A stretch of 64,000 nucleotides of DNA from Haplodiscus bocki (GCA_965655095.1 OZ296651.1:111724001-111788000); one strand, 5' to 3'. Positions 1 through 64,000 are shown, counted from the first letter of the stretch. Notes: generated by a model from the letters alone, not told the origin. Program-made: numbers and translations.

Positions 1-3000
1 ATTACCAATTTCAAGACATCTTCTTTATGAGGCCAATTTATGATTAAGTTTTCTGCTGTTGACAATGCATTCGGAAGGGAAATGTTCTTCTTCCTCCAAG
101 GTCCCAAGCCAACATTATGTTCTCGAATTCGTCGATTGAGGCACATTGTTGAACCACTATATAACAAGTTGTTTTGCGGGACGCTCTGAATAAGGTAACA
201 GTAGCCAACATTCTCCTGCGGTATACTGATGGTTGATGGAAAAGGGTTTGTAGCACCATGGAAGATCGTTGGGTCACGGGAAGAACACTTCTGGAGGATT
301 TCGGTAGTCAGCTCCGACCACTGTGACTTTTTACACAGCAAACTCAGGATGGCTCCTTCGTTCGACTGCTTCGATCCCACGAAAGTGATGTCCCCCAGTG
401 ATCGAACACGACTCATTACTACGTATAGTTGCTCTGGCAACCAAAGTGAAAACTCCTGGGCTCCAACAATCTGCGTAGCAACTGTTGGGAGTGTTTCGCC
501 CATAGTTTCATGAATAGTTGACGCCACGTATAATTTGAGGGGGAATTGGATTCTGCGACAAATAGTTCTGTGGTTTAGACGAATGTTCACTCCGATTTCT
601 TTTGCAAGGACAATACATCTCCAGGTACTTCGTATTACAGAGAGTGGTGGAATGGATCGGCAACCAGCAGGTGCCAAGGCAACAGTTACTGTTCCGTTGT
701 CAGCCAATGAGTCCAGGGAAACCAAAACACAGAGTTGTCCTTGGAAAGCCATCACATTTGGCTTGTTCACTGTGAGTCGGAGAATTGCTCCAGGGAACAG
801 AAACAACGATTGTGGCTCCAAACATTTCTTGTTTAAAAACTTTGTCGCCGCTCCAGAAGCTTCTATCCAGTTGTCCGTACTTGACACACACATTTCATCT
901 GTCGATGAACTTTCATGGAACTGGGAACCACTGTCTTTCACTTGACAAATTTTCTTTAAGGTCGCATATCTTTCTGCTTTGCGAGTAGCAAAAATTCGAA
1001 TTGTATCATTTGGTACGTCATCCCAACATTCTACGAAATTGCAATTTCGCTCGATCAAATTCCAAATTTGCTTTCCGATGAGAGGTGTTCTGGGAAAAGT
1101 TGACATGAGTGACAAAACTTTCTGACCTGTTTCATTTTACATACGCACAAAGTGCTGGAGGAAACTAAAATGAAAAGTCGTTAAAGGGAATGAAGAACTG
1201 ATCAGACAACTTCCTTTTGGTGGAGGAAGTTGAAAAAAGTCTCCTGTTGGAATGATTAGTTTCCCAGCAAAGGGCACGTAGTTCGAGCAAATGATTTGGA
1301 AAACATGGTCCGTGGCCGCCCAAAGTTCACTAGAGATCATCGAAATTTCTTCAACGAACAATACATCCAAATTCTGGAGAAACCGACTTTTGTCCGGTGA
1401 TTTCTGCAAGCTGGACAAAGCTACTCGAGACAAAGAATTAACAGTTCCATTTTTTTCCACCGGGAAAGGAATGAGAGCGTTCAGATGCTTCCCCCCTAAA
1501 GCAGCCGACCTTTCGGCCGCCAGCGAAGTTACCATGCAATTGAGTCCTTGACATATTGCATAACTCAGAGCTCTCAGCATGATGAACGTTTTTCCCGTTC
1601 CTGGTGCCCCTGCAATGATTTGATGTCTGACGAAATTTTGTGTTCCCCCTCTGTACAAGTCCACGATTTCAACTAAATGTTTCAAAATGTTACTCTGTTC
1701 ACAGTACGACTTCACTGTCTGGTCAGGATGTCTACCAAAGTCCGGTTTCCAAACAACGGGTGCAGTCAGGGAAGCGTCTATCATACTTTCTTCGCTTGGA
1801 AGTCCCATTTGGCATGTGTGTAAGAACTCCACCAATCTACTCTTGTTCATTGTCAAATCTACAGCAACATTTTCTTCGGAGTCGGCAGAGATAGTGCGAT
1901 CCAAAACAGCTGGTACCCCGGATGCAAAATACAAATTGTTTTCTAACAGTGCCTCTTCTAGAACGCTATTTGCCATCAACAAAAACTTGTCAATGAGTTT
2001 AGAGGATCCTGGCACGAAGCGGAGCTGTTGCAGTAGGTACCGGCGAGCTAGTTGAAGGACGACTGCTACAGTAATATTGTTACGCTCGACCAGTTTGGCA
2101 GCTACAAAAGCTTCCTTGAGAGTGGAAACAGAGAGAAAGTCCAGTTCGGTGTCAAACGAACCAAAAGTTAGTACAAAGTGCAACAAGAACTTTGTTGGAC
2201 TACTGGGCAGAGTATTTGTGAAAACCACTATGCCTTTTTGATCTGAGAAACAAAGATTGTACGCTACTAGTCTGGGGCAACTGTTGGTTCCTTGCAATTT
2301 GGGGACAATGCGTTTGCGGCACTCCTCTTTCAAAAATTCGTCCCTCGGGTTATCACTTCTTGTTGCACAGAAATCAAGAAAATCAAAGATAGCGGGTGGG
2401 CGTATCTTGATGACGTATCCAAGGCAATCAACCCAAAAGTCATTACACGATGCACGGCTCAACAAAATCTCATGACTACTTTTCCCTTTCGAAATGTTTT
2501 TTTTGAGTCTAACGAACCAACTGAAATAACTTTTCAAACTGCTGACAAAGAGAAGCTCCGGTGGTCTCAGGCCAAAAATGGTCACTTTGTCAGGCGTAAT
2601 CGAACTCGATTCTACATCTGCCAACAACAATTCTTGACTTTTTGTTAATTGTCGATGTTTTGGAAGCTTCAGGACGTTCTTCCGAATTAGAACAGCTTCG
2701 GCAAAAACAGCACTGAAGTTCATGGTGCTCGCAATATATTTTTCTATCACTATTCCTGATCTGAACTCTTTGGGAACTGTTGGTACATGAATGAAATCTA
2801 CGTTGCTGCAAACGTACGGCAACTGCAAAGCCCACCACAAGCATTCAGTTATGCTAACAATTCTTCCTGTTACAGATTTGCGTTTATCATCATCCTGACG
2901 TTTTTTGGTTACGCTGGATTGGACACCGGCTATTTTTTCATTCACAATAGGTTCCGTTTGGACTTTCACTTCATTCTCACCAGCAGAGGCTAATATCTTT

Positions 3001-5991
3001 GTGAACGCCCGACCTTCCACACCGGCAGCATACTTTGCAACGTATCGTGAACACATTTCGTCGTCACAAATTTGGACGTTCGTACTGCTTTCCGTGAAAG
3101 CAAACAAAGCTGCCTTTGTTGGTGACAAGTGTTCATTGTAAGCAGCAGGGTAGTGATGTTTTCCAGCTTTCAGTTCTTCTTCAACTTTGTCTGTTGAAGA
3201 GTTAGGGTCAATATAGGACAATTTCATGCTTCTCAACAAGTCCCAAGTTTCTTTCGAGTAATTAGGTTGTATTTCCTTGTAAGAGAACCCAATTGATGCA
3301 GGATATTTAGGTACCCTACACACTGGCTTTCCCAACCAATCAGTTTTCTTTTTACATCTATTTTTTCCCTTGCCACAATCGTGCCGTTGGTATTTTTGGA
3401 AAAGTTCTCCCAACCGGAACCGTTCTCTATCCGATAACGCTGGACAACATTTGCTCAAGGCGCCCATGAATGTTTCTTTTGAACAGCAGACTCGGGATTG
3501 AACTTCCGGACCAAACTTGTTTTCTCCGGTACACACTAGTGCAGGGATGTGTGGAAAGGCCGAAGTTTCATCCTGCCACTCGTATCTCATCCATAAGTGA
3601 GAGATTGGTCCCAAAGGTTGCTCCGCCGAACACTTCAACCATTGCATTACATACAGTGAGGCGCGATGCCAACATCTAAGCATAGGAATTAATTCACTTT
3701 GTATTACAGATAATCTCAGTTCTTTCGATGTCATATCGGGCGGGTAAAGTTTGTCAATAGCCTGGAAAATTTTCCGCAAGCCGGGGTGAGTAGATTGCCC
3801 ACATGTGTATGTAACAAAATAAGTGGGGTTTTTATCTCTAATGAGTGCTGCTACTTCGCAGACATTTTTCCGGGATTCTGCACAATCGAACTTGAACGTT
3901 TCATCGGAAAAGTACTGATAATTAGTAGGCGTACTGCCCAATTCCCGCCAGCCTCTGTTCAACACAATAAGACCCAACGCTCCGAAACAGTTGATAGGTG
4001 TGGCTAGCATAATTAGCCTTCAAGCTACTCACACACGACAATGAAGGTGATGCAACGGCTAATCTTTCCTCAAACAAAGTTGGAATTCGTCCCAGCTCCG
4101 GATGCCTGGGGGGATGCAAGAACTGTAACGCACATCCCCTGTCATGCGCATAACAAGTTTGCACAACCAAACCTTCTTTCTCATGTAACCGCACTGTGGC
4201 AGCCACCAGAAACGTCTTTAAGCACATCAAAGGGCGCAAAAAGTCGAGTCTAGCGCCTCTGAGTTTTTTGAATGCAGACGCTTGGAATGATGTGAAAGTT
4301 CTGTCCATCAAGTTTATAAAATGCTGCGCTGGTATGTACCCAGGATCTTCGATAAACGTCCAACAACCACAAGGGCAACGTATGTTTGGATACGGTTCCA
4401 AGTCCAAAGCTTCAGCCATTTCTTTTTGTCCCATTGTTGTCATTAGTTGCTCGAAAAATTTCAGTCTCTGTGTTCCATCAACAGTACAAGTGCCAAGAAT
4501 ACGCGGCCGATTCAAAACACGCTGGATGCAGATAGGGAAAAGGGTAATTACCCCTAACCAATGTTGCCTTATTTCCAGGGGTAACAGCGAGCAAATAGCG
4601 ACTAAACAAGCTTCTGGCCTGGAAGTATCAGAAAGGAACGTGAAAAAAACAGCTGGCCAAGCCATTTGCCAGTTAACTTTTGGTGCAGTACAATAGCTAT
4701 AACAGAAACAACACAGATGTACGTTTTCGTTTTTCAGCTTCCTGCCGAATTTTCTATTAACCAATCCCGCTTTGCTGTAGGCCTTAATGTCGAACGGAAA
4801 ATATACCGTGGCTTGACGCATGCACTTGCAACAAATGTTGGCAGCATCGACAGTATCTGTCACAACCAATTTTGGCTCATTTTCAACGGTTGATTCTTCA
4901 GTCAATTCAGGTGATGGAACAAAATTTCCAGTAATTTTCAGTAAAATCTCATCAGTCAATTCGTCTCCAGGCAATCTGTGAAATTGACCTTGTCGATGTT
5001 CCACAGCAGTTGGAGGACGGCCTCTACTTCGCGTTGTAGTATTTTCTCCACCACAAAGAACTTCCGCCAAACAAAAAGACGTCACAGCTGTATTTGTTTC
5101 TCTATCGTCGATCAAATATGTGGCGACTGGATATTCTGAAGTCGGTCTGCGCTTCTGCAAAGGCTCAGTTTGATCAAGTGCTGCAGGCGCTGTCTGGCAG
5201 TGAGTATTCATTGCTGAATTGGCACATTGACTACTCGAACCAGCAAAATCTTCTGATAGCAGTGATGAAGTGTGGTATGTTTCGGTCAAGCCACTAATTA
5301 CCTCAAAGTGATCTCCAGTTCGCGTTTGTTGAATGAAAACGCCTTGTCTGTCATTTGAGCAGTCGCATTTGTAAACGAACCAATTTTTCAAAATACTGTG
5401 GTATACATAAACGTCCAATTTAAAATTTTGACAGAAGGTATAAATTTCAACACAAGTGCCAAAAACTCCATTTTCTGCCATTCGCGATGTCTGCAGGTAG
5501 TGCTTGACAGTTGGACTGGTCAGAAGTTTAATTTGGTTGGGGAACTCAGCGGAATAGATTGAAGTTTGCAAACTGTTTTCCGGAAAAGTTACCGAGTTCA
5601 TGTTACTCACAATATGTTTCCTCAAATCATGACCACTTTCAAGAGATAAACCGATGGCTACGCCCAGGGCAGTGAAAAGACAATTACCATCACCCCTTAT
5701 AGAAAGACTCTGCGAGGGTTGAACAGAAGTGAGGCGAATGTTAGTTTTATTCACAATTCTGCCGCTTGTTGGGGAACAGGATAGTCCCATCGCTTCCAAC
5801 GTTGATTCCAAGTGCAGGGTATCCACAGAGGAGACCAGCAAATTACTATCAGCTATACTGTACAAAATTCCTAATGGTTCGCTATTTGAAGAAACATTGT
5901 CAGTGTTCTTTGGACACGAGTGATTAAGTTCACTGAAGCGTCCACATTTTGCACAGCGACGTCTTTTCAAATCACTCTTGCCAGATGGCAT
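1..5991 (-). pseudogene. Helentron-like OTU-Rep-PIF1-GIY-YIG transposase, copy 1 (decayed; runs off left edge)
   Basis: ORFs 3922-6033 and 1137-4010 align to the intact 2689-aa ORF: OTU GDGNCLF...DHFEV, Rep YFVTYTC and YVAKY, Walker A GAPGTGKT, GDFFQLPP. Lesions: ~2-kb frameshifting deletion near 3970, HUH HLH->HIP, TAA at 1137-1139 replacing Q. The frame then continues to base 1 with RIQFPLK, QLYVVMSRV and an internally deleted GIY-YIG (GYCYLIQS..LYSGST..RRIREHN). First in-frame ATG at 5991. Confidence 0.9.
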
Positions 5992-6189
5992 TACTTTTTC
6001 ACAAGAAACGTCGAGCAAAAATTTATCAATCACTCTTCTTTAACAGTGAATTTATTGTAAATAGTAGGCGCCATTATAGAACCAAAGTACAAAATGACAC
6101 CGTTTTGCTCAGCTTTCAAACTGTTCAATTAACGGTAGCATCTAATTAATTCGAAAAAAGCAGTATCCAGAAAAAAATATGCAATGTGG

Positions 6190-6227
6190 GCCTTGGTTTT
6201 GCGCAGTTAATGAAGCAAAACCAAGGC
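6190..6227. promoter_or_regulatory. Conserved hairpin GCCTTGGTTTTGC-N12-GCAAAACCAAGGC upstream of copy 1 (candidate 5' subterminal signal)
   Basis: Perfect 13-bp inverted repeat with a 12-nt loop; identical arms recur at 24221 and 41988. Confidence 0.75.
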
Positions 6228-9200
6228 ATTCATCAGAGAAAGAAAACAAACACGTATTTACTTGGAGAGGCGGCGATGTAATGAGTGTTAATTGCGAATC
6301 TTGTGTTGCTTAAAAATCGTTATATAAGAACTTATTTTCCGTTCACCCATACAAGTGGAACGCATGTTGATGTTACGGATTCCCGTCAATTAGTAGTGTA
6401 CACGGGGAGTTCGTTCAAGTATTTTCCACAATCCTCAGTGAAAGAAACTACAATGCACATCACAATCGTTCTTAAAAGCCAACAATGTTCAGTTGGAAAA
6501 ACCAACTGAGAACGCATGAGTGATGAGCGAACTCATACGCATTTCCAAAGGTGTTTGGGAAAACTGTGCACTTTAGCAGGGCTGCAAGGTAACCTAAAAA
6601 GTAATCATAAAAAATGAAGAGGCAAGAAATGGAGGAAAAATAAAGTTTTTCCGATATCGTACTATTAATTGAAGCAAACTGAAATTATGCCCTATTGTTT
6701 ATGACTCAAGTCTGACACGAGGTGAAAAATGATTCCACAAAAAAACCATCATCATGTAGAAAACCCGAAATCCTAACAAATTAGAGAACTATGTTTGAAA
6801 GGTTCTCACCATCTTGTTTTTCTCTTGGTGAAATCTTAGCTTCCAAAATCATTGCATGATACGGAAGTTATGGAAGCTGAGAAAACCAGGTAATTTAGTT
6901 GAGAAAAGAACTGCATGGAGCAGCGGCTGGTCAACAAAATTTCAATCAATAATATCGACAGCGATTATGTAAATTCTAAAAATGAAACATTCAAGTTCAT
7001 TATTGTACAAAGCAGATGGGAGTTTTGAAAGTTGAAATAAGAAACAGCAAGAGGCCGTCTTTTTCTCCCGCCAAAAAACACGTTAACAATTTTACCTTGT
7101 CAAAGTTTCATTTCAACAACTGAAGAATGTAAACATTCAGTATTTGCGGAAAGTTATTGAAATTGTCCTCAAACAGAAGTCGTTTTCTTATAAGTGCGTA
7201 CCACAGTTGATCCACAGTCACATGCGTGGTACTTCCACGCCAAAGATAACACACAGTGTGCTATGAATGTTGAGGCAGTACTTTTCATCAAAAATTATTT
7301 TCCATAAGCAAGGTTTTTGCTAATATATGCACAAAACGCGTCCAAATCCAAACAGTGTTGCCGGAAAAGGCAATTTTTTGCGGTCAAAACTATTGATAGT
7401 ATGATCTGAATTACGGTCATTCGATCTTGAATTTCGCTCCAAAAATGGTACAAACGATTGAATGGTTGATCACATGGAAGATGAAACGAAACTCACAGGC
7501 AACACAAACATGAAGAAATTTCCAAACCAGCAAAAACACGATGAAATGACGCACACATTGTCAAGTTTGTCAGAAACCTATAGGTAATGTAATTCTGCGA
7601 ACATGCACGTTAACACTCTGTAGCTTTTAGGCTGTAGATGGGTAAAAAATTAATGAAAACAATTTCTTCTGCGTAGCAAAACCATTAGCATGCTCAATTG
7701 TGAGGAGCCCGCTGACACTGTTCGTTCAATGCCAATCAGCTTTGGAATCCATCGGTATAAATTTAAAGTTACGATTATGTTGTACACTGTTCAATTTTTC
7801 TTACGCCTCTCATGCTCCATCATCCACATTAGCAATTCATGTAGGATGATAACAGCGGAGCTACCCTTTGGAATTCGGAAATTGTGGAAGAATACCTAGT
7901 ACTCAGTCAACGATTCTTACAAACATTATCCAGCATTCTTCGTCCAGGAAAAGGTCAGTTAAATAAATTATCCGATACAATTAGCTCAATTTATCGACAG
8001 AAGCCACACGATGTGGACCATAGTGAGTTGAGACTTCAGTGAGTCACGATTCACAAGATGAAAACTTCCCACGATCGAATGACATAAAAAAAGTGTCTAC
8101 TTCAGAGGGTTCAAAAGAGGGATGGGAAATTGGCAAGGTCTAGTTGACGCTAAAGAAATTATGATTTCATATCAAAACGCTTTATCCAAAAACCAACTTC
8201 GGCAATAGTTCAGGGGAATAACACGTTGCTATATTTCGCTCGTCCGCGGATAATTTTTTTTGAAGAGAAGCATTTTTTCACAGAAAAATCAAAACTTACT
8301 TCGAAAAAAGTTCAAAACTCCGATATGTAGGCTTCAGAAGCAACCAAATATATTGTTCCGAAAAACTCAGATAAAAGAATTCGTGAAACGCGACAATTTT
8401 TGAACGGTCTCTAGAACAGTAAAATCTTCAAAATCGGAAACACTCAAAAACGACATCAAGAGTAAAGAAGCATCGTTTCAACTGTACACGTTACCTCCAC
8501 ATATTGTTAAAGTTGCCTACACCAACCACATTTCATGTTGACAAAAACTCAAAATGTAGACAATGGAAGTACTGCATTCAAGACTTCATAAAAGAAAGGC
8601 ACATATTTAATCGACTATCAGTACTGATCCGCCATCAAGTTGGCCTTTATCTTGTCATTATTTAAGGTTGATGATTATTTGATGAAGACAACTGTGTCAA
8701 TTCAATGATGATTATGACTAGTAACTTTTTCTCATCACTTTATTATCCAGAAGCATCAAACGTTCTATATATGTTTTGTACGACGCATGAATAATATTGT
8801 TACATAGTGGATGAAATGATATGGCGCAGAACTTCCTATTCATAAATTTCTCTAGTACAGAACACCCAACTGTACATTTTCATGTTTTGAAAAAATCAAC
8901 TGATGTGAAATAGCACACAACACTTATATTGTTCCGCTGAAACACAAAGGAAGGCAACGCGAACCACCAAGAATTGCTTCAAGTACATGACTCATTGCGC
9001 AACCAAAAGATTTCTTTAAAAAAGTGGATTAAATAAATGGAACGTAACTGTATTCAAAACGTCCATTGTTATGGAAGCCCGTAACGGGTAGGTCTGCGGA
9101 GTTACTTTTTCATTCACCAGCTGATAAAGTGGAAAATTTGTAACTTTACCGTTCTGAGCTGACTTTTGGAAAAAATCGCCCGGAAAGTACGTTTGCCATA

Positions 9201-9459
9201 CTTCATTGTTGCTGTCATGAACTTGAAAAAAACAGGAAAAATACTAGAAGTTTTGAGGAACATGCCCACAATTACGGTGTGAGACGAACTCTGTACGTAT
9301 CAGTTGCATCCGCATTGTGCGAGTTAGTCTTCAGCCTGGAGAAAAGTATCGTAGAAAAAAAGAACAAACAACAGTTTCCAATTATATAAACAAAAATTTT
9401 GAATTCCGAACCAACCACCAGAATTGATACAGAAATAGAAAAATGAATGCAAAAAATCC

Positions 9460-11070
9460 CGCCCTCTAGTAATTTGCACCGTTGCCTCCACGGGGTGGTC
9501 ACGCTCTTAAGCCCCACAAAACAGTTTTGCGAGGCGGGGGAGGGGCCCTGTGCCGAGCTTCATAAATCAAGTTTACACTTAACCGGACCCCCCCCCCCCC
9601 CCGAAAAGGAGACGATCTCGAAACCTAACCATACGATTTTGATCAAACTTTGCATGTGGATAGAGTCTGCCGATGTATGAAGATTTTTGGCACTTACATC
9701 ATTTTCTTTTTCTTCGTTGGGGAGATATGACGCAATGATCCTATTTTTTGGCAGGTTTCGATGTTTTTTTCGCAATATCTCCACACTTTAACCATAGCAT
9801 TGGACCCAATTTTTTTGTGTGAAGCACAATTGTTGTGGACTACCTACATGCCAAAAAATTTTGGCCAGGGCCCATTGCCCTAGGAGATATGACCTTTCAA
9901 AGTTGTCAAAAATGGGCCAAAAACGATCATTTTGTCATTTCTCCCACGTTGATGTTAAAAAAGTGATGTAAGCTTTCGTCACAACGTGACGGGACCTGTG
10001 TCAAATGAAATATGGTTTTCCGACGAAAAAAATGTTTTGGTCAAATTGCCGAAAATAATGACGGTTATGACGATTTTTTTGGAAGAAAAAAAAACAGCTA
10101 AAAAGTCAGTTTCTCTACTTCATCTGAAATCCGTCAACTTTTTGAAGGCGGGAATCAAGCTTTGCTGAATTTTCGTACTAAACTACTGAGCTGGGAAACT
10201 GTCAGTGACACAACTTTTAATTTGGGCCAATTCAAAAAATCTCGCTGCAGTTGTTTTTCTTTCAATTCCAAATTATTTGTATTAGAAATTATGAAAATTA
10301 TGTTATAGTTATACATAACTGTAGCAACTTTTTTGTCTCGACAGAAGTCTGTAAAACTGTAATTTTTGACTCAATCTGGCGAAAGTACCTAACATGGAAC
10401 GTTTCATAGGGAACAGTGAAAGTACATATATGGGCACAAAAAAAGAACCAGTGGCCGCCAACTGGTGAATTTCACCGTTGCCTCCACTGGGTGGTCAGGG
10501 GATTGCGCCCCACATTAGTCTTTGCGAGGCGGGGGAGGGGCCCCTTTGCCGAGCGTTAAAATATAAGAAAAAACAAATATGCACAAACGGTATAGGGAAT
10601 TAGCGATCTCAGCTCCCACCCATACGATTTGGATCAAACTTTGCATGCGGACATAACTTTCAATTCTAAGAACAATGGTCCAAGTTAGATCATTCTAGCA
10701 AAAATGGTTGGGGAATTATGACGGGATGATTCTGTTTTTTGGCCTCATTTTGCAGTTTTTTACCGACAGCCCTGCAAGTAACCACATGCATTTGGCCGAA
10801 ACTTTTCCTGTGAAGCAGAATAACTAAGGGCTACACACATGCAAAAAATTATCCACGAACTTGTCATAGGTGTTGAGATATGACGGATCAAATTTGGAAA
10901 AAAATGCCGAAAATCGACCATTTCGTCATAGCTCCCACATTGAAGTGCATAGTTTGCCCTCTGGAGTGGCTCCAGTATGAAATCGACTCCATAACTTGAA
11001 AGGCAATTTTCCGAAGATGAAAAATTTTCGGCCACTTTGCCGAAAGAAATGACGGTTATGACGAACTTTT
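9460..11070. repeat. Array 1 of ~600-bp modular repeat (unit A 9460-10075, linker, unit B 10448-11070); HINE/DINE-1-like
   Basis: Units share GCCTCCACnGGGTGGTCA, GCGAGGCGGGGGAGGGGCCC, CATACGATTTnGATCAAACTTTGCATG and the terminal AATGACGGTTATGACGA. Each unit has three ~160-180-bp subrepeats (ATCTC...GAGATATGAC). Family assignment is inferred. Confidence 0.85.
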
Positions 11071-12013
11071 CAAAAAAAACCATAAAAAAAAACAAAAAAT
11101 CAAAATTTGGCGCAGAATTTGATTATGACACTTAAACAGGCGCATGGCGAACGTCGGCAGGAATTTTTGCCTGCAATTCATTGAAAGCAACCGTTCTTTT
11201 AACAAACAACTTCAAGTTGGATGAGTTTCTGGGAAGAAAACTTAAAATTTTTTTCCAAACGAGTACTTTCAAAATTTGACCCTCGAAAGTGTTTTAACTT
11301 TCTCAAAAAACTTGCGCACCAATGTTGTCAATTTGTAGGCAGTAGGATCCCAGATTTTACTTTGTGAAAACAACCTGAATGAAGCAAATGAACCTGTATA
11401 GACTTCAGAAAAAAACTTCCTTAAAATTTCGTATGAAAGTTTGTTCCCATTCTTCTGTTGGCGAAAATTAGAACACTTTCTAGTTTTATTCCTTTTCCCT
11501 GTTTTGCAAAGCGTTCACTGCATCAAACGTCAAGCAACAAACTGAGAGTGTGCACTGAGCCCAATAGAATAGCAAGACATTGTTTCAAAGTTCACAACGT
11601 TCGGTGATGAAGGGATAGTAATGTTTAACATAACAAGAAGTTAATTGCATAAGATAAAAAGTTCACAACTTCTACACGAACCAACAATCCACATTCAAAA
11701 GCAACACGAATTACCACAATGTTCTGAGCTACTGAAAAACATATGTTCACAGAGACAAGTCGTCGGCAGTTGCAAACTAATTTCCATTGTTCAACAACAA
11801 CTATTTTGACATTAGTGTTTACAGTTCTACAAAAACCAACAATTAACCTTTGGGTACTGATAAGTACTGGAAATTTAAACTTTGTCATAAACAAAAAAAT
11901 TGAACGATAGGTTTCAAGATTGAAAAGGAGGAGAACAAATTTTGGTTTGAAAGAACGAGGACAACTTTATCAGTTGACTTTTTTTCCGAAACTTGTTAAT
12001 TTGTGCAAGTTTT

Positions 12014-12045
12014 TTTCAGCAACCACCTTGCGGTCGATTGCGAAA
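12014..12045 (-). promoter_or_regulatory. Bulged stem-loop (GCAA loop) ~100 nt downstream of the OB-fold gene
   Basis: Minus strand folds UUUC-GCAAUC-G-ACC-GCAA-GGU-GGUUGC-U-GAAA. Confidence 0.65.
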
Positions 12046-12125
12046 GGAGAGATTGGTTTTGAAAGCCTTTAAGCAGCTGATGCGGTGGAGAAAGAACGGT
12101 CCTCTGAGGAGTAAGTCTAGATCAG

Positions 12126-13136
12126 CTATCGTACGTTGTTCGGATTGTTAGGAGCACCGACGTTAGCATTCGCATGTTGCAAAGCTGGGGGCTCATTGCC
12201 AATATTGGCGTTGCATGGCACAATGTTGTATTTCAAATTAAAAGGCACTTCAACGGCAGGCGTAATTTTGCAAATGCGGACACGTTGTACGTTTTGTGCA
12301 AGATTTTCGTCTGTGGATCCACTTTTGTAAAATCCACATACCTGCCACCCTCCATTCTCATTTACAAATTGTGACACCTGGTTAACAGCATTCCGCAGTT
12401 GTTGCGAATCGATTGATGCGTATGAACTTCTAATAATTGCTTCGCTGCAAAACATTTTTGTAAGGTTAAGACTTTGTATTATTTCTCCCGTGAGGGAGTC
12501 TTCGTCTTCATTTTCGATGTCACGACTGACAATTCGGGCGCACATTACCCAAGCTGAAACAGGAGATTTCTGTATACAGGGGCATACAGAGTCAATTCGT
12601 TTTTCTCGTCTGTCACACATGAAGCCTGAGCAAGTTGGAGCCACAGCACCTGCTTGTAAGAAGGTGAGGGGTCTGTTTGGCAAGCAAAAGTGAAACATTG
12701 CTGTCGTTGATGGGTGGAGATCTATGGGAATTGGCAACAATGGAATACTGTTAACCACGACTTCCAAAGGAAGAAAGACATGGAAAATTGGATTACTGCG
12801 GTCATTGCCGAGACAAGAATTCGAGAATACAGGTTCTTTTACGTCCACAATTGACCCTACCGTTAACAGAGTGTCTCCGAACAAAAAATAGCTTTTCTGT
12901 GCAGACTCCGCAATCACAGCAAAGCATTCTTTTGAATTGATCTCGCCTAGTATGACTAATCGATCATAACTGGTATCGAGGGCACCTCTCTTGTTTTTGA
13001 TATTTTGCGGTCTAAACAACTGCAAAGGTTTGTCGTATTTCTTAATAACTAGAACGATACCTCTGACGAACGTATTTTCGCTTCGACGCAAAAAATTTGG
13101 TGCTGTTACTTGGGAAGTGTTCACTTGAGTTGTCAT
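12126..13136 (-). CDS. 336-aa element-associated protein, putative OB-fold ssDNA-binding protein with Cys4 Zn site
   Basis: Intact ATG-to-stop ORF in otherwise ORF-poor DNA. The beta-rich N-half (VRGIVLVI..RLVILGE..CFAVI..LTVGSIVDVKEP) has OB-like strand spacing, followed by CSGFMC..CPC. Function is inferred. Confidence 0.7.
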   Translation of the reverse strand: MTTQVNTSQVTAPNFLRRSENTFVRGIVLVIKKYDKPLQLFRPQNIKNKRGALDTSYDRLVILGEINSKECFAVIAESAQKSYFLFGDTLLTVGSIVDVKEPVFSNSCLGNDRSNPIFHVFLPLEVVVNSIPLLPIPIDLHPSTTAMFHFCLPNRPLTFLQAGAVAPTCSGFMCDRREKRIDSVCPCIQKSPVSAWVMCARIVSRDIENEDEDSLTGEIIQSLNLTKMFCSEAIIRSSYASIDSQQLRNAVNQVSQFVNENGGWQVCGFYKSGSTDENLAQNVQRVRICKITPAVEVPFNLKYNIVPCNANIGNEPPALQHANANVGAPNNPNNVR

Positions 13137-13905
13137 AGTCTGAAATCAAACGTGGTTGAAGCTGCCTGAGAACTGAAAAATTGGAACATTCAAAACCATG
13201 CTTTTTCCTTTTTTTAAAGATTCTGTGAACGCATTTTCCTATAAGGTTCAATGAAGTCAACAGGCAAGTAATTTCGGTTTGAAGCATTTATTACAGTCAA
13301 TTAGCGCTATTGCTTCAAGTAAAGCAACTTGTTTATCAAAAAAATCACAAGTTTCTCAATTATTCAGAGTTCTCAAATCTTCTTTATCATTAAGTTTATT
13401 TCATAGAAATGTTATGTTACATTTACAGTTAGCTTACTGTTCAACGCATCACGCTTTATCGATCAGTAACACTCAAGGCAATAGAAAAAAATTGGTGATC
13501 AATGCACTCGAATACACCGTTATTACATCGGTTTTTTTTGTCCACAAAACTTGTAGAAAGTTAAGCATTATAAATTATATTTTCATTGCAGATGTTCCAC
13601 AACTGAAGTTTAATACGAGCTCAAACCTGCACAATGTTTGCTATAACGTTTTTTGCGCGGACAAGAACAAACATTTCGAAAGAAAATTTTATTCAAAAAA
13701 ATATGAACAATCCTTCTAAGAGTATGGCCAAGGTTAGTTGATCACCCTCAAAAATTTAAAATAACAAAAGTTTTTAACAAACAATGTAACTATGGAGTAC
13801 ACTATTTCAGCGAAAACATGAAGGACTTGTGACGACTCATAGCGGACGGCGACCATCACAAAATTGTTCCAATGACAACGAAGCATCAAAACTTCAAAGA
13901 CGTAC

Positions 13906-14085
13906 AGATCACCATGCGGTTGAACTCTTTACAGCGTCATCACAAACCAACTTTAAATTGAATGAGGCACGAAGACAAAGTTTAAAATAATAAACATGTT
14001 TTAATGTACGCCAAAATGCAAGGTGTATGGAACAAAAAATTTTCAAAACTCCAAAGAAGTAGAGGCCACCATGCGGTCGAACTCT
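13906..14085 (-). promoter_or_regulatory. Two bulged stem-loops (13906-13926, 14061-14085) in a ~157-bp duplication downstream of the SGNH gene
   Basis: Minus strand AGUUC-A-ACC-GCAU-GGU-GAUCU and AGAGUUC-G-ACC-GCAU-GGU-GGCCUCU. Confidence 0.6.
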
Positions 14086-14450
14086 TTTACAATTTAATCA
14101 GTAACAAATTACAAATCGAAAGCGACACGAAAAAAAAATTAAAACACTGTCCTAGCAGCGTCAATTAGCCAAGATTATTCGAAATCAAAAAAGCACCTTT
14201 GTTTGTTTTTAATGGTAGCACCAATAAAATTTCTAAATTGTGTTATCATGAAAAAACTACCAAGAGTATTCGAAACATAGGTGCAACGACCAAGATTGTA
14301 ATACCATTTTCAAGAAACTTGCAACTGAAGCCTAGAACAACTCACGGCCAGATCTTCACCATTTCCAGTGCACGTAGCGGTTTTTGCGATGGGAGAGTCC
14401 TAAACAACATTGGTGTTAGAATGGAAGTTTATGGAAAAAACGTAACCCTT

Positions 14451-15324
14451 CTATAGATAAATTCCAAAGAGTTTAGAGCTAGAAACATTCAATTGCTGGA
14501 AAGTTGATATCAAGCGCAAATTACTGGAATCAATACTGTTTTTCAACATTCTAATGTACTGCTGTACACATTTGTTACCTAAAATCCGTCTTTTTATAAT
14601 CCACAGGATGTTGGTCACGCCGTGCTGAGACAAATGCACTCCGTCTTTAAGATTTCTTTCAGATGACATTTTAGATGACACGGATACGTAAGTGTAGTGT
14701 CCAGTGGATGTTCGCAGCATTCGGTTTATTTCTTTCACTGCAAGGAAGCACGGTTGGCTTCGCATTACTAAGCCCAGGCAGTATACTTTGTCGCATTTTC
14801 TCTCGGCAATTCTCACAAGGTTCAAGATATCAAGGAACACCTAATAATAAAACAACAGGAAAAAAGGGAAAACAAATGAAGTACTGCTGAGATATTAAAA
14901 ACCCAAAGTAACGGTTCAAAAATAGTTTGCACGTAGCACTAGTTAAAGCACCAGTAGAAAGACGCAGAATTGAAAACAACGTTTTCCTAGACTTTTACTA
15001 ACGTATTTCAATAAAGGATTTGACAAAACACAAAAACATTTCAAATTTTACTGTCGTCTAATTTGATTTTGCAAACAGTAACCCCATGAAACATCACTTA
15101 AGCTTTACCTGTTCTGGAGTTTCAGCTGGACGCCGGCCCCAATTGGAAAGGCCATTCCCTCCAATGAAAATTGTAATGGATTGAAAGCGGCGCCGCAAAT
15201 TTTCCAGGAAACTCGTTACACGTTGGTCCGCCGCTCTGGCGCCAGGAAAACTTTTAACTGCCAAACTTTCAAGCACACCTTCCAGTTGTACGCCCAGAGA
15301 GTCGGTTATGATCAAATGAGCCAT
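14451..15324 (-). CDS. SGNH/GDSL-like hydrolase, 2 exons (15324-15109 and 14840-14451), ~201 aa
   Basis: Blocks IITDSL, FPGAR and IFIGGN in exon 1; KDGVHL (DxxH) in exon 2. Phase-0 268-bp intron 15108-14841 with CAG|GTAAAG donor and polypyrimidine TTGTTTTATTATTAG|GTG acceptor joins the two ORFs in frame. Confidence 0.85.
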
Positions 15325-15651
15325 AATGATCTGGAAGCACTGTGAAAAACGTCGGTTTCTGCAGCTTCAGGTATCATCCCCGAATACGGGGATACAGTAA
15401 CAAGAGTGCCTCAATCAACAATGTCAAAATTTGTCAGTTAACGTATGATTATAATTGTTTTTCAAAAAAACTTGAAAGTAACCTAATTTCTATTGTCCAA
15501 AATTAACGGCGCATTTTTAAATGGACTGTTTCTAGTGCTTGGAATATTAAAGTCCATCAGATCAGGTTCAGTGAAAGTCAATCCCCTCAAGCTAATGAAT
15601 TAAACAGACACATACAAGTAATTAGCAACAAATCATCTCAACTGCAAAATA

Positions 15652-15809
15652 GATAATGCAACACTATGCAGTCGAAGCATTATCGTTTCCAGCAAAAAGG
15701 TTCATGTTGTTGCACGTGCTACTTGGTACATCACTCTGCAGCCGATGCGGTTGCAGCATAACATAAAGCGAAGTTCACCAATGCACCACTATGCAGTCGA
15801 TGCGTATCG
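15652..15809 (-). promoter_or_regulatory. Three bulged stem-loops downstream of RepHel copy 2 (15652-15684, 15728-15748, 15779-15809)
   Basis: Minus-strand cores GCUUC-G-ACU-GCAU-AGU-GUUGC, GCAUC-G-GCU-GCAG-AGU-GAUGU and GCAUC-G-ACU-GCAU-AGU-GGUGC. Confidence 0.7.
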
Positions 15810-15901
15810 CTGTCAAGGCAAGGAAGTTTGTGAGCAAGTAAAACAATTATCCGAAACTAATCCATAAGTTTTTGAGCGGCTTTCTCCTAAAGTACGACTT
15901 T

Positions 15902-18900
15902 TCAAGACACAAGTGATGACCTGCAGCACACTACTAGTTTCAAATCATCTTCTTTGTGTAGCCAATTTTTTGCCACAATTTCCCCCAAATTGATAGCTGT
16001 GGGAAGTGACACATTTTTCTTTTTTGCGTTGACGTAGTGTGATACCGCATTCAGCCACTCCTTCTCGAATGCTCGGATTCTCTCTGAAGCATTAGTCCAA
16101 TTGAAACCAGTAACATAAGCACAAACCATCCAGGGCAAGCGATTTTGTACTTTGGTGAAGGCGGAACCCAGTCCTGCATTGTGCTCTCGCAAACGACGCA
16201 CTAACGACATAGTGGAGCCAATGTACAGAAGGTGCTGCTGTGGTTCACTTTGGAGCAAGTAACAGAACCCCAGATTTTGAACGGGTAGTTCTCTCATTGA
16301 AGGGGGAAAGGGAGATGCTCTTGCATGATCAATTGTAGGGTCACCAGCGGAACTTTTAGTCAAAATTTCATTCGTGAGTTCAGCCCATTGCGATTTTTTG
16401 CAGACTAAATTCAAAACTGCTCGTTTGTTAGATTCTTTCGATCCAACAAAAGTCACCTGATTCAGACTTCTTACTCGACTCATTACAACATAGAGTTGTT
16501 CGGGAAGCCACAAAGCGAAGTCTTTCGATCCAACTATTTGGGTTGCGACCATCGGAAGCGTTTCACCCATTGTCTTATGAATGGTTGACGCAACAAATAA
16601 TTTTAGTGGAAATTGGATTCGTCTGCAAACCGTTTTGTGGTTTAATCGGTGGGTAACACCAGTTTCTTTGCTGATAACAACACAACGCCATTTGTTTTTG
16701 ATCACAGCAAGCGGTGGAATACTTCGGCAACCAGCTGGTGCTAGAGCAATTGTCACAGAGCCATTCTCAATTGTATCCAAAGAAAGTAGAACACAGAGTT
16801 GACCCTGATACGCGGATATAGATGGCATGTTCACTGTTAGTCGTAAAATGGCACCGGGGTACAGAAACAACGACTGGGGTTCAAGACACTTTTTGTTGAG
16901 AAATTTTGATGTACTTGGCGACGCCTCGGTCCAGTTGTCAGTGCTTGAAACGCACATTTCATCAACTGCCGCATTTTCATAAAATTGCGTACCGCTGTTT
17001 TTAACATCCATTATTTTGTTTTCAGTTGCTTTACGTTCTGCTTGTCGAGTGGCAAAAATTCGAATTCTGTCATTCGGTACGTCTTTCCATGAATGGACAA
17101 AATTGCAACCTTTATCGATTATTTCCCAGATACGCCTCGCATTGCCGTCAGTTTTTGGAGTCGCTGACAACAAAGACAACAGTTCTTGGCCATTTTTGTT
17201 TTGCATCCGAACGAAATTTTCCAGTTTGAGAAAAGTGAAAGTTGTGAGAGGAAAAGAAGAACTCATCAAACAAGATCCTGATGGTGGAGGAAGTTGGAAG
17301 AAATCTCCGGTTGCAATAACAAGTTTCCCACCGAATGGAACATAATTTGCTGTGATAACCTGAAGCACATAATCTGTTGCAGCCCAAAGTTCGCTAGAAA
17401 TCATTGACAATTCTTCCACGAAAAGAACGTGTAGATTTTGCAGAAAGCGGCACTTAATAGGAGATCGCTGTAAGTTGGAAAGGGCTGTTCTGGAGAGCGT
17501 TTCTGCAGAAGCATGCTTTTCCACTGGAAATGGGATGAGGGCATTCAGATGTTTTCCAGCCAAAGCGGCAGATCTTTCAGCAGCCAAAGATGTCACTACA
17601 CAGTTGAGACCTTGGCATAAAGCATATGCAAGCGATTTCAGCACAACGAACGTTTTCCCACTTCCTGGAGGTCCAAAGACAATTTGATGCCTGATGAAAT
17701 TGCAGAGTCCTTCTTTATAAATGTCGATGGAACTCAACAGTTTGTCTAATACACGCTTCTGTTCCGTATAAGAGTTTCCACATTGATCCGGGCTTTTCTG
17801 AATGACTGGTTTCCAAAGTAAAGGGACGGTGATGGTTGCATCCAGCATCGCCTGCTCAGTAGGTAATTGTTTCTGACAAGTGTGAAGAAAAGCTACCATT
17901 TTGCATTTTTCCATACTGATTTGCACTGCTAGTGTTTCTTCGTATTCTTCAATGACACTTCTGTCCAGCACAGGCGGTAGCGCAGCAGCGAAATAAAGGC
18001 TGTTTACTAACAGAGCCTCCGAAAGAACACTGTGAGCCATTAAAAGGTATTTGTCAATTAGTTTCGAGGACCCAGGTACAAAACGCAGTTGTTCCAGCAA
18101 ATAATTTCGTGTTAAATTTTGCACGGTTTTAGCGTTTATGTTGCAGCTTGGAATAATTTTAGCTGTTGTGAAAGCTTCTCTGAAAGATTGCACGTTCAGA
18201 ATGTCCATCTCTGTGTCGAATTCTCCATTAGTCAAGAGCAAATGTAGTAGAAATTTAGTTGGGTTATTCGGCAAAATGTTACTGAAAACAACCACGGCAT
18301 TTTCTTCGGACAACTGCTTCCACTGAGCAACAAATTGTGACGCGTTTTTCGTCACAAGCAACGGAACAATGTGTATTCTCATTTCGCGTTTCAGAATCCC
18401 ATCCCGTCCATCGGTACCATTTGCACGACAGAATTTTACAAAAGCGTCCACAGAACAAGGGCGTAGTTTAACCAAATACCCCAATGCATCAACCCAACAA
18501 CTTCTGCGGAGGCTTCTCTTCAAGAACACTTCATGATTGCTGATGGATTTTTTTGTTTGCGGTTTACAACGAACAAACCAACTGTAGTAATTTTTTAACT
18601 TCGAGACAAACAAAAGTTCAGGTGGGCGGAGTCCAAAAACTGTTACTTTGTCTGGCGAAATAGAGCTGTTTTCAACATCTGCGAGAAGAAAACTTTGTGT
18701 CCTAGTGAACTGCCGGTGCTTTGGGAGTTGTAAAACGTGTTTCCGAACTCGGATTCCTTCCATGAATGTGGCGCCCAACTTAATAATATTGCTAAATCGT
18801 TTTTCAGTGACAATTCCAGATCGATATTCTTTGGGAACAGTTGGCACGTGAACAAAATCGACATTTGTACAGACATACGGAAGTTGTAAGGACCACCAGA

Positions 18901-21900
18901 GACACTCTGTTATGCTGACAACACGACCAGTTACCGATTTTTGTTTTTCATCGCCTCTCAATTTCTTTAGCGAAGCCTGTACCCCAGCTATTTTTTCATG
19001 TGCGATTGGTTCTGTCAAGACTTTGACACTATTTTCTGTTTCACCAGCGACAATTTTGGCAACTGCTCGAGATTCAATGCCGGCTGCATATTTTGCAACG
19101 TAGCGGGGGGCCATGTAGTCGTCACATATTTGAACATTGGTGCTGGATTGTGTCAAAGCAAAAAGAGCAGCGTTCGTTGGTGAATAATGTTCGTTAGAAA
19201 CAGTGGGATAATGATGTTTTCCGGCGGTTAAAGGATCTTTCACTTTTGGGACTAGCGAGTTTTCATCTATGTCTGCTAAATCCATTTCTCGCAGAAGTCC
19301 CATTGTTTCGCAGGAAAAGTTCACAGGAATTTCCTTGAAAGAAAAACAATTCGAAGGAGGATATTTAGGCACACGACAAATTGGTTTCTCCATCCTGTCT
19401 GTCTTCTTATGGCAACGTTTACGACCTTTGGAACAGTTATGGGTTTGATACTTTTGGTAAAGTTCACCCAGATGGAAACGTTCGACTGCGTCCAATTCGG
19501 GGCAACTGACTTCTAAGCCACCCAAAAACGTTTGTTTTGAACAGCAAACACGAGATCGTACATCATCACTAAATTTATCTTCTGGTGTGCACAAAATAGC
19601 ATGCAAGTGAGGAAAGCCAGCTGTCTCTTCCTGCCATTCGTACCTCATCCAAATATGAGACACAGGACCCAGTGGTTTTTCTGGTGAATTTTTCACCCAT
19701 TCCATTACATATTGAGAGGCGCGGTGCCAAGACCTGAGCATGGGCATGAGTTCAGCTTGAATTGCTGCTGAAAGTACTTCCTTCGGAGTGGTTTCTGCGG
19801 GATACATTTCATGCAGTGCTTCAAAGATTTTCCGAATCCCCGGGTGCGTCGATTGACTACAAGTGTAGGTCACAAAGTAGGTTGGATTTTTGTCTCTAAT
19901 TAAAGCCGCAAGTTCGCAGACATTTTTTCGACTTTCCGCACAATCAAACTTGAAAGTTTGAGTCGAAACGAATGAGCAATTACGAGGAGCAGAATTAACT
20001 TCTTGCCATCCTCGATTTAGTATTAGCCTAATGTCACTTTTATGAAGCTGCATGTTCAACAGGCAATCAAACACATACTGCAAATAAGTAGGATTGCAAG
20101 ATGTCAAAAGAGAACCGTCTTTGATTCGAGTTCGAAGCATGTCATCCAAACCAGCGAAACCCAGCTGTTTGTTGTACTTGGATGAATTGTATAAAGCAGT
20201 TGGTATTGCTCCTTGAAAACTGCCGCTGCTAGCTTGACACCAAAAAATCGATGGGAAAAGAAGAGCTTCGGGCTGAATGAGCGGTAATGCAGACGTCGAA
20301 GTAGCTGAAATATTTTCAAGGAAACGTTTTTCTTTCAGGGAAAGGCTGATTGGATTCACGTTACGTCGATAAAGAAGATTGCATTGTGAGTTTAAAAGAA
20401 TATGGAGCGGTAGTTTGAAAGCATCTTCTTTTCGTTCATGATCCACGGAAATCAGTTTTTCATCAGGGTTGGTTTTTAATGATGCCATTATTCTCACGTT
20501 GTCATCTTCGAATTCTTCGTTATTTCTTTCCGGATGAAGAATAAAACTGACAGAAGAACTGTTGCTTGATGCAATCTCAAACGTTTCTGTTGCCGCATCT
20601 GGTTGAATTGGTTCAGTTGCAGAGATGATGTTGGGATCAATAAAATCCCGTGAGGAAGATGATTCCGATACTATAGAAGGGGAATTCGTTTTATTTAAGT
20701 TCTCCAACGGTACTGAATCAATTAAAATACGTCTGTGTTGCTGCTGTAGACCTTCATTGAAGTGACGCTTGCAAACGCAAGAGTAGCATTGCAAATGCGG
20801 GCAGCGCAAAAACGATGCACGACGACATCTACATTGGAAACCACTCTTCCTGAAGTCTCTGGTTAAAGGAATTGTGTGATGTCCACAAATAAAAATACCC
20901 TGACCGGTCAAAGTGCTCAGAAATTTCCACTTCAAATCAATCAATTCAACATTTCTCGATATTTGATAAATCGCAATTGTCCAATATCCCCGAATTAAAG
21001 TTTCCAAGTTATCAGTCGGGGAACCTTCTGTTTTTTTGGCAAATTTTGTACTTTTCTCAATGAGCCAAAACCCTTGAAACTTTCCTCCATGTCTAACTAA
21101 CCACCTCGGTTCTCCCTTGCTGCTTCCATCCTTCGTTCCAACTGCGATCAATTCAAATTCATTGTCGGAAATAATCAGGGTTAACGGTGGTTCAACCTTG
21201 TTCCGCAAACTTTTTGGGGAACCTGTCGTAAAAATGGCATGGGTCATGTTGTACGAAACGTGCTCTCTGGTGGCTGAACCGATATTTTTCCGTTTGTCTA
21301 AGGGAAAGTGTTGAATGGTGTTACAAATTTTTGATAGAAACCTTGCTCCTACAAAACAACAACAGTCGGCTGTTCCTTCTGTTTTGTCATCACTTTTATT
21401 TTGTTCAATTACAGCTGATACAGCTTGTTCGGATTTTTCAACAAGACATAAAACTCTTGCTGTATTCATTCTTCCGGTGCCAAGCAACACTTTCCTGAGT
21501 AAAGTGAACAAAGGCCTAAGTGTCACACTGTAATTTGAAGAGTTCACTAAGGAACGACAAAGTATTGGGGAAACACAAGCTGCAGCCTGCACAATCCACG
21601 AAACTATGCTAACTCTATCTTCTAGAGGAGGTGGAGAGCAACCGTAATCATCATTCCCATGAACGAGAGTGTAACAGCTCAACAGCTCAGCATTGTTGAG
21701 ATACTCTTTTTCATTCTTTTCCACTATTTTTGTGAGGTCCAGGCATGTTTGTAAGTCTATTGAAGTGGCCTGTGACAAACAACTGTTGACTTTCTTATTG
21801 TCCGGTACATAATCCAGCATTCCCGAAGCTACGTCATCAAGGATTTTACCCTGTCTTACCCACTCACGAATCATTGTTTTAATGTCTTCTCTGAAGTGAC

Positions 21901-23959
21901 AGGCGACGCCTTCAGCATGATACAAAATGTCACTAGTGAAATCCCAGCGCGTTTTCCGCTTCAATCGGACTGTGCTCATTCCACTGTAAGAGCCAACACT
22001 TCTTAGCAATTGGTATGTATGACTTGCGAAGTTGGCTTTGATGCTGGAGACGAACGACAATGTGGGTGCGATCGCACTAAGACGTTCTTCATAATTCACT
22101 GTAGTTCGCCCCAGCGAAGGATGTGATGGCGGATGAAAGTACTGCACACTGGAGCCTCTTGAGTGCATGGAGCAAGTCTGAACCACGAGTCCCACTTTTT
22201 CATCAACTCGCACTGTAGTTGCTACTAGGAACTGGCGCAGGGACACAAATGGTGTTAAAAAGTCGGACCTAATTCCTCTTAGATGCAGGAGGCTGGAGGA
22301 CTGGAACGAGGTAAAGTTTCTCTCAAAAAAGTTGATGAAGTGATTTGCGGGTATCCAACCTGATTCTTCAATGAAACACCAGCACCCATATGGGCAGCGG
22401 ACGTTGGGATAAGGTTCATTGTCCAGGGCAAGAGCTATGTTAGTCTGCTTTAAGGTTTTCATGAGTTTCTGGAAACGACGCAAACGAAGCGTCCCATCAA
22501 CGGAACATTTCCCAGAAATCCGTTTCTGACTTAGACATCTTTGAACGCAAAGGGGAAAGTAGTGCATGGATGTCATCCACTGCTGTCTCAATTCCCAAGG
22601 TAACAAAGACAAAATATCCATTTGGGTTCTAGCTGGCCTGTCTTGATCACTCAATAGGCTGAAAAACACAGACGGCCAAGCATTGTACCAATCATAACTT
22701 TCGGTTGTGCAATAGAGAAGACAGGGCTTACATAAAGCAACAATGGGCTGCGTTAGCTTGTGTCCAAACACACGGTTTTTAAGATCAAGTTTGTTCTTCC
22801 TCGTCATTTTTAAAGGGTAAAGAACTGTTGACTGGCGCATGCATTTTGCGCAACAGTCAGATCCGCCCGAACTGGGGCACTCGTTGTTCGTGTCCATATT
22901 TGTTGAAACACTATCTGTTCTGGAAAAGGCAGAACATGGGGCGTCCAGCATTTGTGAACAATCGTTGTTTAGGAGGTCCGCTGAATTTGTTGATAATGTT
23001 TCCAAGGCCGAAAGTCTCTTCATATTGGTAGATACTGAAATGTTCAAGGGACTTGTTGCGAGAGTCTTTGGGTGCTCTTCCCAGGCGTAATCAGAATGGA
23101 CTTTTCTTTTTTTCGAAGCTGGTTCAGTTGCAGTTGCTTCGCAGTTCTGCAATGCTACAGTCCGGTGATTATTTTCGCTTAATTGAGAAAAAGGGCGATC
23201 AATTGATGCAACTTGCGCTACGCTGGAGCTTTCAGGACCAAGTGAAACTAGCTCTGTTATCACCTCGAAGTGATTTGCATTCCTGTTTTGTTGAATGAAA
23301 ATTCCTTCTCGATTTACGTTGGAGGAACATTCATAAATCATCCAGGATTGGAACGGAACATGGTACAAAAAAACATCGACTTTGAAGATTTGGCAAAATG
23401 AATATATTTCAACACAGCTTCCAAAAACGCCATTTTCTGCCATTCTAGATTCGCGGAGGTACTCATGGACGGAAGTACAATTCAAAATATGATGTTGGTT
23501 GGGAAAGTCGTCGGAGTAAACAGATGTTTGCAGGCTATTAGGGGGGAAACTGATTAAATTCATGTGGCTGACAATAATGTTTCGTATGATTGGGCCACAT
23601 TCATGTGACAGCCCGAGAGCAACTGCCAGAGAGGAAAAAAGGCAATTACCGTCCCCAAGCACTGCTGTTACCCGGACTGGCTGCGTGGAGCAGATAACTG
23701 TATCATTTCCGATAGCTGTTACTATAGGCTTCCAAAAGTCAATCAACCCCAAAGTGTTCAGCGAGCTGTGTATCTCCGTTCTCGCGGCAGGTGAGACAGA
23801 AACTGAAGCATCGGGAATTTTGTATAAAATTCCTAAAGACTCATTGGCCTGAAGTTCAACTTCAATTGATTTTGCACACACATGATGTTCTCCAACAAAT
23901 TGTCCACAGGAAGTACAACGTCGACGCTTTAAGTTTCCTTTGCTGTTTTGCTTTGACAT
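15902..23959 (-). CDS. Intact Helentron-like RepHel polyprotein: Zn-knuckle, OTU protease, HUH Rep, PIF1-like SF1B helicase, C-terminal GIY-YIG nuclease
   Basis: Single ORF (track starts at TTG 23971; first in-frame ATG 23959). CTSC..H.C; OTU GDGNCLF..GSCVEI..NHFEV; EALLFPSIFW; Rep I YFVTYTC, II YEWQEETAGFPHLH, III YVAKY; helicase GPPGSGKT, FVEELSM, GDFFQLPP, RMQ, RIQFPLKLFVASTIHKTMG, QLYVVMSRV; GIY-YIG GFCYLL..LYIGST..RRLREHN..FT..PW..FEKEW. Confidence 0.95.
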   Translation of the reverse strand: MSKQNSKGNLKRRRCTSCGQFVGEHHVCAKSIEVELQANESLGILYKIPDASVSVSPAARTEIHSSLNTLGLIDFWKPIVTAIGNDTVICSTQPVRVTAVLGDGNCLFSSLAVALGLSHECGPIIRNIIVSHMNLISFPPNSLQTSVYSDDFPNQHHILNCTSVHEYLRESRMAENGVFGSCVEIYSFCQIFKVDVFLYHVPFQSWMIYECSSNVNREGIFIQQNRNANHFEVITELVSLGPESSSVAQVASIDRPFSQLSENNHRTVALQNCEATATEPASKKRKVHSDYAWEEHPKTLATSPLNISVSTNMKRLSALETLSTNSADLLNNDCSQMLDAPCSAFSRTDSVSTNMDTNNECPSSGGSDCCAKCMRQSTVLYPLKMTRKNKLDLKNRVFGHKLTQPIVALCKPCLLYCTTESYDWYNAWPSVFFSLLSDQDRPARTQMDILSLLPWELRQQWMTSMHYFPLCVQRCLSQKRISGKCSVDGTLRLRRFQKLMKTLKQTNIALALDNEPYPNVRCPYGCWCFIEESGWIPANHFINFFERNFTSFQSSSLLHLRGIRSDFLTPFVSLRQFLVATTVRVDEKVGLVVQTCSMHSRGSSVQYFHPPSHPSLGRTTVNYEERLSAIAPTLSFVSSIKANFASHTYQLLRSVGSYSGMSTVRLKRKTRWDFTSDILYHAEGVACHFREDIKTMIREWVRQGKILDDVASGMLDYVPDNKKVNSCLSQATSIDLQTCLDLTKIVEKNEKEYLNNAELLSCYTLVHGNDDYGCSPPPLEDRVSIVSWIVQAAACVSPILCRSLVNSSNYSVTLRPLFTLLRKVLLGTGRMNTARVLCLVEKSEQAVSAVIEQNKSDDKTEGTADCCCFVGARFLSKICNTIQHFPLDKRKNIGSATREHVSYNMTHAIFTTGSPKSLRNKVEPPLTLIISDNEFELIAVGTKDGSSKGEPRWLVRHGGKFQGFWLIEKSTKFAKKTEGSPTDNLETLIRGYWTIAIYQISRNVELIDLKWKFLSTLTGQGIFICGHHTIPLTRDFRKSGFQCRCRRASFLRCPHLQCYSCVCKRHFNEGLQQQHRRILIDSVPLENLNKTNSPSIVSESSSSRDFIDPNIISATEPIQPDAATETFEIASSNSSSVSFILHPERNNEEFEDDNVRIMASLKTNPDEKLISVDHERKEDAFKLPLHILLNSQCNLLYRRNVNPISLSLKEKRFLENISATSTSALPLIQPEALLFPSIFWCQASSGSFQGAIPTALYNSSKYNKQLGFAGLDDMLRTRIKDGSLLTSCNPTYLQYVFDCLLNMQLHKSDIRLILNRGWQEVNSAPRNCSFVSTQTFKFDCAESRKNVCELAALIRDKNPTYFVTYTCSQSTHPGIRKIFEALHEMYPAETTPKEVLSAAIQAELMPMLRSWHRASQYVMEWVKNSPEKPLGPVSHIWMRYEWQEETAGFPHLHAILCTPEDKFSDDVRSRVCCSKQTFLGGLEVSCPELDAVERFHLGELYQKYQTHNCSKGRKRCHKKTDRMEKPICRVPKYPPSNCFSFKEIPVNFSCETMGLLREMDLADIDENSLVPKVKDPLTAGKHHYPTVSNEHYSPTNAALFALTQSSTNVQICDDYMAPRYVAKYAAGIESRAVAKIVAGETENSVKVLTEPIAHEKIAGVQASLKKLRGDEKQKSVTGRVVSITECLWWSLQLPYVCTNVDFVHVPTVPKEYRSGIVTEKRFSNIIKLGATFMEGIRVRKHVLQLPKHRQFTRTQSFLLADVENSSISPDKVTVFGLRPPELLFVSKLKNYYSWFVRCKPQTKKSISNHEVFLKRSLRRSCWVDALGYLVKLRPCSVDAFVKFCRANGTDGRDGILKREMRIHIVPLLVTKNASQFVAQWKQLSEENAVVVFSNILPNNPTKFLLHLLLTNGEFDTEMDILNVQSFREAFTTAKIIPSCNINAKTVQNLTRNYLLEQLRFVPGSSKLIDKYLLMAHSVLSEALLVNSLYFAAALPPVLDRSVIEEYEETLAVQISMEKCKMVAFLHTCQKQLPTEQAMLDATITVPLLWKPVIQKSPDQCGNSYTEQKRVLDKLLSSIDIYKEGLCNFIRHQIVFGPPGSGKTFVVLKSLAYALCQGLNCVVTSLAAERSAALAGKHLNALIPFPVEKHASAETLSRTALSNLQRSPIKCRFLQNLHVLFVEELSMISSELWAATDYVLQVITANYVPFGGKLVIATGDFFQLPPPSGSCLMSSSFPLTTFTFLKLENFVRMQNKNGQELLSLLSATPKTDGNARRIWEIIDKGCNFVHSWKDVPNDRIRIFATRQAERKATENKIMDVKNSGTQFYENAAVDEMCVSSTDNWTEASPSTSKFLNKKCLEPQSLFLYPGAILRLTVNMPSISAYQGQLCVLLSLDTIENGSVTIALAPAGCRSIPPLAVIKNKWRCVVISKETGVTHRLNHKTVCRRIQFPLKLFVASTIHKTMGETLPMVATQIVGSKDFALWLPEQLYVVMSRVRSLNQVTFVGSKESNKRAVLNLVCKKSQWAELTNEILTKSSAGDPTIDHARASPFPPSMRELPVQNLGFCYLLQSEPQQHLLYIGSTMSLVRRLREHNAGLGSAFTKVQNRLPWMVCAYVTGFNWTNASERIRAFEKEWLNAVSHYVNAKKKNVSLPTAINLGEIVAKNWLHKEDDLKLVVCCRSSLVS

Positions 23960-24220
23960 TGTCAAACACAACAGACATTAGTTCAATGGGATCATAACTA
24001 TATGAAAGAACAAAAAGTTACAATACAACCACACGTTGAATAAATTGCAGGCAAATTCGTATAGCAGGTAAATACATCAAATTGTCGTTTGAGCAAAGTC
24101 TTTTGAGGTTCGATTACAAACCGTTGCCTGTCTAGTTAATTTTAAGGGTCGATGCAGCGGAAAAGATAAGCCAGTACGGTAAAAAATCATAATTCGTTTC
24201 CAACCATTCATAAACCAGGC

Positions 24221-24258
24221 GCCTTGGTTTTGCGAACGGAATGGAGCAAAACCAAGGC
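24221..24258. promoter_or_regulatory. Conserved 13-bp-arm hairpin upstream of copy 2
   Basis: GCCTTGGTTTTGC-gaacggaatgga-GCAAAACCAAGGC, 262 bp upstream of the ATG. Confidence 0.75.
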
Positions 24259-27200
24259 TTCCTCAGCAGATTTACTGACTTCAATCAGACACGACGTAAA
24301 CTTTCAGTTTCACAAACAATTTGGAAAAGTGAAAATTTTTGGCAAAAAATCGCAGCAAGTAACTGAAGTTGCGTAAAAGTAAGGCCACAAAAGTTTTTGA
24401 GAGGTTCTTAGTGCTTCCGACTGGTGTAAACCAGGCATCAATTTAATTTAGTTGTTGCAGGTAAAAAATTCTCGTTTTCAAGGGCCTGAAAGAAATCAGT
24501 AACTTTGTTTCACCTATAAAACATGTAGCTTGTTTTAACAGATGTAAAAATGAAAAGGTCTGTCCATATTCCGAAAAAAATGACTTATACAAGACGAACA
24601 GAGACCACATTTAATATAGGAAGAAGCTCATGAGTTCTGTAGTCTAAAAAAATGCATTTAATAACCATTTCATAAAAATGACGGGGGTAGAGAGAATTGT
24701 TGCTACAACAATTTTGTTTCAGTTGGGAGAAACAATGGGAAGCTTTACATTTCCACCATTCTTCGTCGAATTCTCTTTTTCTCTCACAAAATTTGAGAAT
24801 CAAATATTCAGGGCTCATCTCAGTGAACTACAACGTAAACCACTACTGAAAGTTTTTGGGCGTCAAAAGAATGAATTTAGTAATTTTTTCATAACACTTC
24901 AACGTTGGGAACCTTCTTAAAATCAAGAGCTTAGTAACAAATTGTTCAAACTGTATTCGCTGTCTTTTTCATGTCGTTTTGTCAACGTTGATAGTTGAAC
25001 AGGCACACTCATAGAACAGAGGGTAAGTTTCAAGAATCCAGATGGGAAAAACCTTGATGAAAACATAAAAAAATTGGATCAAGGAGGTTCTAAAAGTGCC
25101 ATAGGTTTGAGCAATTCCAACTGCCTAGCATTTTTCGGACACATTTAATCGTTGCGATATAGTTTCCATCTTGAACTTGAAAAACTGAATTGCTTAAAGT
25201 CTTTGATCAATATGGCTATCACGCCGTTGTTTCTTATTGTGTCTTGATTCCGTCTATTGACATTTAGATAAAGATCATCTTTCGGCTGATCTATTACAAG
25301 TAAAGTTTATTTGAAATTTTGAATTTCTGGCCGTGGAGTCATTTCTTTAAATCTGTACTGCAGGAAAAAAAGGAGCCTCAACGTGGACCTCAAGATTCGA
25401 AAGCATTGAGTTTTAAACGTCGAAGCTAGCCCAAGAGAGAAAATTGACAATTAATGAAAATAATATTTCCTAAATGAAACCTTCCACAGCCAGCAATTAC
25501 ACGTGAGAAAACGTTACGCATATTAAACAGATGTTTATAAAGTTAAAATTGAAATACGTTTTAATTTTTAATCAATCACTTTACAAACTTCAACGAGGGT
25601 TTATATATGTCTTTGGTGTAACATATGTCAAACGTGAACAGTCGATCTAGCATAAGGTTGAAGAAGTGAATTGTCATCCGTCCAGCAAAAATGCAAATGA
25701 CTCTGGGGGATCAGAGTATCAGGATTGGAATTGGAAGAAAAACGTTGTGAATAAAATAGTAATATCAACAATAAAAAAAAATAAAATGCTTCAGGAAATT
25801 CAATTATTTAAGATGAGGAAAAAAATCAAACAACGGAAGGACTAATTTGAAACTCGGTAAAATGTTGAACAATTGATAGAATTATACAGCTGAAGAAATG
25901 CTCCGTTAACTGCTCAATCCGGAGTATCGAAACTCATTGATTCCGCGAAAACATGAGAAATTTTGAATTGTCAGTACAGTCTTGAAAGAAGGTAATTATA
26001 TATAGGAAAACAGCATTTCGGAAAATTGGTTGGGTGCGTTTTCCAAATATGTTGACCGCAAAAGCAGCACAGTCATGTCAATCGGAAGTCGTGAATAGAA
26101 AACGAAATTATTTAGAGAAAAGTAGCTCGCACAACCTTGTAAACAAATGAAGAAAGCGAATTAACGGGAAAACATCAAGCCACAATGAAGCGTGCAGTAG
26201 CTTTCACTGATTTTCTAATCAAGTGCTGATTGAACAACAATATTGGTCAGTGAAACTTCATACCACTACAAGGGGAAACGGGACCATTGCCGTCAAGAAA
26301 CGGTTGATTCAATTAAAAAGATAGAGCTACACCGCAGGAAGCCTTAAATCAAGAAATGATTGTGATCAATCGTGTTATCCATTACAAAACAAAACAAAGA
26401 AAAAATAAAAATTACCTACTAGATGCGCAATGCAACGTTTCCCTTAAAAGAAAACCACAGAAGCCCGGAAAAAAATTTTGCATTTGGCGCCGATCAGAAA
26501 TAAGGCATCATACCGTTGCCTCTTTTTGTGAACAGTAAAATTTCATTAACAAAACTATTCAGAAATTAAAATTCGAAAGCGGAGGAAGGGGTGGTTGATA
26601 TTATTTAGACACATTTTTAAAAAAAAAACCAATTTAAGTCATAACAATCATTGGAACCCTTGAAAATGAGTCTCATTGGTATCAGAAACTGGAGAACCTT
26701 CGTCGTGATTTTTGAGGTTCAAACAACGCGTAAGGTTCCTGCAAGCCACCCGTTTCCAAATTCTGATGTTTGTTCATTAAATATTAAGTATCCCGTTGCA
26801 AAGTTCCATTATCATGACTATCCCTGCAGAAGACATTAGAAGCAGCAAAACATTTGTTTCTTCCACCAAGGCAGAAGCCAAACATACCTTTGGAGTGCGT
26901 AATTGAACACCAATCAAGTTTTTTCTGTGTTTAAAGAAACAAAAACAGCTATGAGAGACAAAAAACGATTTCTCTGGAAACAGCTGCAAAAGAAACAGCA
27001 AAAGTTGAGATAACAATTTCGAGTTTAAAACAAACCTTTATTCACATTTATTATTTTAAGTACGAATAAATTATAGAAATGAATTAGACAATAACGCAGA
27101 ATTTTGCTAGCTGGAGAAAAAGCTCAAAAGCAGCTATTAAACTGAAATGTCAACAGAAACATATTTTGTTCCAAGATAACAACTGTTCATTGCTCTGCAG

Positions 27201-27502
27201 ACTTCGGCCCCGTTCGTATTCACCACCTAACTGCACCTTTTCGAACTGCATCGACAAAGCCAGTGCTTCTACAGAAAAACAAAATTACCTCTCATGCCGG
27301 AAACAGAGAAGTTAGAACAACAATCTGGAATCGGGATTAACGATTACTTTGTCAATATTTGGCACCTAAAGGGCATTTTTTGTCTTCGTCACAAAAACCG
27401 ACAACATATTACTTCACGTTGACTGACGCACAATGAAAGGACTACGCCCGTTTGTCGCAGAAAATAAATCTGAACACGAAAAAAACACGGATTCAAACCT
27501 CA

Positions 27503-30220
27503 CGCCCTCTAGTAATTTTCGCCGTCGCCTCCACTGGGTGGTCAGGGGATTGCGCCCCACATTAGTCTTTGCGAGTCGGGGGAGGGGCCCCTTTGCCGAG
27601 CGTTAAAATATAAGAAAAAACAAATATGCACATACGGTATAGGGAATTAGCGATCTCAGCTCCCACCCATACGATTTCGATGAAACTTTGCATGCAGGCA
27701 TAGTTTACAATTCTATGAACAATGATGCAAGTTAGATCATTCTAGCCAATTTGGTTGGGGAATTATGACGGGATGATTCTGTTTTTTGGCCTCATTTTGC
27801 AGTTTTTTACCGAGAGCCCTGCAAATAACCACATGCATTTGGCCAAAACTTTTCGTGTGAAGCAGAATAACTAAGGGCTACACGCATGCAAAAAAATTTC
27901 TACCAACTCGTCATAGGTGTTGAGATATGACGGATCAAATTTGGAAAAAAATGCCAAAAATCGATCATTTCGTCATATCTCCCACACTGAAGTACCTAGT
28001 TTGCGCTCTGGAGTGGCTCCAGTATGAAATTGACTCCATAACTTGAAAGATAATTTTTCGACGATAAAAAATTTTCGGCCATTTTGCCGAAAGAAATGAC
28101 GGTTATGACGAACTTTTCGAAAAAAAAATAAAATTTTCCAAAAACACAGTTTTACTTGTAGAATTCATATCTGGCAATTGTTTTGTTCAATTTCTCTACA
28201 AAGTTTTCTCACTGCAAAGTTTATCTCGAAAATTAACCTTTTTTGTGGGTCGAAGTTTTGAAGTTTTTTGGAAAAACAATCATAATTTGGTCCAAAATTG
28301 AGGAAAAATTTATCAAAAGTCAAATTGTTAATTGCCCCGCCCCGTTGTTTCGTAGACTAGCGGAGCGACACGGAGAAACAACGGGGCCAAAATGTTTGCA
28401 AGCTCCATCATCGATGTCTCATCCAGATCGGTGAAGATTTCACATGCTAAATATCAATATATAAAAAATGCATTTGCAAAAATCATTACTGTGTTGAAAG
28501 AAAACACTAGCAAGTTTGTTCAAGTTTCAGAATGGCATAACCAGTGACCGCCACCTGGTGATTTTCACCGGTGCCTCCACTGGGTGGTCAAGCTTTTTAG
28601 CGACACAAAACTGTTACGAGGCGGGGGAGGGGCCCCTGTGCCGAGTTTCAAAAATCAAGTTTACACTTACACTCAACCCGCCGAAAAGGAGACGATCTCG
28701 AAACCTAACCATACGATTTTGATGAAACTTTGCATGTGGATAGAGTCCGCCGATGTATGAAGATTTTTGGCACTTACATCATTTTTTTTCTTTTGGTTGG
28801 GGAGATATGACGCAATGATCCTGTTTTTTGGCAGGTTTCGAAGTTTTTCCCGCAATATCTCCACACTTTACCCATAGCATTGGACCCAAATTTTTTGTGT
28901 GAAGCACATTTGCTGTTAACTACCTACATGCCAAAATATTTTGGCCAGGGCCTTTTGCCCTAGGAGATATGACCTTTCAAATTTGTCAAAAAGAGGCCAA
29001 AATCGAGCATTTTGTCATTTCTCCCAGGTTGATGTTAAAAAAGTGATGTGAGCTTTCGTCACAACGTGACGGGACCTGTGTCAAATGAAAGATAAATTTC
29101 CGACAAAAAAAACAGTTTTGGTCAAATTGCCGAAAATAATGACGGTTATGACGAAATTTCCGAAAAAAAAATAAAAAACTTCCAAAAAATTAATTTTTGA
29201 CTGCAGAATTAATCCCGATGATCATTTGCGCGATTTCTTCGCCCAAAATCTTCCTCCCATCCGAAAGGGGTCAAGATCAACTAGAAGGTTCACGTAGAAC
29301 AGTTTTCCGAAAGTTTTCTCGAACATCACACAAACGGTTGAAAAACCTACAAAGAAAGGACAAAAATCGAGAATCAAATTTCACATCACCTTCGCCCCGT
29401 TTTTCCGTAGATTAGCGCAGCGTTTCGGAGGAATAACGGGGCAAAAGGGATTTCCACTTTTCTTTACTTTATCTACTTTTTTAAGTTTTTATGACAGAAG
29501 TCTCTAAAAATGTAGTTTTTGACTCAAACTGGGGAAAGTACCTAACATGGAACGTTTCATAGGAACAGTGAAAGTGCATACATTGGCACAAAAAAATAAC
29601 CAGTGGCCGCCAACTGGTGAATTTCACCGTTGCCTCCACTGGGTGGTCACGGGATGGCGCCCTGCATTAGGCCTTAGCGAGGCGGGGGAGGGGCCCCGTG
29701 ACCGAGCGTTCACTACATAGGAAATAACATCTATACGAAGCCTGCTGTAGAAATAGCGATCTCAGCTCTTATCCATACGATTTGGCTCAAACTTTGCATG
29801 CAGGCATAGTTTACTTTTCTAAGAACAGTGGTGCAAATCAGATCTTTGTAGCTCAATTGGTTGGGGAGTTATGACGGATTGATTCCTTTTTCAGGCAATA
29901 ATTTGCAGTTTTTTTGTGCTACCTCCACCAGTAGCCGTACGCATTTGGTCGAAAACTTTTGTGTGAAGCATAATGACTGTGGCCTATACACATGCAAAAA
30001 AGTTTCTACCAACTCGTCATAGGTGTGGAGATATGACGGATCAAAGTGGGTAAAAAATGCCGAAAATTGATCATTTTGTCATAGCTCCCACATTGAATTA
30101 CCTAGTTTGCGCTGTGCAGTGGTTCCAGTATGAAATTGACTCCATAACTTGAAAGATAAATTTTCGACGATAAAAAATTTTCGGCCATTTTGCCGAAACA
30201 AATGACGGTTATGACGAATT
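27503..30220. repeat. Array 2 of ~600-bp modular repeat (unit B 27503-28115, unit A 28541-29155, unit C 29600-30220)
   Basis: Close matches to units at 10448, 9460 and 44984. Linkers carry GCCCCGTT...AACGGGGC hairpins at 28339-28387 and 29394-29442. Confidence 0.85.
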
Positions 30221-33200
30221 TTTGGAAAAAAAATTAAATTCACGAAAAAAACTCAATTTTCATTGAAGAATTCATTTTTCACAAGTGTGCCTTCCAAAAG
30301 CAAATCACAATCCTCTGGTGGCACATATTCTCCTTTGCGAAAGGATTCATCTGAAAAATCCAATTTTTTGCCAATATGTTTGGAAACAAAGCTTAATATT
30401 CAAAACCAAGAGTTCTGACCCGTTGTTTTTTAAACTAAAAAAATTGGATTATGTTCTCGCAAGAAACCACTTTAAAGGATGCTGACCAAAAATATTCCCG
30501 ATATCTTGGAAGATTCCAACAAAAAAGAGTGAGAAAAGCAAACTTCGCTCAGAAAAGGGGAAACAAGACACAAGACGAACTTAACTGCTTCAAGTCATGG
30601 AAATCACCGAAAAAGTCGGGTTTTTGTGCACAACTGGTCCCAGCCATATTTACTGGGTTGCAAGAATTTCAGAAGATATTCAGTTCAGACGAACAGTTCA
30701 AGAAACGAAGAAGTTCAAAACAATCTACCAGCAGACTCAAAATCCGTCGTACATTTTCCGAAAAATCATTTTGAAATGAAAACTACTACTTTAATCATTG
30801 CTTTTTTCGGCGCATTTAGAAAACTATTTTGTTGTTGTCTTTTCCAGGCAGATCATATCAATTGAACTGCCCTCCCTTTGGACTGATCGTGAAGGTTGAC
30901 AAATGTGGAAGAAAACAGGGGCAAAATTTAGAGACATGGTAAAAAAATTCATGTTACTTTGGCGCAGGAGTGTTTGCTGTACCACAGAACACTCATACTT
31001 GGCTGCAAGTTGTTTTTGTGGCACATGAAAGATTGGAATTAAATTAGGAGAATCGAAATATTTCGTTACAGCTCCAGAAAAGGCAACACCTTCAACAAGT
31101 TTTCGCAAAGAGCTTTTTCTTGATCGCAATCCATGACGGTATAAAATGATGGGTACAGTCTAATTTGGGGTTTTTTCGAAGTACATTAGCAGTTCAAATG
31201 AACTGAAAACGAATCAATTCATCTCAATTCAATTCAGTTCTTGTCGAATAAAACAACAATCCATTACTCAAGCAGTATGACGATAACCAGAAAGCATATA
31301 AGGGGAAAAGCGTACTTTTTGTCATAAGAAGCAAAACCATCGACCTTCTGTGCAAACTCATATTCATGCAATCGAAAATTTCGAGCCATGAATCTAAAAA
31401 AGTCACTGCTAACCAAGTGTTGAGAGGGGAACATGTTTTACTGCTATACATTATAGGGCTGTGTTGAGTCAACGAATGGAAAATTGTAAAATTTTCGAAG
31501 GCAACAAATAAGTGAGAATAAAAAAAAACTGCAGACTTCAACAATAATTTTTTTTGTTTCGTCTGTTACACGTTTTCACTCAGCGGATATTGCTGGGTTT
31601 GCTCGGTGGAAAATCTTTTGCAATGAAATGTTGAAGTGGTTCAGAAAAAAAATGTAAGCCACGTATTCCGAGGGTTTATCAAAAGCAGTAACAATTCTAC
31701 AAATACGCATACATCGAGACATCTTCCCAAATAAGAGACACTTCATTTCGCGTTTCCACTAAGTGAACCGCACAAAAATATGTCTTCAAGCAGACTTTTA
31801 TTCAACACCTTTTGCATTCTGTCCGGCATATCGTTTCCAAAGCCAGCACTTGTAATGACGTATCAAAACACGTTCATAATGCGCTGACACCTTGACGGGA
31901 ATGCAAAAACGCACTCGTCCCTAGACCAACTGCTAATTTTGGGGCATTTCCCTTGGTAAATTGTTGGAAAAAATCAGAAGGGAATAATTCCAAAGTCTAT
32001 TGTACTCAGACGACGTATTGAAATGTATAATTTCCAAACAACAGGACCCAAGAGGAAAATGCAGGGACAATCTAAAATCATATTCAGGTCGCAGGTTATC
32101 AGGGAACAGTTATGTAGCACGCTGCATTGAAACCCTAGTTTTCTACTGTAACCATGTGTGTGGCAGTGCCAAAATCATTACATGTATTTAAAAAAACACA
32201 ATTCAACGCATATGTATTCCCATGTATTTCTTTTGGGGAAACTTCATGTAGTTACTACTGGAAATGTCGGGCTAACACCCTGCGTTCATTGCATTTCTGC
32301 ATTGAGAAAATATTGCATGTGCAGCAGAGATAATCCGTGAGACGTTATCAGCATCAACGTTTAGTCGCAGTCCTGAGATGCAAAATCGTTAAAATTTTCC
32401 TCATTTTACACATCGTACCTTTTCTGTTGCTCATTTGAAGTATTGAATGAAACCTGCGTAAAAAAAACAATTGGAAAAACCTGACTTTCGGCCGTATGAA
32501 ACGCAATGAGCAAAAAGCTGCTGGTGCAATTGATCCAAAACTGCCTCATCTCTGTACGACATCCGTTATCAGCTTGTACGAACTTTTAAGGCAATCAAAC
32601 TTTCTTCCTTTATTAAGTACCTCCTAAGCTTGCATAGCCATCGAATGTTTAAGAAATCTCACAATGTTTTTGAACAAATATTTTGATCCAAACAGAAGCC
32701 AACCGAGTAATTTTTCACCGGAGTACTGACTTCGGAAAAGCTATTTTCACACGTTTCTACTGCTATTTTACGTACTTTCACAATTACTTTTCGAAAGGTA
32801 AATCTGCAGAATGTTTATTGCCACACCTTCGGCAAATATGCGTATTACAGTTGTCAATATAGAGAGTCCATAAAATCGAAAGCGGTTCTGATGTCATGAT
32901 TAACATTTTGAAAACGAGGAAAACCTTTCAAATCAGTTTTTTTGCAATGCAAGAAACTTCAGCCACGTCTTTCAAGGTCAACGCTGCACGTTGCAAATGT
33001 CGGATAGAGATCAGCCGTTCTGAGGAACACATCAAACGGTATTTTAAAAAAGAGTGTTGGAAAAGATGACTGATACGCAATGTTTTTGCTCGAAAAAATG
33101 TTCCTGGGAAACTTGTCGCGAAGAATTTCAGATAATACTTCTACCCAGGTTGATCAATGCAGCAAAAACTTTATTTTACAGACTGAAAAAAAACATACGG

Positions 33201-33410
33201 GAAAAACAGAAGTCACCACAAACCAATAAATTGAATAGACAGACTGCATACTTTGAGAACAAATTTTTAAAAGGAACGTTTTCAGTTTATCATCAAAATT
33301 ACAAGGTTTTTATTGAAACACTTAACTAATACAGTATTCAGAACAACTAAAAATTACACCAATCCATATCATTAGGGGTAGTACATGGAGATCAAGGTAT
33401 TGCTTCAGAG

Positions 33411-33565
33411 TGCAACACATACAGTCGAAGCAATCGCTCCACTGATAGGAAGTTGAAAAAAGCGCCCAGGCTCAATTTCGCATCACTGTGCAGTCGATGC
33501 AAGTAATCAAGGAAGCACAATAGCAAATTCCACCAACACTCTACTGTACAGTCGAAGTGGTTGGC
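33411..33565 (-). promoter_or_regulatory. Three bulged stem-loops downstream of RepHel copy 3 (33411-33432, 33480-33500, 33532-33565)
   Basis: Minus-strand cores GCUUC-G-ACU-GUAU-GU-GUUGC, GCAUC-G-ACU-GCAC-AGU-GAUGC and CACUUC-G-ACU-GUAC-AGU-AGAGUG; same number and similar spacing as in copy 2. Confidence 0.7.
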
Positions 33566-33663
33566 AGCAACGCATTCTTGAAATTGTTTTACAGAGCAGC
33601 AGACGGATCGTGAGAAAAGTTTCGCCATCTTTAATTAAATGAATGCACTCTTTCAGAAGGTTT

Positions 33664-36600
33664 TCAACAGGTAGTGGAATCATTGCAACATACTACAAAT
33701 TTCAGATCATCATCTTTGTGCGGCCAGTTGCTTGCAAAAATTTCTCCTAAGCTGATGGCTGTGAACAGTGACACATTTTTTTTCTTCACGTTTACGTAGC
33801 TCGATGCTGCATTCAGCCATTCTTTTTCAAAAACACGGATTCTTTCAGAGGCATTAGAGTAGTTGAATCCAGTTACATAGGCACAAACTTTCCAGGGTAA
33901 TCGATTTTGAAGTTTTGTGAAGGAAGAACTCAATCCAGCATTGTGTTCCCTTAAACGACGCAACAAAGACATGGTGGACCCAATGTACAAGAGCTCATTT
34001 TGTGGCACACTCTGTAGCAAGTAAGAAAAGCCCAAGTTTTGGGTTGGCAAGTCTCGAGTTGTTAGAGGGAAGGGGGATGCATTGGCATGGAAAATAGTAG
34101 GATCACGAGCAGAACTTTTTGTCAAAGTTTCATTTGTCAACTCACTCCACTGTGATGTTTTTCGGACCAATCCTAAAACTGCTGTTCTGTTGGCCTCCTT
34201 CGTACCCACGAAAGGGACTTGGTTCAAACTCCTTACCCTACTCATTACCACATACAACTGCTCAAGAAGCCATAAAGCAAAATCTTTTGACCCCACTATT
34301 TGAGTTGCTACCATAGGCAAAGTTTCACTCATAGTTTTATGAATAGTGGAGGCAACGAACAGTTTTAAAGGAAATTGAATTCTTCGGCACACTGTTTTAT
34401 GATTTAATCGGAATGCAACACCGGTTTCTTTGCCGATAACAACACACCGCCAAGTTTTTCTGATCACAGATAGCGGTGGGATCGTTCGGCATCCAGCCGG
34501 AGCAACAGCAACTGTTACAGTTCCACTTTCAATGGTATCCAAAGAGAGAAGGACGCAAATTTGACTTTGATATGCTGATAAAGATGGTTTGTTGACAGTT
34601 AAACGCAAAATGGCACCAGGGTATAGAAATAACGATTGGGGCTCAAGGCATTTTTTTTTCAGGAATTTACACGCTGTTACGGACGCCTCGGTCCAGTTGT
34701 CGGTGCTCGAAACGCACATTTCGTCAATCGATGCACTTTCATAAAATTTAGTTCCACTGCTTTTCACTTCGGCAATTTTACTCTCAGTTGCTTTCCGTTC
34801 CGCTTGTCTAGTTGCGAAAATTCGAATTCTATCGTTGGGCACGTCGTTCCACGATTGTACAAAATTGCAGTCTTTCTCGATTATTTTCCAAATACGTTCC
34901 GCGCTTGCATCTGTTTTTGGTGTTGCTGATAACAATGACAACAGTTCTTGCCCGTTTTTGTTGCGCATTCGAACGAAATTTTCCAAATGGTAGAAGGTGA
35001 AGGTTGTTAAAGGGAAAGACGAACTCATCAAGTAAGAGCCCGACGGCGGAGGAAGTTGAAAGAAGTCACCAGTTGCAACAACGAGCTTTCCGCCGAAAGG
35101 AACATAATTTGAAGTGACTACCTGCAAAACTGGATCTGTTGCTGCCCAAAGCTCGCTACAAATCATCGACAATTCTTCAAAAAAAATGACATCTAAATTC
35201 TGCAAAATTCGGCTTTTGATGGGAGATCGTTGTAAATTAGACAAAGCTTTTTTCGAAAGTGATTCGGCTGAGGGATACTTTTCAACTGGAAAGGGGATTA
35301 GAGCATTTAAATGTTTCCCAGCTAAGGCGGCAGATCTCTCAGCTGCTAAAGATGTCACCACACAATTCAATCCTTGACAAATAGCATATGCAAGAGATTT
35401 CAGCATGACGAATGTTTTGCCGCTTCCTGGTGGACCAAAAATGATCTGATGTCTTAGGAAAGTGCAATGCCCTCGTTTGTACATGTCAATTGAATTGATG
35501 AGTTTGTTTAAAATTCTACTTTGTTCAAGATATGAGTCTTTGGATTGATCCGGGCTTTTCTGTATAATTGGCTTCCAAGGCACTGGGTTCTCGACAGTTG
35601 CCTCCAACATCGTCTGCTCAATAGGTAATGGTGTCTGACAAGTCTGAAAATAAGCCACCATTTTACTTTTCTCCATTACCAGTTGAATTGCCTCGGTTTC
35701 TTCGCATTCTTCAAGAACACTTTTGTCCAACACAACTGGCAGGGCAGCTGCAAAATAAAGGCTGTTTTTTAAAAAGGCCTCTGCAAGAACACTTTCGGCC
35801 ATTAGCAGGAATGTGTCAATTAAATTGGAAGACCCTGGAGTGAAGCGAAGTTGCTGAAGCAAATATTTCTTTGTCAATTCCTTCACCGTCTCCTCACTGA
35901 CCGTCGAGTCCGACAAAACTTTTGCTGATATGTAGGCTTCTTTAAAAGTTTGAACATTCAAGATATCCAGCTCTGTGTCGAAATCACCGAAGGTTAGTAA
36001 CAGATGAAGTAAAAACTTCGTTGGGTTATTCGGTAAAATGCTACTGAAAACCACTACGGCCTCTTCTTCAGACAAGTGTTTCCAATGGGCAACGAACTGA
36101 CATTTCTTTTTCTTCAGAAGAACGGGAACAATGTGTTTCCTCGTTTCGCGCTTCAGAATGCTATTCCGTCCTTCATCTTTTTTTTCTTGACAAAGATTAA
36201 TGAAAGAGTCAACAGCAACAGGGCGCAATTTTACCACATATCCAATAGCATCAACCCAACAGCTTTTATGGACACTTTTTTTCAAGAACTTTTCATGATT
36301 GCTCATGCTGTTGGTACTTTTTGGTTTCCACCGAACAAACCAGCTGTAGTAGTCTTTTAACTTGGATACGAATAAAAGTTCCGGTGGCCTGAGTCCAAAA
36401 ACAGTTATTTTGTCAGGGGAAATGCAGCTGCTTTCAACATCTTCAAGGAGGAGGACCTGATTTTTCGTGAATTGTCTGTGTTTCGGAAAACGTAATACCT
36501 CGTTACGTACTCGGACGCCTTCAGCGAAAGTGGCTCCAAAATTCGGAGCCTTGTTAAAACGCTTCTCAATTACAATTCCTGAACGATATTCTTTGGGCCC

Positions 36601-39600
36601 TGTAGGCACGTGGATAAAGTCTACATTTGTGCAAACGTAAGGAAGTTGTAAGCACCACCAAAGGCATTCAGTTATGCTGACAACTCGACCAGTCAAGGAT
36701 TTCTGTTTCTCTTCCTGTCGCAACTTCTTCAAACTAGCCTGGACACCTGCTATCTTCTCCTGCTCTACTGCCTCCGTCAAAACTTTAACGCTGTTTTCTG
36801 TCTCACCAGCGACAATTTTTGCCGCTGCTCGAGATTCTATACCCGCTGCATACTTCGCAACATAACGGGGTGCCATGTAATCGTCACAAATTTGAACGTT
36901 AGTGCTTGATTGTGTCAACGCAAACAACAGTGCGTTAGTTGGTGAGAAATGCTCGTTCGACACTGTAGGATAGTGATGCTTCCCGGCAATTAGAGGGCTC
37001 TTCAAGTTCGGTAACAAAGTGTTATCATCAATTTCAGCTAAGTCCACCTCCTGTAAAAGGTCCATTGTTTCAATTGAGAAGTTAATAGGAACTTCCTTGA
37101 AGGTAAATGCATTTGATGGTGGATATTTGGGCACGCGACATATTGGTCGATTGAGACGATCTGTTTTTTTATGGCACCGTCGACGCCCTTTGGCACAGTT
37201 ATGAATTTGCTACTTCTGGAATAATTCACTGAGATGCAACCGTTCGTCTGAGCTCAATGCAGGGCAACTTTTGTCTAAAGCACCCAATAAAGTTTCTTTC
37301 GAACAGCAAAATCGAGATCTGACTTCATTTGAGAACTTGTATTCTTGTGTACAAAGTATCGCATGCAGATGAGGGAACCCAGCTGTTTCGTCTTGCCATT
37401 CATACCGCATCCAAATGTGAGACACTGGTCCCAGTGGTTTTTCTGGAGATTTCTTCACCCACTTCATAACGTATTGTGAAGCTCGATACCAACACCTGAG
37501 CATTGGCATCAGTTCTGTTTGGATAGCTGCTGAGAGCAGATCCTTTGGAGTAGTTTCCGGTGGATACATGTCTTGTAGGGCTTTGAAAATTTTTCGAATC
37601 CCGGGGTGGGTTGATTGGCTGCATGTATATGTCACAAAATATGTCGGATTTTTATCACGAATTAGAGCTGCCAGTTCGCAAACATTTTTACGACTTTCGG
37701 CACAATCAAATTTGAACGTTTGTGTTGAAACGAATGAACAGTTTCGAGTGGCAGAACTAACTTCTTGCCACCCTCGATTCAAAACCAACCTAACATGAGT
37801 TGTGTGAAGTTGCATATTCAAGAGACTATCGAAAACGTACTGCAAATATGTCGGATTACATGATGTCAGTAGGGAACCATCTTTGATTCTGGTACGAAGC
37901 ATGTCTTCAAAACCAGCAAAACCGAGTTGCCTGTTATATTTGCATGAGTTATATAGTGCAGCTGGTATTGCTCCATGAAAACTGCCATTTTTAGCTTGAC
38001 ACCAAAATATGGACGGAAATAATAGAGCTTCTGGTTGAATTAGAGGCAAAGTTGCCGTGGAAGTTGCTGCGATGTTTTCCAAAAAACGTCTTTCTTTAAG
38101 TGAAAGACTGATCGGGTTCCCTTTATGCCGATACAAAAGATTGCATTGGGAATTGAGCAGAATATGAAGGGGCAATTTGAAAAGATCTTTTCTCTTTGCA
38201 TCAATCGAAATTGCCATTTGATCCGCCGAAGTTTGGAGTCGATGCATCACCTCAGTATTCTCCTCAATAGGTCCATCATCGTCGTTTCCGTGAAAAAAAA
38301 ATCCAGCTACAGAAGAACTTTTGCCTCGGTCAATGCTAACAGCTTCCGTTGCAGCGTCAGCTTCGCATGATTCGTTTGATTGTATGCTACAGCAATTTCC
38401 CGAAGGATCCTCCGAGTTCGAAGACTCTGAACAAATTTGTGGGAAACGCTTTCTAGTTCCAATTTCTCTCATCGGTAGTGGATCTATCAGAACACGTCTG
38501 TTTGGCTGCTGCAGACCTTCGTTGAAGTGACGTTTGCAGACGCAACTGTTACATTGCAAATGAGGACAGCGCAAAAAAGAAGCAAGGCCGCACCTGCAGC
38601 GAACACTACTCCTTCTGAAGTCTTTGGTCAGTGGTATTCCATGAGTTTCACAGATGAAGACACCTTGACCAGTCAGAGTGCTCAAAAAATGCCATTTCAA
38701 ATCAGCTAATTCAAGATTTCTTGATTTTTGGTAAATAGCGAATACCCAATATCCACGAAGAGTTGATTTTATTGCCTCAGGTGGAGATACTGTCATCTTC
38801 CTAGCGTATTTGCTACCTTTGTCTAAAAGCCAAAATTTTTGGTAATCACCTCCGTGTCGAACCAGTAACCTTGGCTCGGAATCAGGCCCTTCACTTTTGG
38901 CTCCGACTGCAATTAATTCATAGTTAATCCCGCAGACAACCAACTTTAGCGGAGGTTCGCTTTGGTTCCGCAAAGTGTTAAATGAAGTTGTGGTGAATAT
39001 AGCGTGAGTCGTTTCATCAGAAAGTTGTAGATTCGTAGAACAACTGATATTTTTTCGCTTCGTTAGATGGATATGCTGAATTGTGTCACAAACAGTAGAA
39101 AGTATTCGCGCTCCGAGATGGTAGCAGCAGTGTTTGATCACTTGTGACTCACCTGTACCTTGATTTTGTTCCCGCAAAGTAGTTATGGCTTCCTGGGAAC
39201 GTTGCACAAGGAATGAACCATTCGTTTTTCTGGTCTTTGTCGAGGCAATGAAAGTTTTTTTCAGCAAACAGAACAAAGGTCTTAAAGTCACAGAGTACTT
39301 GGCCGATTTAACCAAAGAACGACAAATCAGAGGTGACACACAGGCTGCAGCTTCTATCAACCAAGAAACTTTAGTGCCGTTATTATTCAGAGGAGGGGGC
39401 GAACACCCAAAATCGTCATTGACATGCGCAAAAGAGTAACAACTCAGAGCTTCCAAATAATTGAAATATTCTTTTTCATTTTTCTCCACTATTTTGGTTA
39501 ACTAAACACACGCTTCCAAGTCTGTTGAAGAGGTATGGGACAAGCAATTTTTCACATTTTCCATCTGTGGCTCATACTGAAGCATTCCTAAAGCGACATC

Positions 39601-41709
39601 TTCCACAATTTTGCCTTCTCTGACCCATTGGCAAATCAGTGTTTCAATATCGTCTCGGAAGCGGCAAGTGACGGCTTCTGCATGGTACAGGAAATCATTA
39701 GTAATGTCCCATCGCGTTTGTCGCCTCAACTGAACTGTACTCATTCCACTGTATGAGCCAACACTTCGCAATAATTGATACATATGATTTGCGAAATTTG
39801 CTTTGATGTTTGTTATCCAGGAAATTGTTGGAGCTACCACACTCAAACGTTCATGAATTAACGCAATTCTTGACAAGACAGGATGTGATGGAGGATGAAG
39901 GTACTGTAGAGATAATCCCTTGGAATGCATAGAGCAAGCATGAATCACCAACCCTTCTTCGCTATCCACGCGCACAGTAGCTGCAACTAGAAATTGTCGC
40001 AAGGAGGACGTTGGAACCAGAAAATCTGACCTAATTCCTCTGAGATGCAAATGCCCAGAGGCTTGAAAAGATGTGAATTCTGTGTCAATAAAGTTTAAAA
40101 AGTGCTTAACAGCGATAAACCCGGACTCCTCAATGAAGCACCAGCAACCGAATGGGCATCGAACGTTCGGGTAGGGTTCGCTATCCAAGGCTAGTGCAAT
40201 GTTTTCCTGTTCCAAAGTTTTCATCAGTGTTTGAAAACGATGCAATCGAAGGGTTCCATCAACGGCCCATTTCCCATTGATTTCTCTTTTGTCCAAAAAT
40301 TGTTTCACGCAAGATGGAAATTCATCAAGGGCTCCTAGCCATTGTTGTCTGATTTCCAAAGATAACAAGGTCAGAACATCCAACTGCCTTTCCATGAACA
40401 TCTTTTGATCACTCAACAGTGTGAAAAAAACGGATGGCCATGCGTGCTTCCAGCCAATACGGTCCGATGTGCAGTATTCGAGACACAGATTGCATAAATT
40501 GACAAAAAGCTCTCTAAATTTCTTTCCAAACATTCTGTTCTTAAGATTTGACTTCTTTTTCCTAGTAAGGCTAAAAGGATAATGAAGCGTGGACTGTCGC
40601 GAGCATTTATCGCAGAATGCTCCTGCAGCCGATCTACAGCTGTCATCTTTTGTTTGTTTTGATGTTGCATCATTCTCTGTTAACGTAATGGGAGTACTCT
40701 GAACGGTAATGAAGTTTTGTATGTCTTTGCAAATCACTTGGTTCGTTGTTTTTTCCGGAAGCACTGACATTGGCAAATCCTTATTGGAAGGAACGTTAGG
40801 GACCTTCTCGCGTGAACATGGCGTCTCCATTGTAAGGTCTATTGTTGAGGAGCATAGATAAGTGTTGACTTTTAATTTTTTCGTAGGTGGTCCCTCTGCT
40901 TTGCTCTGACGGTGTTTGAAAAGGTCAACCTCATCCCCACAATTTGACATTGAAAAGCTCCTTGCATTGGAACTAAGGCAACATGGTTTTTGTGGGCTTA
41001 CGATGCGTTCATTAGTGATTGAAACCAACTCATTGATTACCTCGAAGTGATTCGCATTCCAGGTTTGCTGGATAAAAATTCCTCGTCGATTCATGTTGGA
41101 AGAGCATTCATAAACCAACCAAGACTTCAGGGAAACGTGGTATAAAAACACATCCACTTGGAAAATTTGACAAAATGCATATATTTCAACGCAAGTTCCA
41201 TAGATGCCACTTTTACTCATTTTCGAGATGCGGAGGTACTCTTCAACAGACGAACAGTTCAAAACACGGTGTTGGTTCGGGAAATCATTGGAGTAAATTG
41301 ATGTTTGCAAGCTGTTTTGCGGAAAGTTGATAAAAATCATGTTGCTAACAATTGTATTTCGTATAATTGATCTACAGTCCTGTGTCAGACCAAGAGCAAC
41401 TGCTAAAGATGAAAATAGGCAATTACCATCACCGAGAATCGCAGTAACACGCGCCGGACGCAAAGTACAAATTTTACTGTCATTTGCGATTGAAATGTCT
41501 GGAGAGACTAAAAAATCAGTTAGACCTAAAGTTGAAAGACAGTTGAGAGTTTCACAACGTGCAACTGGTGAAACGGAGAGTGAAATGTCGGGAATTTTGT
41601 ATAAGATGCCCAGTGGCTCATCAGATTGAAGCTCTCTATCAATGTCTCTCAAGCAAGCATGACTTGCGCCCACAAACCGTCCGCACGACGTACAACGACG
41701 ACGCTTCAT
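33664..41709 (-). pseudogene. RepHel-GIY-YIG copy 3, full length with two in-frame TAG stops
   Basis: ORFs 39502-41877, 37210-39489 and 33664-37134 lie in one frame, separated only by TAG at 39502-39504 and 37210-37212. The OTU, HUH, Walker A/B and GIY-YIG motifs are retained. Confidence 0.92.
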
Positions 41710-41987
41710 ATTTTCTTTTCTTGTTCCATGCAAAGTTGCATCAAAAGGAGAACTGGGACGACAAAAGGCGCCATAACTACTTGAAACAAAAACAACATGA
41801 AACAATTCAATGAAAACCGGTAGTAAATTATCTGCGTCATAAAGAATTGGAATGCATGCCAGCAGTTTGACCTGCAAGCTCTGGCATCAAATCATTTGTA
41901 TGTTGCCAACCTTTCCACAGTTCAAAAAAATGCATGTCCCTAAAGTTTCCAATTTTTGTTCCTATTGAAATTACAAAATACAAAGGA

Positions 41988-42025
41988 GCCTTGGTTTTGC
42001 GAGGGCTTCTGAGCAAAACCAAGGC
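41988..42025. promoter_or_regulatory. Conserved 13-bp-arm hairpin upstream of copy 3
   Basis: GCCTTGGTTTTGC-gagggcttctga-GCAAAACCAAGGC. Confidence 0.75.
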
Positions 42026-44983
42026 TTTCGCATCACGTCCATTGAACTTACGGTTTCCACCACGTGGCTCATGAAATTGCAAATATCCTATGTGCAAACT
42101 ACAGAAAAGCTCATAGCAACAGTCTCCCAACATTTGCACTGGTCTGATAGAAAATTTTGAGGTAGTGACGAAAGTTTTCAGTTGAGAAAAGCAGACAAAA
42201 GCAGTCTAAAATTTATTCACTTCCAGTGAGATACTTTCCAAGGCAACACAAGCTGACCAACTACAGCAAAAATTCGAACGTATCATTTTTTTTCAGAATC
42301 ACAGTTTCACTGGAAAATATTTGTAATTATTCCAGGGAACGTAGTTGGCTGTTTTGAAATTAAAAACCTTCATCGCAAAAACAAGAAAAAAAAGTAAAGA
42401 TACTGTAAGCGTCCAGAGAAGGAAATTTCCTTACAAAGAGTCGGATAGAAAACTTTCAAACTTGGCATAGGAATACGAAAACATAGAAGACCACAAAAGA
42501 TGAAATAAAAAACCTAGACGTAATTAGTGTCAAAAGTAAAAAGCAACGAACCCTTCCAATCCGTATCAGTAGGCAATGTGGTCACATCAAAACAATATGT
42601 AGGCCCTTGCTGAGTGTAATTTGCCATTAGAGTGATGATTTTTTTTGTTTTTCCGAGCAGTTCGGATATCCTAACAATTTTTAGATTATGGGAATCAACA
42701 AGACTTTGTCATTCGTTCCAACAAAATCTCATTTTCGACTAATTATATTCAGTCAGTATATATTAATTGTTTCGAAACCGCTGATTAAAAAACATTTCTA
42801 TACAGGAGCTAAAAACTCTACCGATTACTCCACTTCTCCAACTCCTGACATTTACTTTAAATGACAATGAATATTTTACATCGAAGTTGTAGCGGGAACA
42901 GAGGAAGCACAACAAACAAGGTGGAGAAGTTATTAGTGCTAGCTTGAGCGCAACAAAGTCCTCAAACGATTACCACGTACTAAAGTACGTTTATTCTCAT
43001 TTCCAAACTATAGCAAAATGGCTCCAGGTGGAGACTGAACATTCGTTTCTGTTCAATTGTACCATTCTGGCAGATGACTCTTAGCCAGCGAACTAGATAT
43101 CCGCCAAGGTTCAACGTTACCTGAACGTCATAACAACGTTGTAACAAAAAGACTCTCGAAAATGAATTGAGAGCGGCAGCCCCCCAGACACAGCCAGGGA
43201 GTAACATCGGTACGTCAAACAAAACAAAGGCCTTTGATTCGTCCAACAAAAAATTTGACGCTGCTGCTTCTACCTCGGTCATTTTTGGAAACAAATGCAA
43301 GATTTTGGCATTGGCAACATCATTTGCACCATTCAATTTATTTTGAAGACGTATTTGTGCTATTCAATGAAAGGTAAAATTACATTCAGTATGATATCAC
43401 TGTTTGTCATCGATAAATAAGAACTGTCGAAATTTACGGAGCAATGAACAAACCAGGTTTACTAGTAGTACCAGAAGTCTTCTTGAAGAGAGATATTACA
43501 AAAAGAAGTTTCCCAGAGACGACTCGCTTGAAATTTCACAGTAGCCGTTATTCTCTGACGATTCACCCGAAAAGTAACTGAAGCAAGTTTTGTTGAATTC
43601 AAACGAGAGAACCATGCGGAAAAGTTAAACGTTGAACGCAGTTCTTTGAGGATTGAGAATTCTGAAATTGTCAGTGACATGAAAGAACAAATGAAGTGAA
43701 TAAAAAGAGAAAAAAAGAAAGAATACTAGGCTGCTTCAAACATGTGCTTTGAAGCAAACCATGTCAAAATTTTCGTCGATCGTTGATCATTCTAATGATT
43801 ATGTATACAATTCAAAGTCTCCAGAAGCAAAAACGTACATTGAAAACAAATGTCAGAAAGTAATTTGAAACGCAGAAAAAATGGCCAGCGAGAATCATCA
43901 ATAAAACTCCCTGAAAATGGTATAAAAAGACCATGAACAGTAATTGGGGGAAAATAAACTGGAAGCAGAGCAGTTATAAACATAGTAGTTATGTGAAACT
44001 AGCCTCAATATATGGTAACGGCATAAACGAATTCTAGCAGTGTACCATAGGGTCCTTTGTTTAAATTGAAAATGACAGAAGTGGCAAAGTTATAAAAGTA
44101 CTCCATTTGAATTATTATGTTTTTAGCAATGGCAAAAGTTTTAATTTTTTTTAAACTTATTTTTGCTCAGGCATCATCAGATGCAGTTGTAAGATGTGAA
44201 GCTTTACGAGGAACTTTTTGTGACTAGAAACTGGCTGTGATCGAAAATGACTGCTGCTTTCCCACTGATTATGTTTCCCTCCTTGTTTCAGTCGATTTTT
44301 TACACACAGGCGACTCGTTTCAAATTAAATGTCAACTGTATTCAACACAGTGTTTTCTTAAAAAGATTTTTTAGAGGTGGCAAATTGAAACATTCATCTG
44401 TACAAATACAGACATAAAAGCACATCAATTACATGACATACCAAAAACCTCATAAATTATACGTCTGAACCATCGGAAAATTCAACGGAAAGGAATAACC
44501 GGGAAATGGTTCCTCCAAACGGATTATTTCTCAAATAATGAAAAGTGATAAGCTTGAAAAGTTAGGTTTTTCTAAATAATCCAACAATTATTTTGTTGCA
44601 TGGAAAATTGCGTTAACCATTTGTAGCTCGTTCATGTAACAGCAGAGATAAAGATGTTTTTGAGGCTGAATTAGCGCAAACATTGTTAAATGCTCTTTAC
44701 TGTTAGGAGGCTATTTCTGGAGAAAAAAAAGACTATAACTTGGGGTTGCGAAACTTCAATGCTGTTCCGCCAAATTGGTAAAAAATCTCTATACTGAAAT
44801 TTTTGCAGAACTCTGTTAGAATCTGCAACTGAATTAATTTATTTCGCGCCATCTAAACTCTGATTTAAAATGGGTCCTTCAGAAAGACCTAGAGCACATC
44901 GTTTTGTATGCGCCGAAAACTCAAAAGCATACAAAACTAACAACCGATAACACAAAATGAATAATTCAGGACTAAGCACTTCC

Positions 44984-46068
44984 CGCCCTCTGGTAGTTTT
45001 CGCCGTCACCTCCACTGGGTGGTCACGGGATGGCGCCCCTCATTAGGCCTTAGCGAGGCGGGGGAGGGGCCCCGGGACCGAGCGTTCTTTTTCCATAGTA
45101 TTTAACATCTAACCCTACCCTGCTGTAGAAATAGCGATCTCAGCTCCCGCCCATACAATTTGCATCAAACTTTGTGTGCAGGCATAGTTTACTTTTCTAA
45201 GAACAGTGGTGCAAATCACATCTTTGTAGCTCAATTGGTTGGGGAGTTATGACGGATTGATTCCTTTTTCAGGCAATAATTTGCAGTTTTTTTGTGCTAC
45301 CTCCACCAGTAGCCGTACGCATTTGGTCGAAAACTTTTGTGTGAAGCATAATGACTGTGGCCTATACACATGCAAAAAAGTTTCTACCAACTCGTCATAG
45401 GTGTGGAGATATGACGCATCAAACTTGGTGAAAAATGCCAAAAATCGATCAATTCGTCTTAGCTCCCACATTGAAGTACATAGCGTGCGCTCTGGAGGGG
45501 CTCCAGTACAAAATTGACTCAAAAACTTGAAAGATAATTTTTCGACGATTAAAAATTTTTGGCCATTTTGCCGAAAGAAATGACGGTTATGACGAATTTT
45601 TGGAAAAAAAATTTAAATTTTTCAAAAACTCAGTTTTGATTATAGAATTCATATCTGGCAATCGTTTTGTCCATTTTTTCTCCAAATTTTTCTTACTGCA
45701 TAGTTTTTTTTAATTTTAACCTTTTTTGTTAGTTGAAGTATTGAAATTTTCTGGAAAAACAATCACAATTTCGCCCAAAATTTAAAAAAAATTCTCAAAA
45801 ATCAAACTGTTAATTGCCCCGCCCCGTTGTTTCGTAGATTAGCGGAGCGACACGGAGAAACAACGGGGCCAAACTGCTTGCAAGCTTCGCCTTCCATGTC
45901 CTGTTAATTTCAGTGAAGATTTCACAGGCTCAATTTCAATGTTTTAAAGAAGCATTTGCAAAACTCAATACTGTGTTCGAAGAAAAGTCTATCAGTATTT
46001 TTTCAAGTTTCAGAGGTGCTTCTCCAGTGACCGCCACCTGGTGATTTTCACCGGTGCCTCCACTGGGT
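44984..46068. repeat. Array 3 of modular repeat (unit C 44984-45600, linker, truncated next unit)
   Basis: Matches 29620-30220, then the linker at 28140-28590 (hairpin 45821-45869). Breaks off after GCCTCCACTGGGTG. Confidence 0.85.
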
Positions 46069-49000
46069 GTCTCAATAACTACATCGAAACTGTAAAGGGA
46101 AAAGTTTCATAGACTTTTAACAAGTTTATGGCAGTTTTGGAAATCATACCAAAAACACCTTGGGAGTTTTGAACTTCTACAGCGTTTTGAAATTTTACGT
46201 AATGTCTGTTTTTCTATCCTAAATCATATATCTCTCATGGACATTTCCCATGACTTTCATTATTTTTCATATTGAAGAGTACCAGTGGCTTTAGGGGATC
46301 CAAAAATGTTGGTTGTGTTATAAATTGATTCTTTAAAAATGTTCATTCCAATGTCGCCGGAAGATGTTCAATTGTACATCCTAAGATACCATTAAAAATC
46401 AAGAGGTGAGGTCATACAAAACAGACAATCATTCTGCATTTAAAACCTGACTGTTCATAACAATTTCCTTATCTCATAGTTTTTAAATTTCGTCATTGTG
46501 GGATACTGATGTGGTGATGATGTCATAATTGATTGCAGATAAGTCAGACTGAAAGGGAACGATATTGTCACATGAGGCAAGGTTTCTCACTTCTTTAGTT
46601 CCAGCGAATTTCTATCGTAGTCTTATAGACCTGTGTATTAACTTTAAGAATGGTTCTTGTGTTCGTAAGTTAATACTCTGACGGAGGCTTTGTCTAGACT
46701 TGTGACTTGATCTTACTTGACGTTACTTGAATACTCAATATATCGTACGATTTCTCATTGGTTCTCTTGAGAAAACAACCAGTCTCTGCCTGGATAATAC
46801 TTCAACTCTAGATTGATATCTAGATCGAAAAGTCTATGAAGATCATAAATAAAAACTATATACAAAGTGACATTTTGTCCAAAAATATTTCAGGAACTTC
46901 TCTAAAATGCGTTTGTATTAATTCCGAGGGGAGTTTTGATTGAAAAATTAAATTTCAGAGCATTTTCATCAGAAAGTTTGGCACGTTTCAGTGGGTTTTC
47001 AGTTTCATGGTTTATCACCGTATCATCAAAGACTTTTGTTCTCAGCGAAGTGTTTCATTTCTAGCAAGGTTCAATTTTTTGAAAATCTTTTTTTTCAGAA
47101 GTTTCAGTAACTTAGACTAGTTTTTTCAATTAAACATAAAGTTGAATCTTAAGGGTTCTACCTTTAATTTAGCTGCGAAAAACCATAAAGTATCAATCAA
47201 TTGAGGTTGATTTCAGTGTATTGGTCATTTAGCTTGACTTTTTTTGAAAGTCTCAGAAGTCATTTTTAATTTGGGGAGTTTGAACACATGAGATTCTCAC
47301 TTTAATCTGTTGTTCACACAATTGAACAAATTGGACGATCAACATGACAATTCACTTTGCTGACGTCTTGTGACAAAAGTATATGTCAAATCACTTGAAC
47401 GACAGATCTCAACTTGCTGAAGTGATCATCAAAAATGTACGAGGTTGATCAACATGTCAGTGTGAAAAGTAGTTCAAACCTTAGTCTGATTTCTTGAAGA
47501 CGTTGCAAAAGCAGCGTTTCAGACTTTTCATTCATTCCAATTGGAAACTATTTAATTTCTTCAAAGTCTTTAGTCATTTTGTTCCTTGTGCTTCTGTTTT
47601 CGTAGAAAATTTTTTGGAAAAGTCGAGCAGATGTGAAAAGAAGTGAATAATTCGGACTAAGTGGGATTGAAAAAAAGCAAAAACTTGCGGGAAATTCAAA
47701 TTCACATTAAAAATCGGGAAGTTGAGTGAAGGAATTCACTCTTCGTAATCAAAGGAGCTTCAGAAAGTTGATTCAAGAAGAGTCTTCAGTAAGTCGGTTC
47801 ATACTTCTAGAGATTTTTGGTCATATTGTGATATTTTCTGAGAATTCAAGTGGTTTTTAGAGAAATTTTCAGGACAAAACTTTTGATTTGGGCTAATTAA
47901 CTGGAACTGTATTCCCTTATTTCACTCGACTTGAACATCAATTCATGAACTGAAGCTGTGTGAGCAGTGATAGTTGAGCCAATATGCGTGAGCATAAACA
48001 TTGTAGCCAGATTGCAATCATTTTCAGTCGACAATCTGCATACCCAGTGAGCAGTGGCAAGAATTTGTGGGTGAAAACTTTCGTTCTTCCAGAAAAACGT
48101 CAACAATTAGAGTACCATTTTTTCCAGTGGAAAATGATATATCATTCTGAATAGCAGCAGAGCTAACAATCACAAAGGCAGCTAATTCAGAACAGCAGAA
48201 AAAGAGCCAGGAAACTAGAAATCCAGAAATCAAGTAATCCAGTCATCCAGATATCCAATGGCAGATTGCGGTAAACCAGAAATCCGGTCAATCGAAAACC
48301 CAGTAGAAGTGAACAACCAGTGAGCCAGTGAACCAATGAAGAGCCAGTGAGGAGCCAAACAAGAGCCACTGAGTCAACGAAGTGTTTTTTAGAAAGAAAA
48401 AGAAAACTTTTTCAAATTACAGAGGTATGTTTTTATGAAATATAAGCGAAACTTTCTATAGATTTTCAGTGAATTGGTTTACACTTTCACAGAAATGTTT
48501 TTTTCTGAAGTAGTAGCGTTATGGTTTATAAAATGTTCAGTGTTCCAGAATTTTATGAGGGAAGATATGAGGAAGTGTTTTTTGGAATAATCTTGTTTTC
48601 CGAGGTAACGTAATAATAAACTGAGACCGAGACTTTTTACAGGTTCGTTTTTTGTGAAAAATGCCAATTAGGTTGTGATATCATGAGATATGTTTAGATT
48701 GGATCAGGAACAAAGTTTGTCGTTGCTGCAGAAGGAGCTTGACGAGGAAGAGTTGCAACTTGATGAGATGTAGTCAGAACGTGCATATTTAACATGCAAT
48801 GTATCATTTTGAACATATGAGAAGTCATCTTCAGCATCACATTTCAATCATGATTAATGAGTTGCAGGTTGGTTTAGAAAGCTTCCACGGTTGCAAAAAA
48901 AAACCAGATTTCCAAAAAAATTCGGTTTTTGAACATGTAGCAAGTTTAGTTTGACAGAAAACGTTCATCATACCTTCTTCGTAATTTTTCAGAGTCAGTA

Positions 49001-50149
49001 TCAATTTTGTCATGGAATGTGTTCAAGGAGTGATCGTGATTTATCAAGAGAAGCAGCAGAGTACAGAAAAAAAATCCCAGTCAGTTTGATCAGTTAACCG
49101 AGGTGAGAAAATTTGAGGAGATGTACATGAAGACGATGAAAGATGGATGCAGTGAAGAATTCAGAAACTCCAAGGGTTTCACTCAGAGCTTGAAGAACAT
49201 TTTTGAGAAGGACTCGTAACGCAGCATTTCGGAACTGTCTTCGAAGTTTTGAAGACTTGGCGGTTTGATTGTGGCAACCAGGTGAAGATGTAAGCACCGC
49301 TACGAGGGCGGTGTGAGACGAGAGTTTGAGTTGAAACAGAGGTACTTTTTGAAACAACTGGTTAAAGTTTCGTTTTTTCACTTGTATTTGACAGTTGCTT
49401 TGAAGCTCGAAAAAATAAAAGTACAGGATCCTGATTGCGGAGAATTAAAATACTTTGCAGAATTGGTTCCTCGAAAAGCGGCCAATGAATTATGTCGCAG
49501 ATTTTTGGTTTTGTGAAACACAGAATATTTACAGAGACTTTCAGTGAAGATAATTTGTTGGATGAATTCGATTGAAAGTTTGTAATTAAGAGCTTCATAG
49601 AAGATCGTAATGAGAAGGGAGACAGTGAAAAAAGAAAGATTTCGGAGTCTCAGAAAAATGAAGAATGGAGAGTTCTAATGAAATTTCAGTGATCAATATT
49701 TATTGCAGAAAATTTTTTTTTCAGTTTTACAGTAATGTTTAATTGATCGTTTTCTAACAAGAATATTGAAGAGAATATGTGATACAGAATAAAAGTGGTT
49801 ATTGGCGAAAAGTAGTTTTAAGAAATATTTGTTGGCGAATGTCAGAGAGTTCGGTCAAAAATGATGATATCCAGAGAAATATTTGCAGTTGACACTTTTG
49901 TGTTATGCAAAGAGATGGACGGAAAGGTATAATATTCTCGGGAGAACTCAGTAAAATCTGACATTTGTCAAATAACAGTGAGCTTAAAGGCTCCTTGTTT
50001 TCCGAAAAATGACGAATGAATTCTGCAGTTTTATTCACAGAATTTTTTGAGTATTTGTTTTTTGAAAACTCTTAGGAGGGTCATCAAGACATGGAAAATT
50101 GTTTCCAGGTTCAACATCATAAATTAGTGAGCATTTTTGATGCGCTCCT

Positions 50150-51970
50150 ATTGAAACAACAATGAGCTATAGAACTCAGAAAATTTTTCTTGTCTTGGAG
50201 TCTATATTTAATTGATATAGACTTATAAGACTTCCGTAAAAAGTAATAAAAAATTGCAGAAGCAGAAAAAGAGAAAAAAAAAATTCCACATTGAAATATA
50301 ATAAAAATGGAAAACCAAAAACTGCAGGAATTGCATCAGCAAACCAGTCAGGAACAAACAGTGGAGCAATGTGTAACAGGTGATCAGGTAGACCGACCTT
50401 TTAATTATTTCTGGGACCAAATCGATTTCCATAAGGAGTTGAAAAAAGATCAGTTGGATTTTTTCAGAGGTAGTTGAAAAGTCATATCATAAAGTTTTTC
50501 CCAAAAGCTTCAGTGTTTTATTAGATTGTTTCGTGAATAAAACAGGATTCCAAAAATTTGTTAATTCAGCATTGGAAAAGTTTCCAGCTTCTTATGCAGT
50601 GAAAGTATTTGGACTTATTGCTGATTGAACTTGTTTTGGTTCAAAGAGCGTTGGAATAGCTCGTAATACAAGTTTGAGAGTCCGTAAGAAAGTGTTAATC
50701 ATCGTCAAGATCTAATGTTATGACATTCCGTGGAATATTATCACAGGATATAGGAGTAGCTAGTTGAAACTTATATACACTACTATACAACGGATCAATA
50801 TACACTACAGTGTCTTGATAGTAAATTGGTATACGGTCAAAGCATTTATCAGCTTCAGACAGAGGTGGAGAAATTTAGGACAATCATTTGATGATTGTAT
50901 AGAGGAAGTTAGAGAAAATAACTACGGTTTCCAGTTAAGAAGTAACCAACGAATTGAAGATTTTGGACAGACATTGCTATTACATTTAGCAAATATGTTC
51001 TTTCCAGTTCACAGATATGATGTATTGCATTCAACTCTTGAATGGTCATAGGTTTATATACATAGTTGATAGAATAACCTATCTTCGTCTTTGGGTGAGC
51101 ATCAAAATTTAGAGTACCGAAACTATTTTAATCAATCAGTGGAGGAAAGTAATATTGGTTTTTCGCAAAATCAAAGATTAGTGGTGGAGAAATTGAATTT
51201 TGAGTGAGTGATGTTGCTTCAACAACATGAAATGAGTTTTTGTTTCCAGTGCTCTTATTACAACTTTAACGATAGGTGACAAACAAACCAGGATACTAAC
51301 AAGGTTTGCATTTGTGTTGGTTCTTTTACAGAATGTTTTTTTCTGAGGAAAGTTTTCAAATCGTAATAAGGTTGGAATAGTGGTTCCCAGTGATAAAGTA
51401 AAATATGGGAATACAGTTAGCAGTATGCCGTTAGTAATTTTTTCAGTCTTCTTTCCACTAGCATTGAAGAAGACATCAGTTTCTCAACAGTAACGGTTGT
51501 TCAGTTCGGACATTTGTTCGAGAAAATCAGAGACTTGAAATCCTAAACATTTTCCCACAGGAAATCAGACAAAAGTTTAAGCATGTTTCAGTGTTGGCTT
51601 AGGAAAACAATCAGAATACAGACATTGAAGGGTATGACCTTCAAGTATTAGTTTATCTAATTTATCTTCTTTGTCCAGAGAAACTTCTTCAATGATTAAA
51701 GACGAGCTGTCTTTATCGGGATGATTTTCTTAGTCATCAGAACATCTGGATTCAAAATTGTCAGAGCAGTAATCTAATAATTCTTTTTTAGCAGGTGAAT
51801 ATACCGGCATGTACAGTGTTCAGTTTGGATACAGTGAATGGCATTTGTTACTTTTCACTTTGTACTTGAGAACTCAGACTATCAAAAAAATTGAAAGAGC
51901 CATTATAAAAATCTTGACTCAGTTCAAGACTAACCGCTCTATTGAGGTTTCGGATAAAAGTTTTGCATTC
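50150..51970 (-). pseudogene. env-like membrane glycoprotein remnant
   Basis: Fragments ECKTFIRNLN, LIIEEVSL..EGHTLQCLYSDC..PTLKH, EADKCFDRIPIYYQDTVVYIDP..ATPISCDN, and a hydrophobic C-terminal stretch (PDWFADAIPAVFGFPFYY, ~50300) downstream of integrase. Confidence 0.55.
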
Positions 51971-52247
51971 ATAATTGAATGCAAAACGTTTATCCAAAAC
52001 CTCAATGGAGCGGGTAGTCCTGAACTGAATCAAGATTTTCATAATGGTTCTTTCAACTATTTTGATAGTCTGAGTTTTCAAGTACAAATTGAAAAGTAAC
52101 AAATGCCATTCACTGTATCCAAACTGAACACTGTGCATGCCGGTATATTCACCTGCTAAACAAGATTTATTAGATTACTGCTCTGACAATTTTGAATCCA
52201 GATGTTCGGATGACTAAGAAAAACATTCCGATAAAGAAAGCTCGTCT
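51700..52247. repeat. 548-bp foldback palindrome (272-bp arms, 4-nt loop at 51972-51975)
   Basis: Arms are reverse complements without indels; about 19 mismatches by manual count (~93%). Explains the mirror ORFs 51809-52099 and 51848-52138. Confidence 0.95.
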
Positions 52248-55200
52248 CCGAAAAACTGAAAGAAGAATTGATCTTGGGTATGAGTGAACAGTGAAAATAG
52301 TTTCCTTACCAGAGGAAGGTCCCATTGAAAAAGGCTTGTCCAAGAGAGAGGAAGGAAGATTTTCAGAATTTGATGACTGAGGTTGTGCGTGTTGACGCAA
52401 AAATGCAGAGATTGAGCATGATACTGATCTTGTGCGAGACGAGGACAAAGATTGAATCAGTATTGATCTTAACTTATAAGAATGAGTCAGTTTTCGGGAA
52501 GACGTTGCCAAAGTTGTTTTTGATGAATCTTCAGATTCACATTCCAGAAGATCATCAAAAAACAGAAGGTGTGGGAAATATACTTTCAGATAGTTTTGGG
52601 TTTTACATACAAAACTTTTTGAGGATAAAATTAGTTGGAGTTTTCAGATTACGTGTATTTGCAGAAGTTCATAGCTCATCAGCTTTATTTTGCAGAGCAG
52701 AGGTTGAAGCTTTATCACAGAATGTAGCATCAAATGACTTTCACTGTTTCAAAGATTCTGCTTTTCTAGCTACGGATTGAGTAAGAAGTGAGGGCGGTTT
52801 TGAAAAGGGAAGATGATCTGTTTCAGATGGGTCCGGGATTTGATTAGGTCTAGGAATGGTAAAAGGAGTGATAGCCGAAGGTACCGGTATTGCTCACAGA
52901 CGAACAGTATTTTCTAAACTCTCAGAAGAAGAAGTAGATTTTTGAGCATTAGTTGATGTTTGTACAGTAAGTCCAGTATCTCTGAACTTTGAGTTTACTT
53001 CAGAAATTGGTGTAGCAGAAGGTAAATTTTTATTTTCAGTTTAATGCGGAGAAAAATCCAGGATTACGTCGGTATCAGAGAAGGAAATATTAAATACATG
53101 GTTTGTAGGTTGAAAAAAATGCACAGTTACCCCAGTCAGGCGTTTTGGAATCAGAGTTTTTGATTTTGAAATACTTTGATTTGATTTTAGTTTTTTCATA
53201 CTACAGTGGTGTCAAACTTTTTGGTTTTAAACTGAAAAGGGAACTTTGCAGTTTCAGTATGCTGAAGTTCTTTTTAGATTAAATGGGAAAGTTTCAAAGT
53301 CAGAAGACAAGAATCACAATCTGCGATGAACAAGAAGGAGCTAATTATAGCTTTTTCCATAGACTTTGATTAGCAACTGTATTCAACTGTGTTCAAAGAG
53401 AATGAATATTTATCCGGGGAAGAAGGTGCTGGAAAGAAAAGGTGCATAGGATAGTCATAAACAATATCAGTGTCAGGAAGACCAAATATTTCACGGAATT
53501 TGTTGAAGGGTTGAAAGTTTGATTATCATGGTTTTTGATAAAGACTTTCAGAATCAGATTTTGATCGGGAGGGCTAATGATTATCATCATCCAAATTTAT
53601 AGGTTGGTATATTTTTTGATCAAACATAACTGATGTATCGTCGAAACCATTGCAGCGTAGACTCTCATCAAAAACTTGATCCTATAAATCAGAGTTATCA
53701 TATGAAGTATAAAGATCGTTTTGAATCATGTCTGATTTAGCAGAGCCATGAGTTATTACCAGATTTTGTTCAATTTATGATTCAAAATAAGAAAAAGCAA
53801 GGGTTCTTTTAGACACTATGGAAATGAATGATTTCTTTGTGTCTGAATATCTTTCCGTTTTGGGTTAAAATCTCATACGTGAATTCCGTAGGCTTGCCGA
53901 TATTTCTGAAATGACCAATATGAAGTCGTTTCAGTTTGTTCAAAAGTTGAACAGGTTTAAAAAATTGATGTAGAACAAATGAACTCAGTGTTAATGGTTT
54001 ATCAAGATTGGGTGTGTCTATTTTTATATAGGCAAGAAAAATTACTTTTAACGCTTAATGATAAAAATTGACTAAAATTGCAGCATCGCTGTTACAGTAG
54101 CCAGAAACGAAGTAAAAAATGGCTTCAACAGGATAATCCGAAACAACGGATTTATATCAGTGATTTGGTAACGGGAATGAAGTGGTAAAAGAGAGCAATG
54201 TTGTGCAGTAAATTCACGATAATTAGTCCGAGAAAGATTCAATGGAACTTTCAGTGGAAGACACGGTTGCGTAAGGAAAACTAATTCATATGGTAAAAAA
54301 CACATAAGTGACAATGATTGACTATTGTAAGCATAAGCAAAGAACTGTACATGGATTGACCAGTTCTAAGAAGTATCATGTAAAAATTTGCAGATGGGTT
54401 TCAAGATTGTTTTGCACGTCAACAAGTTCGCTTCTCAGGGGAGCATGAGAAGTTCTCGCAGAATGTCGATTAGAAAACATAGTACAGCAATTCACCTTTT
54501 CAGAGTTGAGGCGTTTAATTCACCTATCTGTAATCAGATGTTGAGGAGGAACAAATTTTGATTTCCAGAGGTGAACCAATGAAGTATTAAATTTTTGAAG
54601 AGCGTTCTTTTCAGGAGTTCGTACAGTTACAATGTAACTGCTGGAAGGATCAACCATTACCTAAACATAATGAGTTCTTTCAGAGGCAGGATATAATTGG
54701 ACATTTAGTATCCATAAAAATACTCTGGTTGGAAAAGCTTTATAATTCCGGAAATGGTACGATTGCAGCTTTGTTTCATTTCAAATTTCTTTAAATATGC
54801 ATCTGGCAATCAATACATTCATGATTGAAAAATGATCGCCGTCGTTGCAAAAATGGAAAATGATAATATTGGTTAAAGTTACACTGCGCAAAATGTAGAC
54901 CAGATTGAGAATGTTCATGAACTCTGCCAAATGCAGAGTGAAACCGAGTCTGTGGTAAGTATCAACGAGAATGGTGTGAAGAAAAGTTATCATCAGTGTA
55001 TCGTGGAAGTTTAACATTTAATTTCAGTAGTTGGTTTTCATTGGTGATCCGTGCAGTAAGTTCATCAAAATACAGGTTGGAAAAAATTCGATAGTATTCC
55101 AGTAAAAAAGGACTAGCAGTATTAATATGGGTTTTTGTCCCAGGCCATGAATGTTCAGTGATCCATTTACTTAGAAGTTTCAGAACAGGATCTCTTAATT

Positions 55201-58200
55201 GATTTTTCAGTTTTGTTTCAATTGTCAATGGAGAATCAGGAGGTAAAGAGATGTCATTGAATTTGGAGGCATTTTTGAAGAAAGATGGATGAAAGTATTA
55301 AATATTCAAAGATTGTTTAATTACAGAGGGACACGTTTCATTAATGGTTTGCAGATGTAGCTTTTCATCCTCAGAAATATTTTCTTTTTCAGTAGTATAT
55401 GGGTGGTTAGGCAATGATAAACCAGTGAGAAAACTTATTGTCTTGTGATATCGTTTTATTCAATAGGATTCTCATTATCAGTAATATCAGTATCAGTTGA
55501 AACTGCAGATTTTTGTATTAATGTTTTGATTGTTTTCCTAATTGGTTTTTTTTATAATGACTTAGGAATAGTTTCACAGCTTCAAATGAAAACGAATCCA
55601 GTGAAATTGTCATAATTTATATCCTTTCTCACTGATACATATGGAAAGTTGATCACTTCCGAACTCAGCTGAAACTGCATGATAATCATCCTTTTGTGAA
55701 GGAAGTACAGTTTCTTGTTCAACTAAGTAATATACAGGTTTGATTTGATTATCATGATTCAGTTTGGCTAATTGAATTCGCAGTTGTAATTTCTTATCTT
55801 TTAAAAACTTCTTTTGCAGTTTTCCTTGAGTGAAAGAACGGTTTAACGGATCCACATCCACGACACAAAAGCTTTTTCCTTTCGTATAAAAAAAAAACGA
55901 AGTTTTTGAAATTGGGTTACTTGGATTTTTACAGTGTAAAATTATGAAAATAGATTCCCTTCCTTGCTGAAACAGTTGAGAACTGGTTTTTGATCGTTCC
56001 AAACAATAATGACATGATCAAAGCCAATATTATCGTGCTCATTTATTGTTAACGACGATACGATTCCGAATAGCTCACGATAGGTAGTACAAAGTTTTCG
56101 TTCAATAGTGGCAAGAAAACGAAAACTGTATAAGAAGAAATCCAGTCCAGTTTTTCTACGTTAATCACTTGTAATACGACACAGCCTCTACAAACTAAAG
56201 AAGAATCTACTGTTGTTATGTATAGAGCATCATCTTTTGTAATGTTTGTTTTAAGTTATTGAAACAGTGTTTCATGTTCAATATTCCAGTAGAATTTGAC
56301 ATTATATGGATAAAATCATACTGAGGCTTCAAATTCAAAAGAAGTTAATCAGTGAATTTTGAAAAGAAACTAATTGAGCCGATGAACCTCATCAGTTCAT
56401 TTTTTGTAGTTAGAGAGGATTTTTGAGAATTCCAGCTAATTTGGATTGACTTGGTTTAATTGTGTTAAACCCAATTTGATGACCCAGATAGTTCACAGTG
56501 AGGAGCACGAAAAATGATTTTTCAAGAGCTAATTTCAGCTTTTGTTCTTTAGCAATGTAATGAAATTGTTCAGTATGTGGCTGCAAATGTGCTTTAGAAA
56601 ATGACATGAGTAATATGTCATCATTGTCAATCAGCAAAGATACTTGGCGGATCAAATCTTCGGAGAAGGGAGACAGTTGTAGTTTTGAGAAGTTTCGGAA
56701 ACCTTCAAGGCAGTTAAATTTTTCAATGAAAGCAAAAAAACGTATCAACAGATGAAAAACCCAGTTCATTTAAAGTTCCATCGTCTAATGTAGCATGTGC
56801 ATGTAAAGGTGGAATCACTCATAGAATTAATTTTAGAGATGGTTAAACACTACAGATAGTGTCATGAATTGTGAAATCTTGATACAAATCATTGTGATTA
56901 GCTTCAAAAAAATTGTTTGTTTGGTTAATTCTTTCATAACGAACATTAATGGGTTCAGTTTTATCAGGGTTGTATGTATGAACAACCGAATTTATCAGTA
57001 TATTCAAATCATTTTTTCGATAATGAGGTGGTTTCAAAATGGTAATAGGAACTTCTATAAATCCTTTTGTTCAGGTTGGAAGTGTACCTATATGCGTAGC
57101 TTTTTTGTGATTAATACCGAGAACGAATTTTGAAAAGTTTTAGATAACTTTTCCATAAAGGAAAAAGATCGTTTCTGTTTTAACAGAAAATGAGTTTCAG
57201 ATCTTTCAATGAATTTATTTCATAAATTTCTTTTTTAGGCACTAAAACTTTTGTATGCTTCAGAGGAAAAAGTAGAGTGTGAACAGTGTTGGGGTTAATA
57301 GATGTTGACTTTGTTGAAATAATTTGGTGAATAAATGAAATTTCCTTCTGATCAGTGCACTAAAAGAAGCAATTGTGGGTTGATCATTGAAAGAGTGTTT
57401 GAAACTCTTGGTGAAATCCTGGATGTTAATATCTTGAACATAATTCTCAAACAATGGTGACCAGAGAATGTTATAATTCATATGAGCTACAGCGAAGGAA
57501 TCATGGAATAACTTGTTTTTGTTTCAATTGATGAGAATTATGTTCCAGAAAAAAATTGCCTAATTTGAACTTCAGATTGATTTGCAAAAATCAATGTCTT
57601 TGATGTATCATGCATCACGATTACATTGAACATGTGAATGATAAGTTTATATTCTGGTATTTTAAGTACCAAAACAGATCCACCGCTATCCAATACAAAG
57701 GCCACTTCCAGACCTGAGGGTAAAATTGAATTTGTTTTGTTTTGTGAATGGATGTTCAATTTATAAAACCAACCTGTTGAATAAAATTCATTTGTCATTT
57801 CAGTGGTATAAATATTAACTTCAATTTTGTCTTTCGACTTTAAAAATTTTTCAGTGCAATGGTTATGATTTTCAGTGGAATTTGGTTGTAAAATATTCTT
57901 TTATCTTCTAGATGCCGACGCAAATCTTGAGCGTGGTCTCGAAGGAGTTAGATATGGAGAATTAAAAACTCTCAAATGCTATCATTTCTACAGCTGGTTC
58001 TAGAAGAGAATAAAAACGATTTTTTTCTTTAAAAAAAATTCGGAGACCTAAATTAACCTCGTTGTCTATAAAATTCAGTGTAATTTGAGCGTGATGGAGT
58101 TCGGCAAGAACTGATATCTATATTTCGATGAACATAACAAAAAACAGAATTTGCAATTCGATGACTTGAAGTTAAAGGTTATCTAAAACGAGATGATTGT

Positions 58201-59006
58201 TAAGCAGAAGTTCGTTTCCTTGAATTCGAGCGATTTCTTGAATTGCCACTGTTACGAGAATTTTAGTGTACAGCTTAAAAGAGAAGTTGACCATTTGGAT
58301 GAATTCGATCTTGGTACGCTTTAAAGTACTGACTAAACCGTTTGGCAGGCAATTTTGGGCGAGAATAGGAAAATTTCCGTTTTCTTTTTTCATCTTCTCT
58401 TCGTTCTCGGAAGCAGTTTGAAACAGAAATTTTGGATTTATGACAATGAATACAGTAGTTCCGAAAATGAAGTTTACTTTCGTTTTTCGAATCAGTTGTC
58501 TGTGTGGACAAGATTTCAGGATTTGGATCATAAGTTTCAGAGATAAATTTTTTAGTTTCCTGTTTCGATAATACAATATTTACTCCCAGTGGTGAATCAA
58601 GAGTCTGAATCTTTTCATTCTTGAAGTCTTCATTAGCAACAAGTTTCACCATTGTATGAAATGGAAAGGAAGGCTCCATACCAGTGGATGTATGTCTGAA
58701 TTGTATTGTATGAGCAAGGTCTTTCAGTTTTTTGGGTAACACTCCAGTGAATATTTTATTACCTTGAGATTATTATTTGAACAAGATTCATTAAACTAGC
58801 CTTTTTGCAACGCCCTAGTGAATCTTCAGAGCGTAATGGCGTACGTTTTCAGTTTTTTCCGTTAAAACTTGAGCTTCAACTTGTGCCTAAAATGCAGTTT
58901 TCAGTGCAGAAAATTGCTCTCTGGAATCAGTAACAAAAGCAGACGAATCATTTTTTTATTTTTCATGAAGTCAGAAAATCCACCTGAAAGCAACTCCAGA
59001 GAGATC

Positions 59007-59058
59007 GATAGATAGACAGATAGATATGTAGATAGATAAAGAGAGAGAGAGAGAGAGA
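59007..59058 (+). repeat. Imperfect (GATA)n followed by (GA)9 microsatellite
   Basis: Directly visible. Confidence 0.85.
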
Positions 59059-59295
59059 ACTCTTTTCATGCCATTTTTCTTTAGTGTCCTTGTTTATAAG
59101 CTACAAGATCGACAGGTTGTTCTCCCATAACAAAAAGTCTTAATTGATAAATACTAATCTATTGGGTTTATCGTTTTCAAAATGATTCCAGAGTTTTCAT
59201 TTTAATTTGGGTTAAAAAAACAGTAAAACGTAAATTCGCAAAACTTGATCCACACGTTTTTCAATGAATATAATAGAAAAAAGAATCATGGTGTT

Positions 59296-59495
59296 NNNNN
59301 NNNNNNNNNNNNNNNNNNNNNNNNNNNNNNNNNNNNNNNNNNNNNNNNNNNNNNNNNNNNNNNNNNNNNNNNNNNNNNNNNNNNNNNNNNNNNNNNNNNN
59401 NNNNNNNNNNNNNNNNNNNNNNNNNNNNNNNNNNNNNNNNNNNNNNNNNNNNNNNNNNNNNNNNNNNNNNNNNNNNNNNNNNNNNNNNNNNNNNN
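59296..59495. other. Assembly gap (200 N)
   Basis: Run of N. Confidence 1.
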
Positions 59496-62400
59496 TCTCG
59501 ATTCGAAAAAACTGTGATCTATTACGATGACTCTAAACATCTCTATCATATGTCTGACTCTAACAGCAACAGCATCTTAAAAACACACCATTCCAAAGTC
59601 ACTCCTCATCAATATCATCGATTATTTTTGCAGACTTGTGTTCTTTTTTCGTTTAGTACTATACGATAACTCGAAGTTCAATAGTCGTTGTTGTTAACTT
59701 CAACGTTTAGGACAGTGATATCAGTAATGCAGGCTTGATACGAACAGTCAAGCAGCTCGTCTTAGTTGTTGTTGTATGCAAATGCTTTTTGCCATTTCTT
59801 TCTGGTTTGTCGGGTTATGGATTTACCATTACGAAGGGGATTGAAATTTCAGAAAAAAAATTATTTTACATGCAACTTTTAAACATACTCGATATGTATT
59901 ATGTAAAGTGTATTTTTCTGTTACACTTTAAAAAAATTACTACTCCTTTTGGAAAAGAAAATTAAAATAGGAAAGCTAGAAAAAACTTTTCTGCTACACT
60001 AAAACGATAAGATTTCAGCTGCCGGGTTTACGGAAAGTAAAACTAATCAAACTGACTTGACACAAAGAGGAATCATTTGTTTTGATTCGACAATCAAACA
60101 ATACAATGTTGGTGGAATTGTGAAAAGATCTTATCACAAAGATTACCAAAGGAGAAACTTTTTCAAAAGATCTCTGATAACATTGTACGTGGAATTTGCA
60201 AACTTATAATGGAGTTTTATGTAAGTAGCTTTTAATATTAAAAAATAGAAAAAGAGTTCATTTTGTAATAAATGACAGAGTTGTAAAAAGCGAAACAACA
60301 AAAATACTAAGGCAAATAACTGACAATCCGTAGAAACGGAAGTTAAAAGTGGGGAACAATTAGTGAACTCGAGATCTTCTGTAACAAAAGCATTAAAATG
60401 GCGGCTCATGGTTCGGTAGAAATATCAAGTGAAAATTGAAGTTCAGAAGGCACAAAGAGGACATTGTTGAGAGAAGAAATTGAAGTAAAATTTGTAAGAA
60501 AACAGAACGATAAAGAAGATATGATACTTTTCTTGCTCAATCGAAAAAAAGCTAATTTATTGAGAGTCTAAGTTTCTCTTTTTTGATTTGGTCTAATTTT
60601 TCTAGAACTTAGATTTTTTGAGAAATTATATTTTTTAAGTGTTTATGCCCAAAAATTTGTGGGAGCCCATAGTTTTACAGAGATAATACGTACTTAGACA
60701 AACGACTTGACTAAAATTTGAAACAAAGTTCAATAGTGTTAGTCCCATTTTCAAAACAACAAACAATTTTGGGAAAATAGAGTTATTTTAGTGGAAAGTG
60801 TTAAAAGATCGAAAAAACTACTTTGATGATAATGTGGTAGAAGTCTCAATGATAACAAAATTTAACATTTCTTTGAAAAAAACGAATGGCTGTTAGGGTT
60901 GATCAATACAGAAACATATTTTTCTCTTTCATCAAAACCTATTGCAAACATTCCATTTAACTGGGTGAAGATGTAGAATACACTTAGTGGCTTGAAGATT
61001 TTTTCAAGAAAGATATTGGAGGAAGTACTTTTTTTGAAGACTATCGAAAAATGAAACTATCAGAAAACTCGTTTTTGATAGACTGAGCAGGACTAATACT
61101 TATGAAGTTTTTGCGTAAACTTTGCAGAAAAAGATTTGTTAATGAATCTTTCTCTGAAATCCTCAGGAAAAAGTATACAAGTCTGAATGTTTTAGAACGT
61201 GAAGGTAGTTTTAAGGTGAAAAAAGACCCAGAAGAAAATAATACAAAAGTTGTAGGTAAGTAGGAGTCTAATGTCGCAAGATATGATTCCCCACCTGGAG
61301 TGTATGAAGTCCTACACAATAAGTAAAAAGGTATTAGAGTCTGTTCAATCAATAACTGTTTTACTGAGTGTTGAGGCCGATGAGATCAGAATGAGCAAAA
61401 CCCTGAAAACAAGTCTTCTCCTACAAATTGTTAAAGAATCCTTCTTTCCGGAGTACTACTATGATTTTACTAGAGCTGAAATAAAATAACTGTTCAATAA
61501 TATTTAAGTGGACAGCAGGTAAAAATGAAAACGATGAAAAAATCACTTTTAAACTACGGTTCTTTCGATAGCTCTGTAGGAAACTGTCTTGGACATACAG
61601 TTCTCTTCATTATTGCTTTGGATAGATCTCCACAAGAAACGAAAGTTCAACCAGCCAGAAACAATACTGTGTGAAGGATTCAAATCCTGTGTTGGCTTAT
61701 ATGTTTTTTTTACTTGGATGATGATGATCATGACTCAGTTGATTTTGATAGAATATCCTTGACGTTCATTTTACAATTACTTTAAATATAAAGATAGTTA
61801 TTAAGTTTCCAAGAAGTTGAAACCAACTTTCAATGTGATAGAGGTCGCCAGTATTTTCTTGCTGTAAAAAACAATGGACAAATCACAACATCTGGTCAAA
61901 CATTTTTCAACCGCTTATGTGAAGGTAATAGAAAAAAGTGACTGTTGGTGATAACACTATGCAAACAGAAGTGTCAGGTGAAGGGTTTACGAATCACACA
62001 AAAGGATATGCTAAAGCAGCTAAGAACTTCATAGTGCTGTAGCAATTCACGTTTTTAAAGCATTATTTGCAAACGGTCTGAAAACTGCAGATTTCTAGCT
62101 GATGGTTGGAGGTTTGCATGTGAGAAAAATTTTTTGAAGATGATACTATTTTTCAGATTGTTTATAATTGGCTGGATTCTAAAAGTAACGCGTATTAGGT
62201 ATCTCGCGCGATGGCTGAAAAAGTCATAGATTTCAGTATTGAATAATTTTGCTTCTATTAGTTAAACCATTCTGTAATCAATTCTGAACAATCTATACAG
62301 ATTGTTAACTGTTTTTCGAGAAAGCCCGATTCCTATCATATGATAACTTTTAGGAGAGTGATGAAAGCTCACACAAACTTTCATCTCTAATTTTTTTTCT

Positions 62401-64000
62401 GCATTTTTTTCTCATTGCTATAGAAAAAACAACTATGTCAAAAGCTATACTAGATATTTTTTCACAAATTGATGTTGTGGTTGTTTTTACAAATTTGTTT
62501 ACATCTTTTACGTTGTGCAATAATTTTCATCATTTTTCTTTAGCGCTCTTGCGAAAAACCTGTATTATCATCAGAAATAGAATCTCAAACGTATGGAAAC
62601 CTTCTCTTTTCTTTCGAATTTCTGTTCTAAATCGAAAAAGTGTAAGGCAACAGAAGAGTATAACTTGGTTGTTTGATTAGGCCAAAAACATTCTTGACGA
62701 AAAATTGTGATTGGAGTAACTTTCGAACACCTTGTGAAATCTTGTTTCAAGGAACACTAAAAAGATGTTTCGAGAAATTTCTTGAAGGTTTTCTGAGATA
62801 TATCTGCAAAATTTTTCCATGAAAATGATTTTGGTACTATTTTGTACTTTTCATATTATTTCTATCAAAAGACTGGATTTTCATTCCAGTAGTATGAAAC
62901 TTAAGCAGTGATTAGATATGCAAATGATTATTTGGGTGGCTAGAAGCTGCACGGTAAGTTTCCTAGCGTCTATATTTCACACATACCACTTTTCTTCTCC
63001 GATGTTGACTAATTTTTTGTTTGTTTTTAAAAGTCATAATCAACTCGTCTTATTCAACTCAATAAAAAAACCTATCACAATTTTTCTTAATATTGGATTG
63101 ATCTTACAATAGAGAACATTCATTGAACATTCTCCAATCAAAACGTTGTTAATGTTTCTCGCTCCGAGTGTGTAACTGGTTAAAGGATCATTCAAGTATC
63201 TCGCCATTTAGATAGGATGTTGTTTTGACGCAATTACTTCGGAGGTTTCTTATGATAATCTGTCTCCTCTAGTTTGTAGAACAAGTCTTTTTCAGTAGTG
63301 CTTATTTTTATTTCCCTAGAGATTTCTCCAAACGATTTGTACAACACGTATCTATACCTTCTTCTGTTTGATGAAGCTCATAAAAAACACCCGTTTTTTT
63401 ATCTTCGCTGAAACTATTGTTTTACTAGGAGCAGTTGTAAATAAACCACATATTTTTGATCCTCGCTTTTTTTTCTCAGGTTGAAAAATTTTTCTAACTC
63501 ATTAAATTCTGGAAAAGCATTAACCAGCATCTTCTTTTTAGAGTTATGTAAAGTATCGTTATACATTTTGATGACGGCAAATAGTTCATCAATCCAGTTA
63601 GAATCCTTTTTTATGGTGTTTCAACGGGCAAATTTGGAATAATTCAATCGAAATTTTCTGCAGACACTGCTCCCTTGGAAGTCTATATACTGTATCTTTT
63701 GAATTCTGTTTACTCGAAACTGACTATCAGATCGTCAATTAAAAATTCTCTGACATCATCTGTTTCAAATGTTTTTCACTTTTCCTCAGATGATGCTATT
63801 CATTCCACTTTTTAATACGTATAGTTTCAGCAGCTTTCTTCTTTGTTGGAACTTCCATCCGTTTTTACTGAAGTTATCTATCGCAACTAAAATTTATTTG
63901 TGACCTGTGTTATTTTTTATATCATCATGAATCTTGGCTAATAAAAGTTGACCGTAATACTATCAAAAAATATTTACTATACTTATGATTGCAGCAAACT
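59496..64000 (-). mobile_element. Possible second decayed retroelement-derived segment
   Basis: Short broken minus-strand ORFs with composition like 49-52 kb (e.g. 60143-60409 weakly resembles 49799-50038). No diagnostic motif. Confidence 0.25.

Follow-up and report, generated by a model that had tools for sequence, protein, structure and literature searches.

We have found a bulged stem-loop that recurs after the genes of Helitron-like transposons in the genome of Haplodiscus bocki and that appears to be a hitherto undescribed signal controlling those genes. In the 64-kb window (the whole stretch of DNA analyzed) this hairpin, which we call class I, is present on the minus (sense) strand in nine copies, eight of them strong and one decayed, and its structure is upheld by compensatory change. 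Judging from the sequence, we would give a probability of about 0.45 to the hairpin being a protein-bound 3'UTR element of the transposon mRNAs. Overall, the indirect evidence favors a gene-linked role, because the hairpins are found on the sense strand after stop codons, are absent from gene-less derivatives of the elements and sit 1.5–5.3 kb inside the elements, as measured from their true 3' terminus.

A conserved hairpin past the stop codons

The consensus core of the class I hairpin is UC-R-ACY-GYAN-RGU-G. Its conserved apical part consists of a single bulged purine (G or A), a 3-bp upper stem and a GYAN tetraloop, whereas the lower stem is variable in sequence and retains its pairing. 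The pattern TCRRCYGYANRGT gave eight matches in the window, all of them on the minus strand, when 0.12 were expected, so that the bulged stem-loops of a preliminary description of this DNA are indeed where it had placed them. That description counted nine copies, of which eight are strong. The ninth (33407..33438, minus strand, core at 33416–33428) is found after the RepHel gene of the element E3 and has decayed, with one base missing from the 3' half of its core (12.1 bits, E 0.68). A covariance model (R1) built from the eight strong copies recovered them at 30–37 bits and the next best match in the 64 kb scored only 13 bits; therefore the claim that the window holds no further copies stands.

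Three of the strong copies, all on the minus strand like the rest, follow the RepHel gene of the element E2. The first (15778..15810, 36.9 bits) matches the core with an ACU/AGU upper stem and the loop GCAU, the second (15723..15755, 30.3 bits) matches it with a GCU/AGU upper stem and the loop GCAG, and the third (15653..15685, 35.1 bits) has a long lower stem. Two more are found after the SGNH-like gene, at 14058..14090 (35.2 bits, ACC/GGU, loop GCAU) and 13901..13933 (31.6 bits, bulge A). Both of them are within one 102-nt tandem duplication with 75% identity, and their flanks are therefore not wholly unrelated, an exception to the earlier statement that the flanking DNA is not conserved. 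A single copy follows the OB-like gene (12015..12047, 32.1 bits, ACC/GGU, loop GCAA), and it is unchanged in a 95% identical copy despite the differing flank. The last two are located after the RepHel gene of E3, at 33533..33565 (30.9 bits, loop GUAC) and 33475..33507 (36.2 bits, loop GCAC, z-score -2.9). The subtypes go by gene, ACU..AGU after RepHel and ACC..GGU after SGNH and OB, and are kept across families and assemblies. As had been noticed before, the nearest copy lies about 100 nt past the stop in three genes (96 nt for the RepHel of E2, 103 nt for that of E3 and 83 nt for the OB-like gene). For SGNH the distance is roughly 260–360 nt, depending on the gene model.

The compensatory changes that had been seen by eye are borne out by the counts. 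The paired cells amounted to 86% with eight copies and 88% with 11, compared to 27–55% in slid controls overall and 29–52% in those of the 11-copy alignment. Double-sided changes were detected at six of the ten base pairs, and over the 11 copies they numbered 28 vs. 9.0 ± 2.5 in shuffled alignments, none of 500 shuffles reaching the observed covariation score. The sense-strand wobbles reported earlier were also recovered, with 11 G-U pairs vs. 3 A-C mismatches. The folding energies (-6 to -11 kcal/mol) and z-scores (-0.2 to -2.9) indicate only marginal stability. The consensus is the minimum-energy fold of the hairpin at 15653..15685 (z-score -1.7) and the OB hairpin reaches -11.4 kcal/mol (z-score -1.9), but in two of the nine copies the minimum-energy structure departs from the consensus fold: it differs at 15778..15810, and a competing fold is favored at 15723..15755. 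With such weak energies and off-consensus folds, the structural case is one of covariation and not of energy. With DNA folding parameters the hairpins still fold, at -3.3 to -5.8 kcal/mol.

The elements that carry the hairpins

The window is a head-to-tail train of elements, joined end to end at TGACCACC/CAGTGGAGG, and the hairpins are spread over two of them, E2 and E3, that belong to different families. What had been taken for one element is therefore two, and the proposal of a single transposon with three co-regulated mRNAs has to be revised, as E3 carries neither the SGNH nor the OB-like gene. A tblastn search found no second copy of either in the window. E2 (10447..27500, minus strand, about 17 kb) is bounded by the same junction and moves as a whole; its span is exactly common to four other copies, and we counted at least eight copies near 100% identity and at least 19 at 92–93%. 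E3 (29610..44990, minus strand, about 15.4 kb) was delimited by the junction sequences.

The RepHel gene of E2 (15902..23971, minus strand) is an ORF of 2689 amino acids with Pfam matches to an OTU-like N-terminus, Helitron_like_N, a PIF1 helicase and a C-terminal GIY-YIG domain. Its counterpart in E3 (33664..41877, minus strand) has about 72% nucleotide identity to it and is broken into three ORFs. The predicted 8-kb RepHel mRNA would bear the largest number of hairpin copies. The nuclease of Helentrons is usually of the AP type. A RepHel that joins Helitron_like_N and a PIF1 helicase to an added nuclease (Pfam) agrees with a placement of these elements in the HLE2 (Helentron-type) group, for which there is one earlier report of GIY-YIG, in Selaginella (PMC11417382). 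RepHel is the sole protein encoded by every hairpin-bearing element examined. The OB-like gene (12126..13136, minus strand) is an ORF of 336 amino acids with a Cys-x4-Cys-x10-Cys-x-Cys motif, and its protein has 43–61% identity across three related loci. Among the Atlas clusters, those closest to it are OB folds of the POT1, CTC1, RPA and MEIOB type that bind ssDNA, which is only a lead, and the product is a probable ssDNA-binding OB protein. We identified no RNA-binding domain in any element protein.

The SGNH-like gene (14350..15324, minus strand, its 3' end being approximate) contains introns, with ORF pieces at 15094–15324 and 14451–14840 and homologous exons in the related locus L043. Within its unit, past the hairpins, there is an AATAAA at 13693. 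Unit, hairpins and AATAAA are absent as a block from an 80% identical family, in which homology resumes at 13634, a short way past the AATAAA, so that the indel boundary is found 267 nt past the nearest hairpin. This joint absence fits with the hairpins being part of a complete transcription unit. No poly(A) hexamer is found from the RepHel stop to the SGNH start, which is not significant, the chance expectation being about 0.8, and past the OB stop the first one comes after 636 nt.

Across the 1.5-Gb genome there are 165 matches to the strict 14-nt core vs. 10 for the reversed control, far from the background frequency that had been named beforehand as the result that would count against the hairpin. 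The excess is nearly all within Helitron-like trains (about 86 of the first 100 listed sites are in train clusters, judging from their coordinates), and outside elements the strict core is not above background in the genome. A looser 13-mer gives 2847 occurrences vs. 3318 for its control, i.e., background, and with it the same comparison would seemingly have gone against the hairpin; none of 30 random loose-core matches had stems. Almost all of the top 149 model matches were located in train regions, many of them directly following RepHel C-terminal matches from families at 100% down to 51% identity. The elements also have gene-less derivatives of 1 kb with the same termini, present in at least 42 full-length copies at 88–100%, and none matched the hairpin covariance model. 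The hairpin is therefore probably dispensable in cis for transposition.

Relatives from two other assemblies, one of which was tested as another species, carry the same hairpin at the three positions described above. A family at 95% identity (L053, another assembly) has the same 3+2+1 layout, and L043, from a 62% family in an assembly whose tested contig was at most 70% identical to the H. bocki genome, has hairpins after RepHel, SGNH and OB. When E2 was compared with the 95% family, the hairpin windows were 94.9% identical vs. 92.9% for other non-coding DNA, a difference that is not significant, and the two SGNH hairpin copies had changed at conserved positions. In distant families the hairpin sequence has been replaced, with the 5'-bulged layout mostly kept and the places the same; three of these other types also have a single bulge on the 5' strand. 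In L044 a U-bulged hairpin (class II), followed by U runs, is found in 16, 2 and 1 copies after RepHel, gene 2 and OB; a bulge model pairs 36–38 of its 41 distinct sequences, and a model with no bulge pairs 0 of 41 at the first pair. L049 has four copies after RepHel and four after gene 2, L045 has two after OB and L047 up to 30 in tandem. The arrays after RepHel in L044, L046 and L047 have a period of about 50 nt. The more distant L048 and L054 have dissimilar hairpins after different genes (a 14-bp stem with U8 after gene 2 in L048; a similar 17-bp stem, with no U run, in L054), and a rule of one hairpin per element is therefore not universal.

Resemblance to known hairpins

In agreement with the earlier remark that this was not recognized as a known family, a scan of Rfam 15 gave no relevant match at E ≤ 1 (window 11500–34000, L044 18000–24000 and L049 8600–10534), and no description of the hairpin was found in the literature searched. 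One likeness in form is to the coat operators of RNA phages (MS2/R17, Qbeta, PP7), which have a lower stem, a bulged 5' purine, an upper stem of 2–4 bp and a small loop. The levivirus coat-protein dimer binds its operator through specific loop and bulge adenines. In both cases the apex is conserved and the lower stem free, but the analogy is one of form only. The sequences are unrelated, the phage operator is a single copy at a start codon instead of one or a few tandem copies after several genes, and the host here is a eukaryotic DNA transposon with no coat protein. An actual coat-protein operator was rejected, with no coat-protein domain among the element proteins (Pfam), a GYAN loop and a bulge that is either G or A. 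The iron-responsive element (IRE) and the histone mRNA 3' stem-loop are also protein-bound UTR hairpins, and the 5' bulged C and 5-bp upper stem of the IRE resemble the layout of classes II and III. However, their loop sequences differ from those found here and their Rfam models gave no match.

Bacterial REP/BIME palindromes and integron attC sites are likewise imperfect hairpins with extrahelical bases located after genes, and they are recognized single-stranded. REPs are linked to an HUH transposase and scattered over the genome, and attC sites are 57–141 nt long and cut by a tyrosine recombinase. These systems are bacterial, whereas our hairpins are confined to a transposon and coincide with no cassette boundary. 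A ssDNA hairpin of this kind was discarded, given that the SGNH indel boundary is 267 nt off and that there is no above-background occurrence outside the elements.

Helitrons and Helentrons have a 3' subterminal hairpin that is also short, on the sense strand and family-specific (PMC4067079; PMC11417382; PMC4778049). The known hairpin is single, located about 10–40 nt from the 3' end and kept by non-autonomous derivatives, but class I is internal, grouped after each gene and missing from the derivatives. The two are not the same structure, since the hairpins are at 12015–15810 and E2 has its 3' end near 10447, and the 1-kb units (at least 42 copies with the same termini) have no model match. 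The arrays of L044, L046 and L047 resemble the central repeats of Helentrons, HINEs and DINE-1, satellite-like tandem arrays inside HLE2-type elements (PMC4067079; PMC7492417). Those repeats, however, are carried by non-autonomous elements and are not described there as bulged, covarying hairpins at gene ends.

Possible function of the hairpins

The preliminary description had offered either a shared 3'UTR element or ssDNA hairpins read by the HUH Rep, and its interpretation is supported in part. Our preferred reading is that the hairpin would be a cis-acting signal of each transcription unit in autonomous, GIY-YIG-bearing elements of the HLE2 type, its most likely site of action being the mRNA 3'UTR. 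A protein would read the bulge and the loop, below which any helix may suffice, since the apical part is conserved and the lower stem varies yet pairs. Through this binding, the element mRNAs would be tuned in 3'-end formation, in stability or in translation. More speculatively, the binder may be element-encoded or fast-evolving rather than a conserved host factor, because distant families have replaced the hairpin sequence. The only sequencing runs found to contain this sequence, four in number, gave even cover over introns and spacers and no splice joints, and therefore behave as DNA; none of RNA was found.

Rolling-circle transposition of Helitrons is likewise expected to displace the sense strand, so strand bias and G-U pairs cannot separate RNA from ssDNA. 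The hairpins might thus fold on the displaced strand, which carries every copy, and be bound by RepHel (HUH domain) or organize the OB-like protein, for instance as sites of pausing, of protection or of priming of the complementary strand; we regard this as doubtful. HUH enzymes do recognize hairpins, some of them with an extrahelical base, as in IS200/IS605 TnpA and the REP-associated transposases. A precedent is Helraiser, whose 3' hairpin is reported to serve as a transposition terminator (PMC4778049). The clade-specific hairpin sequence, as expected under co-evolution with an element protein, the probable ssDNA-binding OB protein and the fold retained with DNA parameters all agree with a ssDNA signal. 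Against it, the abundant 1-kb non-autonomous derivatives share the termini and have no hairpin, the hairpins resemble neither the subterminal hairpin nor the junction sequence, and no truncated or mosaic copy examined starts or stops at a hairpin. The tight link to stop codons would also be left without a reason.

An improbable reading is that of a passive RNA hairpin with no specific binder, in which any stable stem would help, for example by blocking 3'-5' exonucleases or by helping transcription to terminate. Hairpin sequence and size do differ in distant families, and several have trailing U runs like those of intrinsic terminators (class II in L044, U8 in L048). However, the bulge, upper stem and loop of class I are conserved in other assemblies and in families whose RepHel identity is as low as about 51%, with the lower stem free; no constraint on 14 nt of sequence would come from a passive stem, and the class I stems are weak. 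We consider even less probable that the hairpins are fossil transposition terminators, each a former 3' end left internal when read-through captured the next gene. Helitrons are described as bypassing their own 3' hairpin and capturing downstream DNA (PMC4778049); the layout predicted is one hairpin cluster per added gene, and families do differ by an indel of the SGNH unit. But there is no terminal cleavage sequence beside the hairpins, the hairpin of the present terminus is different, the cores, for which decay would be expected, have lasted in different families and assemblies and show compensatory changes, and 2–3 tandem copies (up to 30 in L047) are unexpected for a single old end. Chance, a neutral repeat or a general host 3'UTR motif carried by the element, to which the background frequency of the loose 13-mer and the weak z-scores could point, is very improbable and largely refuted by the genome counts, which leave no space for many host 3'UTR hairpins (165 vs. 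10, about 86 of the first 100 listed sites being in train clusters), by the 0 of 30 random loose-core sites with stems and by the covariation and conservation in other assemblies.

Returning to a protein-read hairpin, we put forward as an unlikely extension that each GIY-YIG Helitron-like clade may have its own "operator" hairpin after every gene, recognized by one of the element's own proteins, with RepHel as the most plausible one. It would make up a private post-transcriptional regulon or, if read as ssDNA, an attC-like gene-cassette mark for a eukaryotic HUH enzyme. If so, the differing sequence classes with a mostly 5'-bulged layout would record the joint evolution of the hairpin and its protein.

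Descriptions of DNA transposons usually concentrate on the ends and the transposase, and little is known about the control of the transposons' own genes. In the clade described here each gene has a conserved, structured signal marking its end. As an RNA element, it would be a compact and portable 3'UTR module common to several mRNAs and a candidate protein-RNA pair for study or tool use; read as ssDNA, it would be a new kind of internal signal in rolling-circle transposition. Either way, the hairpin is a simple mark by which the gene units of these 15–18-kb elements can be annotated.

Hairpins and elements of the window

We have found bulged stem-loops, here called class I hairpins, on the minus (sense) strand after the transposon genes of the window. 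The pattern TCRRCYGYANRGT had eight minus-strand matches, against 0.12 expected, and none on the plus strand. Three of them follow the RepHel (Rep/helicase) gene at 15902-23971, two the intron-bearing SGNH-like gene, one the OB-like gene (336 aa) and two a second RepHel gene at 33664-41877, where a ninth copy has lost one base. With a covariance model built from the eight copies, these scored 30–37 bits, the next match in the 64 kb 13 bits and the decayed ninth 12 bits. The nine copies of the preliminary description are therefore real and, as it stated, the window has no others, but the distribution is wider than was first claimed, extending to relatives in other assemblies and to other families.

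In the window, rolling-circle elements on the minus strand follow one another head to tail as a train, with junctions (TGACCACC/CAGTGGAGG) at about 44990, 29607, 28548, 27500, 10455 and 9457. The span 10447-27500, or thereabouts, is common to four other genomic copies, indicating that the mobile unit is a 17-kb element (E2) with the order 5' region, RepHel, SGNH, OB and a 630-nt 3' region. At least eight copies of E2 are near 100% identical and at least 19 are at 92–93%. The second RepHel, of about 72% nucleotide identity, belongs to a different element (E3, 29610-44990) that has no SGNH or OB gene, so that a single element carrying all the genes, as originally described, has to be replaced by two. 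RepHel has Helitron_like_N and PIF1 domains and a C-terminal GIY-YIG. The first RepHel copy of the window (1137-6033) is divided between two ORFs that overlap, and it continues at its 3' end beyond the window edge. Located between the large elements are 1-kb gene-less units (27505-29607, 9465-10455 and 44981-46069) that share their termini, the first ~25 nt and the last ~630 nt. One such unit has at least 42 full-length copies (88–100% identity) on many chromosomes. The covariance model detected no class I hairpin in the units of the window.

Other inverted structures are present. The 1-kb units have a perfect 13-bp hairpin of their own (GCCCCGTTGTTTC/GAAACAACGGGGC) at 28339-28387 and 45821-45869. 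Another perfect 13-bp hairpin, GCCTTGGTTTTGC-N12-GCAAAACCAAGGC, is located upstream of all three RepHel starts (6190-6227, 24221-24258 and 41987-42026), at about 250 (E2), 160 (E3) and 160 nt (E1); its stems are identical and its loops differ across three families that are 66–72% alike in coding DNA. The right-hand third of the window (48–62 kb), of low G+C and strong positive GC skew, contains a 272-nt inverted repeat (51700-52247; arms 93% complementary, 4-nt spacer).

Fold and genomic distribution of class I

The class I alignment (eight copies, 33 nt, gap-free) supports a fold in which a GYAN tetraloop caps a 3-bp upper stem (ACY/RGU), with a single bulged purine between this and a lower stem of at most 7 bp. 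In this alignment 86% of the cells were paired, two-sided changes affected 6 of 10 pairs and the covariation score was reached by none of 500 shuffles, while sliding the partner by 1–3 columns reduced pairing to 27–55%. When three copies from L043, a locus of another assembly, were included, 88% of the cells were paired (slid controls 29–52%) and double-sided changes numbered 28, where shuffles gave 9.0 ± 2.5. Two lower-stem pairs were intact in all 11 sequences, one by means of four pair types and the other of five, and on the sense strand G-U outnumbered A-C by 11 to 3. The compensatory stem changes claimed previously are upheld, with pairing far above that of the slid controls and covariation above that of the shuffles.

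RNA folding gave -6 to -11 kcal/mol, with z-scores of -0.2 to -2.9 and an alternative fold preferred in two copies; energy alone is weak evidence for the structure. The hairpins still fold with DNA parameters (-3.3 to -5.8 kcal/mol) and, since the z-scores are mostly weak with both sets, thermodynamics does not separate RNA from DNA. The Rfam scan that had been proposed found no known family matching the class I region. Motifs of the tRNA-like, Rbfox (GCAUG), Smaug, Roquin and K-turn kinds were considered and dropped, as they do not match the consensus. GACC-N5-GTGG is found both at the element junction and in the class I core, a likeness that we judge a coincidence because their pairing registers differ.

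Over the whole genome, a loose 13-mer stays at background (2847 sites against 3318 for the reversed control), and stems were absent from all of 30 such random sites, whose best score was 18.5 bits. By contrast, the strict core of 14 nt, TCGACYGCAYRGTG, was found 165 times against 10 in the control. Among the first 100 strict-core sites listed, about 86 were in train clusters, reading the coordinates by eye, and the isolated rest was about the control count. The best 149 model matches (24–37 bits) were almost all in train regions, with three not placed, and many were 60–300 nt downstream of RepHel C-terminal matches on the same strand. The RepHel families preceding them were 100, 95, 92, 81, 79, 75, 72, 70, 62, 56 and 51% identical to that of E2. 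This concentration in trains indicates a motif that belongs to the transposon clade, as opposed to a host-wide signal.

Relatives in other assemblies

A protein search provided 14 RepHel proteins of similar length, in most cases with the same Pfam domains, and we examined their contigs. For three tested contigs, from three assemblies, no DNA in this genome exceeded 70% identity, and their assemblies thus represent other species. Hairpin sequences for comparison across families were taken only from loci of other assemblies. A metagenome scaffold (L053), which belongs to a 95% family, has six hairpins with the 3+2+1 placement of E2. L043 (62% family), in the same assembly as the tested contig L044, has class I hairpins after RepHel, SGNH and OB; the distances are 172 nt from RepHel and 180 nt from OB, the latter being an intact gene that belongs to the preceding element. 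Upper stems differ by gene: in E2 and L043, and in further families of this genome, RepHel is followed by the ACU..AGU subtype whereas SGNH and OB are followed by ACC..GGU, which argues that the copies were inherited with their genes and not homogenised. Between E2 and the 95% family, hairpin windows were 94.9% identical and the remaining non-coding DNA 92.9%, a difference that was not significant.

Besides, L043 has an identical 18-nt block, TGTTAAATTTACATTGTT, at 18393-18410 and 19983-20000, 27 nt past the RepHel hairpin and 77 nt past the SGNH hairpin, and E2 has TTACATTGTTTGTTAAA 112 nt past its second SGNH hairpin. Possibly these blocks form a further part of a 3' module; a relaxed TGTTAAATTTACATTGTT search of the window gave 7 sense and 3 antisense matches, not a significant excess.

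More distant loci have hairpins of other sequence at corresponding positions. In L044 (53% family) the class II hairpin, NG-[U]-RGUUG-UUCGU-CAACY-CN, forms a 50-nt tandem array of 16 copies that begins 57 nt past the RepHel stop, with two more copies after the next gene and one 64 nt past the OB stop. L044, L046 and L047 provide 41 distinct copies; the two pairs under the bulged U form in 36–38 of these (as UA, GC, CG or GU), whereas a model with no bulge pairs at the first position in none. In this genome class II is at background level (3 against 2), so it belongs to the families of other species. In L049 (36% family), RepHel and the next gene are each followed by four copies of the class III hairpin, AUCC-[U]-GGGCG-U6-CGCUC-GGAU, within a duplicated module of ~300 nt; neither class II nor class III had a match in Rfam. 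In L045, ACC-[A]-GGAUAC-ACA-GUAUCC-GGU appears twice after OB, and L048 and L054 have unbulged hairpins after RepHel and a long perfect stem after gene 2, a U run accompanying it in L048. A general rule would thus appear from these sequences, in which every gene is followed by sense-strand hairpins, for the most part with a single base bulged from the 5' strand, and the clade sets the sequence.

The long stems of L048 and L054 are of the GUUUUCAC type. L046 and L047 have GUUUUGGC-type stems after the OB gene, similar to the GCCTTGGTTTTGC/GCAAAACCAAGGC stem upstream of RepHel. Just past the class II array of L044 (18652-18665), TTCGACTGCAT matches the class I core in its initial 10 nt but lacks the 3' half, and may be a relic or chance.

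Messenger RNA or single-stranded DNA

We favor, tentatively and with a probability of roughly 0.45, the reading that class I would be a protein-bound 3'UTR hairpin common to the mRNAs of the element. The hairpins track stop codons and not element ends, they are 1.5–5.3 kb from the true 3' end and bear no resemblance to the subterminal hairpin or the junction, and the abundant gene-less derivatives are without them, all of which favors a role in gene expression. So does the SGNH unit (13634-15650, the gene with its two hairpins), which is missing as a block from an 80% RepHel family, where the OB region (91% identical) comes directly after the RepHel hairpins. Homology to E2 resumes at 13634, which is ~55 nt beyond AATAAA (13693) and 267 nt downstream of the second SGNH hairpin, boundaries that fit hairpins lying within a complete putative transcription unit. 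Poly(A) hexamers downstream of the hairpins gave no information. A search of sequencing runs turned up no RNA run, and the four runs containing the sequence, as contigs, covered introns and spacers evenly, with no splice joints, and so say nothing on expression. Against a role in gene expression we count the clade-specific sequences, which fit a reader coded by the element, and the within-family comparison, with no significant extra conservation.

A signal in single-stranded DNA is the nearest alternative, though considerably less probable. HUH enzymes read ssDNA hairpins, and the sense strand is also the one expected to be displaced in rolling-circle transposition, so that strand does not separate RNA from ssDNA. 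The element codes as well for an OB-like protein that is probably ssDNA-binding. This protein had no match in Pfam or in a profile search of PDB sequences, its AlphaFold model was poor (pLDDT 32) and was set aside, and the sole pointer is its Atlas feature neighbours, which are ssDNA-binding OB folds. In Helraiser, transposition is ended by a 3' hairpin (PMC4778049). A passive RNA stem is rather improbable, and fossil terminators are more improbable still. A chance or host motif can be dismissed almost entirely from the concentration in trains.

In the HELIANO paper, HLE2 ends are described as short TIRs with a 3' stem-loop, and one HLE2 family is mentioned as having a GIY-YIG domain (PMC11417382). 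For Helentron/DINE-1 elements, central repeats, subTIRs and a 3' palindrome are described (PMC4067079). The literature searched did not include a Helitron-like element with hairpins after each ORF, an absence that is no proof of novelty. The hairpin is a structured cis element, of a known kind, in a little-studied transposon clade.
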